From Vulcanimicrobiales bacterium (GTDB lineage: Bacteria; Vulcanimicrobiota; Vulcanimicrobiia; Vulcanimicrobiales; Vulcanimicrobiaceae), in assembly GCA_038231455.1 (NCBI GenBank), contig JBBRLI010000010.1, positions 1-64,000 of the forward strand: a stretch of 64,000 nucleotides of DNA, given 5' to 3'. The position numbers and the translations under genes were made by a program. The notes under the pieces were generated by a model, which worked only from the letters and a program-made list of their open reading frames with translations, was not told where the DNA came from and ran no database searches. This document shows positions 1 to 64,000 of the stretch, piece by piece. Each line of letters opens with the position of its first letter. The stretch's first letter is position 1.

Positions 1-82
1 GTTAAAGCTTTGCTCGGAAGCGGGACGGCAGTCGATCCGAGCACGTACACTTGCCACACGCTCTCATCTGCGAAGGATTGCT

Positions 83-1477
83 ATGGCTCGTCCCGCTGGA
101 ACCCTCGATCTTGCAACCGCCCTTGCTCCGTATGCCGGCCCGCTCGATACTCGCCGCGCAGCGCATCTGCTGCGTCGTGCCGGATTCGGCGGGTCGCCGA
201 CGGAGATCGCCAAGTACGCCGCGCTTTCTCCCGATGCTGCGGTGCGCTCAGTCATGGATTTCACTGCGTCACCGGGCCCGCTTGTAGCGCAGCTCGTGGA
301 CGCCCGCGGTATGACGCCGAAAGAGCGCAACATGACGCGGCGCAAGGACGGCATTGCGCTCACCGAGGCATGGTACCAGCGCATGCTCACGACTCCGGTG
401 CCGCTCCAAGAAAAGATGACGCTGTTCTGGCACGGACACTTCACAAGTGCGCTGCTCAAGCAAGTGTATGGCAACGACATGCTTATGCAAAACAATCTTT
501 ACCGTCGGTTTGCCCTCGGCAATGTGCGCGATTTGACGCATGCCGTGGCGTCCGATCCGGCAATGCTGAAGTATCTTGATAACGCGAATTCCAGCCGCGT
601 GCATCCGAATGAGAATTTCGCTCGCGAATTGATGGAGCTTTTCACGCTGGGTATCGGCAATTACACCGAGACGGACGTGCGCGAATCCGCGCGTTCTTTC
701 ACAGGCTGGACACTTTCGAAGCCGCACATCATTGGCTCGTTTATGATCGATCCGGCTCTCCACGACACCGGTTCGAAGACATTCCTCGGACGAACCGGTA
801 ATTTTGACGGCCGCGATATCGTCGACATTATCTTCGCGCAGCGCGCGGCGAGCAAGTTCTTCGCGAGTAAACTGCTGGATTATTTCGTCTATAACGAGCC
901 GGAACCGGAACTCGTCGACGCGGTCGCAACGGTGCTCGAAAATAACCGCTTCGAGATCAAACCGGTGCTCGCAACGCTTTTCAAGAGCAACGTTTTTTAC
1001 AGCGACCGCGCATACCGGGCTCTTGTCAAATCCCCGGTCGAATACGTCGTCGGCGCACAGCGTCTCTTCGGCATCGACCAAATGGATCGCGGCTCGTTCG
1101 ACGCGGTGCGGCGCATGGGTCAAGTCGTGTTCTATCCGCCGTCGGTAAAAGGTTGGGACGGCGGAGCGGCGTGGCTGTCGAGTAACACCCTTCTCGCACG
1201 CGAAAATTATGCAAGCGCGCTCTCATCTAATCCGAAAATGATCCAGACCGAATGGATGGCGACTGCACTTCGTAGCGATCCGGCCACGCTTACGAAGCAT
1301 CTCGTAGACACGATTTTGCAAGGCGATGTGTCGCCGCGCTCGGTTACCCGCGTCGTTGCTTATCTGAACGGTGCTGGAGTCGAGACAATGAGTATGCTGT
1401 CCGGTGAAAATATCGACGAACGCGTGCGCGGTGCCGCGTATCTCACTATGGCGATGCCCGCCTTCCAGTTGAACTAG
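83..1477 (+). CDS. DUF1800 family protein
   Basis: Motifs AAHLLRRAGFG, LQEKMTLFWHGHF, PNENFARELMELFTLG, PPSVKGW; directly upstream of a DUF1501 gene. Confidence 0.9.
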   Translation: MARPAGTLDLATALAPYAGPLDTRRAAHLLRRAGFGGSPTEIAKYAALSPDAAVRSVMDFTASPGPLVAQLVDARGMTPKERNMTRRKDGIALTEAWYQRMLTTPVPLQEKMTLFWHGHFTSALLKQVYGNDMLMQNNLYRRFALGNVRDLTHAVASDPAMLKYLDNANSSRVHPNENFARELMELFTLGIGNYTETDVRESARSFTGWTLSKPHIIGSFMIDPALHDTGSKTFLGRTGNFDGRDIVDIIFAQRAASKFFASKLLDYFVYNEPEPELVDAVATVLENNRFEIKPVLATLFKSNVFYSDRAYRALVKSPVEYVVGAQRLFGIDQMDRGSFDAVRRMGQVVFYPPSVKGWDGGAAWLSSNTLLARENYASALSSNPKMIQTEWMATALRSDPATLTKHLVDTILQGDVSPRSVTRVVAYLNGAGVETMSMLSGENIDERVRGAAYLTMAMPAFQLN

Positions 1478-1478
1478 G

Positions 1479-2711
1479 ATGACGACCATGCAACGTTCGC
1501 GATTTTTACTCGGCGCGCTCAGCGGCCTCACCGTCGTGGGCAGCACCGATTCGATCTTCTCCCGCGCGCTCGCGCAATCACCGCTCGCCGGGCTTCCCGG
1601 CGGCGCTGACGACCGCGTGCTCATCGTGATCAATTTCCAGGGCGGCAACGACGGGCTCAACACGGTGGTCCCGCACGGACTGCGTTCGTACTACAACTAT
1701 CGCCCCACACTCGGCATCGCTCCGAACGACGTTCTGCAGATCGACAAAACCGTCGGCCTTAATCCGGCTCTCGCGCCGCTGAAGAAGATGTACGACGCCG
1801 GAAACGTTGCCATCGTACAAAATGTCGGCTATCCGCAACCGGATCATTCACACTTCCGCTCGACCGAGATCTGGCAGACTGCCGCGCCGACGACCTACGA
1901 ACATACCGGGTGGCTTGGGCGCTATCTCGATAGCGCCGACCTCGATGAGAAAAATCTCTTCAACGGAATCGCACTTGCTCAAGTGTTGCCCGAGGCAATG
2001 ATCGCACGGAAAATCGATTGTCCCGCGATCGCACAGCTCGGCGGTTACGGGCTCACAAGCGATCGGAACGCCGGCAGCAAAGCGGCCTTCGGTTCGATCA
2101 TCAAAGATAGCGATGTGCCGTTCAAGTCGCCGTATCTTGCAGCGGTGGCAGAGATCGAAGATCATGCCCAGCGCGGAAGCGAACAACTTCCGCAGCTGAT
2201 CTCCGGTTACAAGTCATCGGCAAATTACCCGGCAACGCAACTTGGGCGCAGCCTCGCGCTCGCGGCGCAAATCGTCGGCAGCCGCCTCGGCACGCGCGTC
2301 CTCTACATCCAGCACGGCTCATTCGATACGCACGTCGCGCAAAAAGGCGTCCAAGATCGACTTCTGGCCGAGTTTGGTAACGCGATCGAAGCATTCTACG
2401 CCGATCTTGCGGCACATGGCAACGACAAGCGCGTGCTCACCATGACGTTTTCCGAATTCGGTCGCCGCGTCGGCGAGAACGCGAGTCGCGGAACCGATCA
2501 CGGCACCGCCGCTCCGCTCTTCTTAATCGGCGGGAACGTCAAAGGTGGACTCTATGGCGACTATCCCGCGCTCGATAATCTCGATAACGGCGACCTGCGC
2601 TTCAGCGTCGATTTCCGAAGCGTCTACGCAACCGTGCTTGAAAAATGGCTCCGGCGGCCCGCTGCAGGTGTCGTCGCGGGGACGTTCCCGCTCGTTGCGG
2701 CCTTAGGATAG
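1479..2711 (+). CDS. DUF1501 family protein (Tat-like leader)
   Basis: QRSRFL leader, GGNDGLNTVVP, HSHFRS, FDTH, SEFGRR, GTDHG motifs. Confidence 0.9.
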   Translation: MTTMQRSRFLLGALSGLTVVGSTDSIFSRALAQSPLAGLPGGADDRVLIVINFQGGNDGLNTVVPHGLRSYYNYRPTLGIAPNDVLQIDKTVGLNPALAPLKKMYDAGNVAIVQNVGYPQPDHSHFRSTEIWQTAAPTTYEHTGWLGRYLDSADLDEKNLFNGIALAQVLPEAMIARKIDCPAIAQLGGYGLTSDRNAGSKAAFGSIIKDSDVPFKSPYLAAVAEIEDHAQRGSEQLPQLISGYKSSANYPATQLGRSLALAAQIVGSRLGTRVLYIQHGSFDTHVAQKGVQDRLLAEFGNAIEAFYADLAAHGNDKRVLTMTFSEFGRRVGENASRGTDHGTAAPLFLIGGNVKGGLYGDYPALDNLDNGDLRFSVDFRSVYATVLEKWLRRPAAGVVAGTFPLVAALG

Positions 2712-2753
2712 CCGAGCCGACGCCGCCTGCCCGAATTCGTACGTGACCCAACG

Positions 2754-2788
2754 AACGCCACGCGATGCATGCATCGTGTGGCGTTTGT
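2754..2788 (+). terminator. Near-perfect palindromic hairpin after DUF1501, probable terminator
   Basis: AACGCCACGCGATGCA|TGCATCGTGTGGCGTT followed by TGT. Confidence 0.55.
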
Positions 2789-2896
2789 CCGATCGGCCAT
2801 CTGTCGAATCCAAAACCGCATAAGTCGCGAGGAGCGTCCGCGCAAGCCGCATAACGACCGATTTCCCTCCGCTTGCTGACCGACTGAGGTAACTTG

Positions 2897-4402
2897 GTGC
2901 GTTTTCGACCGCTGGCTCTTGCTGCGACCCTGCTCGTCTCGCTGACGGCGACGCCGCTGCGCGCGGCCGATTTCAGCGTCACGATTTCCCAAGGCGTCGA
3001 CGTCGATACGCTCTCGCCGCTCCGCACGACGAACACGCCGACCTTCAACGTGGTGGGGCAGATCTACGAGCAGCTCGGGTACCCCGACGGTCCGGGGAAA
3101 ATGGTGCCGCAACTTGCGACGTCGTGGAAGCGGCTGGGACCAAACCTTTTCGAGTTTAAGCTCCGGAAGAACGTGAAATTCTCGAACGGCGATCCCATGA
3201 CGAGTGACGACGTGCGTTTTAGCGTCGAGAAAATCAAAGACCCCGCATATCGGTCGACACAGGGCCCCTACGTTCGCGAAATTGTCAAGATCGAAACGCC
3301 CGACCCGTACACGGTTCGCTTCACGACGGCAACGCCCCAGGCGCTCTTTCCCGGAACGCGACAACGCCTCTATATCGTCGATGCGAAATACTGGCGCGCG
3401 CACGACAATGCGTACCTCGAAACAAATCCCATCGGCACCGGCCCGTACGTGATCAAATCGTGGCACAAAGATGAATCGGTCGAACTCGACGTTAACCCGA
3501 ACTACTGGGGCCCGCAGCCGGCGGTAAAACACGTCGTCTTCAAGCCGATCCCCGATGCCGCATCGCGCGTGGCGGCACTGCGCACGAACGAGACGGATAT
3601 CATCACGAACGTTCCGCCGCAGTACGTCTCGACGCTCGTAAGTGGCCGGACGACGGATATGGCGAGCGTCAAGAGCGTGCGCATCCTCTACATCGCTTTC
3701 AACACGCTGCAGCCGGGTCCGCAGCAGAACAAGCTCGTGCGTCAGGCGCTCAATTATGCGCTCGATGTCCCATCGATTATCAAGAACGTGCTGGGCGGTC
3801 GTGCGTATCCCGTCCCCTCGGTCATCCCGACCAACTTCTTTGGATTCGATCCGCACGCAGCCGCGTACACGCACGACGTAGCGAAATCGAAGTCCCTCCT
3901 TGCCAAGGCCGGCTATCCGGATGGCAAAGGGATCGATCTTGTTTTGCAATCCCCGAACGGCCGCTACAATCGCGATAAAGAAATCTGCGAGGCCGTCGCC
4001 GGCCAACTCGCGCTCGTCGGCGTGCACGTGACGGTCAAGACCAACGAGTGGACGAATTATACAACCGAGATCGCAAAGAAACAGGTCGGGCCGATGTTTA
4101 TGCTCGGCTGGGGTATCACGAACTACGATGCCGACGGCGTCGTGACCGGTATTCTCACGAGCGATGCGCCAAACTCCGCGTGGGTGAATCCGGAGTTCGA
4201 CAAAACCGTCTTCGCCGCACGGGCCGAACTCGACACGAGAAAACGTCAAGCGCTCTATGCAAAAGCCCAGGCGATCGCGCACGAAGATGCGCCCTGGCTC
4301 TTTCTCTTTCAGTTTGAAGACCTCTACGCGGTGTCCAAACGCATCTCGTGGCAACCGCGCGGCGATGAGTCGATCGACGTGAAATTGATCAAACCGCGGT
4401 AG
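2897..4402 (+). CDS. Peptide/nickel ABC transporter substrate-binding protein (family 5)
   Basis: Signal peptide, LRKNVKFSNGDP, PIGTGPY, VRQALNYALD; GAGG RBS before GTG. Confidence 0.9.
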   Translation: MRFRPLALAATLLVSLTATPLRAADFSVTISQGVDVDTLSPLRTTNTPTFNVVGQIYEQLGYPDGPGKMVPQLATSWKRLGPNLFEFKLRKNVKFSNGDPMTSDDVRFSVEKIKDPAYRSTQGPYVREIVKIETPDPYTVRFTTATPQALFPGTRQRLYIVDAKYWRAHDNAYLETNPIGTGPYVIKSWHKDESVELDVNPNYWGPQPAVKHVVFKPIPDAASRVAALRTNETDIITNVPPQYVSTLVSGRTTDMASVKSVRILYIAFNTLQPGPQQNKLVRQALNYALDVPSIIKNVLGGRAYPVPSVIPTNFFGFDPHAAAYTHDVAKSKSLLAKAGYPDGKGIDLVLQSPNGRYNRDKEICEAVAGQLALVGVHVTVKTNEWTNYTTEIAKKQVGPMFMLGWGITNYDADGVVTGILTSDAPNSAWVNPEFDKTVFAARAELDTRKRQALYAKAQAIAHEDAPWLFLFQFEDLYAVSKRISWQPRGDESIDVKLIKPR

Positions 4403-5319
4403 TGCTCGCATTTTTGTTACGCCGCCTCGCCGGCTCGCTTGCGGTGCTCGCGGGCGTTGCGGCAGTGGTGTTCTTTATCTTGCACCTGACCGGCGATCCA
4501 GCTGCGATCATGGTCGCGCCCGATGCGACCAAAGATGAGATCGCGGCGTTCCGTCACGCACAGGGGTTCGATCGGCCACTCGTCGTGCAATTCGTCTCGT
4601 ACGCGGGCGGGCTCTTACACGGCGATATCGGCAAGTCACTGCGCCACGAAACACCGGCGCTCGCCCTCGTCCTCGAACGCCTTCCTGCAACGATGGAGCT
4701 GGCATTTTTTGCGCTGGGCGTGATGTTGCTCGTTGCCGTTCCCGCGGGCGTCGTCTCGGCGATCAAACCGAATTCGGCGGTCGATTGGATCGTGCGCGTC
4801 TTTGCACTTGTCGGTCAAAGCGCGCCGACGTACTGGATCGGCTTGATGCTCATTCTGCTCTTCGGCGTGGGGCTTGGCTGGCTTCCGGTGAGCGGTATCG
4901 GCGGACTGCGTCACCTCATTCTGCCCGGACTGACGCTTGGGTTCTTCTCCGCAGCGAAGATCATGCGTCTCACGCGTGCATCGATGCTGGAAACGCTCGG
5001 TACCGACTATCTTCGCACGGCAGCCGCCAAAGGGCTTGCACCGGTTCGCGTAATTGTCAATCATGCGCTCCGGAACGCGTGGCTTCCGATCGTCACGGCG
5101 GTTGGGATCGAATTCGGAACGCTGCTCTCCGGCGCCATCATCACGGAGAACATCTTCGCTTGGCCGGGAATCGGGAGGCTCGCCGTCCAGGGCGTGCTCG
5201 ACCGCGACTTCCCGGTCGTGGAGGGCGTCGTGCTGATGACCGCGACGATCTTCGTTCTGATCAACGTGCTCGTCGATGTGACGTACGCCGCGCTCGATCC
5301 GCGGATTCGGTACGAATGA
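4402..5319 (+). CDS. Peptide ABC transporter permease (DppB-like)
   Basis: Hydrophobic; DYLRTAAAKGL loop, ENIFAWPGIG, LDPRIR end. Confidence 0.92.
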   Translation: MLAFLLRRLAGSLAVLAGVAAVVFFILHLTGDPAAIMVAPDATKDEIAAFRHAQGFDRPLVVQFVSYAGGLLHGDIGKSLRHETPALALVLERLPATMELAFFALGVMLLVAVPAGVVSAIKPNSAVDWIVRVFALVGQSAPTYWIGLMLILLFGVGLGWLPVSGIGGLRHLILPGLTLGFFSAAKIMRLTRASMLETLGTDYLRTAAAKGLAPVRVIVNHALRNAWLPIVTAVGIEFGTLLSGAIITENIFAWPGIGRLAVQGVLDRDFPVVEGVVLMTATIFVLINVLVDVTYAALDPRIRYE

Positions 5320-6200
5320 CGGCGATCGGTCTCGATGCGGCGTCTTCGGCAACGCCGCAGGCGCGTCGTCGTCCGCTTAATCCATCAATGATCGTCGGTA
5401 GTATCATCGTCGTTCTTGTTGGTCTCATCGCGATCTTTACGCCCGTTCTCGCGCACGCCGATCCGAATCTGCAAGATCTCACGAAGACGAGCGTCGTTCC
5501 CGCTTGGCTCTCCGGTGGAAGCATGGAGCATCTGCTGGGCACCGATCATCTCGGACGCGATATGTTCGCTCGCATCATCTTCGGTTCGCGTATCGCAGCG
5601 ATCGTCGGCCTTTCGGTGGTTCTCATCGGCGGTACGATTGGCGTGACACTCGGCCTGCTCGCAGGCTATGCCGGCGGTTGGATCGACGATGTGATCGGCC
5701 GCGTTGTCGACGTCCAACTCGCCTTCCCGTTCATTTTGCTTGCCGTCGCGCTCGTTGCAGTACTCGGGTCGAGCGTTACGACCGTGATTGCGGTGCTGGG
5801 CATTACGAGCTGGGTGCAATACGTACGCGTGGTTCGCGCTGAAACCAAGGCCTTACGTCAGCGCGACTTTATCATGGCGGCGCACGCGACCGGCGCGACG
5901 CACGCGCGCATCATCTTCGTCCACATTTTGCCGAACATCGCCTCGGTCGTGATCGTGCTTGCGACCTTCGAAGTTGCGCGCGCGATCATCCTCGAATCGG
6001 CGCTCTCGTTTCTGGGTCTGGGCGTTCCGCAAGCGATCCCGTCGTGGGGAGCAATGCTCGCCGACGGTCGCCAATTTCTCGACACGGCCTGGTGGATCGG
6101 CACGTTTCCGGGCCTCGCCATCATGCTGACCGTTTTGGGCGTCAACGTTTTCGGTGACGGTCTGCGCGACTACGTCGATCCGCGCTCGCGAATGGGTTAG
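5316..6200 (+). CDS. Peptide ABC transporter permease (DppC-like)
   Basis: LLGTDHLGRD, ESALSFLGLG, GDGLRDYVDPR; ATGA overlap with upstream permease. Confidence 0.92.
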   Translation: MTAIGLDAASSATPQARRRPLNPSMIVGSIIVVLVGLIAIFTPVLAHADPNLQDLTKTSVVPAWLSGGSMEHLLGTDHLGRDMFARIIFGSRIAAIVGLSVVLIGGTIGVTLGLLAGYAGGWIDDVIGRVVDVQLAFPFILLAVALVAVLGSSVTTVIAVLGITSWVQYVRVVRAETKALRQRDFIMAAHATGATHARIIFVHILPNIASVVIVLATFEVARAIILESALSFLGLGVPQAIPSWGAMLADGRQFLDTAWWIGTFPGLAIMLTVLGVNVFGDGLRDYVDPRSRMG

Positions 6201-6481
6201 TCCTCAATTTCAAAAATTCGGTCAAGCTCGGTGAGCGCGAAGACTTTGCGGATGTGTGGACGGAGCCCGCGAAGCTGAATGACGGCCGTTGGCCCCATCT
6301 TCTTTTTCAGGCGAATAAAGCAAGTGAGTGCCGTCGAGTCGATATACGTCGTTTCCGACATATCGATGGAGACCGCGGTAACGGTCTCAGCGGGTTTGAG
6401 AAGTTCGCTCAAGAGCGCGCTTGAGGCCAAATCAAATTCGCCCGCGAGTCGAAGGCGCAATATGGGGTCAGATTCCGTCAA
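6197..6481 (-). CDS. STAS-domain anti-sigma factor antagonist
   Basis: LAGEFDL and IDMSETTYIDSTAL motifs; TTG start behind GGGAGAG. Confidence 0.82.
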   Translation of the reverse strand: MTESDPILRLRLAGEFDLASSALLSELLKPAETVTAVSIDMSETTYIDSTALTCFIRLKKKMGPTAVIQLRGLRPHIRKVFALTELDRIFEIED

Positions 6482-6608
6482 CGAACTCTCCCGCAGATGG
6501 ACGTAGCGAGCGTCGGAGGACGCAGAATCCGTATGGTATCGCGCACGCGTTCGGTTGACTGTCGGGTACGCGACATAGCGGCTGGTTTTTTTTGCTATAG
6601 TCTCGGCT

Positions 6609-7316
6609 ATGCTGACTGAAGATGTGCTTTCGAAGAACGCCATACTCGATGTCTTGGCGCGAGCCGATTCCGGATCGCTCGCCGACATACGGTTGGTCGA
6701 CCTAGAGCGGGAGGAAATGCTCGTCCCCGTTGGTGCGCCGATCGACCGTGTCTATTTCCCCGTCGATGCGGTCATTTCGGTCGTGAACTTGCTCAAAGAT
6801 GGCGCGTCCATCGAAGTCGGTACGGTCGGCAGAGAGGGGACCACCGGCGTGTATGCTGCGCTGGGCGCGACGAGCGTCCCGAATTTGATCAACTGTCAGG
6901 TCGACGGGCAGTGCTTCGTCATGTCGCGTGTGGCATTCGAGCTGCGTTTGGCGAGCATCGCGGAATTTCGCGTGGCCGTTTCCCGCTTTACGCTTGCCTA
7001 CCTCAACGTTATGGCGCAGCTGGTCGCCTGCAACCGCTCCCACTCAATCGACCAGCGCTGCGCTCGATGGCTCCTCATAACGCTCGATCGCGTCGGCAGA
7101 CCGACGTTCCCACTCACGCAAGAATATCTCGCGATGATGATGGGCGTGAGTCGCAGTGGCGTAAACGCAGCGGCAAGCGCGTACGCAGCAGCCGGATTTA
7201 TTACGTATTCACGCGGCTCGATGACGGTCCTCGACCGCGACCGTCTCATGGCCGAATCGTGCGAATGCTACGAGCGCACGCGCGCCGAATTCTCTCCACT
7301 TCTCGTACGAGGGTGA
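6609..7316 (+). CDS. Crp/Fnr family transcriptional regulator
   Basis: cNMP-like domain (VGTVGREG), QRCARWLL, LTQEYLAMMMGVSR HTH. Confidence 0.9.
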   Translation: MLTEDVLSKNAILDVLARADSGSLADIRLVDLEREEMLVPVGAPIDRVYFPVDAVISVVNLLKDGASIEVGTVGREGTTGVYAALGATSVPNLINCQVDGQCFVMSRVAFELRLASIAEFRVAVSRFTLAYLNVMAQLVACNRSHSIDQRCARWLLITLDRVGRPTFPLTQEYLAMMMGVSRSGVNAAASAYAAAGFITYSRGSMTVLDRDRLMAESCECYERTRAEFSPLLVRG

Positions 7317-7326
7317 CGCCGAACCC

Positions 7327-8094
7327 TCACCGCAATGCGGGATAGGGCGTCGGCGTCGGCAACGCCCCCGGCACGAGTCGCGGATCGGGTGCCGTCTCGC
7401 TGAATGCATAGTTGTCGAAGGTCGATTCGAACGCAAGTGTCGTTTGGCCGATGTGCATCGGTGCCACGAGCACAACGTGAAGGGAGAGCGACTTCATGAG
7501 GAAGTAGCCGTGATCGCTTGCGTAGTCCGCGCTCATCGTCCCGGAATCATTAAACCAGACGACGCGGATCGGTAGATCGGTCCCTTTGTCGATATACACA
7601 TCGCGAAACCACATCTTGGTTTCTTCGCGCGCCTTTGAACCGGGCGTCAGATGTAAGTGGGTAAGTCGTTCGCCCGCGTCGTCGACAACTTCGACGGCGT
7701 AGTTCTTGACCGCACGCGCGACGACGTTCGCATCGGTCTTGACCGATTCTTCGTAGTGCAGCGGGTCGGTATTGAAGATGCGAAATTGGACGTCATGGTG
7801 CGGACCTTTGCCGGTACTGAGCGTGAAGGTGCCGGCCATTTTGAAATGTGCGAGCGGATCGAGATTTGGCGGGGCAGGGAAGGGTGCCTCGAGCTCCTCT
7901 TTTCTCGTGCGTTCGTCAAAAACGAGCGCGACTTGATCGGCCGTGCGTACGGTGATGCGACGGTTGAATGCGTCATCCGCTTTGAGCATATGCATATTCG
8001 TATGCACGTCGTAAGTGGCGAACGGCGGGACTTTCGCGTAGACGGCAGCTACCGTATTCGCGCAGTGCATAAAAATCTCGGGCGCTGGAATCAT
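7327..8094 (-). CDS. Hypothetical protein (possibly LolA-like envelope protein)
   Basis: Open frame, ATG start chosen at 8094; VYIDKGTDLPIRV motif and Pro-rich C-terminus. Confidence 0.55.
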   Translation of the reverse strand: MIPAPEIFMHCANTVAAVYAKVPPFATYDVHTNMHMLKADDAFNRRITVRTADQVALVFDERTRKEELEAPFPAPPNLDPLAHFKMAGTFTLSTGKGPHHDVQFRIFNTDPLHYEESVKTDANVVARAVKNYAVEVVDDAGERLTHLHLTPGSKAREETKMWFRDVYIDKGTDLPIRVVWFNDSGTMSADYASDHGYFLMKSLSLHVVLVAPMHIGQTTLAFESTFDNYAFSETAPDPRLVPGALPTPTPYPALR

Positions 8095-8196
8095 AAACAC
8101 CCCATTACGGCAGCGACGGTTTTCCATTGAACGCAGCGAGGGCTGACTCGGTTCCACCGCCAGGGCCGGATGCGTTCGATGCGGCAAGGGCACGGA

Positions 8197-8613
8197 GTGG
8201 AATTTACGATCGGTCAGAGCGCTTCGGTCACCCGGACGGTCACCACGGCAGATGTCGAAGCCTTCGCCCGTCTTTCGGGAGATACGAATCCCGTCCACCT
8301 GGATGAGTCGTACGCCGAAAAGACCCGCTTTGGTCACCGCATCGCGCACGGCGCGATTGCCCTCGCCTACATCTCGGCCGTTCTCGGCTCGCACTTTCCC
8401 GGCCCCGGAACGATCTATCTGAGTCAAAAAGCTTCGTTCAAGAAGCCCGTCTACCACGGCGATGCGCTGACGGCGACCGTCACGGTCTCGGGCTTCCGGG
8501 CAGAACGGGGTATCCTTACTCTGGCGACCGAGGTGCGTAACGGCGACGGAGCGGTGGTCGTCGAGGGCGAAGCGGTTTGCCTGGTGACCGAGGTTGACCG
8601 AATCTCCATCTAG
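8197..8613 (+). CDS. phaJ: MaoC family (R)-specific enoyl-CoA hydratase, PhaJ-like
   Basis: FARLSGDTNPVHLDESYA..FGHRIAHG hydratase-2 motif; first gene of the PHA cluster. Confidence 0.82.
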   Translation: MEFTIGQSASVTRTVTTADVEAFARLSGDTNPVHLDESYAEKTRFGHRIAHGAIALAYISAVLGSHFPGPGTIYLSQKASFKKPVYHGDALTATVTVSGFRAERGILTLATEVRNGDGAVVVEGEAVCLVTEVDRISI

Positions 8614-8622
8614 GTGTAAAAT
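8594..8622 (+). promoter_or_regulatory. Sigma70-type promoter for phaQ-phaP
   Basis: TTGACC-N17-TAAAAT, followed by a GGGAGG-AACG-CCTCCC leader hairpin. Confidence 0.55.
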
Positions 8623-8658
8623 GTCACTAGGGAGGAACGCCTCCCGAAAGGTCCTCGT

Positions 8659-9066
8659 ATGAAATCCACCGAGCCAACCGGGAAAAGCGACGCCGGACTC
8701 CCCCCGCGTGGGACACCCAAAAACTACCTCATGGCGTGGCTGCTCGTAATGCTCAAAGATCTCAACCTGCACGGGTACGAGATTATGAAAGAGCTGCGCG
8801 AGAATTTTGCGGTGGTCTCGGACCCGGGAACGGTGTATCGCGCGCTTCGACAACTCGAACGCGACGGCTATATCTCCTCGTGGTGGGATGAAGCGGACCA
8901 AGGGCCGGCTCGGCGCGTCTACACGCTCACCGATACTGGCACGGATGCGCTCAAGATGTGGAGCACTGCGCTCGAGCAGTACCGCACGAATCTGGACGCG
9001 TTTTTTAGCCTCTACACCGGGCAGTGGACGAAGCCGCCCACGCCGCCCACCAAAGGAGATTCATGA
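8659..9066 (+). CDS. phaQ: PadR family PHB-responsive repressor, PhaQ-like
   Basis: PKNYL..LLVMLKD.NLHGY..DPGTVYRALRQLE..ISSWWD...GPARRVYTLT..FFSLY resembles Bacillus PhaQ; PHA context. Confidence 0.8.
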   Translation: MKSTEPTGKSDAGLPPRGTPKNYLMAWLLVMLKDLNLHGYEIMKELRENFAVVSDPGTVYRALRQLERDGYISSWWDEADQGPARRVYTLTDTGTDALKMWSTALEQYRTNLDAFFSLYTGQWTKPPTPPTKGDS

Positions 9067-9497
9067 ACACAAGCGACCAGAGCAAAACCTACACCGCGAT
9101 CGGCAACCAGATGTACGCGACCTTCGTCGACGCATTTGCCGCCTCGAATCAGCGCATGCTGGGCTTCGCGAAATCGTACTTCGACATCGTTGCGCGTCCG
9201 TATACGTCGACGGCGATCGAATCCGCGATGCGCGAAAATCTTGACCGCGTGAACCAGATCGTCGAACTCACCGTCGCCGAACTGCAGCACACCGGCACGC
9301 ACGCCTCGCAAGTCGCCGAGTCCCTCGCCGCCCACTCAACGACCCTTGGGGATCAGGCGATGGAAACGGCGCGGGGCCTCGTCAAAACCGGCGTTTCGAA
9401 CATGACCTACGTCAAAGAGACGACCGACAAGACGCTCGAAACGTTCGCCAGCCGCGTCCAAGAGATGCAGCAGCGCACGTCGCCGAGCCACAACTAG
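9063..9497 (+). CDS. Probable phasin (PhaP-like granule protein)
   Basis: 144-aa amphipathic helical protein, ATGA-coupled to phaQ, followed by a terminator. Confidence 0.6.
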   Translation: MNTSDQSKTYTAIGNQMYATFVDAFAASNQRMLGFAKSYFDIVARPYTSTAIESAMRENLDRVNQIVELTVAELQHTGTHASQVAESLAAHSTTLGDQAMETARGLVKTGVSNMTYVKETTDKTLETFASRVQEMQQRTSPSHN

Positions 9498-9499
9498 CC

Positions 9500-9856
9500 A
9501 TCGACCCAAAAGCGGGTTTCCCCGGCGCGGGCGGATCGCAAGATCCGCTCGCGTTTTTGCCTCAGTGGACGGCCGCGTTTGAAAACGCGAGTTCGAGTGA
9601 AGCCTTCGCTAAGCAACTTGGCACGGTGCTTTCGTCATACCTCGATTCGATGGCGCTCTCGCGCGACGCCGTTGACCGGGCGCTTGCCGCGGCAAACGTT
9701 CCTACGCGAACGGACCTTGCCGCACTCAGCGCGCGCGTCGATGCCCTCACGACGGCCCTCGATGAGGTTCTCGCCGCACTTACAATGACGAAAAAATCGA
9801 AGAAAAAATCGAAGAAAAAGCGCAAGGCGGCGGTCGCTAAGGGCGAATCGCACTAG
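9500..9856 (+). CDS. PHA synthase accessory subunit, PhaR/PhaE-like, with Lys-rich tail (ATC start inferred; first canonical start is TTG 9557)
   Basis: SEAFAKQLG..L..YLD and LAAANVPTRTDLAALSARVD resemble PhaR/PhaE; precedes phaB-phaC. Confidence 0.6.
   Translation: MDPKAGFPGAGGSQDPLAFLPQWTAAFENASSSEAFAKQLGTVLSSYLDSMALSRDAVDRALAAANVPTRTDLAALSARVDALTTALDEVLAALTMTKKSKKKSKKKRKAAVAKGESH
9526..9558 (+). terminator. Rho-independent terminator after phasin
   Basis: CGCGGGCGGATC-GCAA-GATCCGCTCGCG-TTTTT. Confidence 0.7.
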
Positions 9857-9893
9857 GGAAGGTCTGCCTCTATTCGCGTAGCATCGGTCCTAC

Positions 9894-10676
9894 ATGGATA
9901 CGATGCCGCGTCCGTCCCTCGAAATGGGAAAGCCACTCGCCGGTAAAGTCGCGCTCATTACGGGCAGTTCTCGTGGGATCGGGTCGGCGATCGCGACCGA
10001 ACTCGCGCGCGTCGGTGCGCATGTGGTGATCAACTACGTTCGTGGGAAAGACTCCGCGCAACACGTGGTCGAGCGCATCGTCGAGTCCGGCGGAAATGCG
10101 CACCACGAGATCGGCGACGTCTCGCGCGTCGATGACGTGCGCGCGATGATGGATCGCGTAAATGAAAAGTGCGGTCGCATCGATATTTTGGTGAACAACG
10201 CCGGCATCTTGCGCGACCGCACGTTCAAGAAAATGCAGCTCTCGGATTGGCACGAGGTGATCGATACCAATCTCACGAGCGTGATGAACTGCTGCCATAT
10301 CGCCGTACCGTATATGGTGGAGAAGAAGTTCGGACGCATCGTCAATATCAGCTCGTTCGTCGGGCAGATGGGGAATTTTGGCCAATCGAATTACTCGGCT
10401 GCAAAAGCCGGAATCATCGGCTTTACGAAATCTCTTGCGATCGAACTTGCGATGCAAGGTATCACGGTGAATGCGGTCTGCCCCGGGTTCGTTGAGACGG
10501 AGATGTGGGAGTCCGTTCCACCGAACATCAAAGAGAAAATTCTCGATCGTATCCCGATGCATCGCGTCGCGAACCCCGTCGAGATCGCGCAAGGCGTCCG
10601 ATTTTTAGTCACCGAGGCCGACTACATGACGGGCCAGTCGCTGAATATCAACGGCGGCATTTACATGGGGTGGTAG
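9894..10676 (+). CDS. phaB: Acetoacetyl-CoA reductase (SDR)
   Basis: TGSSRGIG, NNAGILRDRTFKKM, GNFGQSNYSAAKAG, LNINGGIYM; PHA context. Confidence 0.85.
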   Translation: MDTMPRPSLEMGKPLAGKVALITGSSRGIGSAIATELARVGAHVVINYVRGKDSAQHVVERIVESGGNAHHEIGDVSRVDDVRAMMDRVNEKCGRIDILVNNAGILRDRTFKKMQLSDWHEVIDTNLTSVMNCCHIAVPYMVEKKFGRIVNISSFVGQMGNFGQSNYSAAKAGIIGFTKSLAIELAMQGITVNAVCPGFVETEMWESVPPNIKEKILDRIPMHRVANPVEIAQGVRFLVTEADYMTGQSLNINGGIYMGW

Positions 10677-11638
10677 CCGAGACCGTCCACGCCTCGCATC
10701 TTCCGACGCGTACGCTGATGGCCCGCGGCAAGATGACGTTGCTCGCCTACGCCGCGACCGAAGCGCGTTACCACGTACCCGTTCTGATCGTGCCGCCGCT
10801 GATCGGCCGCCCCACCGTACTCGATCTTGCGCCCGGCCGCTCGTTCGTCGAGTCGCTCATCGCGCGCGGACTGCGGCCCTATTTGCTCGATTGGGGCGTA
10901 TTCGGATACGAAGACCGCGATCTGAGTTTTGCCGATCTGCTGCAAACGATCGACGATGCGGCCGACCGCGTGCGCGACGATGCCGCCAGTCGCGGTATCA
11001 CGTTTCTCGGTTACTGTATGGGCGGAACGCTGGTTGCGACGTATGCGGCGCGCGTCATGCTCGGCGAACCGGACCGGATCGTCACGCTCGCCGCGCCGAT
11101 CGATTTCGCTCATGGCGGTCGCCTCGCGCGCTGGTGTCAACCCGACGTCCTCGATCTCGATCGCGTGCTTGCCATCTTCGGCAATCTCCCCGCGCAACTG
11201 ATCGAGGCCGCATTCACCTTGCTGCGACCCGGGGCGCGGTTCGAAGCCTCGCAGAAAGACTCTCGTGATCCGGCGCATGCAGCGCTCGCGCAGTGGTCGC
11301 GCACGTGGCTCGATCTGCCGGGTGACGCCGCGCGCACGTGGATTGTCGATCTGTATCGCGAGAATCGCCTCTTCGCGGGCACGCTGACCGTCGATGGCAC
11401 GGGCGTGCGCCTTGGCGACATCACCGCCCCGCTGCTTGCAATCGGAGCCGACGAGGATCAAATTGCGCCTCCGCTCGCTTGCGCGCCGCTGGTGGACCTC
11501 GTGCGTTCGGCCGACCGCCGGTTTTCGAGCGTGCGCGGCGGGCACATCGCGCTCGTCGCTGGGAGCGGCGCGCGCAATGCGACCTGGCCGCTCGTCGAGG
11601 AATGGCTAGCCGCGCGGAGCACTCCAATCACTCGATGA
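10670..11638 (+). CDS. phaC: Class III/IV PHA synthase catalytic subunit
   Basis: VLDLAPGRSFV, YLLDWG, lipase box GYCMGG, Asp in DEDQIAP, His in GGHIAL. Confidence 0.8.
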   Translation: MVAETVHASHLPTRTLMARGKMTLLAYAATEARYHVPVLIVPPLIGRPTVLDLAPGRSFVESLIARGLRPYLLDWGVFGYEDRDLSFADLLQTIDDAADRVRDDAASRGITFLGYCMGGTLVATYAARVMLGEPDRIVTLAAPIDFAHGGRLARWCQPDVLDLDRVLAIFGNLPAQLIEAAFTLLRPGARFEASQKDSRDPAHAALAQWSRTWLDLPGDAARTWIVDLYRENRLFAGTLTVDGTGVRLGDITAPLLAIGADEDQIAPPLACAPLVDLVRSADRRFSSVRGGHIALVAGSGARNATWPLVEEWLAARSTPITR

Positions 11639-12405
11639 TCGCACTTCAGTTTCTCGGCACCGGCGGCGCGCGGTTCGTGGTCGCAAAACAAATTCGCGCC
11701 TCGGGCGGCATTTGGATGCGTTTCGGTGAGACGCAAATTCACGTCGATCCGGGTCCTGGAGCTCTCGTTCGGGCGCTCTCGGCAGTGCCACCGTGCGAAC
11801 CCCCGCTGCTCGATGCAATCGTGCTCTCGCACAAACATCTCGATCATGCGGGCGACGTGAACATCATGGTCGAGGCGATGTCCCAGGGCGGTTGGAAACC
11901 GCGCGGCGCGTTGATCGCACCGCGTGACGCCTTCGAAGGCGAGCCCGTGATTTTTCCGTACGTGCGACGTTTCGTGCCCCGCGAAGAAGTGCTCGTCGAA
12001 CGCGGCGGCCCGATCGCCATCAACGATGTCGAACTACGGACGTCGGTGCGCCACGTGCATCCAGTCGAAACGTACGGCATGCACTTTCGCTACGCTGGAA
12101 AAACCGTTTCGTACTTACCGTGCACGCGCTTCTTTCCGGGCCTAATCGAGGACTATCGCGCGCACGCCCCCGACGTGCTCATCCTCAACGTTCTGCGTTA
12201 CGCCGATACGATGGATGTCGATCACCTGACCTTCGATAACGCACGCGAACTCATCGACGGCATTCGGCCGGGCGCCGTCATCATGACGCACTTTGGAACC
12301 AAGATGCTCGAGCGCGATCCGCGCAAGCTCGCGCACGCGATCGAAGATGAATTCGGCGTGCGCGCCTATGCGGCGTACGACGGCTGGACGTACGACGTTG
12401 CTTGA
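11635..12405 (+). CDS. MBL-fold metallo-hydrolase
   Basis: FLGTGG, VDPGPG, SHKHLDHAGD, MTHFG. Confidence 0.85.
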   Translation: MIALQFLGTGGARFVVAKQIRASGGIWMRFGETQIHVDPGPGALVRALSAVPPCEPPLLDAIVLSHKHLDHAGDVNIMVEAMSQGGWKPRGALIAPRDAFEGEPVIFPYVRRFVPREEVLVERGGPIAINDVELRTSVRHVHPVETYGMHFRYAGKTVSYLPCTRFFPGLIEDYRAHAPDVLILNVLRYADTMDVDHLTFDNARELIDGIRPGAVIMTHFGTKMLERDPRKLAHAIEDEFGVRAYAAYDGWTYDVA

Positions 12406-12820
12406 GATCGAAAGCGCAAAGCCCGGTGAACTCGACGGATTTTGGCGCACGCACGACCGCGACTGGCGTTCGGCCCTATGGGATTTTCGCGTCGTTTGGC
12501 ACGAGCAAGGTCACGAGATCATCGCGCGCGTCGACGGCACGCTCGTCGGCGCGCTCAAGACGCGCATTGCCGCGTCGCTCGCACATGTGGAAGCGCTCAT
12601 CGTCGAGCCCGATTATCGGATGCAGGGCATCGGCGCGGCCCTCGTGCGGCGCTGCGAAGAGATCGCGAACTATTACAACTGCCACAAGGTAAGCGTCGAA
12701 GTCTTTCACGAGCACGACGTGCAACGGTTTTTCGAGGCCTGCGGCTATAAACTCGAAGCGGTTCTCCCGCAACACACCTTCAAACTCGATGTGGCCGTGA
12801 TGCGAAAATTTCTGCTCTAA
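12398..12820 (+). CDS. GNAT N-acetyltransferase
   Basis: VEPDYRMQGIGAAL motif A, FFEACGY. Confidence 0.8.
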   Translation: MLEIESAKPGELDGFWRTHDRDWRSALWDFRVVWHEQGHEIIARVDGTLVGALKTRIAASLAHVEALIVEPDYRMQGIGAALVRRCEEIANYYNCHKVSVEVFHEHDVQRFFEACGYKLEAVLPQHTFKLDVAVMRKFLL

Positions 12821-13910
12821 GCTTTGGAAGCCGGATCGGGCGATATTGGGCGCTTGGGGGGCGGTGCTGATTTGCGGGCTTGGGTTGCGCGCGCGGTGCG
12901 ATGCGCGTGGAGAAGTTGCGGCGCCGGTTGATATAGAGTTGGCGCATCGGCTGCCACTCATCCGCGAGGTTCGACTTGTTTGCAAGCGAGCCGTCGTAGA
13001 GAAATACGTTGCCGCGCGCGCTGGATGCGTTGATCGCGGGTGATGCCGGTCCGCCGAGCGCGACGTTCGTTTCGTTCGGCCGCGTTTCGATCGGGACGTT
13101 GCGGGCGAACGATGTGAAGATGTGCCCATCGCCCGTGCGCGCGCCGATCTGGCCCCCTCCGGCGACGCCGACGGCGACGTTGCCGTCTTGCGAATCGAAC
13201 CGTGCGAGCATTCCGTCAAATCCGCCGTTGTCGAAAACGATCGAACCGGCGACGCTGGACGCCTCGATCTGTCGCGCGCGGCAATTTTCGAAGAGCATGT
13301 TCGCCGCCGCCGTGCGTGCGCGCAGGCGCGAGAAGTTCGAGTCGATCACCGAGATATGGCCGCGAAGGAGTTGCACGAATCCGTCGCCGCCGGAGTTGGT
13401 CATTGCGACGACGCCGTTGCGGAGTTGCACGAAGAACGTTCCGCCTTGGAAGTCGTTCATGCGAATCCGCCCGCCGACTGCGCGCACGAGAATGAACGCG
13501 GTGTTTGCCGGGATCGTGACAGTCACAAGGCCGGCGGCGCTTGACGACCCGATCTTCACGGCGTCGTGCATCCCGTGCGGAACCGTCAAAACGGCGAAAT
13601 CCTCGCGCGGTAAGCTGAGCGTTGTTTCGCCAAATCGCAGGCGAGCATCGAGCACCGGCACATCGGGAATCCCGGGGTACGAACCTTTTTGGCCACCGAA
13701 ATCGTCGTCGCCCTCGATCTGCACGATCGGTCGGTCCCAGGTTTTGATTTGGATATCGGCTTGGCCGGCCTCGATGGAGACGATCGCTCGGTCGGCTACT
13801 TCAAACGTCGAAGTCTGGGCCGCCGCCGCTACGGGAAGCACCAAGAAGACCACGGATAGAGCGAGCTGACCGGCGAGAGCCCGGACCCTCGCGGAAAACC
13901 GAGGAAGCAC
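12780..13910 (-). CDS. Secreted DUF4097/adhesin-like beta-repeat protein
   Basis: Signal peptide, IKTWDRP, repeated S/T-x-x-G-x-I beta motifs. Confidence 0.65.
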   Translation of the reverse strand: MLPRFSARVRALAGQLALSVVFLVLPVAAAAQTSTFEVADRAIVSIEAGQADIQIKTWDRPIVQIEGDDDFGGQKGSYPGIPDVPVLDARLRFGETTLSLPREDFAVLTVPHGMHDAVKIGSSSAAGLVTVTIPANTAFILVRAVGGRIRMNDFQGGTFFVQLRNGVVAMTNSGGDGFVQLLRGHISVIDSNFSRLRARTAAANMLFENCRARQIEASSVAGSIVFDNGGFDGMLARFDSQDGNVAVGVAGGGQIGARTGDGHIFTSFARNVPIETRPNETNVALGGPASPAINASSARGNVFLYDGSLANKSNLADEWQPMRQLYINRRRNFSTRIAPRAQPKPANQHRPPSAQYRPIRLPKLRAEIFASRPHRV

Positions 13911-13946
13911 GACTACCATTTTACGATTGCCACGGTCAGATCATCA

Positions 13947-15368
13947 TTAAGGGTCGATGATCGTTTCGCGAGCGATCGGTAAAGTCACGTGAAACACGGA
14001 TCCGCCCTCCGGTCGCGGGGCGGCGCTGACGCGGCCTCCATGCACCCGCGCGATGCTTCGAACGATCGCAAGGCCAAGTCCCGTCCCCTCGACGGTGCGC
14101 GTGTGTGATTCATCGCTGCGGAAGAAGCGGTCAAACAGTTTCTCGGCGACCGCTGGGTCGATGCCCACGCCGCTATCGATCACGTCGACGAGTGCTTCGG
14201 TCTCCGAGGCGCCAGAACGTACGACGATCGTGCCGCGTTCGGTAAATTTGATCGCGTTTTCGATCAAGTTTGAGTAGAGCTGCCGAAGCAGCGATGGGTC
14301 GCCGACAACGACGGAACGAGTCCCGGCGCTTCCGTCATACGATAACGCGAGGTTTTTCCGCTCGGCGCGTTCGCGCGCGTGGACGACGACGTCCTCCACC
14401 AATCGTTCGAGGATCAGCGGCTCTTTCGGTACGTCCTCGCCGCTATCGGCTTTGGCAAGCGTGAGCATACCGTTCACCATTGCCGCAAGCGACGCACTTT
14501 CCGTGCGGATCGCCGCGAGGCTGTCGACGCGAACGGCCGGATCGCGATCCCCCCAGCGCTCGAGCATCTGTGCGTTTGCATTGATCACGGTCAGCGGTGT
14601 CTTGAGTTCGTGTGAGGCATCCGAGATGAACTGCCGTTCTCGCGCGAAGGCTTCTTGCAAGCGGCCGAGCATTGCGTTGAACGCACTAGCGAGCCGGCCG
14701 ACCTCATCGGCCCGACCGCTCCACGCGAGGCGTCGATCGAGCCGGTCAGAACCGATTTCCGTCATCGCGAGTGTCAGTTGCGTGATGGGCTCGATCGCCG
14801 CCTTGGCAATAAAAATCGAGACGCCGACGACGACGATCGCGGAGGCGAGCGCCACGAGCACGAGGACGCGCTTAGCGGTCAACAGCAGTCGATTGATGCT
14901 CTCCAGCCGCTCGGCAACGACGGCGATGTACTTTGGATAGGGGCCTTCGTAAATCGGCACGTCGTAGACGAGTAAATCTTCACCGCCGATTCGCTCGACG
15001 TGAAACGCGCCGTCGGCCGGATGATCGAGCGGCAGCGGAGCCGCGAGGTTTGAGGACTTGCCACGCGGGAGGCCATCGATGTTATCGATCGTGACGTAGG
15101 TCGTGGGGCTGGAATAATAGTCGAGTTGTTGCTGGTTGGTCAGCAGTCGGTCCGCATCGATCGGCAGTAAGAGAATCGGCGAACCGCCGCTTGCGTGCGA
15201 GGGATCGACGTCGTTCTGAATGCGCTCGGCGATCGTGCGAATCTGCGCGCGCGCCTGATCGTAGAGGATACGCTGAAAGGCAAACGAGAGCGCGATTGCA
15301 GCGATGGCGATGACGACGACGATCAGCGCCGCGTACCAGGCGGCGATACGCGTGCGAAGCGAGTTGAT
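13947..15368 (-). CDS. HAMP-domain sensor histidine kinase (ATC start inferred)
   Basis: ASHELKTPL H box, NLIENAIKF, GTGLGLAI; frame stays open 136 codons upstream of the tracked ORF and encodes NSLRTRIAAWY plus TM1. Confidence 0.88.
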   Translation of the reverse strand: MNSLRTRIAAWYAALIVVVIAIAAIALSFAFQRILYDQARAQIRTIAERIQNDVDPSHASGGSPILLLPIDADRLLTNQQQLDYYSSPTTYVTIDNIDGLPRGKSSNLAAPLPLDHPADGAFHVERIGGEDLLVYDVPIYEGPYPKYIAVVAERLESINRLLLTAKRVLVLVALASAIVVVGVSIFIAKAAIEPITQLTLAMTEIGSDRLDRRLAWSGRADEVGRLASAFNAMLGRLQEAFARERQFISDASHELKTPLTVINANAQMLERWGDRDPAVRVDSLAAIRTESASLAAMVNGMLTLAKADSGEDVPKEPLILERLVEDVVVHARERAERKNLALSYDGSAGTRSVVVGDPSLLRQLYSNLIENAIKFTERGTIVVRSGASETEALVDVIDSGVGIDPAVAEKLFDRFFRSDESHTRTVEGTGLGLAIVRSIARVHGGRVSAAPRPEGGSVFHVTLPIARETIIDP

Positions 15369-15374
15369 CGGGCG

Positions 15375-16055
15375 TTACTCTTTGAGGGCGTACCCGACGC
15401 CGCGGACCGTCTGGATGAGCTTGTCGTCGTATCCATCGTCGATCTTGCCGCGCAAATAGCGGATGTAGACGTCGATCAAATTCGAATCGCCGAGGAAATC
15501 GCTGCCCCAGACGCCGTTGAAGAGTTCGTCGCGCGTATGCACTTTGTTGCGGTGCAGCAAGAGGTATTCGAGCAGCGCGTATTCTTTTGCGGTCAGCGTG
15601 ACTTTGTTTCCGGCGCGTTCGACTTCGTGGCGGTCGCGATCCATCTTCAGATCTTTTGCGGTGAGTACGTTTTCGGCGGGCGCGCGATCGCGCAAACGGG
15701 CACGCACGCGCGCGAGCAGCTCTTCGATCGAAAACGGTTTGGAGAGATAGTCATCCGCACCCGTATCCAGCCCTGCAACGCGATCGGGGATGCGGTCTTT
15801 TGCCGTGAGCATGATGACCGGCGTCTGGCTCTTCGTGCGGATGCGTTTGAGCACTTCGAGGCCGTCGAGTTTGGGCAGCATCCAATCGAGGATGATCAAA
15901 TCAGGCTCTTTGAGCGCGCGCTCGAGGCCCGTCAGGCCGTCGCGCGCCGTCTCGACTTCGTAGCCTTCGTGTTTGAGTTCGAGTTCGAGAACGCGGCTGA
16001 TCTGGACGTCGTCTTCGACGACGAGAATCTTGTACTTACGCTCGCCGTTGTTCAA
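15375..16055 (-). CDS. OmpR family response regulator
   Basis: VVEDD, ILDWMLP, GADDYLSKPF, IQTVRGVGY. Confidence 0.93.
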   Translation of the reverse strand: MNNGERKYKILVVEDDVQISRVLELELKHEGYEVETARDGLTGLERALKEPDLIILDWMLPKLDGLEVLKRIRTKSQTPVIMLTAKDRIPDRVAGLDTGADDYLSKPFSIEELLARVRARLRDRAPAENVLTAKDLKMDRDRHEVERAGNKVTLTAKEYALLEYLLLHRNKVHTRDELFNGVWGSDFLGDSNLIDVYIRYLRGKIDDGYDDKLIQTVRGVGYALKE

Positions 16056-16422
16056 TGGACTCCCTTAGCGGGTACGGCGCGCAGGCAGCGCGCGGCAGAG
16101 TAAATTGCGAGATCCAAAAGGCGGAACTCGCACCGACGACGACCCAGCCAAGGATGCTCGGCGAAACGTTGCGTGCAAGGCGTTCGAGCAGCGATCCGGC
16201 GGCGCTCGCGAGCCGGAGACCGGCGTCGGGAACGGAGGCGAGAACGGCGATCATGAGCCACACCGCCAAGGCCATGACCGTGCCGATCACCCACACTTCC
16301 CACATCTTAAATGGCAACGCCGGGCGATACACGGTGGCCGCAAGGATGCGCCCGCGCAGATCGGCCGGTGGTTCTTCGAGTTCGAGCGCGAAAAGCGCCC
16401 GATCCAGAGCAGCGTCGTCCAT
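16036..16422 (-). CDS. Putative membrane anti-sigma factor
   Basis: EEPPADLRGRIL motif plus two TM segments, directly after the ECF sigma gene. Confidence 0.65.
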   Translation of the reverse strand: MDDAALDRALFALELEEPPADLRGRILAATVYRPALPFKMWEVWVIGTVMALAVWLMIAVLASVPDAGLRLASAAGSLLERLARNVSPSILGWVVVGASSAFWISQFTLPRAACAPYPLRESIEQRRA

Positions 16423-16967
16423 TAGTCCCTCACTTCTGCAACCGAGGCGCTGAGTGCTTTTCGTAACAGCTCCTTGGCGCGGAAAAGATGTGTTTTCACC
16501 GTACCCATCGGCACGTCCAGGATCGCGGCGATCTCGTCATACTGTTTCCCGGAGAGGTGGTAGAGCGTGATGACCGTGCGGTATTTCTCGGGCAGAGCAT
16601 CGATTGCAGCGCGTAAGCGCCGGGCCTCATCGCTCTGCACCGCCAGCCGTTCAGGCCCCGCGGCCAGGTCGGCTGCATCGGGAATTTCGTCGTAACTGTA
16701 GCGTTTGCGGCGGGCGAGCCGGTCGCAGCACGCGTGGTAGGCGATCGAGAGAATCCAGGTTGAGAACTTGGCCCCGGTGCGAAACGTCGTTAACGCTCGA
16801 AACGCTTTGAAGAACGCTTCTTGCGTTGCATCCTTGGCTTCTTCCACATCGTGCAAGGTCCGATACGAAAGATGGTACACCGCGCGCTCGTAGCGTTCGA
16901 CGAGATCGCCGAATGCTTCACGCCGACCGCCCAGGGTTTGGGCGATCAGTTCGTCGTCGGTGACCAT
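16422..16967 (-). CDS. ECF RNA polymerase sigma factor (SigW/RpoE-like)
   Basis: AFGDLVERY, DATQEAF, FSTWILSIA, GTVKTHLFRAK. Confidence 0.92.
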   Translation of the reverse strand: MVTDDELIAQTLGGRREAFGDLVERYERAVYHLSYRTLHDVEEAKDATQEAFFKAFRALTTFRTGAKFSTWILSIAYHACCDRLARRKRYSYDEIPDAADLAAGPERLAVQSDEARRLRAAIDALPEKYRTVITLYHLSGKQYDEIAAILDVPMGTVKTHLFRAKELLRKALSASVAEVRD

Positions 16968-17018
16968 ACGTACGAACGGCGGGAGGTCCGCCAAAGCGAC
17001 TGCCACGGTATCTGCATG

Positions 17019-17044
17019 TACGGCCGTGCGAGGCCGATGTTTCG
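17019..17044 (-). promoter_or_regulatory. ECF (SigW-type) promoter for the sigma operon
   Basis: CGAAAC-N16-CGTA on the minus strand. Confidence 0.7.
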
Positions 17045-17054
17045 AGCGGGACGG

Positions 17055-17080
17055 CGAAACATCGACGACCCGAAATCGTA
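17055..17080 (+). promoter_or_regulatory. ECF (SigW-type) promoter for the DUF4097-DUF6249 operon
   Basis: CGAAAC-N16-CGTA on the plus strand. Confidence 0.7.
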
Positions 17081-17114
17081 CATGCAGCACCTTCCTCCAC
17101 GAGGAGCTCGAACC

Positions 17115-17150
17115 ATGATCACCGCCGTCCCTTCGCCCGCCGGGTTCTGA
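17115..17150 (+). other. 11-codon upstream ORF (MITAVPSPAGF)
   Basis: GAGGAG RBS at 17101; TGATG overlap with the next ATG. Confidence 0.45.
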
Positions 17151-18088
17151 TGAACTTCGATCCAAAACTGCGCCGCCTGATTTTTGCCCTGGCACTCCTC
17201 GAACTCGCCATCATCGGTACGATGATTACGGCCGTCTCATGGCGTCACGGACGCTCCGAGGCGATGGCCGAATCTGCACGTGGCGAAACCGCCCCCTCGC
17301 CGGTCCGCCAGGCGGTGCCGGTTGACGCGAAGCCGCATGTCGTCATCGATGCGGGTGACTTTGCGATCGACGTCGTTGCCGGCGGCGACGGCAAAGTTAG
17401 CGTCGAGGATCTCAGCGTGCACACGGGCGTGATTGGAAGATCGCGTCGCACGGTCGAGTTGGCGCAAACGGAAGACGGCGCGAAGCTCTCTGCGACCGAG
17501 AGCTCCTCGATCAGCCTGGGCCTCTCCGAGCACCGTCTGCGGGTTACTGTTCCCGCGGCGACGGAACTGGAAATTACGGCGTGCTCCTCGGCGAGCGTTT
17601 CGAATTTACGCGGGAGCGTTCATGTGAGCGCCGGCAACGGCCGGATCGAATTGCAGAATCTTGCCTCATCGGTCGTCGAAGTCGAAGCCGGGAACGGTCG
17701 CGTCGTGGCGACGGGAGTGAAAGCCGAATCGTTCACCGTTCACGCCTCGAACGGTCGGATTATCGCACAGCGGGTCTCGGTTGCCGGTGCTGAGCCCAAG
17801 CTCGAATTCACGGCGTCGAATGGAAAGATCGAATTCGACGGGCGCCTTGCAGCAAGCGGCGCGTATTCCATGGAGTCATCGAATGGCAGCGTCCGACTCG
17901 GATTGACGGCCGATTCCGATACAACCGTGACGGCGTCGGCATCGAACGGCGTGATCCGAGCGGGAGCGGGGGTTGCTCTTGCGGATGATGGAGACAACAA
18001 GATTGCCAAATTCGGCGAAGGTCGGGGAGCGCTGAGCGTTTCGTCGTCCAACGGCTCGATTACCATTTCGCAAACGGACGGGGTCTAG
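17150..18088 (+). CDS. Membrane-anchored DUF4097 beta-repeat protein
   Basis: N-terminal TM helix; many ASNG/AGNG-x-I repeats. Confidence 0.75.
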   Translation: MNFDPKLRRLIFALALLELAIIGTMITAVSWRHGRSEAMAESARGETAPSPVRQAVPVDAKPHVVIDAGDFAIDVVAGGDGKVSVEDLSVHTGVIGRSRRTVELAQTEDGAKLSATESSSISLGLSEHRLRVTVPAATELEITACSSASVSNLRGSVHVSAGNGRIELQNLASSVVEVEAGNGRVVATGVKAESFTVHASNGRIIAQRVSVAGAEPKLEFTASNGKIEFDGRLAASGAYSMESSNGSVRLGLTADSDTTVTASASNGVIRAGAGVALADDGDNKIAKFGEGRGALSVSSSNGSITISQTDGV

Positions 18089-18089
18089 C

Positions 18090-18698
18090 ATGCAAGATAA
18101 TGTCGTCGCTCTCTTCGGTATCTTTTTCGTCTTCGGCGCGCCGGTGTTAGCGTTTATTGTCATGCGTGTTCTCTCACACCGCGAGCGCATCGAGATGATC
18201 AAACGCGGCTATATACCGGGCGATAAGCGCGGCTTCAAAGGCGGGTACGCGCCCGCCCCACCGCCGTGGAACGCCGCGAATGCGCAGCAACAACAGCAGC
18301 AACCCGACTATTACGATGTCGCGGGTGCGCAGCGCGCGCTTCGCGGCGGCATCATCACCACGTTTGTCGGCTTTGCGATCTTCATCGGGCTCTCGTTTAT
18401 CGGCTATCACCCGCACGAAGGTGCCTTCGGAGGGCCTTCACTCGAACCGGGTCCGTGGCTCCTCGGCGGACTGATTCCGATGTTTATCGGCATCGCACAA
18501 ATCATCATCGCGCTGCTCTCCGGTGCGCGTTTTGGAATTCCGGTAAATCCGGCCGCACCGCCGCCGGGTGTCGGCTACAGCAGTCCGCAGCCGCCCCCGA
18601 ACGTCGGTAGTAGCTACTACGAGCCACCGCATCCGCAACCACGCGGAGCGACGTACGAAGAACTCAAGCGGCCGGTGCCGCCGCCCGATCTGCGCTAA
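18090..18698 (+). CDS. DUF6249-like membrane protein
   Basis: TM-HRERIEMIKRG, LRGGIITTFVG, GLIPMFIGIA; Pro-rich tail. Confidence 0.65.
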   Translation: MQDNVVALFGIFFVFGAPVLAFIVMRVLSHRERIEMIKRGYIPGDKRGFKGGYAPAPPPWNAANAQQQQQQPDYYDVAGAQRALRGGIITTFVGFAIFIGLSFIGYHPHEGAFGGPSLEPGPWLLGGLIPMFIGIAQIIIALLSGARFGIPVNPAAPPPGVGYSSPQPPPNVGSSYYEPPHPQPRGATYEELKRPVPPPDLR

Positions 18699-18916
18699 AC
18701 CCGAACAGAAATAATGAAGTAGGCCGCGTCGAGAACGCGGCGCTGGCCGCCGCTGAGCAGACCGAATATCTGACTGCGCACATCGGATGCGGCCTTCTGA
18801 CCGCGCCGCAGCGCGACGAGCAACTGACGAATGTTCGTCGTCTGCTCGTCACTAAGGTTTAAGATCGCCGTGCCCGAGACCGAAGGGACGATGCCCGACC
18901 GATCTTCGGTCGCCAT
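18695..18916 (-). CDS. Hypothetical protein (73 aa)
   Basis: Helical ORF (LNLSDEQ..IRQLL) convergent with DUF6249; start uncertain. Confidence 0.4.
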   Translation of the reverse strand: MATEDRSGIVPSVSGTAILNLSDEQTTNIRQLLVALRRGQKAASDVRSQIFGLLSGGQRRVLDAAYFIISVRV

Positions 18917-19029
18917 CGGCAGGCGGGTCGAGGTTCCCGATCCGGTGATTTCGCTTGGGTTGCCGGTATCGACGCGGCGGATTCGTCCGAGATTGCTCAC
19001 GAGTGTCCTATCGGCAAAACCGAGGAAGA

Positions 19030-19066
19030 AAAACAAAGCGGAGCGCCTGAGCGCTCCGTTTCGTTT
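19030..19066 (-). terminator. Rho-independent terminator after the 46-aa ORF
   Basis: CGGAGCGC-TCAG-GCGCTCCG followed by CTTTGTTTTT on the minus strand. Confidence 0.7.
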
Positions 19067-19084
19067 GTAGCTGAATGCGTGGGG

Positions 19085-19225
19085 TTACCTGCAGTGGACG
19101 ATCGCCATCGCCCAACCCGCGGTCGTTCGCGTGCGAACGAGATAGCCGGCTTCGGTGCGATCGTAAACCTGGTAGCCCGCTCTCAGCGCGTCGGCTAGGG
19201 TCCTGAACACCATAACTCCTGACAT
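19085..19225 (-). CDS. Small protein, 46 aa (MSGVMVFRTLADALRAGYQVYDRTEAGYLVRTRTTAGWAMAIVHCR)
   Basis: AAGGAGG RBS, upstream ECF-like promoter, downstream terminator; below the ORF-track cutoff. Confidence 0.75.
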   Translation of the reverse strand: MSGVMVFRTLADALRAGYQVYDRTEAGYLVRTRTTAGWAMAIVHCR

Positions 19226-19274
19226 CTCGGGTGCCCTCCTTTCGGGCGTTTGGGATTGGGTCTCTACTCCTATT

Positions 19275-19300
19275 AACGGACAGAGTGCCCAGCAAGTTCA
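19275..19300 (-). promoter_or_regulatory. ECF-type promoter for the 46-aa ORF
   Basis: TGAACT-N16-CGTT on the minus strand. Confidence 0.45.
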
Positions 19301-19352
19301 GTAGGAACGCCTACAACAGTGTAAATATTCGTGCGCGACGAAGGTTAACGGG

Positions 19353-20180
19353 ATGCCCACTCTCGAGAGCAGACCCGCGATTTACACGACGCGCATCATC
19401 GATCGGCGCGAGCCGGCGCCCGGAATTGTGATCCTCGGACTGCACGCCCCTGCGCTTGCAGCCGACACTCGACCCGGCCATTTTGTGATGGCGATCCCAC
19501 CTGCGGGCGTGCAAGCTGCCGTGGCTCTTGGCATCTACGAAGCGCGCGCCGAGCGCGTCAGCCTGATGCTGGTCGATGCCGGACCGCGCACGCGAGCGCT
19601 CGCGGCGCTTGCACCCGGCGATTCCCTGGAGCTGCTTGCGCCGCTTGGCAACGGATTTTTTCTCGATGATTTGCCCGATCACGTCGGCATCGTCGCGGGC
19701 GGCGTCGGCCTTGCCTCGGTTCTCTTGGCAGCCGAGGACATCGTGCGACGTGGCAAGCGCGCGACACTCTATTACGGTGCACGTACCGCGAGGGCACTCG
19801 TCGACCGCGATCTCTTCGCGGCCGCCGGCTGCGCGGTTGAATGTGCAACCGACGATGGCACGTTTGGCCACCACGGCTACGTGACGGACTTACTGCGAAT
19901 AGCGGATGCGCCGACACTGTTGCTTGCGTGCGGCCCCTCACCGATGTTGCGTTCCGTTTCGCGTGTCGCGGCCGAACGCGGTCTGCGCGCGCAGCTCTCG
20001 CTCGAAGAAACATTCGCCTGCGGCGTTGGCGCGTGCTGGGGTTGCGTCGTTCCGCTCGACCGCGCGAGCGCTCAAGCGCCAAAATTTCCGGAAGCCGGCG
20101 CCGACGAGTCGCGGACGTACGTGCACGCGCGCATCTGCAAAGAAGGCCCCGTGTTCTGGGCGCACGAGTTGCGTTGGTGA
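19353..20180 (+). CDS. pyrK: Dihydroorotate dehydrogenase electron-transfer subunit
   Basis: PLGNGF, AGGVGLA, ACGPSPML, CGVGACWGC...ICKEGPVF. Confidence 0.9.
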   Translation: MPTLESRPAIYTTRIIDRREPAPGIVILGLHAPALAADTRPGHFVMAIPPAGVQAAVALGIYEARAERVSLMLVDAGPRTRALAALAPGDSLELLAPLGNGFFLDDLPDHVGIVAGGVGLASVLLAAEDIVRRGKRATLYYGARTARALVDRDLFAAAGCAVECATDDGTFGHHGYVTDLLRIADAPTLLLACGPSPMLRSVSRVAAERGLRAQLSLEETFACGVGACWGCVVPLDRASAQAPKFPEAGADESRTYVHARICKEGPVFWAHELRW

Positions 20181-21148
20181 GCGGCGTGATTGCAACGCAG
20201 CCGAATCTTCGCGTGCGACTTGGTGGACTCGATCTTGCGTATCCGACGCTGATGGGCAGTGGATGTTACGGATCGGGCGATGAGTACGCACCGTTCATCG
20301 ACCTTGCCGGAATTGGCGCGGTGGTCCTCAAGAGCGTCACGCGTGCGCCTCGCTTAGGCAACCCCACGCCCCGGCTCGTGCAAACGCCCGGCGGCATGCT
20401 CAACGCGATCGGGTTGCAGAATCCGGGCATCGACCACTATCTCGCGCATGACGTGCCGAAGTTTGCATCACGTCCGTGCGGCGTGATCGGCAGCGTCGCG
20501 GGTTTTTCGCTCGATGACTACGCGTATACGACCGAAAAACTTGGCGCATGCGATGAGATCGACGCGATCGAACTGAACATCTCGTGTCCCAATGTCGCAA
20601 GCGAAGGCGAGACGTTTTCGTGCGACCCGCGCCTCACACATAAAGTCGTCGCCGCCGCACGAAAAGCGACCGCAAAAACGCTCATCGTCAAGCTCTCGCC
20701 GAACGTCACGGATATTGCCGCAATCGCGCGCGAAGCCGAAGCCGCGGGTGCCGATGCGCTTGCGGTGATCAATACCGTGCGCGGCATGGCGATCGACGTA
20801 CACGCCTGGAAACCGCGGCTCGGCAACGTGACCGGCGGCCTCTCTGGTCCGGCGATTCGTCCGATCGCCGTGCTTGCCGTGTACGAAGTGGCGCGCGCCG
20901 TCGCGATTCCGATCGTCGGCCAAGGCGGTATCGAAACCCTCAGCGATGCCTTAGAATTCATTCTGGCCGGCGCGACGGCCGTGTCGATCGGCACGGGCAA
21001 TTTCACCGATCCACGTGCGCCGATCCGTATCGCCGAAGGCCTCCGCTCCTATCTTGCGGAGCGCGGACTGGCTTCGCTCGCCGATATTATCGGCAAAGCC
21101 AACGCGGGCTTCAAAAATGCAACCGAATTCAGCGGAGATGAAGGCTAG
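20177..21148 (+). CDS. pyrD: Dihydroorotate dehydrogenase class 1B
   Basis: GNPTPR, NAIGLQNPG, ELNISCPN, VKLSPNVTDI, GGLSGPAIRP. Confidence 0.95.
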   Translation: MSGVIATQPNLRVRLGGLDLAYPTLMGSGCYGSGDEYAPFIDLAGIGAVVLKSVTRAPRLGNPTPRLVQTPGGMLNAIGLQNPGIDHYLAHDVPKFASRPCGVIGSVAGFSLDDYAYTTEKLGACDEIDAIELNISCPNVASEGETFSCDPRLTHKVVAAARKATAKTLIVKLSPNVTDIAAIAREAEAAGADALAVINTVRGMAIDVHAWKPRLGNVTGGLSGPAIRPIAVLAVYEVARAVAIPIVGQGGIETLSDALEFILAGATAVSIGTGNFTDPRAPIRIAEGLRSYLAERGLASLADIIGKANAGFKNATEFSGDEG

Positions 21149-21864
21149 TGCAATCTCAACTCGTCGTCGCGCTCGACGTGCCGACACTCGCGCGTGCAGA
21201 AGAACTCATCCAGTCGCTCGCACCGCTCGGCGTGACTTTCAAGATCGGCTATGAAGCCGTCTACGGATTCGGGGATGCAATTCGCAACGTGCTGGATCGC
21301 ACCGGTGCCCAATACATGCTCGATGTGAAGTTGCACGACATTCCGCGTACGGTCGGCGCCGCGATGTGCGCGCTCGTTCGGCCGGGTGTGAAACTGGTAA
21401 CGATCCACGCGCTCGGCGGCGGTGAGATGATGAAAGTGGCGGTGGATGCGGCGGAAGAACGCGCAGCGCAACTCGGCATCGAGGCGCCCGGGATCCTTGC
21501 GGTGACGATCTTGACGAGCATCGGGCCGGAAGATTTGGGCGAACTCGGTTTGAGCGGCGGCCCCGGCGAGAACGCCATTCGGCTTGCCGCACTCGCGCGC
21601 GATGCGCGCTGCCACGGCGTCGTTTGCAGCGTCGGCGAAGTGGCCGATCTCAAGAGTTTTTTCGGCCACGATTTTGCTACGTTGTGCCCCGGGATTCGAC
21701 CGGCTGGATCGGCGCACGGCGATCAAAAACGCGCAGCAACACCGGCGCAAGCGCAAGCGGCCGGTGCGGATTATATCGTCGTCGGTCGTCCGATCGTCGA
21801 GGCCGGCGATCCGGTCGCGGCGGCGAGCGCCATTTTGAGCGAACTGCATGGAGTACGCGCGTGA
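21148..21864 (+). CDS. pyrF: Orotidine-5'-phosphate decarboxylase
   Basis: VALD, LDVKLHDIPRT, PGIR, DQKR, VVGRPI. Confidence 0.95.
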   Translation: MQSQLVVALDVPTLARAEELIQSLAPLGVTFKIGYEAVYGFGDAIRNVLDRTGAQYMLDVKLHDIPRTVGAAMCALVRPGVKLVTIHALGGGEMMKVAVDAAEERAAQLGIEAPGILAVTILTSIGPEDLGELGLSGGPGENAIRLAALARDARCHGVVCSVGEVADLKSFFGHDFATLCPGIRPAGSAHGDQKRAATPAQAQAAGADYIVVGRPIVEAGDPVAAASAILSELHGVRA

Positions 21865-22445
21865 GTGCGGATGTCTCGGAGAAACTTTTCGCCGAACTGC
21901 AGGCGCGCGGCGCGATTCTCGACGGTCACTTCAAACTCTCGAGCGGACGGCACTCCGATCGCTTCGTACAGAAGTTCCGCATCCTCGAAGATCCAAAGCT
22001 CGTCGAAGTCGTTGCAAAAGCCCTCGCTGATGCGGCGCGACCGCACCGTCCAAGTGTGGTCGTGAGCGCGGCCGTGGGCGGCATCGTGCTCGGCTATGAA
22101 GTCGCCCGCCAACTCGGCGTCCTCGGCATCTTCGTCGAAAAAGAAAACGGCGTCGCCACGCTCCGTCGCGGCTTCCACCTGGATCCGAGCGACCGCGCGT
22201 TCATCGTCGAGGACGTCGTGACGACGGGTCTGAGCGTGCGCGAAGTGGTCGACGTGGTCAAGGCTAAGGGCGCAACGCCGGCCGCCGTCGGCGCGATCGT
22301 CCAGCGCAGCGAAGTCGATTTCGGCGTCCCCACGTTCCCGTTGCTGTTTTTGCCGATCGAGAGCTACGCCCCCGACGACTGCCCGCAGTGCCGCGCGGGC
22401 GATCCGATCACCGAACCCGGTTCGCGGTTTCTCAAGCCCGCGTAG
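21861..22445 (+). CDS. pyrE: Orotate phosphoribosyltransferase
   Basis: GHFKLSSGRHS, IVEDVVTTG PRPP motif. Confidence 0.93.
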   Translation: MSADVSEKLFAELQARGAILDGHFKLSSGRHSDRFVQKFRILEDPKLVEVVAKALADAARPHRPSVVVSAAVGGIVLGYEVARQLGVLGIFVEKENGVATLRRGFHLDPSDRAFIVEDVVTTGLSVREVVDVVKAKGATPAAVGAIVQRSEVDFGVPTFPLLFLPIESYAPDDCPQCRAGDPITEPGSRFLKPA

Positions 22446-22459
22446 CGAAGAGCCGGGAT

Positions 22460-23581
22460 ATGGATTCCCCGGTTACTCGCCTGGTGCGCCCCGCCGTTCT
22501 CCGCCAGAAGCCGTACAAGCCCGGCACGACGGTCGACCAAGCGAAGGCGCGTTATGGGCTCGCGCACGTCGTCAAACTCTCGCAGAACGAGAATCCGCTC
22601 GGCTGCTCGCCGAAGGCGGCAGCGGCTCTCGCAAGCGTCGGCGATTTGAGTGTGTATTTCGATGATGACTATCCCGAGCTTCGCACGCGTCTAGCTGCGC
22701 CATTTGGTCTGACCAAAGACAATATTATCGTCGGCCACGGTAGTAACGACGTGCTCATGACGCTGTTCGAAGCGTTCATCGAGGCGGGCGATGAGATTGT
22801 GATGGCCGATCCGACGTTTTCGCTTTTTCCGAAGTATACGCTCCTGCGCGACGGCGTTCCGGTGCGCGTGCCGCTGCGCGATGGCGTGCACGATCTCGAT
22901 GCCATGCTTGCGGCGATCACGCAAAAGACGAAGTTCGTCATCGTCGTCGATCCCAACAATCCGACCGGGACGCAGGTCGATCCGGCGGCATTCGACCGTT
23001 TCGTCGCTGCGCTGCCCATACACGTCGTGCTCGTGATCGATCAGGCGTATCGCGAATATATGCCCGCAGCCAGCGTCGAGGGCGCCGACATCGTCAAACG
23101 CCGTCCGCTCACGATGGTCACGCGCACGATGTCGAAGATCTTCGGTCTTGCCGCACTGCGTTTCGGATACGCGATCTCATCGCCCGAGATGATCGAGGTC
23201 GTCCAACGCGTTCGCACGCCGTTCAACGTTTCGGGTCCGGCGGTCGCCGCCGTGCTCGCGGCGCTCGACGATGCGGCGTTCATGGAGCGCACGCTGCGCA
23301 CCAATGCCGAAGGCAAAGCGTACCTGGAGTGCGAGTTCGCGCGACTGGGACTCACCTGGTATCCGTCTGCGGCAAACTTTATCGCGGTGCGGATTCCCGC
23401 GATCGCCGAGGAGGCGTACGAAGCGCTGCTCGCGCGTGGCGTGGTCGTTCGCAGCGGCGACGGATTGGGTCTGCCGAATCATTTACGAATTACGATTGGG
23501 ACGCCGGAAGAAAACGCGGTTCTCGTCGCCGCGCTCGAATCGCTTGCAAGCGAGTGGCGCGCCGCTCCGGCGCTGCTATGA
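22460..23581 (+). CDS. hisC: Histidinol-phosphate aminotransferase
   Basis: KLSQNENPLG, PNNPTG, DQAY, RTMSKIFGLAALRFGY. Confidence 0.9.
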   Translation: MDSPVTRLVRPAVLRQKPYKPGTTVDQAKARYGLAHVVKLSQNENPLGCSPKAAAALASVGDLSVYFDDDYPELRTRLAAPFGLTKDNIIVGHGSNDVLMTLFEAFIEAGDEIVMADPTFSLFPKYTLLRDGVPVRVPLRDGVHDLDAMLAAITQKTKFVIVVDPNNPTGTQVDPAAFDRFVAALPIHVVLVIDQAYREYMPAASVEGADIVKRRPLTMVTRTMSKIFGLAALRFGYAISSPEMIEVVQRVRTPFNVSGPAVAAVLAALDDAAFMERTLRTNAEGKAYLECEFARLGLTWYPSAANFIAVRIPAIAEEAYEALLARGVVVRSGDGLGLPNHLRITIGTPEENAVLVAALESLASEWRAAPALL

Positions 23582-24048
23582 ACGCGGCGATCGCGATCCG
23601 GCACGGCGAGCACGCCGATCGTGAGTACGTATACGATTTAGGCCGCCGCACCGTCGATTCGAGCGTTTCGCCGCTCCGCGAGACGACGCTTGCGATCGTG
23701 GAACTCGCCTTCGAACGCCTAGCAGAATACGTCTTCGACCAATCGCACCTGGTGTTGCTCGCGCACGATGGCGAGCGCAATCTCGGGTTTTTGCTGTTGC
23801 TCGATTCCTTGCCCGATGAAGTGACGGCAGCACCGCAAGCATTCGTCGCCTACATGGCCGTCGAACCCGCCGCACGCCGCGGCGGCGTCGGTCGCGCGCT
23901 CATCGACGCGGCCGAATCCGTCGCGCGCGAACGCGGCTTGCCGCATCTCTCGCTCATGGTGACGGATGCCAATCAAGCCGCCGTGGATCTGTACGCGAGC
24001 GTCGGATTTCATACGGAGCGCCGCCTGCTCACCAAGGTGCTGAAGTGA
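23578..24048 (+). CDS. GNAT N-acetyltransferase
   Basis: VEPAARRGGVGRAL, NQAAVDLYASVGF. Confidence 0.85.
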   Translation: MNAAIAIRHGEHADREYVYDLGRRTVDSSVSPLRETTLAIVELAFERLAEYVFDQSHLVLLAHDGERNLGFLLLLDSLPDEVTAAPQAFVAYMAVEPAARRGGVGRALIDAAESVARERGLPHLSLMVTDANQAAVDLYASVGFHTERRLLTKVLK

Positions 24049-25172
24049 GTGCCACCTTAACGCGGCGCATCGTCGTCGGGGCGATCGTCGTCCTGGTTGC
24101 GCTTGCGCTCATTTACGTTGCATTAAAGATTCCAAAGACGCTCACCGTGTTCTTGATCGCTTCGTTCATCGCGTTCGGGGCGTACCCGCTTACTTCGCGC
24201 TTAGAGCGGCGGATGCCGCGTGCGGCGGCAATTGCCATCGTCTATCTCGGCTTGCTCGGCGCGCTTGTGGTCTTACTCTTACTCGTCATTCCGATTACGG
24301 TCGCGCAGGTTCAGGCGCTCTTACTCAATAGCCCTGATTACGTCGCCGGATCGCAGCAGCTCGTCGTGAAATTCGAGCAGGTCGTGCGCGCGCGCTTGGG
24401 ACCGCACGTGCAGTTTCCGAGTCTTGCCGATATGCAGACGCTCGTCGGCCAGCGCGTCGCCGGCGGTCTGTCCTACGTGATCGCCTCGGCCGGATCGATC
24501 GCGCTGCAGACGATTGGCGCGCTCTTCATCGGCATCTCATCGCTGATCCTCTCGATCTTTTTCCTCGCTCGCGGACGCGGCGTGCTGCGCTCGCTGCTCG
24601 TCTTCGTACCGCCGGCACGGCGTGAGTCCGTCCAGCTTTTGTTCACCGAAATCGCTTCGATCTTCGGCCATTTCGTTGCGGGGCAGGCGCTCCTGAGCGC
24701 AATCGTCGGCGTCTCGGTGTGGATCGTGCTCGCGCTCTCGCACTTCCAATTCGCCTTGCTCGTCGGCGTTGTGTGCGGCCTGGCCTACTCGATTCCGTTC
24801 GTCGGTATGCTCGTCGCGCAAGTGCTAGCAGCACTGCTGGCGCTGCCGCAGGGCGCCGGGATGGTGGTGTGGGTCAGCGTCGCGATCTTTGTGATCGCGC
24901 GTATCGGCGACAACGTGCTCGTCCCGAAAGTCATGTCCGAGTCCGTCGGCGTCTCGCCGATCGGCGTCATGTTTGCGGTTTTCGCCGGTGGCGAACTTTT
25001 CGGACTCCCCGGCTTGCTGCTCGGAATTCCCGCAGCGGCGCTCGTGAAAGTGCTCTTCCGCTTTTTCGTCACGCCGTATTTAGCGAGGATCGAGGCCGAA
25101 AAAATTCTCGAAGAACAGAACACGACGGTCGAGCTGAAGTCCGAAACGGTGATCTTGACCGTCAGTAGCTAA
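24045..25172 (+). CDS. AI-2E family transporter
   Basis: Multi-TM; IPFVG, DNVLVPKVM, GGELFGLPGLLLGIP. Confidence 0.88.
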   Translation: MSATLTRRIVVGAIVVLVALALIYVALKIPKTLTVFLIASFIAFGAYPLTSRLERRMPRAAAIAIVYLGLLGALVVLLLLVIPITVAQVQALLLNSPDYVAGSQQLVVKFEQVVRARLGPHVQFPSLADMQTLVGQRVAGGLSYVIASAGSIALQTIGALFIGISSLILSIFFLARGRGVLRSLLVFVPPARRESVQLLFTEIASIFGHFVAGQALLSAIVGVSVWIVLALSHFQFALLVGVVCGLAYSIPFVGMLVAQVLAALLALPQGAGMVVWVSVAIFVIARIGDNVLVPKVMSESVGVSPIGVMFAVFAGGELFGLPGLLLGIPAAALVKVLFRFFVTPYLARIEAEKILEEQNTTVELKSETVILTVSS

Positions 25173-26878
25173 GTTGTTTCGGCGCGTTCCATCGAATCGG
25201 GGGCGCTTACGCCGCAGAGTGCGAGCACGCTTGCGAGCACGGTTTTGGCCGCGAGAGCGAGGGCTAAGCGCGCGACGCTGACGTCGGCATCATCGCCGAT
25301 GATCGTGCACGTTGTGTAGAACTGGTGGAATTCGCTTGCGACATCGCGCGCGTACCGTGCGATGCGATGCGGCGCGAGCGCTTGCGCAGCGTTGGCGATC
25401 ACCTCGGGGTATTCGGCGAGTCGACGCGCGAGCGCGAGTTCTGCTTGCTCGGTGAGTGCGACAAGACCCTCACCTTTCATGGCGCGCTCGACGAGTGAAG
25501 CGTCTTTCTCCGCGGCCTTGCGCACGACGGAGGCGATACGCGCGTGACCGTACTGCACGTAGAAGACCGGGTTGTCGCTCGACTGCTGCTTGGCGAGCGC
25601 AAGATCGAAAGTGAGCGGCTGATCGGGGCTGAGCATGACGAAGAAGAAGCGCGCCGCATCGACGCCGACTTCATCGATAATGTCTTGCAGCGTGACGATC
25701 TGGCCGGCGCGTTTGGACATGGCAACGACTTCATTGCCGCGCATGAGCGTGATCTGCTGCGCGATTAGCACGTTGATTCCGCCCGGATGCCCGTAGGCCG
25801 TTGCAAGCGCGTTGAGCCGTCCGATGTAGCCGTGGTGATCCGGTCCGAGAATGATCTCCGCGCGATCGTTGCCGCGTTGAAATTTCTCGTAGAAGTACGC
25901 AACGTCGGCGGCGTAGTACGTCGGCCGACCATCGGAGCGGATCACGACGCGATCTTGATCGTCGCCGGATTCGCTGGTCTTCACCCAGGTAGCGCCATCT
26001 TTTTCGTACGTAAGGCCCATCGCGCGCAGGCGTTCGAGGCCCGCTTCGATCGCGCCGCGCCCGCTCAGTTCTTTCTCACTCTGCCAAAGATCGTAGTGCA
26101 CGCCGAAGTGCGCGGCGATTTCACGTTGACCGGCAACGAGCGTATCGCGTCCGAATTGGCGAACTTCGGGAAGCCACGCGGCCTCACTAGCCGTGCGCCA
26201 TTTCTCGCCGTCGCGATCGCGTAACGCCTGTGCGACGGGCATGAGGTAGTCGCCCGGATAGCCGTCTTCGGGGAACGGAAATTCCGGTTCCCACAGTTGA
26301 CGGTAACGCGCGTAGAGTGAACGCCCGAGCGTGTCGATCTGGGAGCCCGCATCGTTGATGATCCACTCGGTGAATACGTCGAAGCCCGCAAAGCGCATGG
26401 CATTTGCAAGCGTCGCACCGATCGAGAGCGTACGGCCTTGCACGACGACGAGCGGGCCGGTCGGGTTTGCGCTGCCGAATTCGAGCGAGACTTTGATATT
26501 GCGTTTGGGGCTTTTTCCGAACTCCGCACCGTCGCGCAAAATCGTCGCGATGGTTCGCTGCCAGAACGCGGGTACCAGATGCAGATTGATGAAGCCCACC
26601 ACGGCGTTGCTGTTCGGCAAGACGGTGGCGCGGACGTCGGGATCCTCGAGGGCGCGATCGAGGACGGCGTTCGCGATGTCGTTCGGCGAGCGTCGGGCAG
26701 CCTTGGCGAGCGAAAACGCAACGTTGGTCGCCATGTCGCCGAACTCGGCGCGGCGCGGCGGCTCGAAGTGAATCGCGGGCTCCGAGCCCGGATAGAGGCT
26801 GCGGATCGCGTTTTCGAAGCGGCCGGCGAGTTGGGGAAGCGTCAGCAAGGTGCCCGCCTCAGTGGTGATAGGGTTCAT
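25169..26878 (-). CDS. argS: Arginine--tRNA ligase
   Basis: FGDMATN, EFGSANPTGPL, GPDHHGY, MSKRAG, YVQYGHARI. Confidence 0.96.
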   Translation of the reverse strand: MNPITTEAGTLLTLPQLAGRFENAIRSLYPGSEPAIHFEPPRRAEFGDMATNVAFSLAKAARRSPNDIANAVLDRALEDPDVRATVLPNSNAVVGFINLHLVPAFWQRTIATILRDGAEFGKSPKRNIKVSLEFGSANPTGPLVVVQGRTLSIGATLANAMRFAGFDVFTEWIINDAGSQIDTLGRSLYARYRQLWEPEFPFPEDGYPGDYLMPVAQALRDRDGEKWRTASEAAWLPEVRQFGRDTLVAGQREIAAHFGVHYDLWQSEKELSGRGAIEAGLERLRAMGLTYEKDGATWVKTSESGDDQDRVVIRSDGRPTYYAADVAYFYEKFQRGNDRAEIILGPDHHGYIGRLNALATAYGHPGGINVLIAQQITLMRGNEVVAMSKRAGQIVTLQDIIDEVGVDAARFFFVMLSPDQPLTFDLALAKQQSSDNPVFYVQYGHARIASVVRKAAEKDASLVERAMKGEGLVALTEQAELALARRLAEYPEVIANAAQALAPHRIARYARDVASEFHQFYTTCTIIGDDADVSVARLALALAAKTVLASVLALCGVSAPDSMERAETT

Positions 26879-27320
26879 TGCGGGCGATCTTCGCTGCGCG
26901 GTAAAGCTGTTCCAGCACGATCGCCCGCGCCCACTCATGTAAGAACGTCAATCTCGAGAGCGACCAGCGGACATTCGCCCGATCTTGTAGCGCCTGCGAG
27001 GCGCCGAAGGTCCCCGCGATCACGAAGGTGATCTTCGGTGTCCCGCCCACAGCAAGCGCCTCGATCCGACTCGCAAGCTGGGTGCTCGCAATCTCGATGC
27101 CGGTTCGTTCCAGCAGCCAGACATGATCGCTCGGGGCGAGCAACGCGAGGATCGCTTCGCCTTCGGTCGCGACCGCGCGCTCCGGCGCACTGCCATCCGC
27201 TGCCCGGACTTCATCAAGCGTAAGGCGGTGGTACGGCGCGATTCTCTTTTGAAAATCTGCGACGGCCGATGCCACGTACGCTTCGCGAACTTTTCCGACG
27301 GCGATCAGGCGTACTTGCAT
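26859..27320 (-). CDS. rlmH: 23S rRNA pseudouridine-1915 N3-methyltransferase
   Basis: LIAVGK start; SLSRLTFLHE..R..VLEQLYRA..I.RNEPYHH. Confidence 0.93.
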   Translation of the reverse strand: MQVRLIAVGKVREAYVASAVADFQKRIAPYHRLTLDEVRAADGSAPERAVATEGEAILALLAPSDHVWLLERTGIEIASTQLASRIEALAVGGTPKITFVIAGTFGASQALQDRANVRWSLSRLTFLHEWARAIVLEQLYRAAKIARNEPYHH

Positions 27321-27452
27321 ACCGCTCCGTTCGTCACGTACGCGATGGACCCTAACGAGCGGAAAGACACGAAGGAATGAGCGCCTTGCTCGATACACGT
27401 TCCGAAAGCGAGCACCACTGCGGCGATCGCGCTCACTTGATAGGGTGTGTTT

Positions 27453-27896
27453 ATGCGAGTGCTAGGTGCGATCGTGGTTGCGGCAGCGACGGTACTGACC
27501 GATTGCGCTGGGAATTCGAGTGCTGCGAACTCCCACGTAGGCTACTCCGGCATTTTTCCACCAGAGCCTCCGTGCCCGGCGGCGATCCAGCTGATTCGGA
27601 TGATTTCACCGGCACCCGGCGCGACGAGCGTCTCGCCGACGATCGCGGTGATCGAGGTCTCGAAGTTGTTTGGTAAGCAATATGTCGTCGCGCTCTCGCC
27701 GCAACCGGCTCAAGCGCCTTCGAACGCACCGGTCCTCTCACAAATCGACATGCCATCTGCTGCCTCCGAGGGGATGGGTTCGCTCCTCGCAATTCCCGCG
27801 CTTGCCGCGCATACCACGTACGCCCTTACGCTAACGGAACAATCCAACTGCCCGTCGGTTCAAATGACCTCGGACAGCACGTTCACGACCCAATAG
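27453..27896 (+). CDS. Hypothetical exported/lipoprotein (possible Ig-like domain)
   Basis: Signal peptide with Cys; ISPAPGATSVSP and LAAHTTYALTL motifs. Confidence 0.5.
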   Translation: MRVLGAIVVAAATVLTDCAGNSSAANSHVGYSGIFPPEPPCPAAIQLIRMISPAPGATSVSPTIAVIEVSKLFGKQYVVALSPQPAQAPSNAPVLSQIDMPSAASEGMGSLLAIPALAAHTTYALTLTEQSNCPSVQMTSDSTFTTQ

Positions 27897-27907
27897 TCGG
27901 TGCAACC

Positions 27908-28233
27908 TCACGTTTGTAGTTGCTTTGACATCTCTGCGCGCGGAAGCGACACGCCGTTACGGACAACATGCTCATGCCGTTCGATTTTCCATCCATTTTT
28001 CGCAAAGAACGGCTGTCATCGAAATCCACGCGCAAACAACACCGGGTCATTCTCGGCGACGAAGGTTTGTAGTCCAGCAGATTTGGTAACCAGCAGTCGG
28101 AATCTGGAACCGATGGTGCCCACGCTTCAATCTGCTCGCGACTATACGCCTTGCATGCGACTTCGTGGACGGAACGGTAAAATTTCTCACAAACGCGCGG
28201 CGCATCGCCGGCACTGAATCGTCGGATCGTCAT
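27908..28233 (-). pseudogene. Degraded YafP-like GNAT acetyltransferase
   Basis: N-terminus MTIRRF..YSREQIEAWAP; frameshifts; C-terminus PFFAKNGWKIERHEHVVRNGVSL in another frame; central motif A missing. Confidence 0.7.
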
Positions 28234-28289
28234 TTCAGATCCGTGTCTGCGCTGATGACCGAAGTAGCGTGTTTCTCCGTCAAACAAGT

Positions 28290-28505
28290 TTAAACGGGAA
28301 CGCGAATATCGACGTATTCGACGATCGAGGGTTCGGGAATTGGATCGCCGTCTTCACGCATTCCCTCAACGTGCATCTGCACGGCGCCCTGGATGTTCTC
28401 TCGAATTTCTTCGAGCGTGGCACCCGTCGCGATGCATCCGTCCATATCGATGACATAGGCGGAGTATCCGGTGCCGGTCGGCTCGATTACGATGGGAAAT
28501 TTCAT
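28290..28505 (-). CDS. hicB: HicB family antitoxin
   Basis: YSAYV.D..GCIATGATLEE..ENI..A..MH.EG..EDGDPIPEP. Confidence 0.88.
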   Translation of the reverse strand: MKFPIVIEPTGTGYSAYVIDMDGCIATGATLEEIRENIQGAVQMHVEGMREDGDPIPEPSIVEYVDIRVPV

Positions 28506-28693
28506 TTCAGCCCTGCCTGTGTAAGCATTGTGGACCACGTCTTCAGTGAAACCTCTTGGGATTCTTTACCCCAAACAGTGACGCGACCGGGCTTGCTCGG
28601 ATGGACGAACTGCCGATGCGAGCCCGTCGTGTTGTGTAGCACCCAGCCGTCGCGCTTGATAATGCGTAGAATCTCGTGAACTTTGTGAATCAT
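28502..28693 (-). CDS. hicA: HicA family toxin (mRNA interferase)
   Basis: DGW....TGSHRQFVHPSKPGRVTV...T..MLTQAGL; ATGA overlaps on both sides. Confidence 0.88.
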   Translation of the reverse strand: MIHKVHEILRIIKRDGWVLHNTTGSHRQFVHPSKPGRVTVWGKESQEVSLKTWSTMLTQAGLK

Positions 28694-29595
28694 CGGTCCT
28701 GGTGCGGGGACGGTGCGATTCGATAGGTGTCGCCGTCCCGGATCACAACCCCGAGCATTTCGCATTCTGCGAGCGCACCAAGAAGCGTACCAATCTCGAG
28801 TCCGACTACTTGCGCTAGTGATTCGCAAGTTGAACCGTCCGCGCCAATCGCCGCCAGTAGGCTTCGATGGCCTTCCGGCGTTGGAAGGATCAGTTTATCC
28901 AGCTGCAATCCTGTTCTTCGCGGTCGCCCGATTGCATCGAGGACGTCGTCCGCGTGGCGCACGAGTGTTGCGCCGTCACGGATCAGTGCAAGGCAACCCG
29001 CGACTTTTGGGCGATCCACATCTCCGGGAAAGGCAAGCACCGGAAGCGAGCGATCTGCCGCCCATGACGCCGTGTTGAGCGCGCCCGAACGTGCGGCGGC
29101 TTCGACGACGACAACCGCGTCGGCGAGCGCGGCGACGATTCCGTTGCGCTGCAAGAACTGATACGGGCGTGCTGGTTCGTCTGGCGGATACGGCGAGATA
29201 ACTGCCCCGCCGCCGGCGATCATGCGACGCGCCAGTTCGCGATTGCGCGGAGGGAAGAAATGGTTGTGTCCGCCGCCGAGCACGCCGATCGTCGGTGCGC
29301 CTGCGAGGAGCGCGCCTTCGTGTGCTGCCGCGTCGATCCCAAGTGCAAGCCCCGACACCACGCACACACCACTCATCCCGAGTTCGTGGGCGAGTCGGCG
29401 CGCGCGCTCGCGTCCGCCTTCGCTCGGTGCGCGCGTCCCGACGATCGCCACGGTCGGTGCTGCTAGGCCGTCGAGCGATCCCACCACATACAAGCCCGAA
29501 AGCGCGAGCCCAAGAAGGCGCTCGCCTGCAAATTCGTCGAGTTCGGCGCGGGAAACGAAGCGGCGGCCGGTCGCCGGAAGGTCGGTTGCGTTCAC
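28690..29595 (-). CDS. dprA: DNA-processing protein DprA
   Basis: VAIVGTR, VSGLALGIDAAAH, FLQRNGIVA, VEAAARSGALNTA; C-terminal winged helix. Confidence 0.93.
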   Translation of the reverse strand: MNATDLPATGRRFVSRAELDEFAGERLLGLALSGLYVVGSLDGLAAPTVAIVGTRAPSEGGRERARRLAHELGMSGVCVVSGLALGIDAAAHEGALLAGAPTIGVLGGGHNHFFPPRNRELARRMIAGGGAVISPYPPDEPARPYQFLQRNGIVAALADAVVVVEAAARSGALNTASWAADRSLPVLAFPGDVDRPKVAGCLALIRDGATLVRHADDVLDAIGRPRRTGLQLDKLILPTPEGHRSLLAAIGADGSTCESLAQVVGLEIGTLLGALAECEMLGVVIRDGDTYRIAPSPHQDR

Positions 29596-29753
29596 GCGAC
29601 CCCTATCACTCCCTCGGCACCCGGCGGCAATTCCCCTCGTCAATCCCTCGTGGGTCCCTCACGAGGATTGCCGCGTTACCCTCGGAATACGGGGGGGCGA
29701 TTGCGGCCGCGCCACCCTTACCTAAAGCGCGGCCGATGGGAGAAACAAACGAG

Positions 29754-29903
29754 ATGGCAAGCCAAGCATACTGCGTGAAATGCAAGACCAAGCGTGAAAT
29801 GAAAGACGCCACGCAGATCACCATGAAGAACGGCCGCCCGGCGACCGAAGGCAAGTGCCCGGAATGCGGCACGAAAATGTTCAAGATCGGCGCCGCCACC
29901 TAG
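29754..29903 (+). CDS. DUF5679-like small Zn-ribbon protein (49 aa)
   Basis: YCVKCK..REMK....MKNGRPA..GKCPECGTKMFKI; GGAGA RBS; terminator follows. Confidence 0.82.
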   Translation: MASQAYCVKCKTKREMKDATQITMKNGRPATEGKCPECGTKMFKIGAAT

Positions 29904-29929
29904 GCTGCGTCCGTACCGCGAAGTCGAGG

Positions 29930-29958
29930 AAGCCCGCACGCTGCGGGCTTTTTTGTTT
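29930..29958 (+). terminator. Rho-independent terminator
   Basis: AAGCCCGCA-CGC-TGCGGGCTT followed by a T-rich tract. Confidence 0.8.
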
Positions 29959-30011
29959 GCCGGGCAGACATGTTGTGGCCTATACTCGAAGCGTGCCACT
30001 AGATGTTGTAC
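29957..30011 (+). promoter_or_regulatory. nrdR promoter with tandem NrdR-box-like sites
   Basis: TTGCCG-N18-TATACT; GGCAGACATGTTGTGG (29963) and CCACTAGATGTTGTAC (29996), 33 bp apart. Confidence 0.6.
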
Positions 30012-30028
30012 CGCTGGGGGACTAGGCT

Positions 30029-30475
30029 CTGATCTGCCCCACCTGCCGCAAGAGCGAGACGCGCGTTGTCGACAGCCGCGACGATGAGTCCGTGGTCCGG
30101 CGCCGCCGTGAGTGTCTGGCCTGCAAGCAGCGCTTCACGACCTACGAGCGGATCGAGGCACCGCGTCTCTTCGTCGTCAAGAAAGACGGTCGCCGCGAAC
30201 AGTGGAACCGCGACAAGGTGCTCTCGGGCCTCCGTCGCGCGTGCGAAAAACGACCGGTCTCCGATCCGCAGATGGACGAGGTCATCTCGAACCTCGAGCG
30301 CGAACTTTTTTCACGTGGCGAGAATGAAGTGGCCTCGACTCTGGTGGGCGAGAAGCTGATGGAAGCCCTCAAGGTGCTCGATAAGGTGGCGTATATCCGA
30401 TTTGCCAGTGTCTATCGCTCGTTCCGGGACGTGGAGAGCTTCCAAGCCGAACTCTCGGACCTGCTTGCCAAATAA
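30029..30475 (+). CDS. nrdR: Transcriptional repressor NrdR (CTG start inferred)
   Basis: CPTC...[26 protein letters not shown] cone; [15 protein letters not shown]. Confidence 0.95.
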
Positions 30476-30920
30476 TAACGTCCGCATCGGCGTCCTCCGC
30501 TTGCCGGAGGGCGCGGATTTGCCCTTGCCGGCCTATATGAGCAGTGATTCGGCCGGGGCCGATGTCGTCGCCGCCGTTACCGAGGACCTCGTCCTCGCGC
30601 CGCTGGCACGCGCACTCGTTCCGACCGGTTTTGCACTCGAGATCCCGGCGGGCTATGAAGTGCAGTTGCGTCCACGCAGCGGCCTTGCGCTCAAGGCCGG
30701 CCTGACGCTGCTCAACGCGCCAGGCACGATCGATGCGGATTACCGCGGGCCGGTCGGGGTGATCGTCGCGAATTTGGGAAGCGAACCGTATACGATCCGG
30801 CGCGGGGACCGTATCGCGCAGATGGTCGTCGCGCCGGTTATTCAGGCGATCTTCCGCGAAGTGACGGAGCTTGGCACAAGCGATCGCGGTTCGGGCGGTT
30901 TTGGGAGTACGGGGCGATGA
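30465..30920 (+). CDS. dut: dUTP diphosphatase
   Basis: [37 protein letters not shown]. Confidence 0.96.
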
Positions 30921-31891
30921 AGGTCTATGTCGTCGGCGCAGGCGCCGTCGGACGTTATCTTGGTGATTCGCTTGCGAAAATCGGCAACGACATCGTCTAC
31001 GCGCCGCGCGATCTCGCTGCCGTCGAACGTATCGAGGCCGATCTTGCGATCGTTGCGGTGAAGTCGTTCGATACGGATGGCGCGATCGCAACGCTCCAGC
31101 GCGCACTTGCCGATCCGAGCAAGACGACGATCGTTACGCCGCAGAACGGCGTTGGGAACGAAGAAAAGCTTGCCGCGGCGTTCGGCGTCGATGCGATCAT
31201 GTCGTGCGCGCTAACCGTTCCCGTCGGCGTCGATCGCGATGGCCAATCGCAGGCCTCGAACACCGGCGGAATTGCGTTCGCACCGGTCGGTGCGTCAAGC
31301 CACAATTGGGTGCTCGCGGCCTTCGGTTCGACGGGGATTCCCGTGCAGTCGGCGAGCGACTATCGCTCGCTCAAATGGTCGAAGCTCGCGCTCAACGTCG
31401 TCGCGAACGCCTCGTGTGCGATCCTCAACGTCTTACCCGAGCGGCTCGTTCATCTCGATAAAGTATTCGAGTTTGAAATTCGCGCGATCCGCGAAGTGCG
31501 CGCGGTGATGCGGTCGCTCGGCATCGCTCCGATGGATCTGCCGCGCTATCCCGTGCGAGCATTGCAGGCGATCGCGCAGATGCCGACGCCCGTCGCGCGA
31601 GCGATTCTTGCCAGCCGCGTCGCGGGAGCGCGCGGCCGCAAGCCTCCCTCGCTCTTACAGGACTTGCGCGCAGCGAAAAGCCAAACCGAAGTCGACGTCC
31701 TCAACGGTGCGGTCGCGGCGGCTGGGCGTGCGGCGGGCGTTGCAACGCCGGTGAACGCGGTCTATGCACGAATCGTGAGCGATATCGCGAACATGCCGCA
31801 ACTGTGGGCGAAATACCGCGAACGCCCCGATGCCCTGGACGCGGAAATCCGAGCCGAAATTGCGCGTTCTGCACGCGCCGTCCCCGCTTAA
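30917..31891 (+). CDS. panE: Ketopantoate reductase family protein
   Basis: GAGAVG, AVKSFD, QNG, KWSKL..N, SLLQDL...TEVDVLNG. Confidence 0.8.
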
Positions 31892-31909
31892 CCGACCCGA
31901 GGAGGATCG

Positions 31910-32779
31910 ATGCGCCATCCCAACGTCCCCGAGAGCCTCGATAGCTGGAGCATCCTCCACCGGATGTTCCGCTTCGATCGCCGTCGGTGGGATCAGTTGC
32001 CGCTCGAACGCAAGGCTGCGATCATCGATCAAGCGCTGCCGGTCATAGCAACGCTCGCGCGAGACGCGGATGCGGATCTGGGTCTCGCGCAAATTCTCGG
32101 ACATAAAGCCGATTTGATGTTCACGCACTACGCGAAGTCGTTCGATGCGCTCGGCGAAATGCAAGTGACGATCGACCGGCTCGAACTTCGTGACTTCCTC
32201 GAACCGCTGGCATCGTACGTCTCGATTCTCGAACTCGGCCTCTACGAAGCGACCGGCAAAATTCACGCCGATCTTACCGCCCGCGGACTCAAACCGCATT
32301 CCGAGGATTGGAATACGGCCTTCGATGAAGCGCTTGCGATCCAAGCGCGTGAGCCGCGCAATGCCGGACGTCTTTGGGCCAAAATTCCGCGACGCCGCTA
32401 TGTGTGTTTCTATCCGATGGATAAGAAACGCGGCGAAGCCGTGAATTGGTACATGCTGCCCTATCGCGAGCGCGCCGATATGATGCAAGATCACGGCAAG
32501 ATCGGTCGCTCGTTCCATGGCCTTGTGAATCAAGTGATCTCGGGTTCGATCGGCTTCGACGATTGGGAATGGGGCGTCGATCTCTACGCCGACGATCCGC
32601 TCACGTTCAAGAAGCTCGTCTACGAAATGCGTTTTGATGAGGCTAGCGCCAAATATGCGGCGTTCGGTCAGTTCTGGACGGGGATGCAGTTCTCGGTCGC
32701 GCAGTTGCCGCAGTTTCTTGCCGGCGAAGCCTCCCCGCAACTGCTCGCTGAAGACATGCGCGAACTCGTTTCGCGCTAG
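31910..32779 (+). CDS. hemQ: Coproheme decarboxylase (HemQ/ChdC)
   Basis: CFYPMDKKRGE..NWYMLP..ER..MM.DHG.IGR, GFDDWEWGV, YEMRFDEASA. Confidence 0.9.
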   Translation: MRHPNVPESLDSWSILHRMFRFDRRRWDQLPLERKAAIIDQALPVIATLARDADADLGLAQILGHKADLMFTHYAKSFDALGEMQVTIDRLELRDFLEPLASYVSILELGLYEATGKIHADLTARGLKPHSEDWNTAFDEALAIQAREPRNAGRLWAKIPRRRYVCFYPMDKKRGEAVNWYMLPYRERADMMQDHGKIGRSFHGLVNQVISGSIGFDDWEWGVDLYADDPLTFKKLVYEMRFDEASAKYAAFGQFWTGMQFSVAQLPQFLAGEASPQLLAEDMRELVSR

Positions 32780-32791
32780 TATGCCGAGCAC

Positions 32792-33685
32792 GTGAACCGA
32801 CACATCGCAGCACTCGCGATTGGACTCATGGCGCTTGCCGCGTGCTCAAACGAATCTCCGTGGGAATCGTTCAAGGCTGCACCCGCGCTCATCGGTACGC
32901 AAACGCTGCCGCTTGGCAACGTCTTGATTCCGGCGAAGATCGACGGCATCGGATGGAGCTGGCTGCAACTAGATCTGGGCGCGGACACGACGTTCCTCTA
33001 CGGCGGCACGATCGCGCGCTTTCACGTGCCCGTCGGATCGGATTTGCGACTGCACGGGGCGCTCGGCGCACACGAGCAATCGTTCGACGGCGTCGTAAGC
33101 GGCGCGATCGACGGCGGTGAGAACGACGGGCGACCGATCGTCGGCGTCCTCGGTGCGGATTTTTTTGTCACCCACGCGCTCGCACTCGACTTCGTTCACA
33201 ACCGCTATGCGCTCGCGCCGACCGTCGCGCGGCTGCCGCATGAAGTAAGCGACGTAAGCTACGTTCCGCTTCGCTACGAGTCGACGGCGACGTACCGCAA
33301 CAAAGTCATCGTGTCGATGGACGTGGGCCCGCGAAGGTACGACCGCGCATTGCTCGACATTGGAGCAAGTCCGTTCGCGCTTGTCGTCAAAGGCAGCGAT
33401 TGGTTCGCCCGGACCGGTCGATCGCTCGGCGATCGACGCAATACCCGGGTAAACGCAAATCAGTTTGGCGCGCCGGTCGAGCTCGTGAGTGCGCCGGCGA
33501 TCGGTGATCTGCGCATCGGCGCTGCATCGCTTGCAACGCCACTCGTGTATACCGTGAGGTCTGGAAAGAGTGCAGCGACAATCGCGCAGCCGTTCGACGG
33601 GGTCATCGGCAATGCGCTTTTCGAGCATCGCATTCTCGTCCTCGATATTCCCGCCGGTCGGCTCGGTATGAAGGTCGCACCGTGA
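32792..33685 (+). CDS. Lipoprotein with tandem retropepsin-like aspartyl-protease domains
   Basis: LAAC lipobox; LDLGAD...GVLGADF and LDIGAS...GVIGNALF. Confidence 0.6.
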   Translation: MNRHIAALAIGLMALAACSNESPWESFKAAPALIGTQTLPLGNVLIPAKIDGIGWSWLQLDLGADTTFLYGGTIARFHVPVGSDLRLHGALGAHEQSFDGVVSGAIDGGENDGRPIVGVLGADFFVTHALALDFVHNRYALAPTVARLPHEVSDVSYVPLRYESTATYRNKVIVSMDVGPRRYDRALLDIGASPFALVVKGSDWFARTGRSLGDRRNTRVNANQFGAPVELVSAPAIGDLRIGAASLATPLVYTVRSGKSAATIAQPFDGVIGNALFEHRILVLDIPAGRLGMKVAP

Positions 33686-34137
33686 TCGCCGAGCGACCCG
33701 ACGGGAAGGCGCTGCTGCAGATCTGTTCGCTTGCGGCGCCCGGACGTCTTAGCGCTTGCGCGTGGTGCGCCGCCGAGCTTCCGCCGCGGCGTCGCACCTG
33801 GTGCGGCGACAAATGCGGCGATGCGTTTTGGACCAATCATTGGTGGACGCTCGCACGCAGTGCTGCAAAACGGCGCGATAAATACCGCTGTATTCAATGT
33901 GGACACAAACCACCCGTACGTCCGAACAAAAAAACGACGGCGAATCACCGGGCGTATCTTGCCGCGATGCGCGATTGGCGCAAAGCAAAACGCACGGATC
34001 GCTTGGAGATCAACCACATCGTTCCGTGCAATGGAACGCACGGGATTCTCAGTTGTTCGCATCACTTGGAGAATCTCGAAACGCTTTGCGTTGTGTGCCA
34101 CCGCGCGCACACTAGCGCCATCCAACGCCCGGGATGA
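33682..34137 (+). CDS. HNH endonuclease-like protein with N-terminal Zn finger
   Basis: CAWC..WCGDKC; RDKYRCIQCG; LEINHIVP...NLETLCVVCHRAHT. Confidence 0.78.
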   Translation: MIAERPDGKALLQICSLAAPGRLSACAWCAAELPPRRRTWCGDKCGDAFWTNHWWTLARSAAKRRDKYRCIQCGHKPPVRPNKKTTANHRAYLAAMRDWRKAKRTDRLEINHIVPCNGTHGILSCSHHLENLETLCVVCHRAHTSAIQRPG

Positions 34138-34664
34138 TCGAGGTTGGATATCTGATACCGGGTCAGGAGCGCGAAGCGACGGAACTCTTTGCCGCCGTCG
34201 CCTCCGAGCGACAATGGATCGGAACGGAGGGACCGCTCGACATCGAAGCGCGCACCGCGGGCCTCGTCGGTTCGATCGCCTGCGGTCAACAAACGTTGAT
34301 CGTCGCTCGCTTGAGCGGTCGCATCGTCGGTACGCTCGGTCTCTATCGCGATACGAAGGGACCCCGTACGATTTCTCTTGGCATGATGGTTGCCGCGGAT
34401 CGTCGCGCGATGGGAGTCGGCTCGGCGCTGATCGACTTTGCCGTTGCGCACGCGCGCAGCGCCGGTTATGAGGAAATTGCGCTCGATGTGTTCCCGCATA
34501 ACGAAGCGGCGCGCGCCCTGTACCGGAAGTTCGGTTTCGTCGAAGTCGAGCGGGTGGCATCGGAGATCCCGCGCGCAAACGGAGACCGATGGGATGTGAT
34601 TCGCTGCAAATTGATGCTTCGCACGGATGAAACGGCCACCGATGGGGGAACGACTCTCGTATGA
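34134..34664 (+). CDS. GNAT N-acetyltransferase
   Basis: RRAMGVGSAL, VFPHNEAARALYRKFGF. Confidence 0.85.
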   Translation: MIEVGYLIPGQEREATELFAAVASERQWIGTEGPLDIEARTAGLVGSIACGQQTLIVARLSGRIVGTLGLYRDTKGPRTISLGMMVAADRRAMGVGSALIDFAVAHARSAGYEEIALDVFPHNEAARALYRKFGFVEVERVASEIPRANGDRWDVIRCKLMLRTDETATDGGTTLV

Positions 34665-34897
34665 ACGATCACGATATCGAAACCAAAATCGAAAAGCTCG
34701 CGGAAGAAGAGCAGTCCATTTTACAGGCCGGAAGCGGCAAAGCAACGCACGAGCACGACCGTCTCGAAGCGATTCGCGTCGAACGCGATCAGCTTTGGGA
34801 TTTACTACGCCAGCGCCGCGCCAAGGAAGAATTCGGCCAGAATCCGGCGGAGACCGAACTGCGCAAAGCGCGCGTGGTCGAGAACTACGTCGAGTAG
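34661..34897 (+). CDS. DUF2630 family protein
   Basis: DQLWDLLRQRRA..EFG.NP.....R...VVENY. Confidence 0.8.
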   Translation: MNDHDIETKIEKLAEEEQSILQAGSGKATHEHDRLEAIRVERDQLWDLLRQRRAKEEFGQNPAETELRKARVVENYVE

Positions 34898-35349
34898 GTC
34901 GCCTCGGCGCTCTCGCTTGCGGTCACGGGAGTGATGACATCGCTGACGAGAGCTCCGCTTGTGGCCGGAGATTCGGCTACGGCGAACGTCATGGTGACGA
35001 TCGTCCCGTCGGGACCGCTGGTGCGTTCGAAAAGCTGACTAAGAGCCTGCATGATCGTATCGCCGCGCCCGCGATCGGCTTTCTCGTCGACCGTCCAGCG
35101 GCCACGATCGGCGACCACGCCCACAAGGTGCGTATCGTCGGCGCTGATGCGCACGGCGACTTCGCCTCGACGCCAACGATAGGCGTGCTCGACGGCGTTG
35201 TTCAGCGCCTCTGACATTGCTTGGCGCACGTCGTCACACTTACGGTCGGAGAGGCCGGCAGCCCGGCAAAAGGCGTGCAAATGCGCGCGTGCTTTGGCCA
35301 CGCCATGCTCGTTGGCGGGAAAAACGAAGTCGAGTTCCATTCCTGTCAT
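34885..35349 (-). CDS. RsbW-like anti-sigma factor / HATPase_c_2 protein
   Basis: SEALNNAVEHAY, VADRGRW, RGRG, GTIVTM. Confidence 0.82.
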   Translation of the reverse strand: MTGMELDFVFPANEHGVAKARAHLHAFCRAAGLSDRKCDDVRQAMSEALNNAVEHAYRWRRGEVAVRISADDTHLVGVVADRGRWTVDEKADRGRGDTIMQALSQLFERTSGPDGTIVTMTFAVAESPATSGALVSDVITPVTASESAEATYST

Positions 35350-35533
35350 TGCAGTACTCCGGAAATGCGTCAAACGTCACGGCAACCGACCAGCATTGCC
35401 AGCTACAGTATAGGGCAAGCATGCCCTCTTTAAACCTGAACCCAAGCAATCGGGACCTTTGTTCCCAACCGACATCTTTTTGTAATCGGCAGCCGGGCGG
35501 GCGCACTGAAGTGCCGTACAAGAGGTTGCCTGC

Positions 35534-36730
35534 TTGAGCGGGCGCCTTGCGGCGTTTTTCGTGGCGCTCGTCAGCGCCGAAATTGCGGGGCAAATTCAGG
35601 AAGTCGCAATCGGCTGGTACATCTTCACGCTGCACCATCGTGTGTTTGATTTAGGACTCGTCGGTCTGACGTTGTTTCTCCCGACGATCGTACTCGCGCT
35701 GGTTGTGGGGCTCGCTGCCGACCGCTTCAGCCGCAAAGCGATTATCATTCTCACGATCGCGTGCGAGGTCGTCGCGACGGGCGCGTTCGTCGTCTTATCG
35801 AACCTGCACGTCGATCGACTGGGACCGTATCTCGCGCTCATTCTGCTGCTCGGAATCGCTCGCGCATTCGCCGCGCCGGCCGAACGCGGCATGTTGCTCA
35901 ACCTCGTCTCGCGCGACCGCTACATGCACGTTTCATCACTCTTTTCATCGATTCGCAAAGTCGTCCAAGTCGCCGGACCGGCGCTGGGCGGAGCGCTGGT
36001 AGCGATCGGCACGCCCCTCGCACTCACGACGTCGATCGTGATGCTCGCCATCGGTGGTGTGGCCATTGCGTTCTTACCGCTCCCGGGCCGCAAGCCGGAT
36101 GCGCCGGGCGCACAAACGACGTGGCACGACGCACTCGGTGGACTGCGATTCATTCGCGCGCAGCCCATTATTTTGGGAGCGATCTCGCTCGATCTCTTCG
36201 CGGTCCTCTTCGGCGGCGCCACCGCGCTCTTACCGGCGTTCGCCGATACGATTTTGCACGTGGGACCGATCGGCTTAGGCCTCTTGCGCGCCGCGCCATC
36301 GGTCGGCGGTTTCATCATCGCCGTGTTGCTGGCACGCAAACCGCCAAAGAATCACGTCGGTCGGACGCTGCTGATTTCGGTTGCGGTCTTTGGAGTCGGG
36401 ACCGTCGTCTTCGGAGTCTCGCAATCACTGTGGCTCTCGCTCGTTGCACTCGCTGTGCTCGGCGGCGCGGATATGATCAGCGTTGCGATCCGCTCGGGAC
36501 TCGTTCAACTCAACACGCCCGATGCGATGCGCGGACGTGTCTCGGCCCTCGAAAATGTCTTTATCGGCGCGTCGAACGAACTGGGCGCTTTCGAGTCGGG
36601 GACGCTCGCCGCGCTGCTCGGAACGGTTCCGAGCGTCGTCTTCGGCGGATCGGCAACGATCGTCGTCGTTGTCCTGTGGGCGCTGGTCTTTCCGCGCTTA
36701 GCAAAAATGGATGCGCTACACGAGGCGTGA
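35534..36730 (+). CDS. MFS transporter (EntS/H+ antiporter-like)
   Basis: GLAADRFSRK, SLDLFAVLFGGATALLP, MRGRVSA, SNELGAFESG. Confidence 0.9.
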   Translation: MSGRLAAFFVALVSAEIAGQIQEVAIGWYIFTLHHRVFDLGLVGLTLFLPTIVLALVVGLAADRFSRKAIIILTIACEVVATGAFVVLSNLHVDRLGPYLALILLLGIARAFAAPAERGMLLNLVSRDRYMHVSSLFSSIRKVVQVAGPALGGALVAIGTPLALTTSIVMLAIGGVAIAFLPLPGRKPDAPGAQTTWHDALGGLRFIRAQPIILGAISLDLFAVLFGGATALLPAFADTILHVGPIGLGLLRAAPSVGGFIIAVLLARKPPKNHVGRTLLISVAVFGVGTVVFGVSQSLWLSLVALAVLGGADMISVAIRSGLVQLNTPDAMRGRVSALENVFIGASNELGAFESGTLAALLGTVPSVVFGGSATIVVVVLWALVFPRLAKMDALHEA

Positions 36731-39103
36731 TGCTGAGGTCGGTTGACCGCTCCGGTGGATCGGAAGTTCGACGATGAATTCCGTTCCGAATCCGGGTGCC
36801 GCTTGCATTTCGAAGCGTTCCGCGAACATGCGAATGAGAAAGAGACCGCGACCGTCTTCGGCCAACGCTTCGCTCGGAAGCGCGGTGACGAGTTCGGCAA
36901 GGCCCGGCCCCGAGTCGCGCAGGCGCAAGATGGGCCGGTCTGCCGTCCAGTCGATGCGCACTTCCACCAGGCCCGGCGCGTGTTCGACGGTATTTGCCAG
37001 CAGTTCGCCGAGGATCAATTCGGTATTGTAGAGATCGCACTCGTGCGCGGCGTGTTGACGTAAGAATCCCGTTAATTCGTGGCGCGCAGCGTATGCGCTT
37101 TGCGCGTGACTGGAATGGAAGCGCCACGTTTTGGAGAGTGACTGTTCACGCGTGTCCGCGTGCAAGCGTTTTGCACTGAATCGAAGCAAGAGCAGCGCAA
37201 CATCATCCGAGGGGTTCTTTTCGCAAAAGATGGACTTTAAGACGGCTTCGGCGCTTAGCGGTGCCGAATCGTTGGCGAGACTTTGGAGGGCGCAGAGGAG
37301 TTGCCGTTCGCCCGTATCGATATTGCGTTCGAATTCGATGGCGCCATCGGTGTAGAGAGCGACGAGCGCGCGAGGCGAGAGGGTGACCGAATGCGTTCCA
37401 ATCGTCAGCGTGCCGCCGGTCACAAATCCCGTTCCCAGCGGACCGTCGCTCGGCGCGGACAGAATTCGCGCGCCCTCGGGCATCACGACGATCGGTGCGG
37501 GATGCCCGGCACTTGCATACGTAATATCGCCGGTGAGCGGATCGAAGTAGGCGAGCAACGCCGTTGCGATCGTATCGCTTTGCGCGCGCAGCACACGATC
37601 GGCCATGACGAGGACGGCGCCGGGATCATCGTTTTCGATTGCCTGCGTGAAGATGGTTTGGCGTAAGCGACCTGCGACGATCGCCGCGTCCAGTCCGTGT
37701 CCCGCTACATCGCCAATTGAGATCAAGAGGCGGCCGTCAGGCATGAGAAATGCATCGTACCAATCGCCGCCGACGACGGCATCGCTTTCGGCCGGCCAGT
37801 ATGTCGCATCGAGCGTAAAATTTTCATGCACGGGAAGCGATTGCGGTAAGAATGCGTCTTGCATCATCGAGGCAATACGTTTGTCGCGATCGGCGTTGCG
37901 GCGTTGTACGTCGATGTCGGTGTTCGAACCGAACCAGCGGATCACGCGTCCGTCGCTATTCCGAAACGGTGCGATACGAGTGAGGAACCAGCGAAACTTA
38001 CCGTCCGCCCCGCGCAGGCGGAATTCCATCTCGAAAGCACTGCCGCGCGCGATTGACTCCGGCCACTCGCGCATGACTTCGGGCAGGTCCTCGGGGTGAT
38101 GGACAGACTGCCATCCCCAGCCGGCGGCTTCGTCGTGCGTCTGGCCCGTGTAGTCGTACCAGCGCTTATTATACCAATCGATCGATCCATCGGCGGTCGC
38201 CGTCCAGAGAATTTGCGGAACGGAATCGCCGAGCGCGCGAAACTCGATATCGTGGTCGGCCTTCGCCCGTTCGACTGCCGCTGAGCGCTCTAAACCCGCG
38301 GCGCGCCTCGCCGAGCGAATCGAGTCGCCCGCGACGGAGATCAACACCGCGAGGCCCGAAATCAACGAGAGGATGCGCCCGACGTAGGATCCCATCGAAA
38401 AGCGCACGAGCGACGAGGCGATGAGAAAGATTTCGCCGATTGCGGCAACGATCGCGATTGCTACCCATAATTCGAGGTCGCTGAGCTGGCGGAAATTGCG
38501 CAGGAGGCGGACAAGTGCGATTACATCGAGGCCGATTGCGATTGCGTAGATGGACCACAACACGCTCGTGAACGCGCCGTTCGGGAGTAGTAGCGCCGGG
38601 AGCATCGCCGTCGCGCCGAGCGCACAGGCGACCGCGATTAGCGAAACAGCAAAAGCGGCGCCGATCACGCGGTCGCTGCGTTGCTCGCGGCGTTCGGGGG
38701 TCCACGTGTAGGCGCAGATCAATGCAGCCCAGCCCAAATGCCAGAACGCCCACATCCACGGCGGCGTTTGGAATCCAAAGGTCGTACCGCTCGTCGCGGG
38801 CAGGGTAGCGACGTTCCCGAGAATTAGGGGCCAGGAGAGCGTGTACGCGCAGGCAAGGATCGTCGCGCGCCGGCTGCGGTGTTCGCGAGCCCGCGCGAAG
38901 AGCGTCGCGGCCGTGAGGAACTCCGTCGTGACCAAAATGGCGCCGTACGCGCCAAAAAACGTCGCGGAAGGTCCAAGCAAAATGTGACGCGTCGACCACG
39001 CCAGGATTGCCACGCCCACCATGAGCCCGACGATGATTGACGCTCGGAGTTGCTCGTTTACGGTCGCGGTGCGTTCGCCTGGCGACCAGGGCTCGTTTTG
39101 GAT
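36716..39103 (-). CDS. Membrane sensor (MASE4-like)-PAS-SpoIIE phosphatase-HATPase fusion (ATC start inferred; first ATG at 39022)
   Basis: Multi-TM N-terminus; PAS (WQSVHHPED, DGKFRWF); VGGDWYD/GDVAGHG/YTDG/DD; GELLANTVEHA, GRGL. Confidence 0.85.
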   Translation of the reverse strand: MQNEPWSPGERTATVNEQLRASIIVGLMVGVAILAWSTRHILLGPSATFFGAYGAILVTTEFLTAATLFARAREHRSRRATILACAYTLSWPLILGNVATLPATSGTTFGFQTPPWMWAFWHLGWAALICAYTWTPERREQRSDRVIGAAFAVSLIAVACALGATAMLPALLLPNGAFTSVLWSIYAIAIGLDVIALVRLLRNFRQLSDLELWVAIAIVAAIGEIFLIASSLVRFSMGSYVGRILSLISGLAVLISVAGDSIRSARRAAGLERSAAVERAKADHDIEFRALGDSVPQILWTATADGSIDWYNKRWYDYTGQTHDEAAGWGWQSVHHPEDLPEVMREWPESIARGSAFEMEFRLRGADGKFRWFLTRIAPFRNSDGRVIRWFGSNTDIDVQRRNADRDKRIASMMQDAFLPQSLPVHENFTLDATYWPAESDAVVGGDWYDAFLMPDGRLLISIGDVAGHGLDAAIVAGRLRQTIFTQAIENDDPGAVLVMADRVLRAQSDTIATALLAYFDPLTGDITYASAGHPAPIVVMPEGARILSAPSDGPLGTGFVTGGTLTIGTHSVTLSPRALVALYTDGAIEFERNIDTGERQLLCALQSLANDSAPLSAEAVLKSIFCEKNPSDDVALLLLRFSAKRLHADTREQSLSKTWRFHSSHAQSAYAARHELTGFLRQHAAHECDLYNTELILGELLANTVEHAPGLVEVRIDWTADRPILRLRDSGPGLAELVTALPSEALAEDGRGLFLIRMFAERFEMQAAPGFGTEFIVELPIHRSGQPTSASRLV

Positions 39104-39750
39104 TGTTTCGGCCTCCCGCTCGCGGGTTTTTTAGGCCGTACCCTTGCTAGGTTGCAAAGAAACGTGCCCGACGAGACTGTTCAGCCGAAGGTCAATCCTC
39201 TATGCCTTCGTGTCTAAGCGAAGGCCGATACCCGCACCATGCTCGACTGGAGCAACCGGCGACGGGGCCGGGATTACGGCATCAATAGGGGTCTGGTACG
39301 CGACGAAACTCGCCGGTGTGTTCGGGCTTCAAGTTCCAAGACTGATGATCGTCATAGGGCGATTATCGTCGGCGTACGGGGCCTCGTCCGTAAGCGTGCG
39401 TACACTCCGGGATACCAACTGCGCCGAAGCTTACATCGGACGCTTGTGATCGATGCACGAAGGCGCGCTTTTAATCATTGGTTCTTCCGATGGGTTAATG
39501 ACCGCATTGCAGGCAGCGTTGAGTATCCCGTAACCGGGAATCGAATTGATCGGTTCCGGATTGCGTTCGACCGCCTTGATACTCGTTAAAACGTTCGCAC
39601 GTACGGGCGCTGATAACGCAAAAATCAGAAAAAAGACGTTTACTCTGGTAAATAGTCGCACATCGAGCATCGTTCAATCCGCAGGGACGGGAAGTCTTCG
39701 TCAAACGTGATATTCGTCGCAGCGCTCGAGGTCGGCACTCCGCGCGCAGA

Positions 39751-41292
39751 TTATGCTGCGCTCGATCGGGCGCCGCGCTCGATCATCCGGTAGAGTAATG
39801 CTTCTGCGACATGCTCGCGGGTGATGCGTTCGGCCGCCGCAAGATCGGCGATCGTACGTGCGACGCGGGCGATACGATCGAATGCTCGGGCGGAGAGTGC
39901 ACCGCGTGCCATCGCGATGCGGATGAGGTCCATCGCTGCGGGTTCGAGCGAGCAAAGCGCGCGCACGTCGGCGCCTTTGATTTGGGCGTTGCAGGCGATG
40001 CCCGATTCGGCGAGGCGCGCGCTTTGGCGATCGCGCGCGGCATCGACCCGAATCCGAATGGCCTGCGATGATTCCGCCGGCTCGGCGTCGACCATCTCTT
40101 CGAACGAGATGCGCGAAACGGTGACGTGCAGATCGATTCGATCAAGCAGCGGTCCGGAAAGCTTTGCGACGTACTTATCGACCAGCGCATCATCGCAGCG
40201 GCAGTCGTTCGTGCGCGTTCCGCGATAGCCGCACGGACACGGATTCATCGAAGCGACCAGCGTGAATCGCGCCGGATACGTAAACGTTCCCGCGGCTCGA
40301 GCGAGCGTCACCGTCCCCTCTTCGAGCGGCTGGCGCATCACCTCGATTGCGCTACGGCTGAATTCCGGGAGTTCATCGAGGAAGAGTACGCCGTGCTGCG
40401 CGAGCGAAATCTCGCCAGGCTTCGGGATCGTTCCGCCGCCGACGAGCGCCGTCTGCGAAATCGTGTGGTGCGGCGAACGAAACGGTCGGGTCGCGACGAT
40501 CTGCGGTGTTGCTCCGAGCAGTCCGGCGACCGAGTAAATCTTCGTCACGTCGAGCGACTCGGCTTGGCTCATGGCAGGCAGAATTGAGGGGAGCCGTCGA
40601 GCGAGCATCGTCTTGCCGCAGCCCGGCGGTCCGACAAGCAACACGTTATGCCCGCCGGCGGCGGCGATCTCGAGCGCGCGTTTCGCGAGCACCTGGCCCC
40701 GTACGTCCGCAAAGTCGCCGTCGTCGGTACTCGGTGTCCGATCGAGCACGGGCGGAGTCGTCCGGCGACGCCACTTTGCGCCGTGTCCGAGCACAACGGC
40801 TATTGCATCAGAGAGCGTCGCGACAGCGTAGACCTCGAGCCCGTCGAGCAAGGTCGCCTCGGCCAGATTCGCGACTGGTAAGATCACTTTCGTGAAGCCG
40901 TCCGCGCGCGCGGCGATGAGCATCGGCAACATTCCGGCAACGGCCCGAAGCGATCCATCGAGCGCGAGTTCGCCCATCGTCACAAAGTTGGCGAGCGACG
41001 CCCCACCAAGCTGATCGTCGGTCGCGAGAAGCGCGAGGGCGATTGGCAGATCGTAACCCGGGCCGGCTTTGCGAATATCTGCGGGGGCTAAGTTTACCAG
41101 CAATCTGCCAGGTGGATACCCAAAGCCGGAATTGACGATGGCTGCGCGTACACGATCGCGCGCCTCATTTAAAGCACGATCGGGGAGCCCGATGATCGAG
41201 AAGGTCGGTACGCCGGGCGAACTATCGGCCTCGACGCGCACGATATGCCCGTCGACGCCGCGCATCGCGCACGTAAAAGCAGCAGAGAGCAT
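39751..41292 (-). CDS. comM: YifB/ComM family Mg-chelatase-like AAA+ helicase
   Basis: NLAPADIRK.G, GPPGCGKT, PFRSPHH, LDELPEF, MNPCPCG, LLDRID. Confidence 0.93.
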   Translation of the reverse strand: MLSAAFTCAMRGVDGHIVRVEADSSPGVPTFSIIGLPDRALNEARDRVRAAIVNSGFGYPPGRLLVNLAPADIRKAGPGYDLPIALALLATDDQLGGASLANFVTMGELALDGSLRAVAGMLPMLIAARADGFTKVILPVANLAEATLLDGLEVYAVATLSDAIAVVLGHGAKWRRRTTPPVLDRTPSTDDGDFADVRGQVLAKRALEIAAAGGHNVLLVGPPGCGKTMLARRLPSILPAMSQAESLDVTKIYSVAGLLGATPQIVATRPFRSPHHTISQTALVGGGTIPKPGEISLAQHGVLFLDELPEFSRSAIEVMRQPLEEGTVTLARAAGTFTYPARFTLVASMNPCPCGYRGTRTNDCRCDDALVDKYVAKLSGPLLDRIDLHVTVSRISFEEMVDAEPAESSQAIRIRVDAARDRQSARLAESGIACNAQIKGADVRALCSLEPAAMDLIRIAMARGALSARAFDRIARVARTIADLAAAERITREHVAEALLYRMIERGARSSAA

Positions 41293-41637
41293 GCGGCTCC
41301 ATCACACGCACCGCTCGCGCCGCTAGGGTACTCGTATATTTTAAGGCTGGTCAACGTCGTGAGATCCTTAAACGGGGCACAAGAAGATCTTTCGCTAGAG
41401 ACGCTAGCTACCAATTTGACTCTGCGGCTTACGGTGGCGCCCGCCAAGCGAACCATTTGCTCGAGCCGAGGCCTTTTTCGCCTATTCGCGTGTCTTCGCA
41501 TGATTTGCAATCACGCATCGATCGACGCCCCCTCGTGCCCCGTATTGCGCGAAGGCATCGATTTCCGGCCTCCGGAACGCTGGAATCCATGATTCCTTTC
41601 AGTTTCCACACCGTGCACAGGTGTGCGGGCCGCCACT

Positions 41638-42858
41638 GTGGATAACGGCTCGCACGAGCGCCCCGAAGCGCACGTTGACACCGCGGCCGTTCACGCCGGG
41701 TCCTTCCCACAACCAGAAAATCGTCCGTCCAGCCCGGCGCTCTATCAGGCCTCATCGTACGAGTTTGCAGACCTCGAGGAAATGGAAGCGATCTATGGTG
41801 GAAGCCGCCAGGGATCGATTTATGGGCGATACGGGGGCCCAAACGCGCTCCATTTCGAGTCCGCCATGGCCCAATTGGAGTTTTCTGAGGATGCGGTCGG
41901 CGCCGCGAGCGGCATGGCCGCGATCGACGCGGCGCTTGCTCTCGTGCTTCGGGCAGGTGATCGCGTGATCTGCACTACGGAACTGTACGGTGGCACGTAT
42001 TCACTTCTTGAGAATGATTACCAAGAACGAGGCGTGATCGTCGATTTCGTCGATCAAACGGACCTCGCGGCCGTGGAAGCCGCGTTCGAATGCGGCAAAG
42101 CAAAGGCCCTCTATGTAGAGTCCTTAACAAACCCCCTCATGCACGTAGCCGACATCCCGCGTCTGGCCACGATTGCACACCGGCATGGGGCGATCTTGAT
42201 CGTTGATGCGACGTTCGCGTCGCCAGCCCTTGCACAGCCCGTTCGTTGGGGAGCGGATATCGTGCTCCATAGCGTTGGAAAATATTTGGGCGGACATGGC
42301 GACGTGGGCGCGGGCGTGCTCTCGGGTCGCCGCGACCTCATCGAGCGCGCCCGGGCCTATCTCGTGCGCACGGGGGCTACGCTCCCGCACTTCGAGGCGT
42401 GGCTCGCGCTGCGCGGCGTGCGGACCCTCGCGCTGCGGATGACCCGCCACGCGGAGAACGCGCGTGCGGTCGCGGCGGCCCTTGCGCGCATGCCCGGGAT
42501 CGTACGCGTGCATCACCCGTCGCTTCCCGGCCATCCGCAACACGCGCTAGCGCGCGAACTCTATCCACAGGGGACCGGCGGCATCGTCGCATTCGACATC
42601 GTCGGCGGGCGGCCCGAGGTCGCTCAGTTCGTCAAAGGACTCGAGAGGATCGCGATCGTTCACAGCCTCGGCGAAATCGCATCGACGATTTCCTATAGCG
42701 TCGCAAGCTCGCATCGCCCCGTTCCGAAAATAACGCGCGACAAGCTCGGTGTGACCGATGCGACGCTCCGTCTTTCGTGCGGCATCGAACACGCAGACGA
42801 CATCATCGCCGACCTCGCGCGCGCGTGCGCAGGGGTAACCGTACGCGTTCCCGCATAG
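41638..42858 (+). CDS. PLP-dependent trans-sulfuration enzyme (Cys/Met metabolism family)
   Basis: YGRYGGPN, SGMAAI, ESLTNP, VDATF, HSVGKYLGGHGD, RLSCGIE. Confidence 0.9.
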   Translation: MDNGSHERPEAHVDTAAVHAGSFPQPENRPSSPALYQASSYEFADLEEMEAIYGGSRQGSIYGRYGGPNALHFESAMAQLEFSEDAVGAASGMAAIDAALALVLRAGDRVICTTELYGGTYSLLENDYQERGVIVDFVDQTDLAAVEAAFECGKAKALYVESLTNPLMHVADIPRLATIAHRHGAILIVDATFASPALAQPVRWGADIVLHSVGKYLGGHGDVGAGVLSGRRDLIERARAYLVRTGATLPHFEAWLALRGVRTLALRMTRHAENARAVAAALARMPGIVRVHHPSLPGHPQHALARELYPQGTGGIVAFDIVGGRPEVAQFVKGLERIAIVHSLGEIASTISYSVASSHRPVPKITRDKLGVTDATLRLSCGIEHADDIIADLARACAGVTVRVPA

Positions 42859-42878
42859 CTCGCGGCTGGAGGATTTCT

Positions 42879-43871
42879 ATGGTTCAACGTATTCTCACGT
42901 GCGCGGTTGCCGTCGCACTCGGCGTAACGTTCGCTGGTTGTTCGGTGAAGACCGAGACGAAGACCACGATCACATCAGCGGACGGCACAAAAACGACGAC
43001 GAGCGCTTCGTCGGCTGCTCCCGGAAGTGGTTCGAAAGTCATCGGTTTCTCGGTACAGAATCGTGAAGCGCAGTTCTATCAGCAGCTCGAAGCGGGCATG
43101 AAAACCGAAGCCGAAAAAGCGGGCTACACCGTCACGGTCGTCGACGCGAGCCGCGATAACTCCAAACAGCAAAGTCAGATCGAAGACTTTATCTCGCAAA
43201 AAGTCGCCGCGATCGTCATCACGCCGTACGATTCCAAGGCCATCGGCAGTGCGATCGCCGAAGCGAATAAGGCCGGCATTCCGGTCTTTACGGCGGATAT
43301 CGCGAATGCATCGAGCAATGGCACGGTCATCTCGCACATCGCAAGCGACAACGTTCAAGGCGGCGCGCAGGCCGCGAAACTCATGTGTGCGGCGCTCGGC
43401 GGAAAAGCCGGCGCAGTTGCAATTCTCGACGAGCCCGAAGTCTCGAGCGTCCAGGATCGCGTGAGCGGCTTCAAAGCGGAACTCGCAAAGAGTTGCCCGG
43501 GTGCAAAAATCGTCGCCGATATCGACGGTGGTGGCGAGCGAGCCAAAGCCAGCAGCGCGACCGACGACATCCTGCAGTCGCATAAAGATCTCAAAGGCGT
43601 CTTCGGGATCAACGACGACTCGGCGCTCGGTGCCGCAAAGTCGATCCAAGCCGCCGGCATGGCGGGTAAAGTGCTGGTCGTCGGATACGATGCAACGCCC
43701 GAAGCGCAAACCGCAATCAAAGCCGGTACGATGTACGGCGATGCGATCCAACACCCGGATCAAATCGGTGTGAAGACGATCGATGCGATCACCGGTTATT
43801 TCGCGGGCAAGAAACCCGCCGCGAAGATTGCGGTCCCCGTCGGAACGTTCACCAAGGCCGACGCGAAATAG
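42879..43871 (+). CDS. Sugar ABC transporter substrate-binding lipoprotein (RbsB-like)
   Basis: FAGC lipobox; AGIPVF, IASDN, DRVSGF, INDDSALGA, VGYD. Confidence 0.88.
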   Translation: MVQRILTCAVAVALGVTFAGCSVKTETKTTITSADGTKTTTSASSAAPGSGSKVIGFSVQNREAQFYQQLEAGMKTEAEKAGYTVTVVDASRDNSKQQSQIEDFISQKVAAIVITPYDSKAIGSAIAEANKAGIPVFTADIANASSNGTVISHIASDNVQGGAQAAKLMCAALGGKAGAVAILDEPEVSSVQDRVSGFKAELAKSCPGAKIVADIDGGGERAKASSATDDILQSHKDLKGVFGINDDSALGAAKSIQAAGMAGKVLVVGYDATPEAQTAIKAGTMYGDAIQHPDQIGVKTIDAITGYFAGKKPAAKIAVPVGTFTKADAK

Positions 43872-45361
43872 ACCCGCTACTCGCGATGCGCGGCATCGAG
43901 AAGTCATTCCCGGGCGTCAAGGCGCTCTCGGGCGTGACGCTCGATGTCAACGCGGGCGAGCTGCTGGCACTCGTCGGCGAAAACGGCGCGGGTAAATCGA
44001 CGCTGATGAAGATTCTCTCCGGCGCACAACCCGCTGACGCCGGAGAGATCGTTGTCGACGGCGTGGTCGCGAAGATCGCGGGTCCAAAAGACGCCGAGCA
44101 CCTTGGTATCGGCATGATTTATCAGGAATTCAACCTCGTCCCGGATCTGGGCGTGATCGAAAATATTATGCTCGGCATCGAGCCGGTCCGCGGCCTCTTT
44201 CTCGATCCGAAGGGCGCGACGCACGCGGCGAGCACGGTGCTCGCAGAGCTCGGCATCGAGTTGCCGCTCGACGTTCCCGTGCGCCGCCTCTCGGTCGCAC
44301 AGCAGCAGATGGTCGAGATTTGCAAGTGCCTCGTGAAGAAAGCGCGGCTCATCGTGATGGACGAGCCGACGGCGGCACTCACCGACCGCGAGATCGACCG
44401 GCTCTTCGAATTGATCCTGCGTCTCAAGAAGAGCGGCGTTGCGATTATCTACATCTCCCACCGGCTCGAAGAATTACCGCGAATCGCTGACCGTGTCACG
44501 GTGCTGCGAGACGGCAAAGCGATCGAGACGCGGGCGCTCGCCGATCTGCCGCAAGACGAAATGATTCGGCTCATGGTCGGACGCGCGCTCGACGCGCATT
44601 TCCCCGAACTGCCGCCGGTCCGAGCGGACGCACCCGTGATGCTTCAAGTCGCGGGGCTCCGTCGCGGGAATCGCGTGAATGGCGTCGATTTTTCGGTGCG
44701 CGCGGGTGAAATTATCGCGCTTGCCGGCCTCGTTGGCGCCGGCCGAACCGAAATCGTGCGCGCGATTGCGGGTGCCGATGTGCCCGATGCGGGGACGGTT
44801 ACGGTCGAGGGTAAGGTCGTGCGGATTACGAGCCCGCGGGTCGGGATCGCAGCCAAAATCGCGCTCATCACGGAGGATCGCAAGAATCAAGGCCTAGTCC
44901 TCGGGATGAGCGTGCGCGCGAATACGACGCTTGCCCACCTCGAACAATTCACCACGCGTGGCTTCATCGACAAACACAAAGAAGATACGGCCGCGAATCA
45001 GTCGATTGCCGAACTGCGAATCCGCACCCCAAGCGACGAACAACTCGTGCGCAATCTCTCCGGCGGTAACCAGCAGAAGGTCGTTTTGGCCAAGTGGCTC
45101 GTCGGAGACGCGCGCATTTTTCTCTTCGACGAACCCACGCGCGGCATCGACATCGGCGCGAAAGCGGAAATCTATACGTTGATGGTCGATCTTGCACGCA
45201 AGGGAGCGGCAATCGTGATGGTTTCAAGCGAACTACCGGAAGTCTTAGGTATGGCGCACCGGATTCTCGTCATCCGCGATGGTTTGATCCGCGCCGAATT
45301 TTCGCACGCCGATGCGACGCAAGAGAAGATCATCGCCGTTGCAGCCGGAGCAGCAGCGTAA
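43868..45361 (+). CDS. Sugar ABC transporter ATPase (RbsA-like; ATA start inferred, first ATG at 43886)
   Basis: GENGAGKST, MDEPT, LSGGNQQKV, DEPTRGID. Confidence 0.92.
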   Translation: MDPLLAMRGIEKSFPGVKALSGVTLDVNAGELLALVGENGAGKSTLMKILSGAQPADAGEIVVDGVVAKIAGPKDAEHLGIGMIYQEFNLVPDLGVIENIMLGIEPVRGLFLDPKGATHAASTVLAELGIELPLDVPVRRLSVAQQQMVEICKCLVKKARLIVMDEPTAALTDREIDRLFELILRLKKSGVAIIYISHRLEELPRIADRVTVLRDGKAIETRALADLPQDEMIRLMVGRALDAHFPELPPVRADAPVMLQVAGLRRGNRVNGVDFSVRAGEIIALAGLVGAGRTEIVRAIAGADVPDAGTVTVEGKVVRITSPRVGIAAKIALITEDRKNQGLVLGMSVRANTTLAHLEQFTTRGFIDKHKEDTAANQSIAELRIRTPSDEQLVRNLSGGNQQKVVLAKWLVGDARIFLFDEPTRGIDIGAKAEIYTLMVDLARKGAAIVMVSSELPEVLGMAHRILVIRDGLIRAEFSHADATQEKIIAVAAGAAA

Positions 45362-46413
45362 TGGCGGAAGTTCAAGCCGAGGTCAAAGCGAATCTCGAAA
45401 ATCGCGCCGGAGACGCGCGCGCGAAAGCGCGCCGGACGTACTGGACGCGCTTCGGCATTTTTGCTGCCGTGCTCGCAGCGATCGTCATCGTCGTCAATAT
45501 TTTCACGCACGGCAACTTCCTCACGGCCGGTAACCTCACCAATGTCTTACGGCAGATCACCTACAACGCGATTTTGGCGATCGGGCAAACCTTCGTCATC
45601 ATCACGGGTGGTATCGATCTCTCGGTCGGTTCACTGATCGAACTCTCGGGCGTCGTCATGGCGCTCTTCGCGAACGCCACCGGACTCGATGGCGTCGTTC
45701 TCGTTCTCGCGACGTTGCTCGTCGGCGTGCTCGTCGGCGGTTTTGCGGGCTTCGTCAATGCCGTTCCCGTCGTGCGCTTGAATCTGCCGCCGTTCATCAC
45801 GACCCTTGCGATGATGCTCATGGCACGTGGTCTCGCCTTCAAACTCAGTCACGGTCAGCCGATCGCGCTCAATTCGCACGCGTTCGATTCGATCGGCACG
45901 GGCTATATCTTGAGCGGCGTTCTCGCGCCGCTGCATCTTCCCGGCATCCCGATTGCGGTACTCTGGATGCTCGCACTCGTTACGATCTTTGCCGTGCTGC
46001 TCACGCGCACGCGTTTCGGCCGCTACGTGTACGCGCTCGGCGGGAATGAAGAAGCCGCGCGCCTCGCCGGCATCGACGTCGCGCGTGCGAAAACAATCGT
46101 CTACATGATCTCGGGTGCCTGCGCGGCCGTCGCGGGCATGCTGCTCATGGCTCGCTTCTCATCGGGCTCCCCGAATACCGGGATCGGCAACGAGCTGCAA
46201 TCGATCGCTGCGGTCGTCGTCGGTGGGACGAGCCTGACCGGTGGTCGCGGCAGTGTCGTCGGCACGTTTGCCGGCGCGCTGCTGATCGGCGTGCTGAACA
46301 ACGTGATGAACTTGCTCAACATCGAATCGTACACGCAAGAGATCGTGCTCGGTGCCGTCATCTTGCTTGCGGTGATCGTCGACCAGCTGCGCCGGAAGTA
46401 CGTTGCGGCTTAG
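45361..46413 (+). CDS. Sugar ABC transporter permease (RbsC-like)
   Basis: GGIDLSVGS, TRFGRYVYALGGNEEAARLAG, IAAVVVGGTSL.GG.G. Confidence 0.92.
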   Translation: MAEVQAEVKANLENRAGDARAKARRTYWTRFGIFAAVLAAIVIVVNIFTHGNFLTAGNLTNVLRQITYNAILAIGQTFVIITGGIDLSVGSLIELSGVVMALFANATGLDGVVLVLATLLVGVLVGGFAGFVNAVPVVRLNLPPFITTLAMMLMARGLAFKLSHGQPIALNSHAFDSIGTGYILSGVLAPLHLPGIPIAVLWMLALVTIFAVLLTRTRFGRYVYALGGNEEAARLAGIDVARAKTIVYMISGACAAVAGMLLMARFSSGSPNTGIGNELQSIAAVVVGGTSLTGGRGSVVGTFAGALLIGVLNNVMNLLNIESYTQEIVLGAVILLAVIVDQLRRKYVAA

Positions 46414-47048
46414 AAGTTCGCGTCCGTCAGGCCAACATTGAGCTTGACGCTCGTCCATTTCTCGTCTTTGACGAGGCGTTCACCCTCGAAGCGTTCGCGG
46501 CGCACCGGCAGATGCGATGACTTTGCGAACGAGACGATTTCTTTGCTAACGCCGTGATTGGCGGCTGGATCGGCAACGATGAGTGTAACGGCTGTCGTCG
46601 CGATGCCGTCAACGGCTGCCCCATCGGCTTCGCTCATAATTCCCTTGATCGATTTAAGCTCGTCGATGACCGACCCAAACGTGCCCGTATCGATCGAATC
46701 GCCACGTAGCGAGAGCACGCGCTTGTCGTGCAAGTCCATATTCATCTTGATCATTGCAAGCATCCCACCCTTATGCGCGCGCACTTGCGTGCCGCCTTTG
46801 TACAAGATTCCAGCACCCGCGTCGGGTCCCGCAACCACATCGACGCTGATGAAATGCGGTTTCTTAAAGCGATAGCCATACGTGCGGTCTTGTGTTGAGG
46901 TTCCGAGAATCTCATGGACGACAAGCGACGTCGTATAATCGTTTATTTTGCCGAGCGCTTCGCTTGCATCATCGATTGCAGCGGCTTGTGCGACAAGCGG
47001 CGCGGCGACGAGTGCAAGGAGCATGGCGACGGAAAGAATCGGTTTCAT
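46410..47048 (-). CDS. Exported LolA-like/DUF1571-like protein
   Basis: Signal peptide; FKKP; LPVRRE..E; VKLNVGL end. Confidence 0.55.
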   Translation of the reverse strand: MKPILSVAMLLALVAAPLVAQAAAIDDASEALGKINDYTTSLVVHEILGTSTQDRTYGYRFKKPHFISVDVVAGPDAGAGILYKGGTQVRAHKGGMLAMIKMNMDLHDKRVLSLRGDSIDTGTFGSVIDELKSIKGIMSEADGAAVDGIATTAVTLIVADPAANHGVSKEIVSFAKSSHLPVRRERFEGERLVKDEKWTSVKLNVGLTDANF

Positions 47049-47103
47049 GGTGGGACCCTCCAGTAGTAGCATCGCTACGTCGGTCCGTTAACGTCGACCT
47101 GTC

Positions 47104-47688
47104 CTATTCCGTTCCGAGCAGCGTGCCGTGTTGTCCGGGAACCCCGATGAGGACGTCGCATTTCGCATGCGTCGCGATTTGTTCGATCGCTCGTCCGAGC
47201 GGTGCGCCCGTGTACTTGCCTTCGCGAAACGAGCCCATGATGAGTAAGTGCGCCTCTTCGCGTTTGGCAAGATCGAGCACGGCGCTGCTGATCTGACGCG
47301 CGTGAATCGTCTCTTTCCGGAGTTGGATGCCGTTGGTCTGCGCGATCGCCTCGGCGGTTGCAAGAACGTCGAGCGCAACGCGGTCTTGCTCGGGCGTACT
47401 TGCTCCCTCGGGTAGGATCAGTGGGACTTCGATGACGTAGGCGGCGAGAAGTTCGGCTTTCTCACGGCGCGCCAATCGTGCGGCAAGCACCATCATCGAT
47501 TCTGAGTGAATGTCCTCCGAGAACACGACGATGACCGAACCGACCATTTCTTTGAGTTCGGCCTCCGCCGCCTGCGCGGCCACGTCTGCCTTGGTCTTTG
47601 GCGGATGGAGCATCCACCAAATCGTTCCCGAGACGGAGAAGACGACGAAGAAGCCCGCAAGAACGCCGCTCGTATGCATCGTCAGCAC
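47104..47688 (-). CDS. Universal stress protein with N-terminal TM helix
   Basis: AYVIEVP, LLIMGS, LGRAIEQI..HAKCDVLI. Confidence 0.8.
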   Translation of the reverse strand: MLTMHTSGVLAGFFVVFSVSGTIWWMLHPPKTKADVAAQAAEAELKEMVGSVIVVFSEDIHSESMMVLAARLARREKAELLAAYVIEVPLILPEGASTPEQDRVALDVLATAEAIAQTNGIQLRKETIHARQISSAVLDLAKREEAHLLIMGSFREGKYTGAPLGRAIEQIATHAKCDVLIGVPGQHGTLLGTE

Positions 47689-47689
47689 G

Positions 47690-47917
47690 CTATCGGCCGT
47701 CCCGCGCGAGCAGATAATTGCGGATGCGCATCACGCCCAGGCCCGCAAGTGCGAGAGAGAAGATGAGGCCGATCACGGCCTGCGTCGGTTGGTGCATCGT
47801 AAGCGCGATACCGACGACTTGATAGCCGATGATCGCGCCCATGGCGATAAACGCAAGCCCAAAGATCGCTCGTAGCCGCACGATCGCAAGCGGCGGCGGC
47901 GTGCGCCTGCGCATCAT
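47690..47917 (-). CDS. Small two-TM membrane protein
   Basis: Two hydrophobic helices; ATGA-coupled to the APC permease. Confidence 0.6.
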   Translation of the reverse strand: MMRRRTPPPLAIVRLRAIFGLAFIAMGAIIGYQVVGIALTMHQPTQAVIGLIFSLALAGLGVMRIRNYLLARDGR

Positions 47918-49542
47918 GCGACGCCCGTCGTCGTTTTCGCGCGCGCCTCATCGCGCTTGCGCAAGTTGCTCAAATACTCGTCCATCAATTCAAGTTCGCC
48001 CGCATCGCGCAAGATCGCGATTTGCTGCTGTTCCCACTCGTGTTTGCGGGAGCCGAACATGGGCAACTTCTTTCGCTTGCGATACCAGATGTAGCCGAGG
48101 AAGCCTAGGACCACCCAGAGCGGACCCGCGACGCGACCGATTTCGTGCGTGTACAACGTGAAGCACAGAATCGAGAATATCCCGATGAAACCGATAACGG
48201 CGACGACGGGGAATTTAACCGCTTGTCCGTTCCACGTCATTGGAATATTGAAGGGAATCGTAAATTTTCGCGGCGAGAGGGGGTCTTTCAGGCGCAGTGC
48301 GATGAGCGCGATGAATACGAACGAGTAGCTCGTCGCCGCGCCAAATGCGTAAAGATCGGCGAGCACGCCGATACCGTTCTCACCGTGGAAAAGTCGCGTA
48401 TAGAGCGTATTCGCGCCTGCGTTGAGACTCGGCAACGCCGCGAAGAGCATGACGATAAACGCGAGCCCGCAGAACGTGATGATCGAAACCGCAGGTGTGC
48501 GAAACTGCGGATGCACTTTCTGGAAAACCGTGGGCATCAGGCGCGAGTGGCTCATGGCGTACGCGATACGCGATGCGCCGAAGACGCCCGAGTTGCTGGA
48601 GATCAACAGCAAGATCGCTCCGAGCACGGGAACGTAATACGCTGCGATCGCGCCGAAATACGGAACGTTCGCGGCGAGCACGGCGACGGAGCGGCCGTTG
48701 TTGTCGTCGTTACCGAGGAATTGCACGAACGTTTGCACGTGATGTTGCGCGTCGAGCGGCACCGGGTGGACCGGCGTCATGCCGAGCGCGAGATTCGAAT
48801 AGGCGAGCGCGTAGATCAAAATCGTGAGGATCAAGCTGATCGACGTGCGTGGAATGATCGAGGCTGGCCGCTGCGTTTCTTGCGCAGCCTGCGAGATCGA
48901 TTCCAAACCAACGAACGAGATGATCGCAAGCGACACGCCGTTGAGCAAGTTGAAGGGCGTCGGCCACGAGAACGTCATCGCGTGTACGAGAATGTTCGGA
49001 TCGAAGGCAAAGACGAAACCGAAGAAGAGGATCGCTGTTTCGCTCACCACGTCGAGCGCGCTCACGACACCGTTAAGCGTGGTCGACTCACGAACGCCGA
49101 TTACGTTGAGCAAGCAAAGGCCGCCGATCACGAAGGTGACGGCGATGAAGTGGGTGATGGGGTGGTTGCCGAGCGCCAGCGCCGGAATCAAGAACCCTAA
49201 ATAATCAATACACGACCACGCAAAGAGTGCAATGTCGATCGTGAAATCGAGCAGCACCGACCAGCCCGCGATAAAACCGAAGACATCGCCGAGGCCGCGT
49301 AAAACGAAATACTGCCCGCCGCCGGCGACCGGATAGGTCGCGGCAAGCTCGGTGTATGCAAGCCCGATACACACGTAGACGATGCCCGCGAAGAGGAACG
49401 CAACGTTCGATCCGCCGCCGGCGGCACCGAGCACGAGGCCGAGGCCGACGAAAATGTCGGCACCGACATCGGAATAGCCCCAAGAAAACGATCCCCACGG
49501 CGTAACCGAACGCCGGAGAGTAGCCTTACTTCCCGCAGACAT
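47914..49542 (-). CDS. APC family amino acid/cation permease
   Basis: YTELAATYPVAGG, FVGLESI, SRIAYAMS, FRTP. Confidence 0.9.
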   Translation of the reverse strand: MSAGSKATLRRSVTPWGSFSWGYSDVGADIFVGLGLVLGAAGGGSNVAFLFAGIVYVCIGLAYTELAATYPVAGGGQYFVLRGLGDVFGFIAGWSVLLDFTIDIALFAWSCIDYLGFLIPALALGNHPITHFIAVTFVIGGLCLLNVIGVRESTTLNGVVSALDVVSETAILFFGFVFAFDPNILVHAMTFSWPTPFNLLNGVSLAIISFVGLESISQAAQETQRPASIIPRTSISLILTILIYALAYSNLALGMTPVHPVPLDAQHHVQTFVQFLGNDDNNGRSVAVLAANVPYFGAIAAYYVPVLGAILLLISSNSGVFGASRIAYAMSHSRLMPTVFQKVHPQFRTPAVSIITFCGLAFIVMLFAALPSLNAGANTLYTRLFHGENGIGVLADLYAFGAATSYSFVFIALIALRLKDPLSPRKFTIPFNIPMTWNGQAVKFPVVAVIGFIGIFSILCFTLYTHEIGRVAGPLWVVLGFLGYIWYRKRKKLPMFGSRKHEWEQQQIAILRDAGELELMDEYLSNLRKRDEARAKTTTGVA

Positions 49543-50822
49543 TAACGATAACGCAGCCCGATGCGCTGTAGTGCATACAGAATCCGTTCACCCTCTTCAA
49601 GTTCTTTGAGCATCCGTCGTCCGCGGAGGACGGGAAGAGCCGTGTTAAGCGCCTCTTGGGCCTGGTCGATTTCATTCTTATCCGGCTTATCGATCTCGGT
49701 ATTTTTCTGTAGGATCATCGTTGCAAACTTGAGTGCGGTCTTCGCGTATTCCAGCTCGTTTGAGACATCCTGGAAGGCGCGCATCGCATTTTGATACGTG
49801 CGCATGGCTTCGGGATAGTCGCGCTTGCGAGTCGCAAGCATTCCCGCCAGAACCTGTGAATACGCTTCGTTGAGCGTGAATGTCGGCGCGAACGTTCGAT
49901 CCAGCGCTTCGCGCACGGACGTATCGGCCGGCGGTTCGCCGGGAGTCGGCGCAGCGCCGTTGATGGGAGCGGAATCCATCGCAGCTTTGGGACCACCGCT
50001 GCCGCCGGAGATGAGGTGCTGGAGATCGGCGATGACGTCATTTGCCGCCTGATAGCGACGATCGGGCTGCTTTTCGAGCAACTTCATTACGATGCGTTCG
50101 ATCGGTACGGGAACGCTGCGATTGATCGCGCGCATCGACGGCGGCGGCTCATTGACGTGCGCGAATATGACCGAGACCAAATCGTCGGTGTCGCTTTTGA
50201 ACGGCACGGTGCCGGCGAATACTTCGTACATCATGACGCCGACCGAGTATAGATCGCTACGCGCATCCGCAGCTTTCCCGAGAAAACGTTCGGGCGAGAG
50301 ATAGGCGATCGTCCCGACGATCTCGCCCGCTTGGCTGATCTGTGACATTTCACTCGTGCGGCGCGAGAGCCCGAAGTCCATGACTTTGATCGTGCTATCG
50401 CCAAGGACCATGATGTTCGCTGGCTTGATATCGCGGTGAATGATTTGCAGGTCGTGCGCGAACTGCAAAGCACCGAGCAGATCGATAAAGTATTTGATCG
50501 CCGTATGCGTGGTGAGTTCGTTTGCGGGAATCGCCGCGAGCGTGCGTCCGTTTACGAGTTCCATGACGATGTACGAGAGGCCGTTCGTCTGACCGGCATC
50601 GTAGACCGCGACGATGTTGCGATGATTGAGGCGCGCCATCGATTGCGCTTCGCGCAAGAAGCGCTTGCGCACGTCATCGGAACGCTCGGTGAGAATCTTG
50701 ATCGCGACCGTTCGCTCGAGCATCGTATCGACGCCGGAGTAGACGTCGGCCATGCCGCCGCGACCGACGAGAGCGTCGATCCGGTAGCGATTTCCAAGCG
50801 TCCGCCCGGCCAGTTCCATCAC
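49542..50822 (-). CDS. Hanks-type Ser/Thr protein kinase with helical (TPR-like) C-terminus
   Basis: GRGGMADVY, VAIK, HRDIKPAN, DFG, YLSPE; no TM or PASTA domain. Confidence 0.92.
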   Translation of the reverse strand: MMELAGRTLGNRYRIDALVGRGGMADVYSGVDTMLERTVAIKILTERSDDVRKRFLREAQSMARLNHRNIVAVYDAGQTNGLSYIVMELVNGRTLAAIPANELTTHTAIKYFIDLLGALQFAHDLQIIHRDIKPANIMVLGDSTIKVMDFGLSRRTSEMSQISQAGEIVGTIAYLSPERFLGKAADARSDLYSVGVMMYEVFAGTVPFKSDTDDLVSVIFAHVNEPPPSMRAINRSVPVPIERIVMKLLEKQPDRRYQAANDVIADLQHLISGGSGGPKAAMDSAPINGAAPTPGEPPADTSVREALDRTFAPTFTLNEAYSQVLAGMLATRKRDYPEAMRTYQNAMRAFQDVSNELEYAKTALKFATMILQKNTEIDKPDKNEIDQAQEALNTALPVLRGRRMLKELEEGERILYALQRIGLRYR

Positions 50823-51161
50823 TTAGAATGCGCTCCGGTGATGGCGAACGGACGTTCCCTCGATCGTCACCACGTCAAACCGAGCGCGAGATTGCGGCGC
50901 GGTGAATTGCAAATAGTCCGCCGCGAGCAAACGCAGTTTCCGGCGTTTGCGGGCGTCGACGGCGTCGAGTGCCGTGCCGAAATTTCCTGAGGTACGCGCT
51001 TTCACTTCCACAAAGACAATGGTCTCGCCATCTGAACAAACGATGTCGATTTCTCCGCCCGGAACTCGGACGTTTCGGCCGATGAGGCGATACCCCCGTT
51101 CAGCCAAGTGCTGCCAGGCCAAATCTTCACCGAGACGGCCGCGCTGCGCGCGCTCGGTCAC
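50823..51161 (-). CDS. yraN: YraN family nuclease
   Basis: GRLGEDLA, GEIDIV, FVEVKAR, RFDVV. Confidence 0.92.
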   Translation of the reverse strand: MTERAQRGRLGEDLAWQHLAERGYRLIGRNVRVPGGEIDIVCSDGETIVFVEVKARTSGNFGTALDAVDARKRRKLRLLAADYLQFTAPQSRARFDVVTIEGTSVRHHRSAF

Positions 51162-51841
51162 GATGCAGCGATTCCGGGGAGTTCGAGCGCCGCTGCGACG
51201 TGCCAAAAACCCCGCCGGTGCTGGTCGCACGGGCCGTGCGCTGCTAGGGCCGCGAGGTGCCGCGGAGTCGCATAGCCTTTGTGCTCGGCAAAGCCGTAGA
51301 GCGGATGGAGCAGGTCGAGTTCGGCGAGTAAACCGTCGCGATGAACCTTGGCGATGATCGAGGCGGCCGCGACGGTCGCGCACTTCGCGTCACCTTTGAT
51401 CACCGGTTCTTGCTCGCCCACATACGACTTGATCCGGACGGCATCGGTGATCAAATAGTCGGGCGCCTGCGAGAGCGCCGCGATCGCGCGCTCCATCGCA
51501 AGAACGCTTGCCCAGTAGATATTGATGCGGTCGATTTCGGCCACCGATGCCGAGCCGATGCCCCAACCAACGACCGAGCCTTTGATGTGCTCGGCAAGCT
51601 CGATTCGGCGGTCCGGGCGGACTTTTTTCGAATCGTTGAGGCCGGCGAGCATGAGCGGCCGGTCGGTGAGGACGCACGCTGCGATCACGGGTCCCGCAAG
51701 CGGCCCGCGTCCGACTTCGTCGACGCCTGCGACCAAGAGCAGGCCGCGTTCGCGTGCAGCGTTTTCGTAGCGGTGCAGGCGCAGGAGGCGTCGGCGTTCG
51801 GCGGCGCGTGCGTTCGCGCGCTTTCGGGCCTCGTCGTTCAT
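51158..51841 (-). CDS. rnhB: Ribonuclease HII
   Basis: GVDEVGRGPLAGPV, DSKK, KGD, AASIIAKVHRD, HKGY. Confidence 0.95.
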   Translation of the reverse strand: MNDEARKRANARAAERRRLLRLHRYENAARERGLLLVAGVDEVGRGPLAGPVIAACVLTDRPLMLAGLNDSKKVRPDRRIELAEHIKGSVVGWGIGSASVAEIDRINIYWASVLAMERAIAALSQAPDYLITDAVRIKSYVGEQEPVIKGDAKCATVAAASIIAKVHRDGLLAELDLLHPLYGFAEHKGYATPRHLAALAAHGPCDQHRRGFWHVAAALELPGIAAS

Positions 51842-52638
51842 TCGGCGCTCGGCGGATCCTCGAACGTGATGCGTCCGAATTTGCCGTCGTTAAAATCCTT
51901 GATGTACGACCCGGCGGCGTTGTGATAATCTACCTCGCTGCCTTTGCGCATGAAGCCGCGCGTCTGCGCGAACGTCTCGAGGCTCGGCACTTTCGTGCGG
52001 CCGCCGGACGTCGCCACAAGCCAGGCGTGAAAACGATTCACAACGTCTTCGGAATCGAATCGTTCGCGCGGGATCGCACCGGTAAGCGCGAGCATCCACT
52101 GCGCTTCCGACGTCGCGATTTTCGGCACGAGAATACCGGGTGTATCCATCAGTTCGAGTGTCGGCAGGACGCGAAACCACTGCATCTGCCGCGTGAGCCC
52201 GGCTTTGTCTTCCGCTTTCGCCGCGGTGCGTCGCAAGAGTCCGTTGATGATCGACGACTTTCCGGTATTGGGAATGCCGAGCACGATCGCGCGCTGCGTC
52301 CCTTTGCCCGAGGTGAGCTGTCCGACGTGGAAGTTTGCTTTACTGATGCTGCCCGGATCTTTCGAGTTCACGGCAACGACGCGACGATGCTGACCATTAT
52401 AGTGCGCAAGCCATCTCACCGTTTGGGCGGGGTTGGCTAGGTCGTCGTGCGTCATCACGAGCATGCGCGGTTTTTTTCCGATGACCGCATCGAGCATGTC
52501 GTTCGAGGAAATGAGCGGGAGGCGCGAGTCCACGACTTCGATGACGACATCGATCAGCTTCATCTTGTCGACGAGCTGCCGCATGGCGGTCGCCATGTGT
52601 CCGGGATACCACTGAATGACGTTGTCTTGGCTGATCAC
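51838..52638 (-). CDS. rbgA: Ribosome biogenesis GTPase RbgA/YlqF
   Basis: IQWYPGHM, GIPNTGKSS, DTPGI. Confidence 0.92.
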   Translation of the reverse strand: MISQDNVIQWYPGHMATAMRQLVDKMKLIDVVIEVVDSRLPLISSNDMLDAVIGKKPRMLVMTHDDLANPAQTVRWLAHYNGQHRRVVAVNSKDPGSISKANFHVGQLTSGKGTQRAIVLGIPNTGKSSIINGLLRRTAAKAEDKAGLTRQMQWFRVLPTLELMDTPGILVPKIATSEAQWMLALTGAIPRERFDSEDVVNRFHAWLVATSGGRTKVPSLETFAQTRGFMRKGSEVDYHNAAGSYIKDFNDGKFGRITFEDPPSAE

Positions 52639-53153
52639 GAGCGCCATCCGAGCGGCCGCAAAGGCCAGATACCGAGAACAGCGCGACCGATTACTTCGCT
52701 TTGCGGCACGAAGCCCCAGTCGCGAGAATCGTCGCTGTTTGCACGATTGTCGCCGAGCACGTAGATCGTGCCTGCCGGGACAGTGACTTCGGGGTAGCTG
52801 CGCGCGTCGCGGAAGGCAACGTAGTCTTCGCGAAGCGGCGTTCCACTCAGTCGCACGGTTCCCCGATCGATCATCACGCGATCGCCGGGGATGGCGATGA
52901 CGCGCTTGATGTAGTGCTGCGCTTCGCCGCTCGTTCTCGACTCATGCTTGAAGGCGATGATCTCGCCGCGGGCAATCGGTCCTACGCGATACGCGAAGGT
53001 ATTGATGAGGACGAACTCGCCCGGATGGATCCGCGGTTCCATCGAGAGCCCGCTGACTTGCGGGGTCCGCAAAAAGAACGCCGCCGCGATGAGCGCGAGG
53101 AGTGCGATTTGGATCGCAACGTTTGCCGCCGTACGGACGGTAGCCACGCGCAT
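52635..53153 (-). CDS. lepB: Signal peptidase I (second copy)
   Basis: SMEP, YIKRVIA.PGD, GDNRANSDDSR. Confidence 0.9.
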   Translation of the reverse strand: MRVATVRTAANVAIQIALLALIAAAFFLRTPQVSGLSMEPRIHPGEFVLINTFAYRVGPIARGEIIAFKHESRTSGEAQHYIKRVIAIPGDRVMIDRGTVRLSGTPLREDYVAFRDARSYPEVTVPAGTIYVLGDNRANSDDSRDWGFVPQSEVIGRAVLGIWPLRPLGWRS

Positions 53154-53179
53154 ATTCTTCGACCTTAGGCCCGCTATTC

Positions 53180-53941
53180 CTAATGGAGAATACGGATGCG
53201 ATTGAGCGGCCAAAAGAGCAGAAATGCATGGCCGGTAAAGCCGGCAGCGACGCCTTTACGCGGGCCGGCAGCGAAGGTACCGCCGGTTTGGGAGAAGCCC
53301 CACATGTGCGAGTCCTCGGAGTTATTCCGATTGTCGCCCATCATGAAGTAGAAGCCCTCGGGGATGCGATCGGGAGCCTGCCACATTGTTTTCGGCGGGA
53401 TGTTCGCGATATCGGGCGTCAGCGGCACGCCGTCGACGGTAATCCCATAATTCTTGATTTCCAGCTCGTAGGCGGGCTTTTGCGCGATATACTTCTCGTC
53501 CTGGGGCACATCGTTGATGTACACGGTGCCACTGTGGATGCGGAATTTATCGCCGGGAATACCGATCGTGCGCTTGATAAAGTCGTTCGTCGTCGTGATC
53601 GGCGGCGGAAAGACCACGATGTCGCCATGGTGCGGCTTGGAGAAGCGGTACTCGAACTCATTGACGAGGAGCACATCGTGGATCTGCAAGGTCGGCTCCA
53701 TCGAGCCCGACGGAATGAAAAACGTCCGCACCACAAACGTGATGAGGAGCAGCGCCACGAGCCCGGCCACGATAAAGGCGTCCAGGTACTCGCGGATGAT
53801 CGTCCGCGCCGAGGGCGCGGGTTCGGCAACGCCGTCGGCGACTAGGGCAGTCGCAGCGACGGGTGCTTCGGGCTTGATGCTAATTGCGACGCGGACGACC
53901 GCGAAGACGCAAATCAGCGCAAAGAGTTCGAGGGGCGTCAC
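53180..53941 (-). CDS. lepB: Signal peptidase I
   Basis: IPSGSMEPTL, FIKRTIG.PGD, GDNRNNSEDS. Confidence 0.92.
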   Translation of the reverse strand: MTPLELFALICVFAVVRVAISIKPEAPVAATALVADGVAEPAPSARTIIREYLDAFIVAGLVALLLITFVVRTFFIPSGSMEPTLQIHDVLLVNEFEYRFSKPHHGDIVVFPPPITTTNDFIKRTIGIPGDKFRIHSGTVYINDVPQDEKYIAQKPAYELEIKNYGITVDGVPLTPDIANIPPKTMWQAPDRIPEGFYFMMGDNRNNSEDSHMWGFSQTGGTFAAGPRKGVAAGFTGHAFLLFWPLNRIRILH

Positions 53942-53947
53942 GACAGT

Positions 53948-54301
53948 CTAGCTGCGGACGACTTTCTTCTCTTTGATACGGGCGGCTTTACCGATCTTAT
54001 CCGACAGATAATAGAGGCGGCTGCGGCGCACGATGCCGCGCTTCGAGACTTCGACCTTCTCGAGGCGCGGGCTATGGAGCAAGAACGACTTCTCAACGCC
54101 GATGCCGTGCGAAAGACGACGGACCGTGATGGTCTCGCCGATCCCGCCGCCCTTGCGGACGGTCACGATCCCCTCGAACATCTGGGTACGTTCTTTGCCG
54201 CCTTCGACCACCTTGGAGTACACCTTGACGGTGTCGCCGGGGCGGAAGTCGGGGACGGAGGGTTTCTCCTGTTCCTTTTGGATCAGGTTGATGACGTTCA
54301 T
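53948..54301 (-). CDS. rplS: 50S ribosomal protein L19
   Basis: [26 protein letters not shown]. Confidence 0.97.
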
Positions 54302-54387
54302 AGCTTCGGCTCTCTCATGGCGCGCTCGCCCCGGGGGGTCGAGGGCCTTCATAAAGACAGGACAGCCCGCGAGCGGGCAACCCCGGG

Positions 54388-54417
54388 ATTGTATCACGCG
54401 AGCATCACCCCTGGCAA
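54388..54417 (-). promoter_or_regulatory. Sigma70 promoter of the rplS operon
   Basis: TTGCCA-N18-TACAAT with extended TG. Confidence 0.6.
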
Positions 54418-54434
54418 CGCCGGGCGGCGAGTTG
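54418..54434. repeat. Left 17-bp target-site duplication of the IS
   Basis: CGCCGGGCGGCGAGTTG, identical at 55831-55847. Confidence 0.92.
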
Positions 54435-55830
54435 TGTAGGCGCAAAGCACAGATGTCCGGTTCTTAGCAAAGCAGAGATGTCCGGATCGGCTAAGGCGGT
54501 CTCCCATGGAGCTGCTTGCCATGACTGCCCAAGAACAGGACCGCCTCCGTTGCCTCCAGCGCGTCGCGGATGGCTATCGAACCCAAGGGGAGGCTGCAAT
54601 CGAGCTTGGGATCAGCGAGCGGCACGTCCGGCGATTATTGCGGGGCCTGGCAAAAGACGGCCCGGCAGCGCTCATTTCCAAACGGCGAGGTCGATCCCCG
54701 AATAACCGCTTTCCAGACTCCGTCCGCGCTCTTGTGTTGGAACGCTACAACGCCGACTATCATGGCTTCGGGCCGACGCTCCTTGCCCAGGTCTTAGCGC
54801 AACGTGACAGCCTTTGCATCAATCGTGAGACGCTTCGAACGCTCCTACTCGCGAACGGTCTTTGGACGGCAAAACGAAATCGTCGTAAACGCCATCCCAT
54901 GCGCGAACGTCGAACGCGATTCGGTGAGTTGGTGCAAATGGACGGATCGCCGCACGCCTGGTTTGAGGATCGTGGACCGCGTGCAACGCTGCTCGTTGCA
55001 ATCGACGACGCGACGAGCTGCGTGACCGCCGCACGCTTCGAGACCTCTGAGACCACAAACGGATATTACCGATTGCTGCGCATGCATTTCGCCAAGTTTG
55101 GCCGGTTCAGCGCAGCATACACCGATAAACACAGCATTTTTCGCTACTCAGGACCAAGCACCCGAGAATCAATCGAGACGCAACTTCAGCGCGCACTCAC
55201 GGAGCTCGACATCGAACTCATCTGCGCAAATTCACCGCAGGCCAAAGGCCGCGTCGAACGGGCCAACCGTACATTTCAGGATCGACTCATCAAGATCATG
55301 CGCCTCGAATCGATCGCAACGATCGACGCCGCAAACGCCTTCCTTCCAAGTTATCTTGAGGAACATAACGCGAGCTTCGCCAGTGCGCCAACCTCAACCC
55401 AAGACGCGCATCGAAGCATCTCATCATTCAATCTCGACCGCATTCTGTGCCGACGCGAAGAACGCACTGTTACAAAAGATCTCACATTTCAAATCGACGA
55501 TACGTATTTTCAACTCCACGATTCGTACTCTCGATGTAATCTTGCACGCGGGTCACGGGTCGAATTCCGACTTCAACCCGACGGCAACCTGACCGTTCAC
55601 CACGGCGACCACCTGCTCCAAGCAATGGCTGTCGGCCGGCTACCACGGCACGTCCCGATCGTGGAGTCGAAAGACCTTAACGTTGTCCTCGATCGCCGTA
55701 CCCCCGACCCAAAAAAGGTCCGCACCCCCGCCAAGAATCATCTTTGGAGAAGCTCGGCCACCCCCGCCGCCTCGCTAAAACCGGACATCTCTGCTTTGCT
55801 GCGACCGGACATCTCAGCTTTGCGCTAACA
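54435..55830 (+). mobile_element. Insertion sequence, IS1202-family-like (formerly ISNCY), 1396 bp
   Basis: TGT...ACA ends; imperfect IRs each carrying two CAAAGCAGAGATGTCCGG-type repeats; 17-bp direct repeats. Confidence 0.9.
54506..55828 (+). CDS. DDE transposase (integrase core + N-terminal HTH)
   Basis: LGISERHVRRL, QMDGS.H.W, IDDAT, YTDKHS, PQAKGRVER. Confidence 0.93.
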   Translation: MELLAMTAQEQDRLRCLQRVADGYRTQGEAAIELGISERHVRRLLRGLAKDGPAALISKRRGRSPNNRFPDSVRALVLERYNADYHGFGPTLLAQVLAQRDSLCINRETLRTLLLANGLWTAKRNRRKRHPMRERRTRFGELVQMDGSPHAWFEDRGPRATLLVAIDDATSCVTAARFETSETTNGYYRLLRMHFAKFGRFSAAYTDKHSIFRYSGPSTRESIETQLQRALTELDIELICANSPQAKGRVERANRTFQDRLIKIMRLESIATIDAANAFLPSYLEEHNASFASAPTSTQDAHRSISSFNLDRILCRREERTVTKDLTFQIDDTYFQLHDSYSRCNLARGSRVEFRLQPDGNLTVHHGDHLLQAMAVGRLPRHVPIVESKDLNVVLDRRTPDPKKVRTPAKNHLWRSSATPAASLKPDISALLRPDISALR

Positions 55831-55847
55831 CGCCGGGCGGCGAGTTG
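55831..55847. repeat. Right 17-bp target-site duplication
   Basis: Identical to 54418-54434. Confidence 0.92.
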
Positions 55848-55874
55848 CCTCAAGGTTAGCTAAGATGGTAGACT
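55845..55874 (+). promoter_or_regulatory. Promoter/operator of the toxin-antitoxin pair
   Basis: TTGCCT-N18-TAGACT; TTAGCTAA palindrome in the spacer. Confidence 0.5.
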
Positions 55875-55877
55875 AAG

Positions 55878-56108
55878 GTGGTGAAGACCGTGAACGTCCA
55901 CGAGGCCAAAACGACCCTCTCACGCCTGCTTGAAGAAGTCGAACGTGGCGAGACGATCGTCATCGCGCGTAACGGTCAACCCGTTGCCGAACTGACGGCG
56001 ATCAAGAAAAAATCGTTCGCCGATGCGGTGGCGGGAATCAAAGCACGCCACAAAATTTCGATCGCCGGACTCTCGATTCCGGACCTGATCAACGAAGGCC
56101 GACGTTGA
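55878..56108 (+). CDS. Phd/YefM family antitoxin
   Basis: VNVHEAKTTLSRLL..VE.GE.IVIARNG.PVA.L. Confidence 0.9.
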   Translation: MVKTVNVHEAKTTLSRLLEEVERGETIVIARNGQPVAELTAIKKKSFADAVAGIKARHKISIAGLSIPDLINEGRR

Positions 56109-56512
56109 GGCTCGTTCTCGATGCGAGCGTGATCATCGCGCTCGTCGCTGAAGATGAATCGAGCGACTACGCCCAAGCTGCTTTAGAGATGTGCCGAGAG
56201 TACGACGCGATCGTTCCTAGTCTGTGGCGCTGGGAGGTTGCCAACACGCTCGTCGTCCTCGAGCGTTGGGGGCGCGTCTCGGACGCAGCTGGCATTTTTG
56301 CGATGGTAGCACGCGACGTGCCGGTCCATATTGCGAGCGATGCGCGCATCGACGACGAGATCGCGCTTGCGAAGGCGCATCAGCTCTCGGTTTACGATGC
56401 TGCGTATCTCGCGCTTGCGATTCGCGAGAAGTGCGTTCTTGCGACGCTCGACGCGCGGCTCGCTCGCGCCGCCGCGCGCGAAGGAGCGATGTTCGAACCG
56501 GGCGTGAGGTGA
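56105..56512 (+). CDS. vapC: VapC PIN-domain toxin
   Basis: VLDAS, EVAN, YDAAYLALA, LATLD. Confidence 0.9.
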   Translation: MRLVLDASVIIALVAEDESSDYAQAALEMCREYDAIVPSLWRWEVANTLVVLERWGRVSDAAGIFAMVARDVPVHIASDARIDDEIALAKAHQLSVYDAAYLALAIREKCVLATLDARLARAAAREGAMFEPGVR

Positions 56513-56527
56513 GCGTCTACGCGACGA

Positions 56528-57484
56528 TTAGGTTGCGTACCGCGCGCCGGTTGCGGGTTCGATCGCGTCGAGTTCTGCAAGATCGGCGCTGCTGAGCTTC
56601 ACGTTTGCTGCGGCGACGTTTTCTTCGAGATACGGAATGCGTCGCGTCCCTGGGATCGGAATCACGTTGTCGCCTTGTGCTAGCACCCATGCGAGTGCGA
56701 CTTGACCGGTCGCGGCGCCGAGTCTCTTCGCTACGGCTTCGACGCGCTGAACGAGTCGAAAATTGCGATCGAAGTTCTCTCCTTGAAAACGTGGCAACGT
56801 CGCGCGGAAATCATCGGGAGCGATGGCATCTTGCATGAGTTTCCCCGTGAGAAAACCGCGACCGAGTGGCGAGAAGGCAAGGAAACCGACGTCGTGCGCT
56901 TTACACCACGGCAGAACGTCAGTGAGAGCATCGCGCGTCCACAGTGAGAGTTCCGATTGCAGCGTTGCAATCGGATGGACGGCATTTGCGCGTTCGAGTG
57001 TCGGCACGTCGACCTCCGAGAGTCCGATGAACCGAACTTTTCCAGCGCTGACGAGTTCTGCGAGCGCCCCAACGCTTTCTTCAACCGGCACGTTCTCATC
57101 GACGCGGTGCAGTTGATAGAGATCGATGACATCGATGCCCAGTCGCATCAGCGAACCGTCGACGGCTTTGCGAATCGTCTCGGGACGTCCGTCGCGGCGC
57201 ATCGTAGCGCCCGGTGCCTGCGGCGCGAAGCCGGTCTTCGTTGCGACGACGACCTCATCGCGTCGTCCGGCAAGACCTTTGCCGACGAGTGTTTCGTTCG
57301 TGAACGGCCCGTACACTTCGGCGGTGTCGAATAGCGTTACGCCGAGGTCGATCGCACGATGGAGGAGCGCAATTGCATCGCGCTCTGCCTCGCCCACGAT
57401 CGGCTTACCGTACGCCCACGTCAGTCCCATCGCGCCGTAGCCGATCTCACCGACGGAAGTCTTGCCGAACGTTCGCTGCTTCAT
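56528..57484 (-). CDS. Aldo/keto reductase
   Basis: FDTAEVYG, ATK, IDLYQLHRVD, IGLSE, IPGT. Confidence 0.92.
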   Translation of the reverse strand: MKQRTFGKTSVGEIGYGAMGLTWAYGKPIVGEAERDAIALLHRAIDLGVTLFDTAEVYGPFTNETLVGKGLAGRRDEVVVATKTGFAPQAPGATMRRDGRPETIRKAVDGSLMRLGIDVIDLYQLHRVDENVPVEESVGALAELVSAGKVRFIGLSEVDVPTLERANAVHPIATLQSELSLWTRDALTDVLPWCKAHDVGFLAFSPLGRGFLTGKLMQDAIAPDDFRATLPRFQGENFDRNFRLVQRVEAVAKRLGAATGQVALAWVLAQGDNVIPIPGTRRIPYLEENVAAANVKLSSADLAELDAIEPATGARYAT

Positions 57485-57517
57485 ATCACGCGTAACCGCA
57501 GCGGCCGCGCGACGGAT

Positions 57518-58186
57518 TCAGCGTTTGCGAAGTGCTGCGCGCGCGCGCGATTGTTCGCGTCGCCACGCGGCAATTGCTTGATGATCGCCGGAGAGTAAAA
57601 CAGCCGGAACATCGATACCGCGAAAACGCGGCGGGCGCGTGAATGACGGGTGATCGACGCTGCCGTTGGCAAACGAATCTTCCGCCGCAGAGTCTGCCGC
57701 AATCGCACCCTCGATCAAGCGCACGGTCGCATCGAGAAACGCCATCGCCGGAATCTCACCGCCCGTCAGGACGAATTCGCCAAGCGAATACGCTTCCACC
57801 GGATACAGCGCAGCCAAACGTTCATCGACGCCTTCGTAATGTCCGCAGACCAAGATCAAACGATCGAGTTTCCCAAACGCGACGGCATCGGCGTGTGCGA
57901 ACGACGTTCCGTCGGCGGCAGTAAGAATGATGCGGCGGGCTTCATCCGGTGGCGCAGCGGCGATGATGCTATCGAGAATATTCGCAAGCGGCTCGATGCG
58001 GAGCACCATCCCGGGTCCACCACCGAATGGCCGGTCGTCGGCGCGCTCGCCGGGGGGCAGCACATCGATGATCGGGTGCATGCGCACGTCGACGAGTCCG
58101 CGCTCGATCGCGCGGCCGACGATCGAGAGGCCGATAACCGGAGCGAACATCTCCGGGAAGAGCGTGATGACATCGATGGACAACAT
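57518..58186 (-). CDS. trmD: tRNA (guanine-37-N1)-methyltransferase
   Basis: ITLFPEMF, DDRPFGGGPGMV, CGHYEGVDER, SLGEFVLTGGE, VLLSGDH. Confidence 0.96.
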   Translation of the reverse strand: MLSIDVITLFPEMFAPVIGLSIVGRAIERGLVDVRMHPIIDVLPPGERADDRPFGGGPGMVLRIEPLANILDSIIAAAPPDEARRIILTAADGTSFAHADAVAFGKLDRLILVCGHYEGVDERLAALYPVEAYSLGEFVLTGGEIPAMAFLDATVRLIEGAIAADSAAEDSFANGSVDHPSFTRPPRFRGIDVPAVLLSGDHQAIAAWRREQSRARAALRKR

Positions 58187-58192
58187 AGCGGT

Positions 58193-58672
58193 GTGCCGTT
58201 CTTCGACTTCCTTCGCCGATTCGCCGCCGGGCAGCCGCCCGAGCGTTCGCCGTACGCCGAAGGCACGATCGCACTCGAGCGCGGCCGCCTCGCTGATGCG
58301 CTCGCGTTCTTCACCCGTGCAGCTGATGAGGCAAGCGATGACCTCCAGCGCGCCGATGCCCTCAACAAGCGCGGCGTTACGTACATTCGGCGCGGCGACC
58401 GTGACGCCGCGCTCGTCGACTTCATCGCCGTGCTGGATCTCGACCCACGCTACGTCCCCACCATCACCAATATCGGAAACCTCTTACTCGAAGACGGTGA
58501 CCATGACGAGGCGATCGAGCACTACGAAACGGCGCTCCGACTCGACGACGACTACCACATCGCGCACCTCAATTTAGCGGTTGCTTACAAGAAGACCGGC
58601 CGCCGTGCCGAATCAGTCCGACATCTCCGACGGGCCAACCGGCTCGAAGGCAAGCGAAAACGAAAGGTCTGA
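58193..58672 (+). CDS. Tetratricopeptide repeat protein
   Basis: ALNKRG, NIGNLL..G..DEAI..Y..AL, AHLNLAV. Confidence 0.82.
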   Translation: MPFFDFLRRFAAGQPPERSPYAEGTIALERGRLADALAFFTRAADEASDDLQRADALNKRGVTYIRRGDRDAALVDFIAVLDLDPRYVPTITNIGNLLLEDGDHDEAIEHYETALRLDDDYHIAHLNLAVAYKKTGRRAESVRHLRRANRLEGKRKRKV

Positions 58673-58673
58673 C

Positions 58674-59168
58674 GTGGACGTCGAGCAGCTCTCCCTCTCT
58701 CGCGATCTCCTCGAACTCATGCGCAAGGCCGCGGGCTATGCGGGTGAGGACCATATGGAATACATCACGCCGCCGCACGTGCTGCTCGCCTTGCTCGACG
58801 ATCCGTCGTTTGCCGAAGCGGTCGGCGGGGAAGTCGATCGCGAGCGCGTTCTCGATTCGGCAAAGGAGCCGCGCCTGCCCGAGGTCTTCGAGATCCCCGA
58901 AGGCCCGCTGCCCGAAGGCGAGAGCGTCCCGTTCAAGCGCTTCGACACCTTGATTTTCCACAGCACCGATGGCTCGACGTCAGCCTGGCTCGACAAACAG
59001 TCGTTTCGCATGTTCATCGAGGGTGCGCGGCGCGTGAGCGATGGTCCGTACAAACCCAAACACCTTGCGCTCGGCTACGTCGCAGAAGCGCTCAAGGATC
59101 GCGAGTTGCTCGATCTCTTCGGTAAAGAGCCGCAGTCGGTCAACGCAAAAATCTACGCGATGACATAG
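58674..59168 (+). CDS. Stand-alone Clp N-terminal-repeat-like protein
   Basis: YITPPHVLLALL and a second KHLALG repeat; no ATPase domain. Confidence 0.55.
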   Translation: MDVEQLSLSRDLLELMRKAAGYAGEDHMEYITPPHVLLALLDDPSFAEAVGGEVDRERVLDSAKEPRLPEVFEIPEGPLPEGESVPFKRFDTLIFHSTDGSTSAWLDKQSFRMFIEGARRVSDGPYKPKHLALGYVAEALKDRELLDLFGKEPQSVNAKIYAMT

Positions 59169-59267
59169 GGATTCGCCCAGCCTGCGCTGTGCGAATCCGT
59201 TCGCCCAGCTGTTGCTGGGCGAATTCGCTTGCGCAACTAGGCTGGGGAAATGTGCGCCGAGGTTGCC

Positions 59268-59744
59268 TTAGTCCTTGACCGCGAGGATGTCGGCGCTCGT
59301 TATTTCTTCGAGATATTCGAAGAGTTGCGGAAGCGTTATTTTCTCGAGGGCGCTCTTGGACTTGATTCCGTCGCCCTCGTCGCCTTCGTCACGCAGGTAG
59401 CAGCGCGATTCGACGCCGCCGGCGTTTTCGCTCAGGAACGAGACGGCAAACCCTTTACCGAGTGTGTCGTCGTAGATGCGCATGGCGGCGGGGTTGAGGA
59501 TCTCGATCGAGTGGCTCGCGTTGTGCGCATCGAAAATCGTGATCGTCAAATAATCGCGGTTCACGATCTCGATCGAGCCAACGACAAAGGTGTTCTTCGC
59601 GGAGAAGAACTCATGGCCGCGCTTATTGCGCGAACTCACTTCGTAGAAGACGCGGTGGGCAACGAACCGGTTGAGAATTTTTCGGAGCGTCGCAATCGAT
59701 GCGAGCGTTTCGGTCCGGTTGCCCCGCGTGTAGATGATCTTCAA
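59268..59744 (-). CDS. Hypothetical protein
   Basis: 158-aa globular-looking ORF with host-like codon usage. Confidence 0.6.
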   Translation of the reverse strand: MKIIYTRGNRTETLASIATLRKILNRFVAHRVFYEVSSRNKRGHEFFSAKNTFVVGSIEIVNRDYLTITIFDAHNASHSIEILNPAAMRIYDDTLGKGFAVSFLSENAGGVESRCYLRDEGDEGDGIKSKSALEKITLPQLFEYLEEITSADILAVKD

Positions 59745-59830
59745 GCGATTCGGTCACGCCTTCGTTTGTATTTTGCCTATTTCGCGGACGGGTGGGATTG
59801 TACGACGTGCGGAAAGAGCCCTTCTGAACT

Positions 59831-60319
59831 ATGCTTTCCATTCCCGATCTCGCAATCGTTGGTGTCTTCGCCCTCCTCGTGTTTGGCCCGGATAAACTTC
59901 CCGGTGTGATGCGCAAGGCCGGGCACGTCATGCGCGATCTTCAGAACACCTCGCAAGGCTTTATCCGTGAGATGGAGCGCGCGGCCGATGTGAACGAGCC
60001 GCCGCCGAAACCGTGGGCGCCTCCGGAGCATCCGGAAGACCCGGCGTACCCGATGCACGGCTACGGCGCAAGCTCGAATGGCGACGAACTGCATCACCCG
60101 ACGGCAGAAGAACTCGACGCGATCGTCCCTCCCATCGCGCACCAACCGGAGATGGTGGGACCGCATGCCGACCCGGCGCATGCCGAAGCCCCGCTCGAAG
60201 AACCGGACCGCGCTCCTATCGCGATGCAGCACGACGCGCAAACGCCCGATGCCGTGAACCAGGCGACCTTATATCCCGGCAAGGCGACGCCAGAGCCCGA
60301 TCACTCGGCGAACATATAG
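59831..60319 (+). CDS. Twin-arginine translocase TatA/TatB family subunit
   Basis: TM-ALLVFGPDKLP-amphipathic helix; long acidic Pro-rich tail. Confidence 0.85.
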   Translation: MLSIPDLAIVGVFALLVFGPDKLPGVMRKAGHVMRDLQNTSQGFIREMERAADVNEPPPKPWAPPEHPEDPAYPMHGYGASSNGDELHHPTAEELDAIVPPIAHQPEMVGPHADPAHAEAPLEEPDRAPIAMQHDAQTPDAVNQATLYPGKATPEPDHSANI

Positions 60320-60799
60320 CTGCGTCTCGGCATACGGCGGGATCCCGCCGTACCGATCGACGGCCCCCGCGCCCGCGTTGTAGGCGGCGATCGCGCGCAC
60401 GTAGCGCTGCTGTGCCGGAAACCGTTTGTAGCGGTCGAGCAAGCCGCGTAGGTGCCGAACCGTTCCGTGGAGATTCGCCTCGGCGTCGATCGGATCGACG
60501 CCAAGCCCCGCCGCGGTCCCCGGCATAAGCTGACCGAGACCCAGTGCCCCCGTCGGCGAGACGGCGTGCGGATTCCAGGACGACTCGACGGCGACGAGAG
60601 CGACGACCAGGCGCGCATCCAGTCCCGAGGCATCCGCCTCGTCAACGACGCGCATCGCTAGCCGATAGGATTCGTTGCTTCCGAGTGCGCGGTCGAAATG
60701 GCGCAACGCCGATGCGTAGGCGGCCGGAATCGATTCGACCGCCGACACGGGTGCTGCGAGCGCGCACAGAAGTGCGAAAACGAAAAGGCACCGTCGCAT
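60269..60799 (-). CDS. Lytic transglycosylase (SLT domain)
   Basis: VESS, GALGLGQLMPGTA, AAYNAG, PYAETQ.YV. Confidence 0.92.
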   Translation of the reverse strand: MRRCLFVFALLCALAAPVSAVESIPAAYASALRHFDRALGSNESYRLAMRVVDEADASGLDARLVVALVAVESSWNPHAVSPTGALGLGQLMPGTAAGLGVDPIDAEANLHGTVRHLRGLLDRYKRFPAQQRYVRAIAAYNAGAGAVDRYGGIPPYAETQLYVRRVIGLWRRLAGI

Positions 60800-60835
60800 G
60801 TCTGCGGCAGTGCCCGGGCGCGAATCGCGTGATTC

Positions 60836-61072
60836 TTAGATGTTGAAGTTTTGGCGGAGTTCGTTGATGCGCGACTCGAGCAGCGAGCGTACTTGCTTGT
60901 GCAGACGGTCGCGCTGTTCGTCGGGGAGGCGCTGGTACACGAGGTAGCCTGCGGCGGAAACGAGTCCGCCCAGGACGCCGACGAGCACCGTGCGACCCGC
61001 ATCGGCCGGAACGCTCGGGGTTTCTTTGGGCAGGCCGCTGCCGTTGCCGGTGGGTTTGTAGGTGTCCGTCAT
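60836..61072 (-). CDS. Small membrane-anchored hypothetical protein
   Basis: GGAGAG RBS, ATGA overlap with prp, single TM plus a charged helix. Confidence 0.7.
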   Translation of the reverse strand: MTDTYKPTGNGSGLPKETPSVPADAGRTVLVGVLGGLVSAAGYLVYQRLPDEQRDRLHKQVRSLLESRINELRQNFNI

Positions 61073-61455
61073 GAGGTTGATTGCTCTCCTTTGTCCGTGC
61101 TGATACCCGCATTCGACGCGCGAGTGTCAGGTTCAGGCTCGGTTCGCACGCGAACGTGCGTTTCATATTGGCGCGCAATTTGTCCGAGCGCAAGCTCGGC
61201 TGTCGCAACGATCGCGATCAGGTCGATGCGGTCGCGGTCGGCCTCGGGCCACGCGAGCGAAAGCCGCCCTTTCTCGCGCTCGGCGGTGACTTCGACGTGC
61301 GCGTGTTCGGCCAGACCCATCCAGGCGGCTTGCAAAATCGCGGAGGCGGCGGCGCAGACGATGTCCTCGCCGTCCTCAGCCCAACCCGCATGGCCGTCCG
61401 CAAAAACAGAAGACAGCCGCTTCCGGCTGTCTCTGCGAAATACGATCTCGAGCAT
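61069..61455 (-). CDS. prp: Ribosomal-processing cysteine protease Prp (YsxB)
   Basis: DGHAG...GEDIVCAAAS catalytic His/Cys; QIARQY; follows rplU. Confidence 0.9.
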   Translation of the reverse strand: MLEIVFRRDSRKRLSSVFADGHAGWAEDGEDIVCAAASAILQAAWMGLAEHAHVEVTAEREKGRLSLAWPEADRDRIDLIAIVATAELALGQIARQYETHVRVRTEPEPDTRASNAGISTDKGEQSTS

Positions 61456-61458
61456 TCC

Positions 61459-61776
61459 CTACGGAAGGTCGATCTTCGTGATCTTGACTTCGGCGAAGCG
61501 CTGGCGGTGGCCGATCAGCTTGCGGACGCGCTTCTTCGGCTTGTAGCGGAAGACGAGGATCTTCTTGTCTTTTGCCTGGCGGAGAACCGTGCCCGACACG
61601 ACGGCGCCGGCCACAACCGGGCTGCCAATGCTGAGCTTATCGCCTAAGCCGGAGGCAAGGACAATGCGGTCGAATTTCACTTCAGCGCCGACTTCGGTTT
61701 CGATGAGGTCGGTGCGAATGATATCGCCTTCCGACACGCGGTACTGTTTCCCGCCGGTCTCGATGATCGCGTACAT
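61459..61776 (-). CDS. rplU: 50S ribosomal protein L21
   Basis: MYAIIETGGKQYRV, GHRQ. Confidence 0.97.
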   Translation of the reverse strand: MYAIIETGGKQYRVSEGDIIRTDLIETEVGAEVKFDRIVLASGLGDKLSIGSPVVAGAVVSGTVLRQAKDKKILVFRYKPKKRVRKLIGHRQRFAEVKITKIDLP

Positions 61777-61785
61777 AACTTGGGG

Positions 61786-61815
61786 AGTTTATCACGGCGG
61801 CGCAAACCGCGTCAA
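61786..61815 (-). promoter_or_regulatory. Sigma70 promoter of rplU
   Basis: TTGACG-N18-TAAACT, 9 nt before ATG. Confidence 0.6.
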
Positions 61816-61845
61816 CGGCCTTCGGCGGGTTTTCCCGGCGGGAGG

Positions 61846-62682
61846 CTAGGCGGCGACAACCGCCGCGGCCGGGCCGTCGTCGAGCTTGAGCGTGAGGCAT
61901 TTGGACGAGCCGCCCGCCTTGTGGAACTCCCCAAGGTCCGTACAGAAGACCCGGTAGCCCGCGGCGTGGAGGCGTTCGCGGAGGGCGCTTGAGGCGGCAT
62001 GCATCACGATCGCGTCGCCGACTTCGACGGCATTGGCGGCAAAACTGAGGGCATCCTCGAGCGAGAGTTCGATCAGGTAGCCCGGGTCGATGCTCCGGCG
62101 TAAGAGTTGCTGGGCGTGCGGCGAGAAGGCATCCATATAGGCCATCACGTGGCCGCTCGCAAGCGGGCACAGCGCCGTGTCGAGATGGTAGAAGCGCTCG
62201 TCGACGAGCAAGAGCGGGACTACGCGGGCATCGAGATGCTCGGCGAGTTGAATCGTCGCGTTGCGCTCCGAGCGCCATCCGTAACCGGCGTAGATCTGGG
62301 GACGTGCGCGATCGAACAGCGCATCTCCGGCGCCTTCGAAAAACGTCTGCTGCAGGTACGTCGTTGCGAAACCGTTCTGTGCTAGCCACGCGCGGTACAC
62401 CGCTTGTTCGCCGCGGCGCTGTTCGTGACGGAAACTGCTGACGAATGCGAGCTTGCCGCTCACGAGCGCCGCATTTGCGGTGAAGACGAGATCGGGCAAA
62501 TGCGGGACGGGATCGAGCAAATCGATCTGCACGTCTGCGGCGACGGTTAGCGTTTCAACGAGCCGTTCCCATTGACGCTTTGCATCGGGCGCGGAATAAC
62601 CGACGTTCCGCGTCATCCACGGGTTGATATCGTAGCTCACGTTGAAGTGCCTCGGTTCGCACATCAGTATCCGCGTCTTCAT
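61846..62682 (-). CDS. Amidinotransferase/dimethylargininase superfamily protein
   Basis: YDINPWM, PDLVFTAN, FEGAGD, FYHLDT, KAGGSSKCL. Confidence 0.88.
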   Translation of the reverse strand: MKTRILMCEPRHFNVSYDINPWMTRNVGYSAPDAKRQWERLVETLTVAADVQIDLLDPVPHLPDLVFTANAALVSGKLAFVSSFRHEQRRGEQAVYRAWLAQNGFATTYLQQTFFEGAGDALFDRARPQIYAGYGWRSERNATIQLAEHLDARVVPLLLVDERFYHLDTALCPLASGHVMAYMDAFSPHAQQLLRRSIDPGYLIELSLEDALSFAANAVEVGDAIVMHAASSALRERLHAAGYRVFCTDLGEFHKAGGSSKCLTLKLDDGPAAAVVAA

Positions 62683-62871
62683 GATGAAAGTGTAGCTCGC
62701 TTGGAGTATGTCCACATTGTGCAAAGCGTAAAGGGTCCGCGTGCGGCGTTGGCTGTGCGGGTTCTCGCGCAAAATCGGGTGCATGGACAAATCGAGCGGC
62801 AAAGTCGTCATTCGTGCCCCATATGAAGCGCACAACCAGGACGAGCACGTACCATCGGCGGAGAGGCGAGG

Positions 62872-63375
62872 ATGATCAAACGATTCTTCGCCTTACTTCT
62901 CACGCTCGCCACATTTGGAACCTCCGTAGCGCTTGCGTCGACGCCGCTCCCGACCGGTTCTCCCAAGTCCATGCCGAAAGCCGTCGCTAAGCCCGCAAAG
63001 GCAACCAAGCCTGCGATGAAAACCGCGCCGGCGTTGCACACCACCGCTTCGGGTCTTCAATACGAAGATCTCAAAGTGGGAACGGGCCCATTGCCCAAAA
63101 CCGGGCAAACCGTTACCGTGCACTATACGGGTACGCTCGTTGATGGGAAGAAGTTCGATAGCTCGCGCGATCGTAACGAGCCGTTTAAGTTTCAGATCGG
63201 TTTAGCGCAAGTGATCCGCGGTTGGGACGAAGGCGTGGGATCGATGCGCAAAGGCGGTCGTCGTAAACTCATCATCCCCGCAAAACTCGGCTACGGTGAT
63301 ACCGGTGCGGGCAACGGATTGATCCCGCCCGGCGCGACGCTGATTTTTGATGTCGAATTGCTCGACATCAAGTAA
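62872..63375 (+). CDS. Exported FKBP-type peptidyl-prolyl isomerase
   Basis: [34 protein letters not shown]. Confidence 0.95.
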
Positions 63376-63687
63376 TTACAGCTGGATGTGAATCTGGTCG
63401 CCCTCGATCCTCACCTCGTACGTGGGGATCGGGAGGATCGCCGGTAATGTGAGCGCTTTGCCCGTCGTCACGTCGAAATATGCGCCGTGACGCGGGCACA
63501 TGATACGGCAGTCCTCGAGCTCGCCTTGATCGAGTTCTCCGCCGTCGTGCGAGCAGACATCTTCGATCGCGTGGATCGTGCCGGCGACGTTGCATAGCAG
63601 CACGTCGGTCGCGCCGATCGTGATTTTCTTCGTCGTGCCCGGTGCGATGTCGCTGAGCTTCGCGACGGCATTCGTTTGGTTTGTCAT
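63376..63687 (-). CDS. Rieske-type ferredoxin
   Basis: CSH...CPRHGAYFDVTTG. Confidence 0.9.
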   Translation of the reverse strand: MTNQTNAVAKLSDIAPGTTKKITIGATDVLLCNVAGTIHAIEDVCSHDGGELDQGELEDCRIMCPRHGAYFDVTTGKALTLPAILPIPTYEVRIEGDQIHIQL

Positions 63688-63702
63688 CACGCGCGAGGTT
63701 CG

Positions 63703-64000
63703 CTACGCGTTCGGACAGATGCTCTTTCCAAGCGTCGTCGGGATCGCAAGGACGGTGAAGGCGAAGCCGGGTCCGAGGGTGATGTTCTTGCCGAAGCGCA
63801 CCAAATTGACGCCGCTCATCACGATTCCCGAGACCGGATTGACGCGCGTCGCACCCTTTTCGATGAGCGAATCGCGCGGCGACCAGCTCGCGGGGAGATG
63901 CGGGTCCATCGTGACGGGGATTTCGCGTTTGCCAAGCATCAGGTAACGCGGTTCCAGAGCAAGCGAGCCGTCGTGATCGCGACGTCCGGCGCGGTCGACA
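63703..64000 (-). CDS. 3' part of a hypothetical protein (truncated by window edge)
   Basis: Open frame running to the end of the window. Confidence 0.5.
   Translation of the reverse strand, partial: VDRAGRRDHDGSLALEPRYLMLGKREIPVTMDPHLPASWSPRDSLIEKGATRVNPVSGIVMSGVNLVRFGKNITLGPGFAFTVLAIPTTLGKSICPNA

Follow-up and report, generated by a model that had tools for sequence, protein, structure and literature searches.

The genome studied here and its relatives in the Eremiobacterota are likely to use genuine near-cognate start codons in a number of conserved genes. Judged from comparative sequence analysis, such weak starts would be tolerated where a Shine-Dalgarno (SD) sequence or coupling to the preceding gene recruits the ribosome, and a few of them would be kept by selection. 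The clearest examples are the CTG of the repressor gene nrdR, which is retained in 74 of 80 species-level loci, and the start codon of infC, which is near-cognate in all 30 genomes compared.

Candidate starts in the window

The window, a stretch of 64,000 nucleotides to which all positions refer, belongs to a draft metagenome-assembled genome (G000; 106 contigs, 93.67% complete) of an uncultured soil and ice bacterium. The whole stretch was found in one sequencing run only, possibly the one from which the assembly was made, and the runs listed for the nrdR region include none of RNA. A sister species, G001, was used as close comparison. An earlier sequence-only reading had assigned upstream non-canonical starts to five genes of the window, and all five codons (three ATC, one CTG and one ATA) are present where it had placed them. 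The upstream start stands for nrdR, a histidine kinase, a phaR-like gene and a SpoIIE fusion, and is ambiguous for an rbsA-like gene. The same reading had described two sites as boxed in by an in-frame stop; this is true of the kinase and nrdR, and the SpoIIE fusion is boxed in likewise.

29966–30010, plus strand: two NrdR-box-like imperfect palindromes (about 29966–29979 and about 29995–30010) 5' of nrdR, read from the sequence
30016–30021, plus strand: Shine-Dalgarno-like GGGGGA, 7 nt 5' of the nrdR CTG
30029–30475, plus strand: nrdR (Zn_ribbon_NrdR and ATP-cone), start CTG 30029–30031, in-frame TAG 30023–30025

The junction in front of nrdR reads TAG(30023) GCT CTG(30029) ATC TGC, and the first CxxC motif of the NrdR zinc ribbon starts two codons past the CTG. 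Both Pfam matches of the product, Zn_ribbon_NrdR with 54.5 bits and ATP-cone with 74.2 bits, lie over the cut-off. Of 24 genomes of the family, 22 have CTG in the start column; GTG is found in all five sister-family genomes and ATG in both outgroup genomes read. Throughout the 80 species-level loci the column is NTG with an invariant G in the third position, whereas the mean major-allele share at 16 four-fold sites of the same genes is 0.64. The codons 5' of the column are not conserved in these loci, and purine-rich tracts (GGAGG, GAGAGGA, GGGGG) are situated at a similar distance upstream. In 43 of the 74 CTG-type loci the stretch between the CTG and an in-frame stop upstream of it is free of canonical starts. 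Comparison across loci thus confirms CTG 30029 as the predicted start of nrdR. The public protein model, with 127 instead of 148 residues, begins MVRRRRECL and has lost the first half of the zinc ribbon. Since the CTG is retained although every possible substitution at its first position would yield a stronger codon, it fits a role in tuning expression. The palindromes are named for their likeness to the NrdR box; similar ones occur upstream of nrdR in relatives, and they would point to autoregulation of nrdR if they are operators.

13947–15368, minus strand: histidine kinase with HAMP, HisKA and HATPase_c domains (Pfam), start ATC 15368–15366

The ATC of the kinase lies 6 nt past the TAA (15377–15375) of the upstream response-regulator gene. 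On the minus strand this junction reads TAA(15377–75) CGC CCG ATC(15368–66), in which ATC is the sole near-cognate codon after the in-frame TAA; the first canonical start, at 14960, is located 136 codons further on. G001 displays an identical TAA-N6-ATC arrangement, the pN/pS ratio of the kinase between the two species is 0.09, and the start column is occupied by ATG or GTG in 11 of 28 aligned orthologous loci. These observations confirm ATC 15368 as the predicted start.

With the nrdR and kinase sites at hand, two other explanations of the non-canonical codons can be weighed. It is very improbable that the codons result from assembly errors or private mutations, or that the real starts are canonical codons further downstream, even though the source genome is a fragmented draft. 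Contigs from three other runs span the nrdR start, and the differences listed for them, out of more than 544 in all, include position 30026 and none at 30029–30031. A downstream start would deprive the zinc ribbon of NrdR of its first CxxC, and would shorten the kinase by 136 residues comprising the sensor and transmembrane regions and part of HAMP. Recoding, in which stop-codon read-through or frameshifting from the upstream gene would make a start codon dispensable, is extremely improbable. It is true that four genes of G000 (the kinase, pth, recR and nrdR) are in frame with the preceding open reading frame across a single TAA or TAG. However, the corresponding junctions of relatives are out of frame (recR of G014 and G018 lies 1 nt past the stop), as are parA and the phaR-like gene, 1 nt and 2 nt past a TAG, respectively. 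Moreover, mreB, oppB, the MBL hydrolase gene, sir2, infC and the SpoIIE fusion possess their own SD with no gene directly upstream, and the lack of conservation 5' of the nrdR CTG likewise argues against translation entering from upstream.

36716–39103, minus strand: MASE4-PAS-SpoIIE(PP2C)-HATPase_c_2 fusion (domains by Pfam), probable start ATC 39103–39101
39112–39117, minus strand: Shine-Dalgarno GGGAGG, 8 nt 5' of the ATC of the SpoIIE fusion
9500–9856, plus strand: small phaR/phasin-like gene, probable start ATC 9500–9502
43868–45361, plus strand: rbsA-like ABC ATPase (Pfam), start ATA 43868–43870 or ATG 43886–43888

In the SpoIIE fusion, an in-frame TAA (39133–39131) is followed by GGGAGG, a spacer of 8 nt and the ATC at 39103. 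The first ATG is found 27 codons downstream, within transmembrane helix 1, which is complete if translation begins at the ATC. The public model, with 768 instead of 795 residues, starts within this first membrane helix. No orthologue spanning the N-terminus was found among 40 relatives; the N-termini of three database homologues lie 26–37 residues upstream of the column aligned to the first ATG. This combination supports ATC 39103 as the probable start.

The ATC of the phaR-like gene is positioned 2 nt past the TAG (9495–9497) of an upstream phasin-like gene, in a frame that is open from 9245 and offers TTG 9557 as its first canonical start. G001 retains the ATC, and TTG 9557 is replaced there by TTT. 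Orthologues of G013, starting with ATG, and of G022 (an unpublished genome), starting with GTG, share a homologous N-terminal extension, which supports ATC 9500 as the probable start. The product shows weak matches, below cut-off, to the Pfam families Phasin and PHA_synth_III_E.

From the nearest upstream in-frame stop to the conserved N-terminal residues, no ATG, GTG or TTG occurs in nrdR, the kinase, pth, mreB, recR and the SpoIIE fusion. The rbsA-like gene differs in this respect. Its ATA at 43868 overlaps the stop codon TAG (43869–43871) of an rbsB-like gene, but an ATG at 43886, six codons downstream, yields an acceptable N-terminus, MRGIEKSF. Relatives start 7–10 codons upstream of this methionine and the ATA is retained in G001. 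On sequence grounds the two codons appear equally good as starts, and the plausibility of the downstream ATG in this gene counts in favour of an artefact.

Near-cognate starts across the genome and its relatives

A screen of orthologues with curation by hand revealed 11 of 687 conserved genes lacking a usable ATG, GTG or TTG, a share of about 1.6% that is a lower bound. Compared with this value, the rate of 5 in 70 genes (7%) suggested by the sequence-only reading is too high. The figure of 1.6% stems from a custom screen whose composition filter removed nrdR and, in the comparison with G005, yqeK; both were restored by eye. As positive controls, the frameshift of prfB and the selenocysteine codons in selD and fdhA were recovered by the screen.

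In its raw form, counting any alignment upstream of the first canonical start, the screen flagged 10–16% of gene pairs, mostly off-frame or shadow open reading frames. Many of these matches, such as those at 30659–31891 across dut and at 23820–25169 of the window, proved to be off-frame translations of conserved upstream genes, and this is a source of error that would favour an artefact. False matches were removed by the codon-position periodicity of mismatches, by filters for overlap and composition, and by visual inspection. In the retained extensions, mismatches are highest at codon position 3, as opposed to what an artefact would give. Candidate C50, tatC, was dropped on account of its canonical ATG, which gives a typical MPFTEHL start. 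A membrane protein gene (C1:261704) with an out-of-frame ATG at its start was left out as uncertain, as were several extensions of 5–9 codons, too short for judgement.

Between G000 and G001 the non-canonical start codons are identical in 11 of 11 genes at a synonymous divergence (pS) of 0.24–0.53, with pN/pS ratios of 0.01–0.27, and such codons recur in dozens of other genomes. Assembly error and private mutation, which the sequence-only reading had named as grounds for refutation, are thereby excluded. For nrdR, the kinase, mreB, recR and pth, the evidence largely refutes an artefact of any kind. The relatives entering these conservation counts are not independent samples.

Housekeeping genes are among those affected. 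In mreB, a single fixed start column with an SD upstream is occupied by TTG in 16, GTG in 8, ATC in 3, ATG in 2 and CTG in 1 of 30 genomes. The recR gene starts with ATT, ATC or CTG in 8 of 30 genomes, each time 0–6 nt past the ybaB stop. For pth, the 14 codons that precede the conserved block are free of canonical starts in 25 of 30 genomes, and in 7 of the 25 a stop within these codons boxes the gene in. A start further downstream would cost Pth 48 residues, which argues against it, although several pth genes contain, within the conserved block, a GTG that may conceivably serve as start. The pattern is likewise seen in parA, an oppB-like permease gene, the MBL hydrolase gene and sir2; for yqeK and selA the start codon is placed only approximately.

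Across genera, the codon at such fixed, SD-defined positions thus drifts between TTG, GTG, ATG, ATC and CTG, and start-codon identity would appear to be loosely held in this lineage. Drift together with G+C pressure (TTG to CTG; ATT or ATA to ATC) would account for the near-cognate codons. Thirteen of 15 weak starts either have an SD-like tract 6–9 nt upstream (7/15) or touch or nearly touch an upstream stop at a distance of 0–6 nt (6/15). An SD core of at least 4 nt is present at only 18–35% of canonical starts. A weak codon might accordingly be tolerated where an SD-like tract at 6–9 nt recruits the ribosome and compensates for it. Alternatively, a position 0–6 nt past the preceding stop, or overlapping it, could permit coupling by termination and reinitiation. 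In a few genes selection would keep the weak codon in order to hold expression low, as may be the case for the repressor gene nrdR and, through IF3 autoregulation, for infC.

The initiation machinery

The start codon of infC is ATA in 23, ATC in 5 and ATT in 2 of 30 genomes, in each case behind a strong SD; in G000 the sequence reads GGAGG, 6 nt, ATA. Such a class-wide near-cognate start of infC is the classic mark of an IF3 that discriminates against these codons, and in E. coli the design works only because IF3 rejects them. The infC gene of this lineage appears to match the IF3-autoregulated design of a near-cognate start behind an SD. Together with the CTG of nrdR, it fits the suggestion of the sequence-only reading that weak starts may tune expression.

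The other suggestion of that reading, relaxed initiation fidelity, finds no support in the initiator tRNA, the anti-SD of relatives or the IF3 core. If IF3, the initiator tRNA or 16S rRNA were altered throughout the lineage, near-cognate codons could initiate efficiently and start codons could decay freely. We regard this as unlikely, although several observations are in its favour: non-canonical starts affect housekeeping genes (pth, mreB, recR, parA) and come and go from genus to genus; TTG is high, with about 14% of unambiguous starts next to about 53–61% for ATG and 24–33% for GTG; and IF3 of G000 carries at its C-terminus an acidic tail, about 70 residues long, which is absent from the solved IF3 chains of 171–180 residues. 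However, this tail can be aligned in only a few genera, and the IF3 core aligns end to end (residues 5–168) with solved IF3 structures. The genome encodes a single canonical initiator tRNA with all discrimination features, including the C1xA72 mismatch and an anticodon stem with three G-C pairs, and a second tRNA of the initiator type was not seen. The 16S gene is absent from the 93.67% complete G000 assembly; five relatives have a canonical 790 loop and a canonical 3' end with CCUCC (the anti-SD). ATG, GTG or TTG is retained by more than 98% of conserved genes, and weak starts are concentrated at sites where compensation by an SD or by coupling is possible, a restriction that lax fidelity would make needless.

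The machinery inspected thus looks conventional, without the alterations that relaxed fidelity would call for. Because the initiator tRNA, the anti-SD of relatives and the IF3 core are ordinary and infC itself is near-cognate, we read the starts described here as tolerated or tuned weak starts rather than as signs of a broken fidelity system. CTG, ATC, ATT and ATA would presumably be decoded by the ordinary initiator tRNA, with fMet-tRNA initiating at these codons.

Comparison with known start-codon usage

Near-cognate initiation as a principle has long been known. In E. coli, infC starts with AUU and is subject to autoregulation by IF3, and pcnB likewise starts with AUU. In this design an individual gene retains a near-cognate start, mostly preceded by a good SD, which keeps expression low or under regulation. 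The infC gene of the lineage shares the design of its E. coli counterpart, and the CTG of nrdR is comparably conserved; it differs from E. coli infC in the codon itself, CTG instead of AUU. To our knowledge, nrdR is not known as a gene with a near-cognate start. A literature search listed no paper on a CTG start of nrdR or on start codons of Eremiobacterota.

According to Hecht et al. (bioRxiv 10.1101/063800), the codons that initiate best in E. coli after AUG, GUG and UUG are CUG, AUA, AUC and AUU, at 1–2% of AUG; the near-cognate starts of the present genome and its relatives comprise precisely this set of four. The same study states that only two natural near-cognate genes are confirmed in E. 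coli and that start codons in 34 annotated genomes are 99.95% canonical. Against the two E. coli genes stand at least 11 of 687 conserved genes in the present genome, including mreB, pth, recR and parA, but a putative enrichment of the lineage over other bacteria rests on published annotation-based figures, which are biased by gene callers that disallow such codons.

As described by Belinky et al. 2017 (PMC5622118), AUG, GUG and UUG replace one another as start codons under weak selection, and the SD is more strongly conserved at weaker starts; the lineage studied here shares both the switching and the SD behind weak starts. That study gives about 6 switches to CUG or AUU for about 69,000 ancestral canonical starts in 36 genome groups. 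Within 30 genomes of the present lineage, mreB shows ATC three times and CTG once and recR is non-canonical in eight, at a divergence that is much deeper, so that the rates are not directly comparable.

Whether near-cognate initiation extends further is a more tentative matter. In the Eremiobacterota, or at least in the Baltobacteraceae-like family, CTG and ATH might be routine start codons for several percent of genes, a proposal that we consider possible but rather doubtful. If true, SD strength and termination-reinitiation, instead of codon identity, would set the rate of initiation, callers restricted to ATG, GTG and TTG would truncate or miss a few percent of the proteins of the phylum, and the CTG of nrdR would represent a selected set-point for the control of dNTP supply in slow-growing oligotrophs. 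The phylum is known mostly from metagenome bins, and gene callers limited to these three codons assign wrong N-termini in it. Furthermore, essential genes of the lineage provide a natural series of start swaps (TTG, GTG, ATG, ATC, CTG) at fixed, SD-defined positions. In combination with the family-wide CTG on a repressor gene, this series makes the buffering of weak starts by SD or coupling testable.

The six of 15 weak starts that lie 0–6 nt past an upstream stop or overlap it resemble the arrangement of termination-reinitiation coupling at overlapping or abutting genes (PMC10666635), for which ATGA and TAATG junctions are examples. ATAG junctions, present at rbsA and, in the sister family, at pth, are the counterpart of the classical ATGA overlap. 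In classical coupling the restart codon is ATG or GTG, whereas here it is near-cognate and would be compensated by the coupling.

Candidate starts in the window and the nrdR column

In the window, five genes had been proposed from sequence alone to start at non-canonical codons, and all five codons lie at the positions given for them.

Proposed non-canonical starts in the window, with Pfam domains of the products
9500, ATC: phaR-like gene, small protein (phasin-type matches weak, below cut-offs)
15368, ATC, minus strand: histidine kinase (HAMP-HisKA-HATPase_c)
30029, CTG: nrdR (Zn_ribbon_NrdR and ATP-cone)
39103, ATC, minus strand: SpoIIE fusion (MASE4-PAS-SpoIIE-HATPase_c_2)
43868, ATA: rbsA-like gene (ABC_tran twice)

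Three of these genes, nrdR, the histidine kinase and the SpoIIE fusion, have an in-frame stop a short way upstream and no canonical start (ATG, GTG or TTG) between it and the proposed codon; such starts are called boxed in below. The genome (G000), a 3.71-Mb draft of 106 contigs with a G+C content of 61%, was compared with 40 relatives: a sister species of the same genus (G001), 23 further members of the same family (f1), five of the sister family (f2) and 11 of a third family in that class (f3). The relatives include four unpublished genomes (G009, G020, G022 and G036), which enter all counts made across relatives; the first three are represented in the nrdR, rbsA and kinase tables. The four also supply the phaR-like GTG orthologue (G022), the third mreB ATC and one recR CTG (G009), and one mreB TTG (G036) described below.

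The 5' end of nrdR reads TAG GCT CTG ATC TGC, and its start column is the codon two positions ahead of the first Cys of the zinc ribbon. Among 30 loci from the three families this column holds CTG in 22 of the 24 f1 loci, G000 included (ATG in G002 and G021), GTG in all five f2 loci and ATG in the single f3 locus; G037, also of f3, likewise carries ATG. In the best 80 species-level loci the counts are CTG 74, GTG 5 and ATG 1, with a purine-rich tract (GGAGG, GAGAGGA or GGGGG) a few bases 5' of the column, and 43 of the 74 CTG codons are boxed in. The column is NTG throughout, with G as third base in 80/80; at 16 four-fold degenerate control sites within the first 30 codons the major allele has a mean share of 0.64 and a maximum of 0.91. 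No residue is conserved in the ten codons 5' of the column, the commonest occurring in at most 28 of the 80 loci. As judged from these alignments, the column serves to start translation rather than to encode leucine.

Since its first base is C in 74/80 loci, where T, G or A would each create a stronger start, the weak CTG is suggested to be kept by selection, an argument weakened by the relatedness of the genomes. The earlier proposal that weak starts tune expression thus finds support for nrdR. Contigs from three other sequencing runs also cover this start; the listed subset of their many differences has one at 30026 but nothing at 30029–31.

Two imperfect palindromes, about 30 bp apart, are located immediately 5' of nrdR (29966–30010), and similar ones, e.g. 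cccacaagatgtgggg and cactagatattgggg, precede the gene in relatives. Their likeness to the NrdR-box consensus suggests possible autoregulation of nrdR.

The other four window genes

The kinase gene begins TAA CGC CCG ATC, with a further 136 codons to the first canonical start and ATC as the sole near-cognate codon (CTG, ATC, ATT or ATA) past the TAA. Its orthologues show conserved synteny near nrdR, and that of the sister species (92% identity) has the same TAA-N6-ATC arrangement. Among 28 aligned loci the start column holds ATG in five and GTG in six, and others begin a few codons upstream; the orthologue of G024 is boxed in and reads TAG CCG CTG.

The frame of the phaR-like gene is open upstream of its first canonical start, TTG 9557, and orthologues were found in three other genomes only. 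G001 retains the ATC, 2 nt past the upstream TAG, and has TTT in place of TTG 9557; the orthologues of G013 (ATG) and G022 (GTG) start 20–30 residues ahead of a conserved Q-[WF] motif, and a DP[FL] motif is common to them and the G000 extension. Because G001 lacks the TTG and the G013 and G022 proteins are extended at the N-terminus, coding is placed upstream of 9557, where ATC 9500 is the sole near-cognate codon available. The gene belongs to a PHA cluster (8600–12400), together with a phasin-like gene (9024–9497), a FabG/PhaB-like reductase gene (9894–10676) and more ORFs downstream.

In the SpoIIE fusion, TAA is followed by nine codons and the ATC, from which 27 codons lead to the first ATG. 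No orthologue spanning residues 1–150 was found among the relatives searched. Three database homologues with 46–50% identity in the MASE4 part have N-termini 26–37 residues upstream of the column of the G000 ATG, and their first membrane helix is complete. ATC 39103, with GGGAGG 8 nt upstream, is the best reading of this start.

The rbsA gene contains a canonical ATG six codons past the proposed ATA. The segment 5' of this ATG is coding in relatives, since its P-L-L-x-M motif is conserved and outgroups carry L in the Met column with a start farther upstream. Relatives start 7–10 codons 5' of the Met at ATG, GTG, TTG or apparently CTG (boxed in in G017: TAG ACG ACC CTG). The ATA of G000 and G001 corresponds to an ATG in G014. 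Initiation in this genus may have shifted to the downstream ATG, which is about as plausible a start as the ATA.

Near-cognate starts across the genome

Every stop-to-stop ORF of G000 was screened against 800-kb samples from one genome of its own family (G005) and one of another family (G037) for homology that begins ahead of the first canonical codon, with at least five codons to the next canonical start. The raw signal, 10–16% of pairs, consisted mostly of artefacts, arising from shadow ORFs and from conserved upstream genes translated off frame, and was filtered by overlap, a mismatch peak at codon position 3, composition and reading by eye. After automated filtering, 10 candidates remained from the 370 pairs with G005 and 12 from the 409 pairs with G037. 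Among them are three known recoding events that serve as positive controls (the +1 frameshift in prfB and a selenocysteine codon each in selD and fdhA), as well as some extensions of 5–9 codons that are too short to judge. Two genes removed by the composition filter, nrdR and, in the G005 comparison, yqeK, were put back by hand.

Curation left 11 genes with non-canonical starts, about 1.6% of the 687 distinct G000 genes for which a usable orthologue pair existed: the kinase, nrdR, a yqeK-like HD protein, a selA-like gene, parA, pth, an oppB-like permease, recR, sir2, mreB and an MBL hydrolase. This is a lower bound, because of the five-codon rule and because genes in which a canonical codon happens to lie upstream in frame (infC) and lineage-specific genes (phaR, SpoIIE fusion) are missed. 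Of the window's genes, 47 could be paired; the screen caught two of these, and rbsA is an ambiguous third.

For eleven genes with such starts, G000 and G001 show pS of 0.24–0.53 and pN/pS of 0.01–0.27, and all eleven start codons are identical. Identity of the codons in combination with coding constraint excludes assembly error, private mutation and pseudogenes. On the comparative evidence, the near-cognate codons are real starts.

Several housekeeping genes show the same pattern across relatives. The mreB gene has a single fixed start column ahead of [DEQH]-I-G-I-D with an SD (Shine-Dalgarno) sequence upstream, occupied in 30 genomes by TTG (16), GTG (8), ATG (2), ATC (3; G000, G001, G009) and CTG (1; G014). 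For recR, 8/30 genomes are non-canonical (ATT in G000 and G001; ATC in G014, G015 and G018; CTG in G005, G009 and G013), always 0–6 nt past the ybaB stop, with 21 canonical and one unclear. In pth, 25/30 genomes lack a canonical codon within the 14 codons ahead of R-[LI]-[IV]-x-G-L-G-N-P-G and five have GTG or TTG, a count to be read with a GTG inside the conserved block as possible alternative start in some genomes; 7 of the 25 are boxed in within this stretch. G000 and G001 read TAG GCT/CCT CTG here, and four f2 genomes have ATA overlapping the upstream TAG. The oppB-like permease has CTG behind GGAGG in six genomes (G000, G001, G005, G011, G013, G015), TTG in G014 and ATG in G037; the MBL hydrolase has ATC behind GAGG in G000, G001, G013 and G014, and sir2 has ATC in G000 and G001. 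In these two genomes parA carries ATC 1 nt past the upstream TAG, boxed in by TGA in G001; in four other genera an upstream ATG or GTG is available.

A possible ATA start over an upstream TAG stop (ATAG) recurs at pth in many relatives (loci L232–L235 in f2, L215–L229 in f1) and at window rbsA (43868–43871), resembling the classical ATGA overlap. Directly past the parA ATC, within the first codons (contig C44, about 4570–4600), lies a 16-mer, TGTTTCACGTGGAACA, similar to the parS consensus.

The sequence context was examined for 15 G000 starts, comprising the curated eleven, phaR, the SpoIIE fusion, infC and the rbsA ATA. Seven have an SD-like tract 6–9 nt upstream: nrdR (GGGGGA, 7 nt), SpoIIE fusion (GGGAGG, 8 nt), mreB (GGAG, 9 nt), oppB-like permease (GGAGG, 7 nt), infC (GGAGG, 6 nt), MBL hydrolase (GAGG, 7 nt) and sir2 (GGAG, 8 nt). 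Six lie at or almost at the stop of the upstream ORF: recR (0 nt past it), parA (1 nt), phaR (2 nt), pth (3 nt), the kinase (6 nt) and the overlapping rbsA ATA. The remaining two, yqeK and selA, fit neither group clearly. Most weak starts look like tolerated drift, in which an SD or coupling to the upstream stop would carry initiation; the preference for CTG and ATC could reflect G+C pressure on TTG and on ATT/ATA. In nrdR and infC the weak codon itself appears to be selected.

By a crude score applied to two sets of unambiguous canonical G000 starts (137 and 152 genes), an SD core of at least 4 nt is present at 4–11 nt in only 18–35%; the same sets comprise ATG 53–61%, GTG 24–33% and TTG about 14%. 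SD use thus appears low and TTG starts frequent, on crude scoring of small sets.

In the region 30360–31891, dut (30360–30920) translated off frame is conserved well enough between genera to look like an N-terminal extension of 86 residues on the gene that follows, a pitfall when starts are called by homology in high-G+C genomes. The prfB gene (contig C11) has the classical +1 frameshift site CTT TGA C. Selenocysteine use is indicated by in-frame TGA at conserved Sec positions of selD (C7) and an fdhA-like formate-dehydrogenase-like gene (C4), and a tRNA-SeC(tca) gene is present (C33:338–431).

Initiation machinery and annotation

The relaxed initiation fidelity proposed in the sequence-only reading is unsupported by the initiation machinery. 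One of three tRNA(CAU) genes in G000 encodes a textbook initiator, with a C1xA72 mismatch and three G-C pairs by the anticodon loop, and a crude check detected no second initiator-like tRNA among the 46 tRNAs. A 16S gene was not found in the G000 assembly; in five relatives the 16S 3' end is the usual GGATCACCTCCTTTCT and the 790 loop is normal. The whole core of G000 IF3 aligns with solved IF3 chains. The protein (infC, C7:133538–134266) also carries an acidic His-/Glu-rich C-terminal tail of about 70 residues lacking in the solved chains, which aligns fully only in G001, G018 and G023 among the relatives searched.

The infC start is ATA behind GGAGG in G000 and near-cognate in all 30 genomes (ATA 23, ATC 5, ATT 2). 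In E. coli, this design underlies the autoregulation of IF3. Conservation of the near-cognate infC start speaks for IF3 still rejecting such codons in this lineage.

According to a preprint (bioRxiv 10.1101/063800), starts are 99.95% canonical across 34 annotated genomes, E. coli has two confirmed near-cognate cases, and near-cognate codons initiate at 1–2% of AUG; another study (PMC5622118) gives about six switches to CUG/AUU in some 69,000 ancestral starts. Near-cognate starts are likely, short of proof, enriched in the G000 lineage; both published figures depend on annotation. A search for prior reports listed nothing relevant in the literature collection covered.

Public protein models of the window itself lose N-termini: the NrdR model (127 residues) begins MVRRRRECL, and the SpoIIE-fusion model (768 residues) begins within the first membrane helix. 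NrdR models of other genomes are 148 or about 158 residues long; the length varies with the gene caller and with codons that happen to occur upstream.
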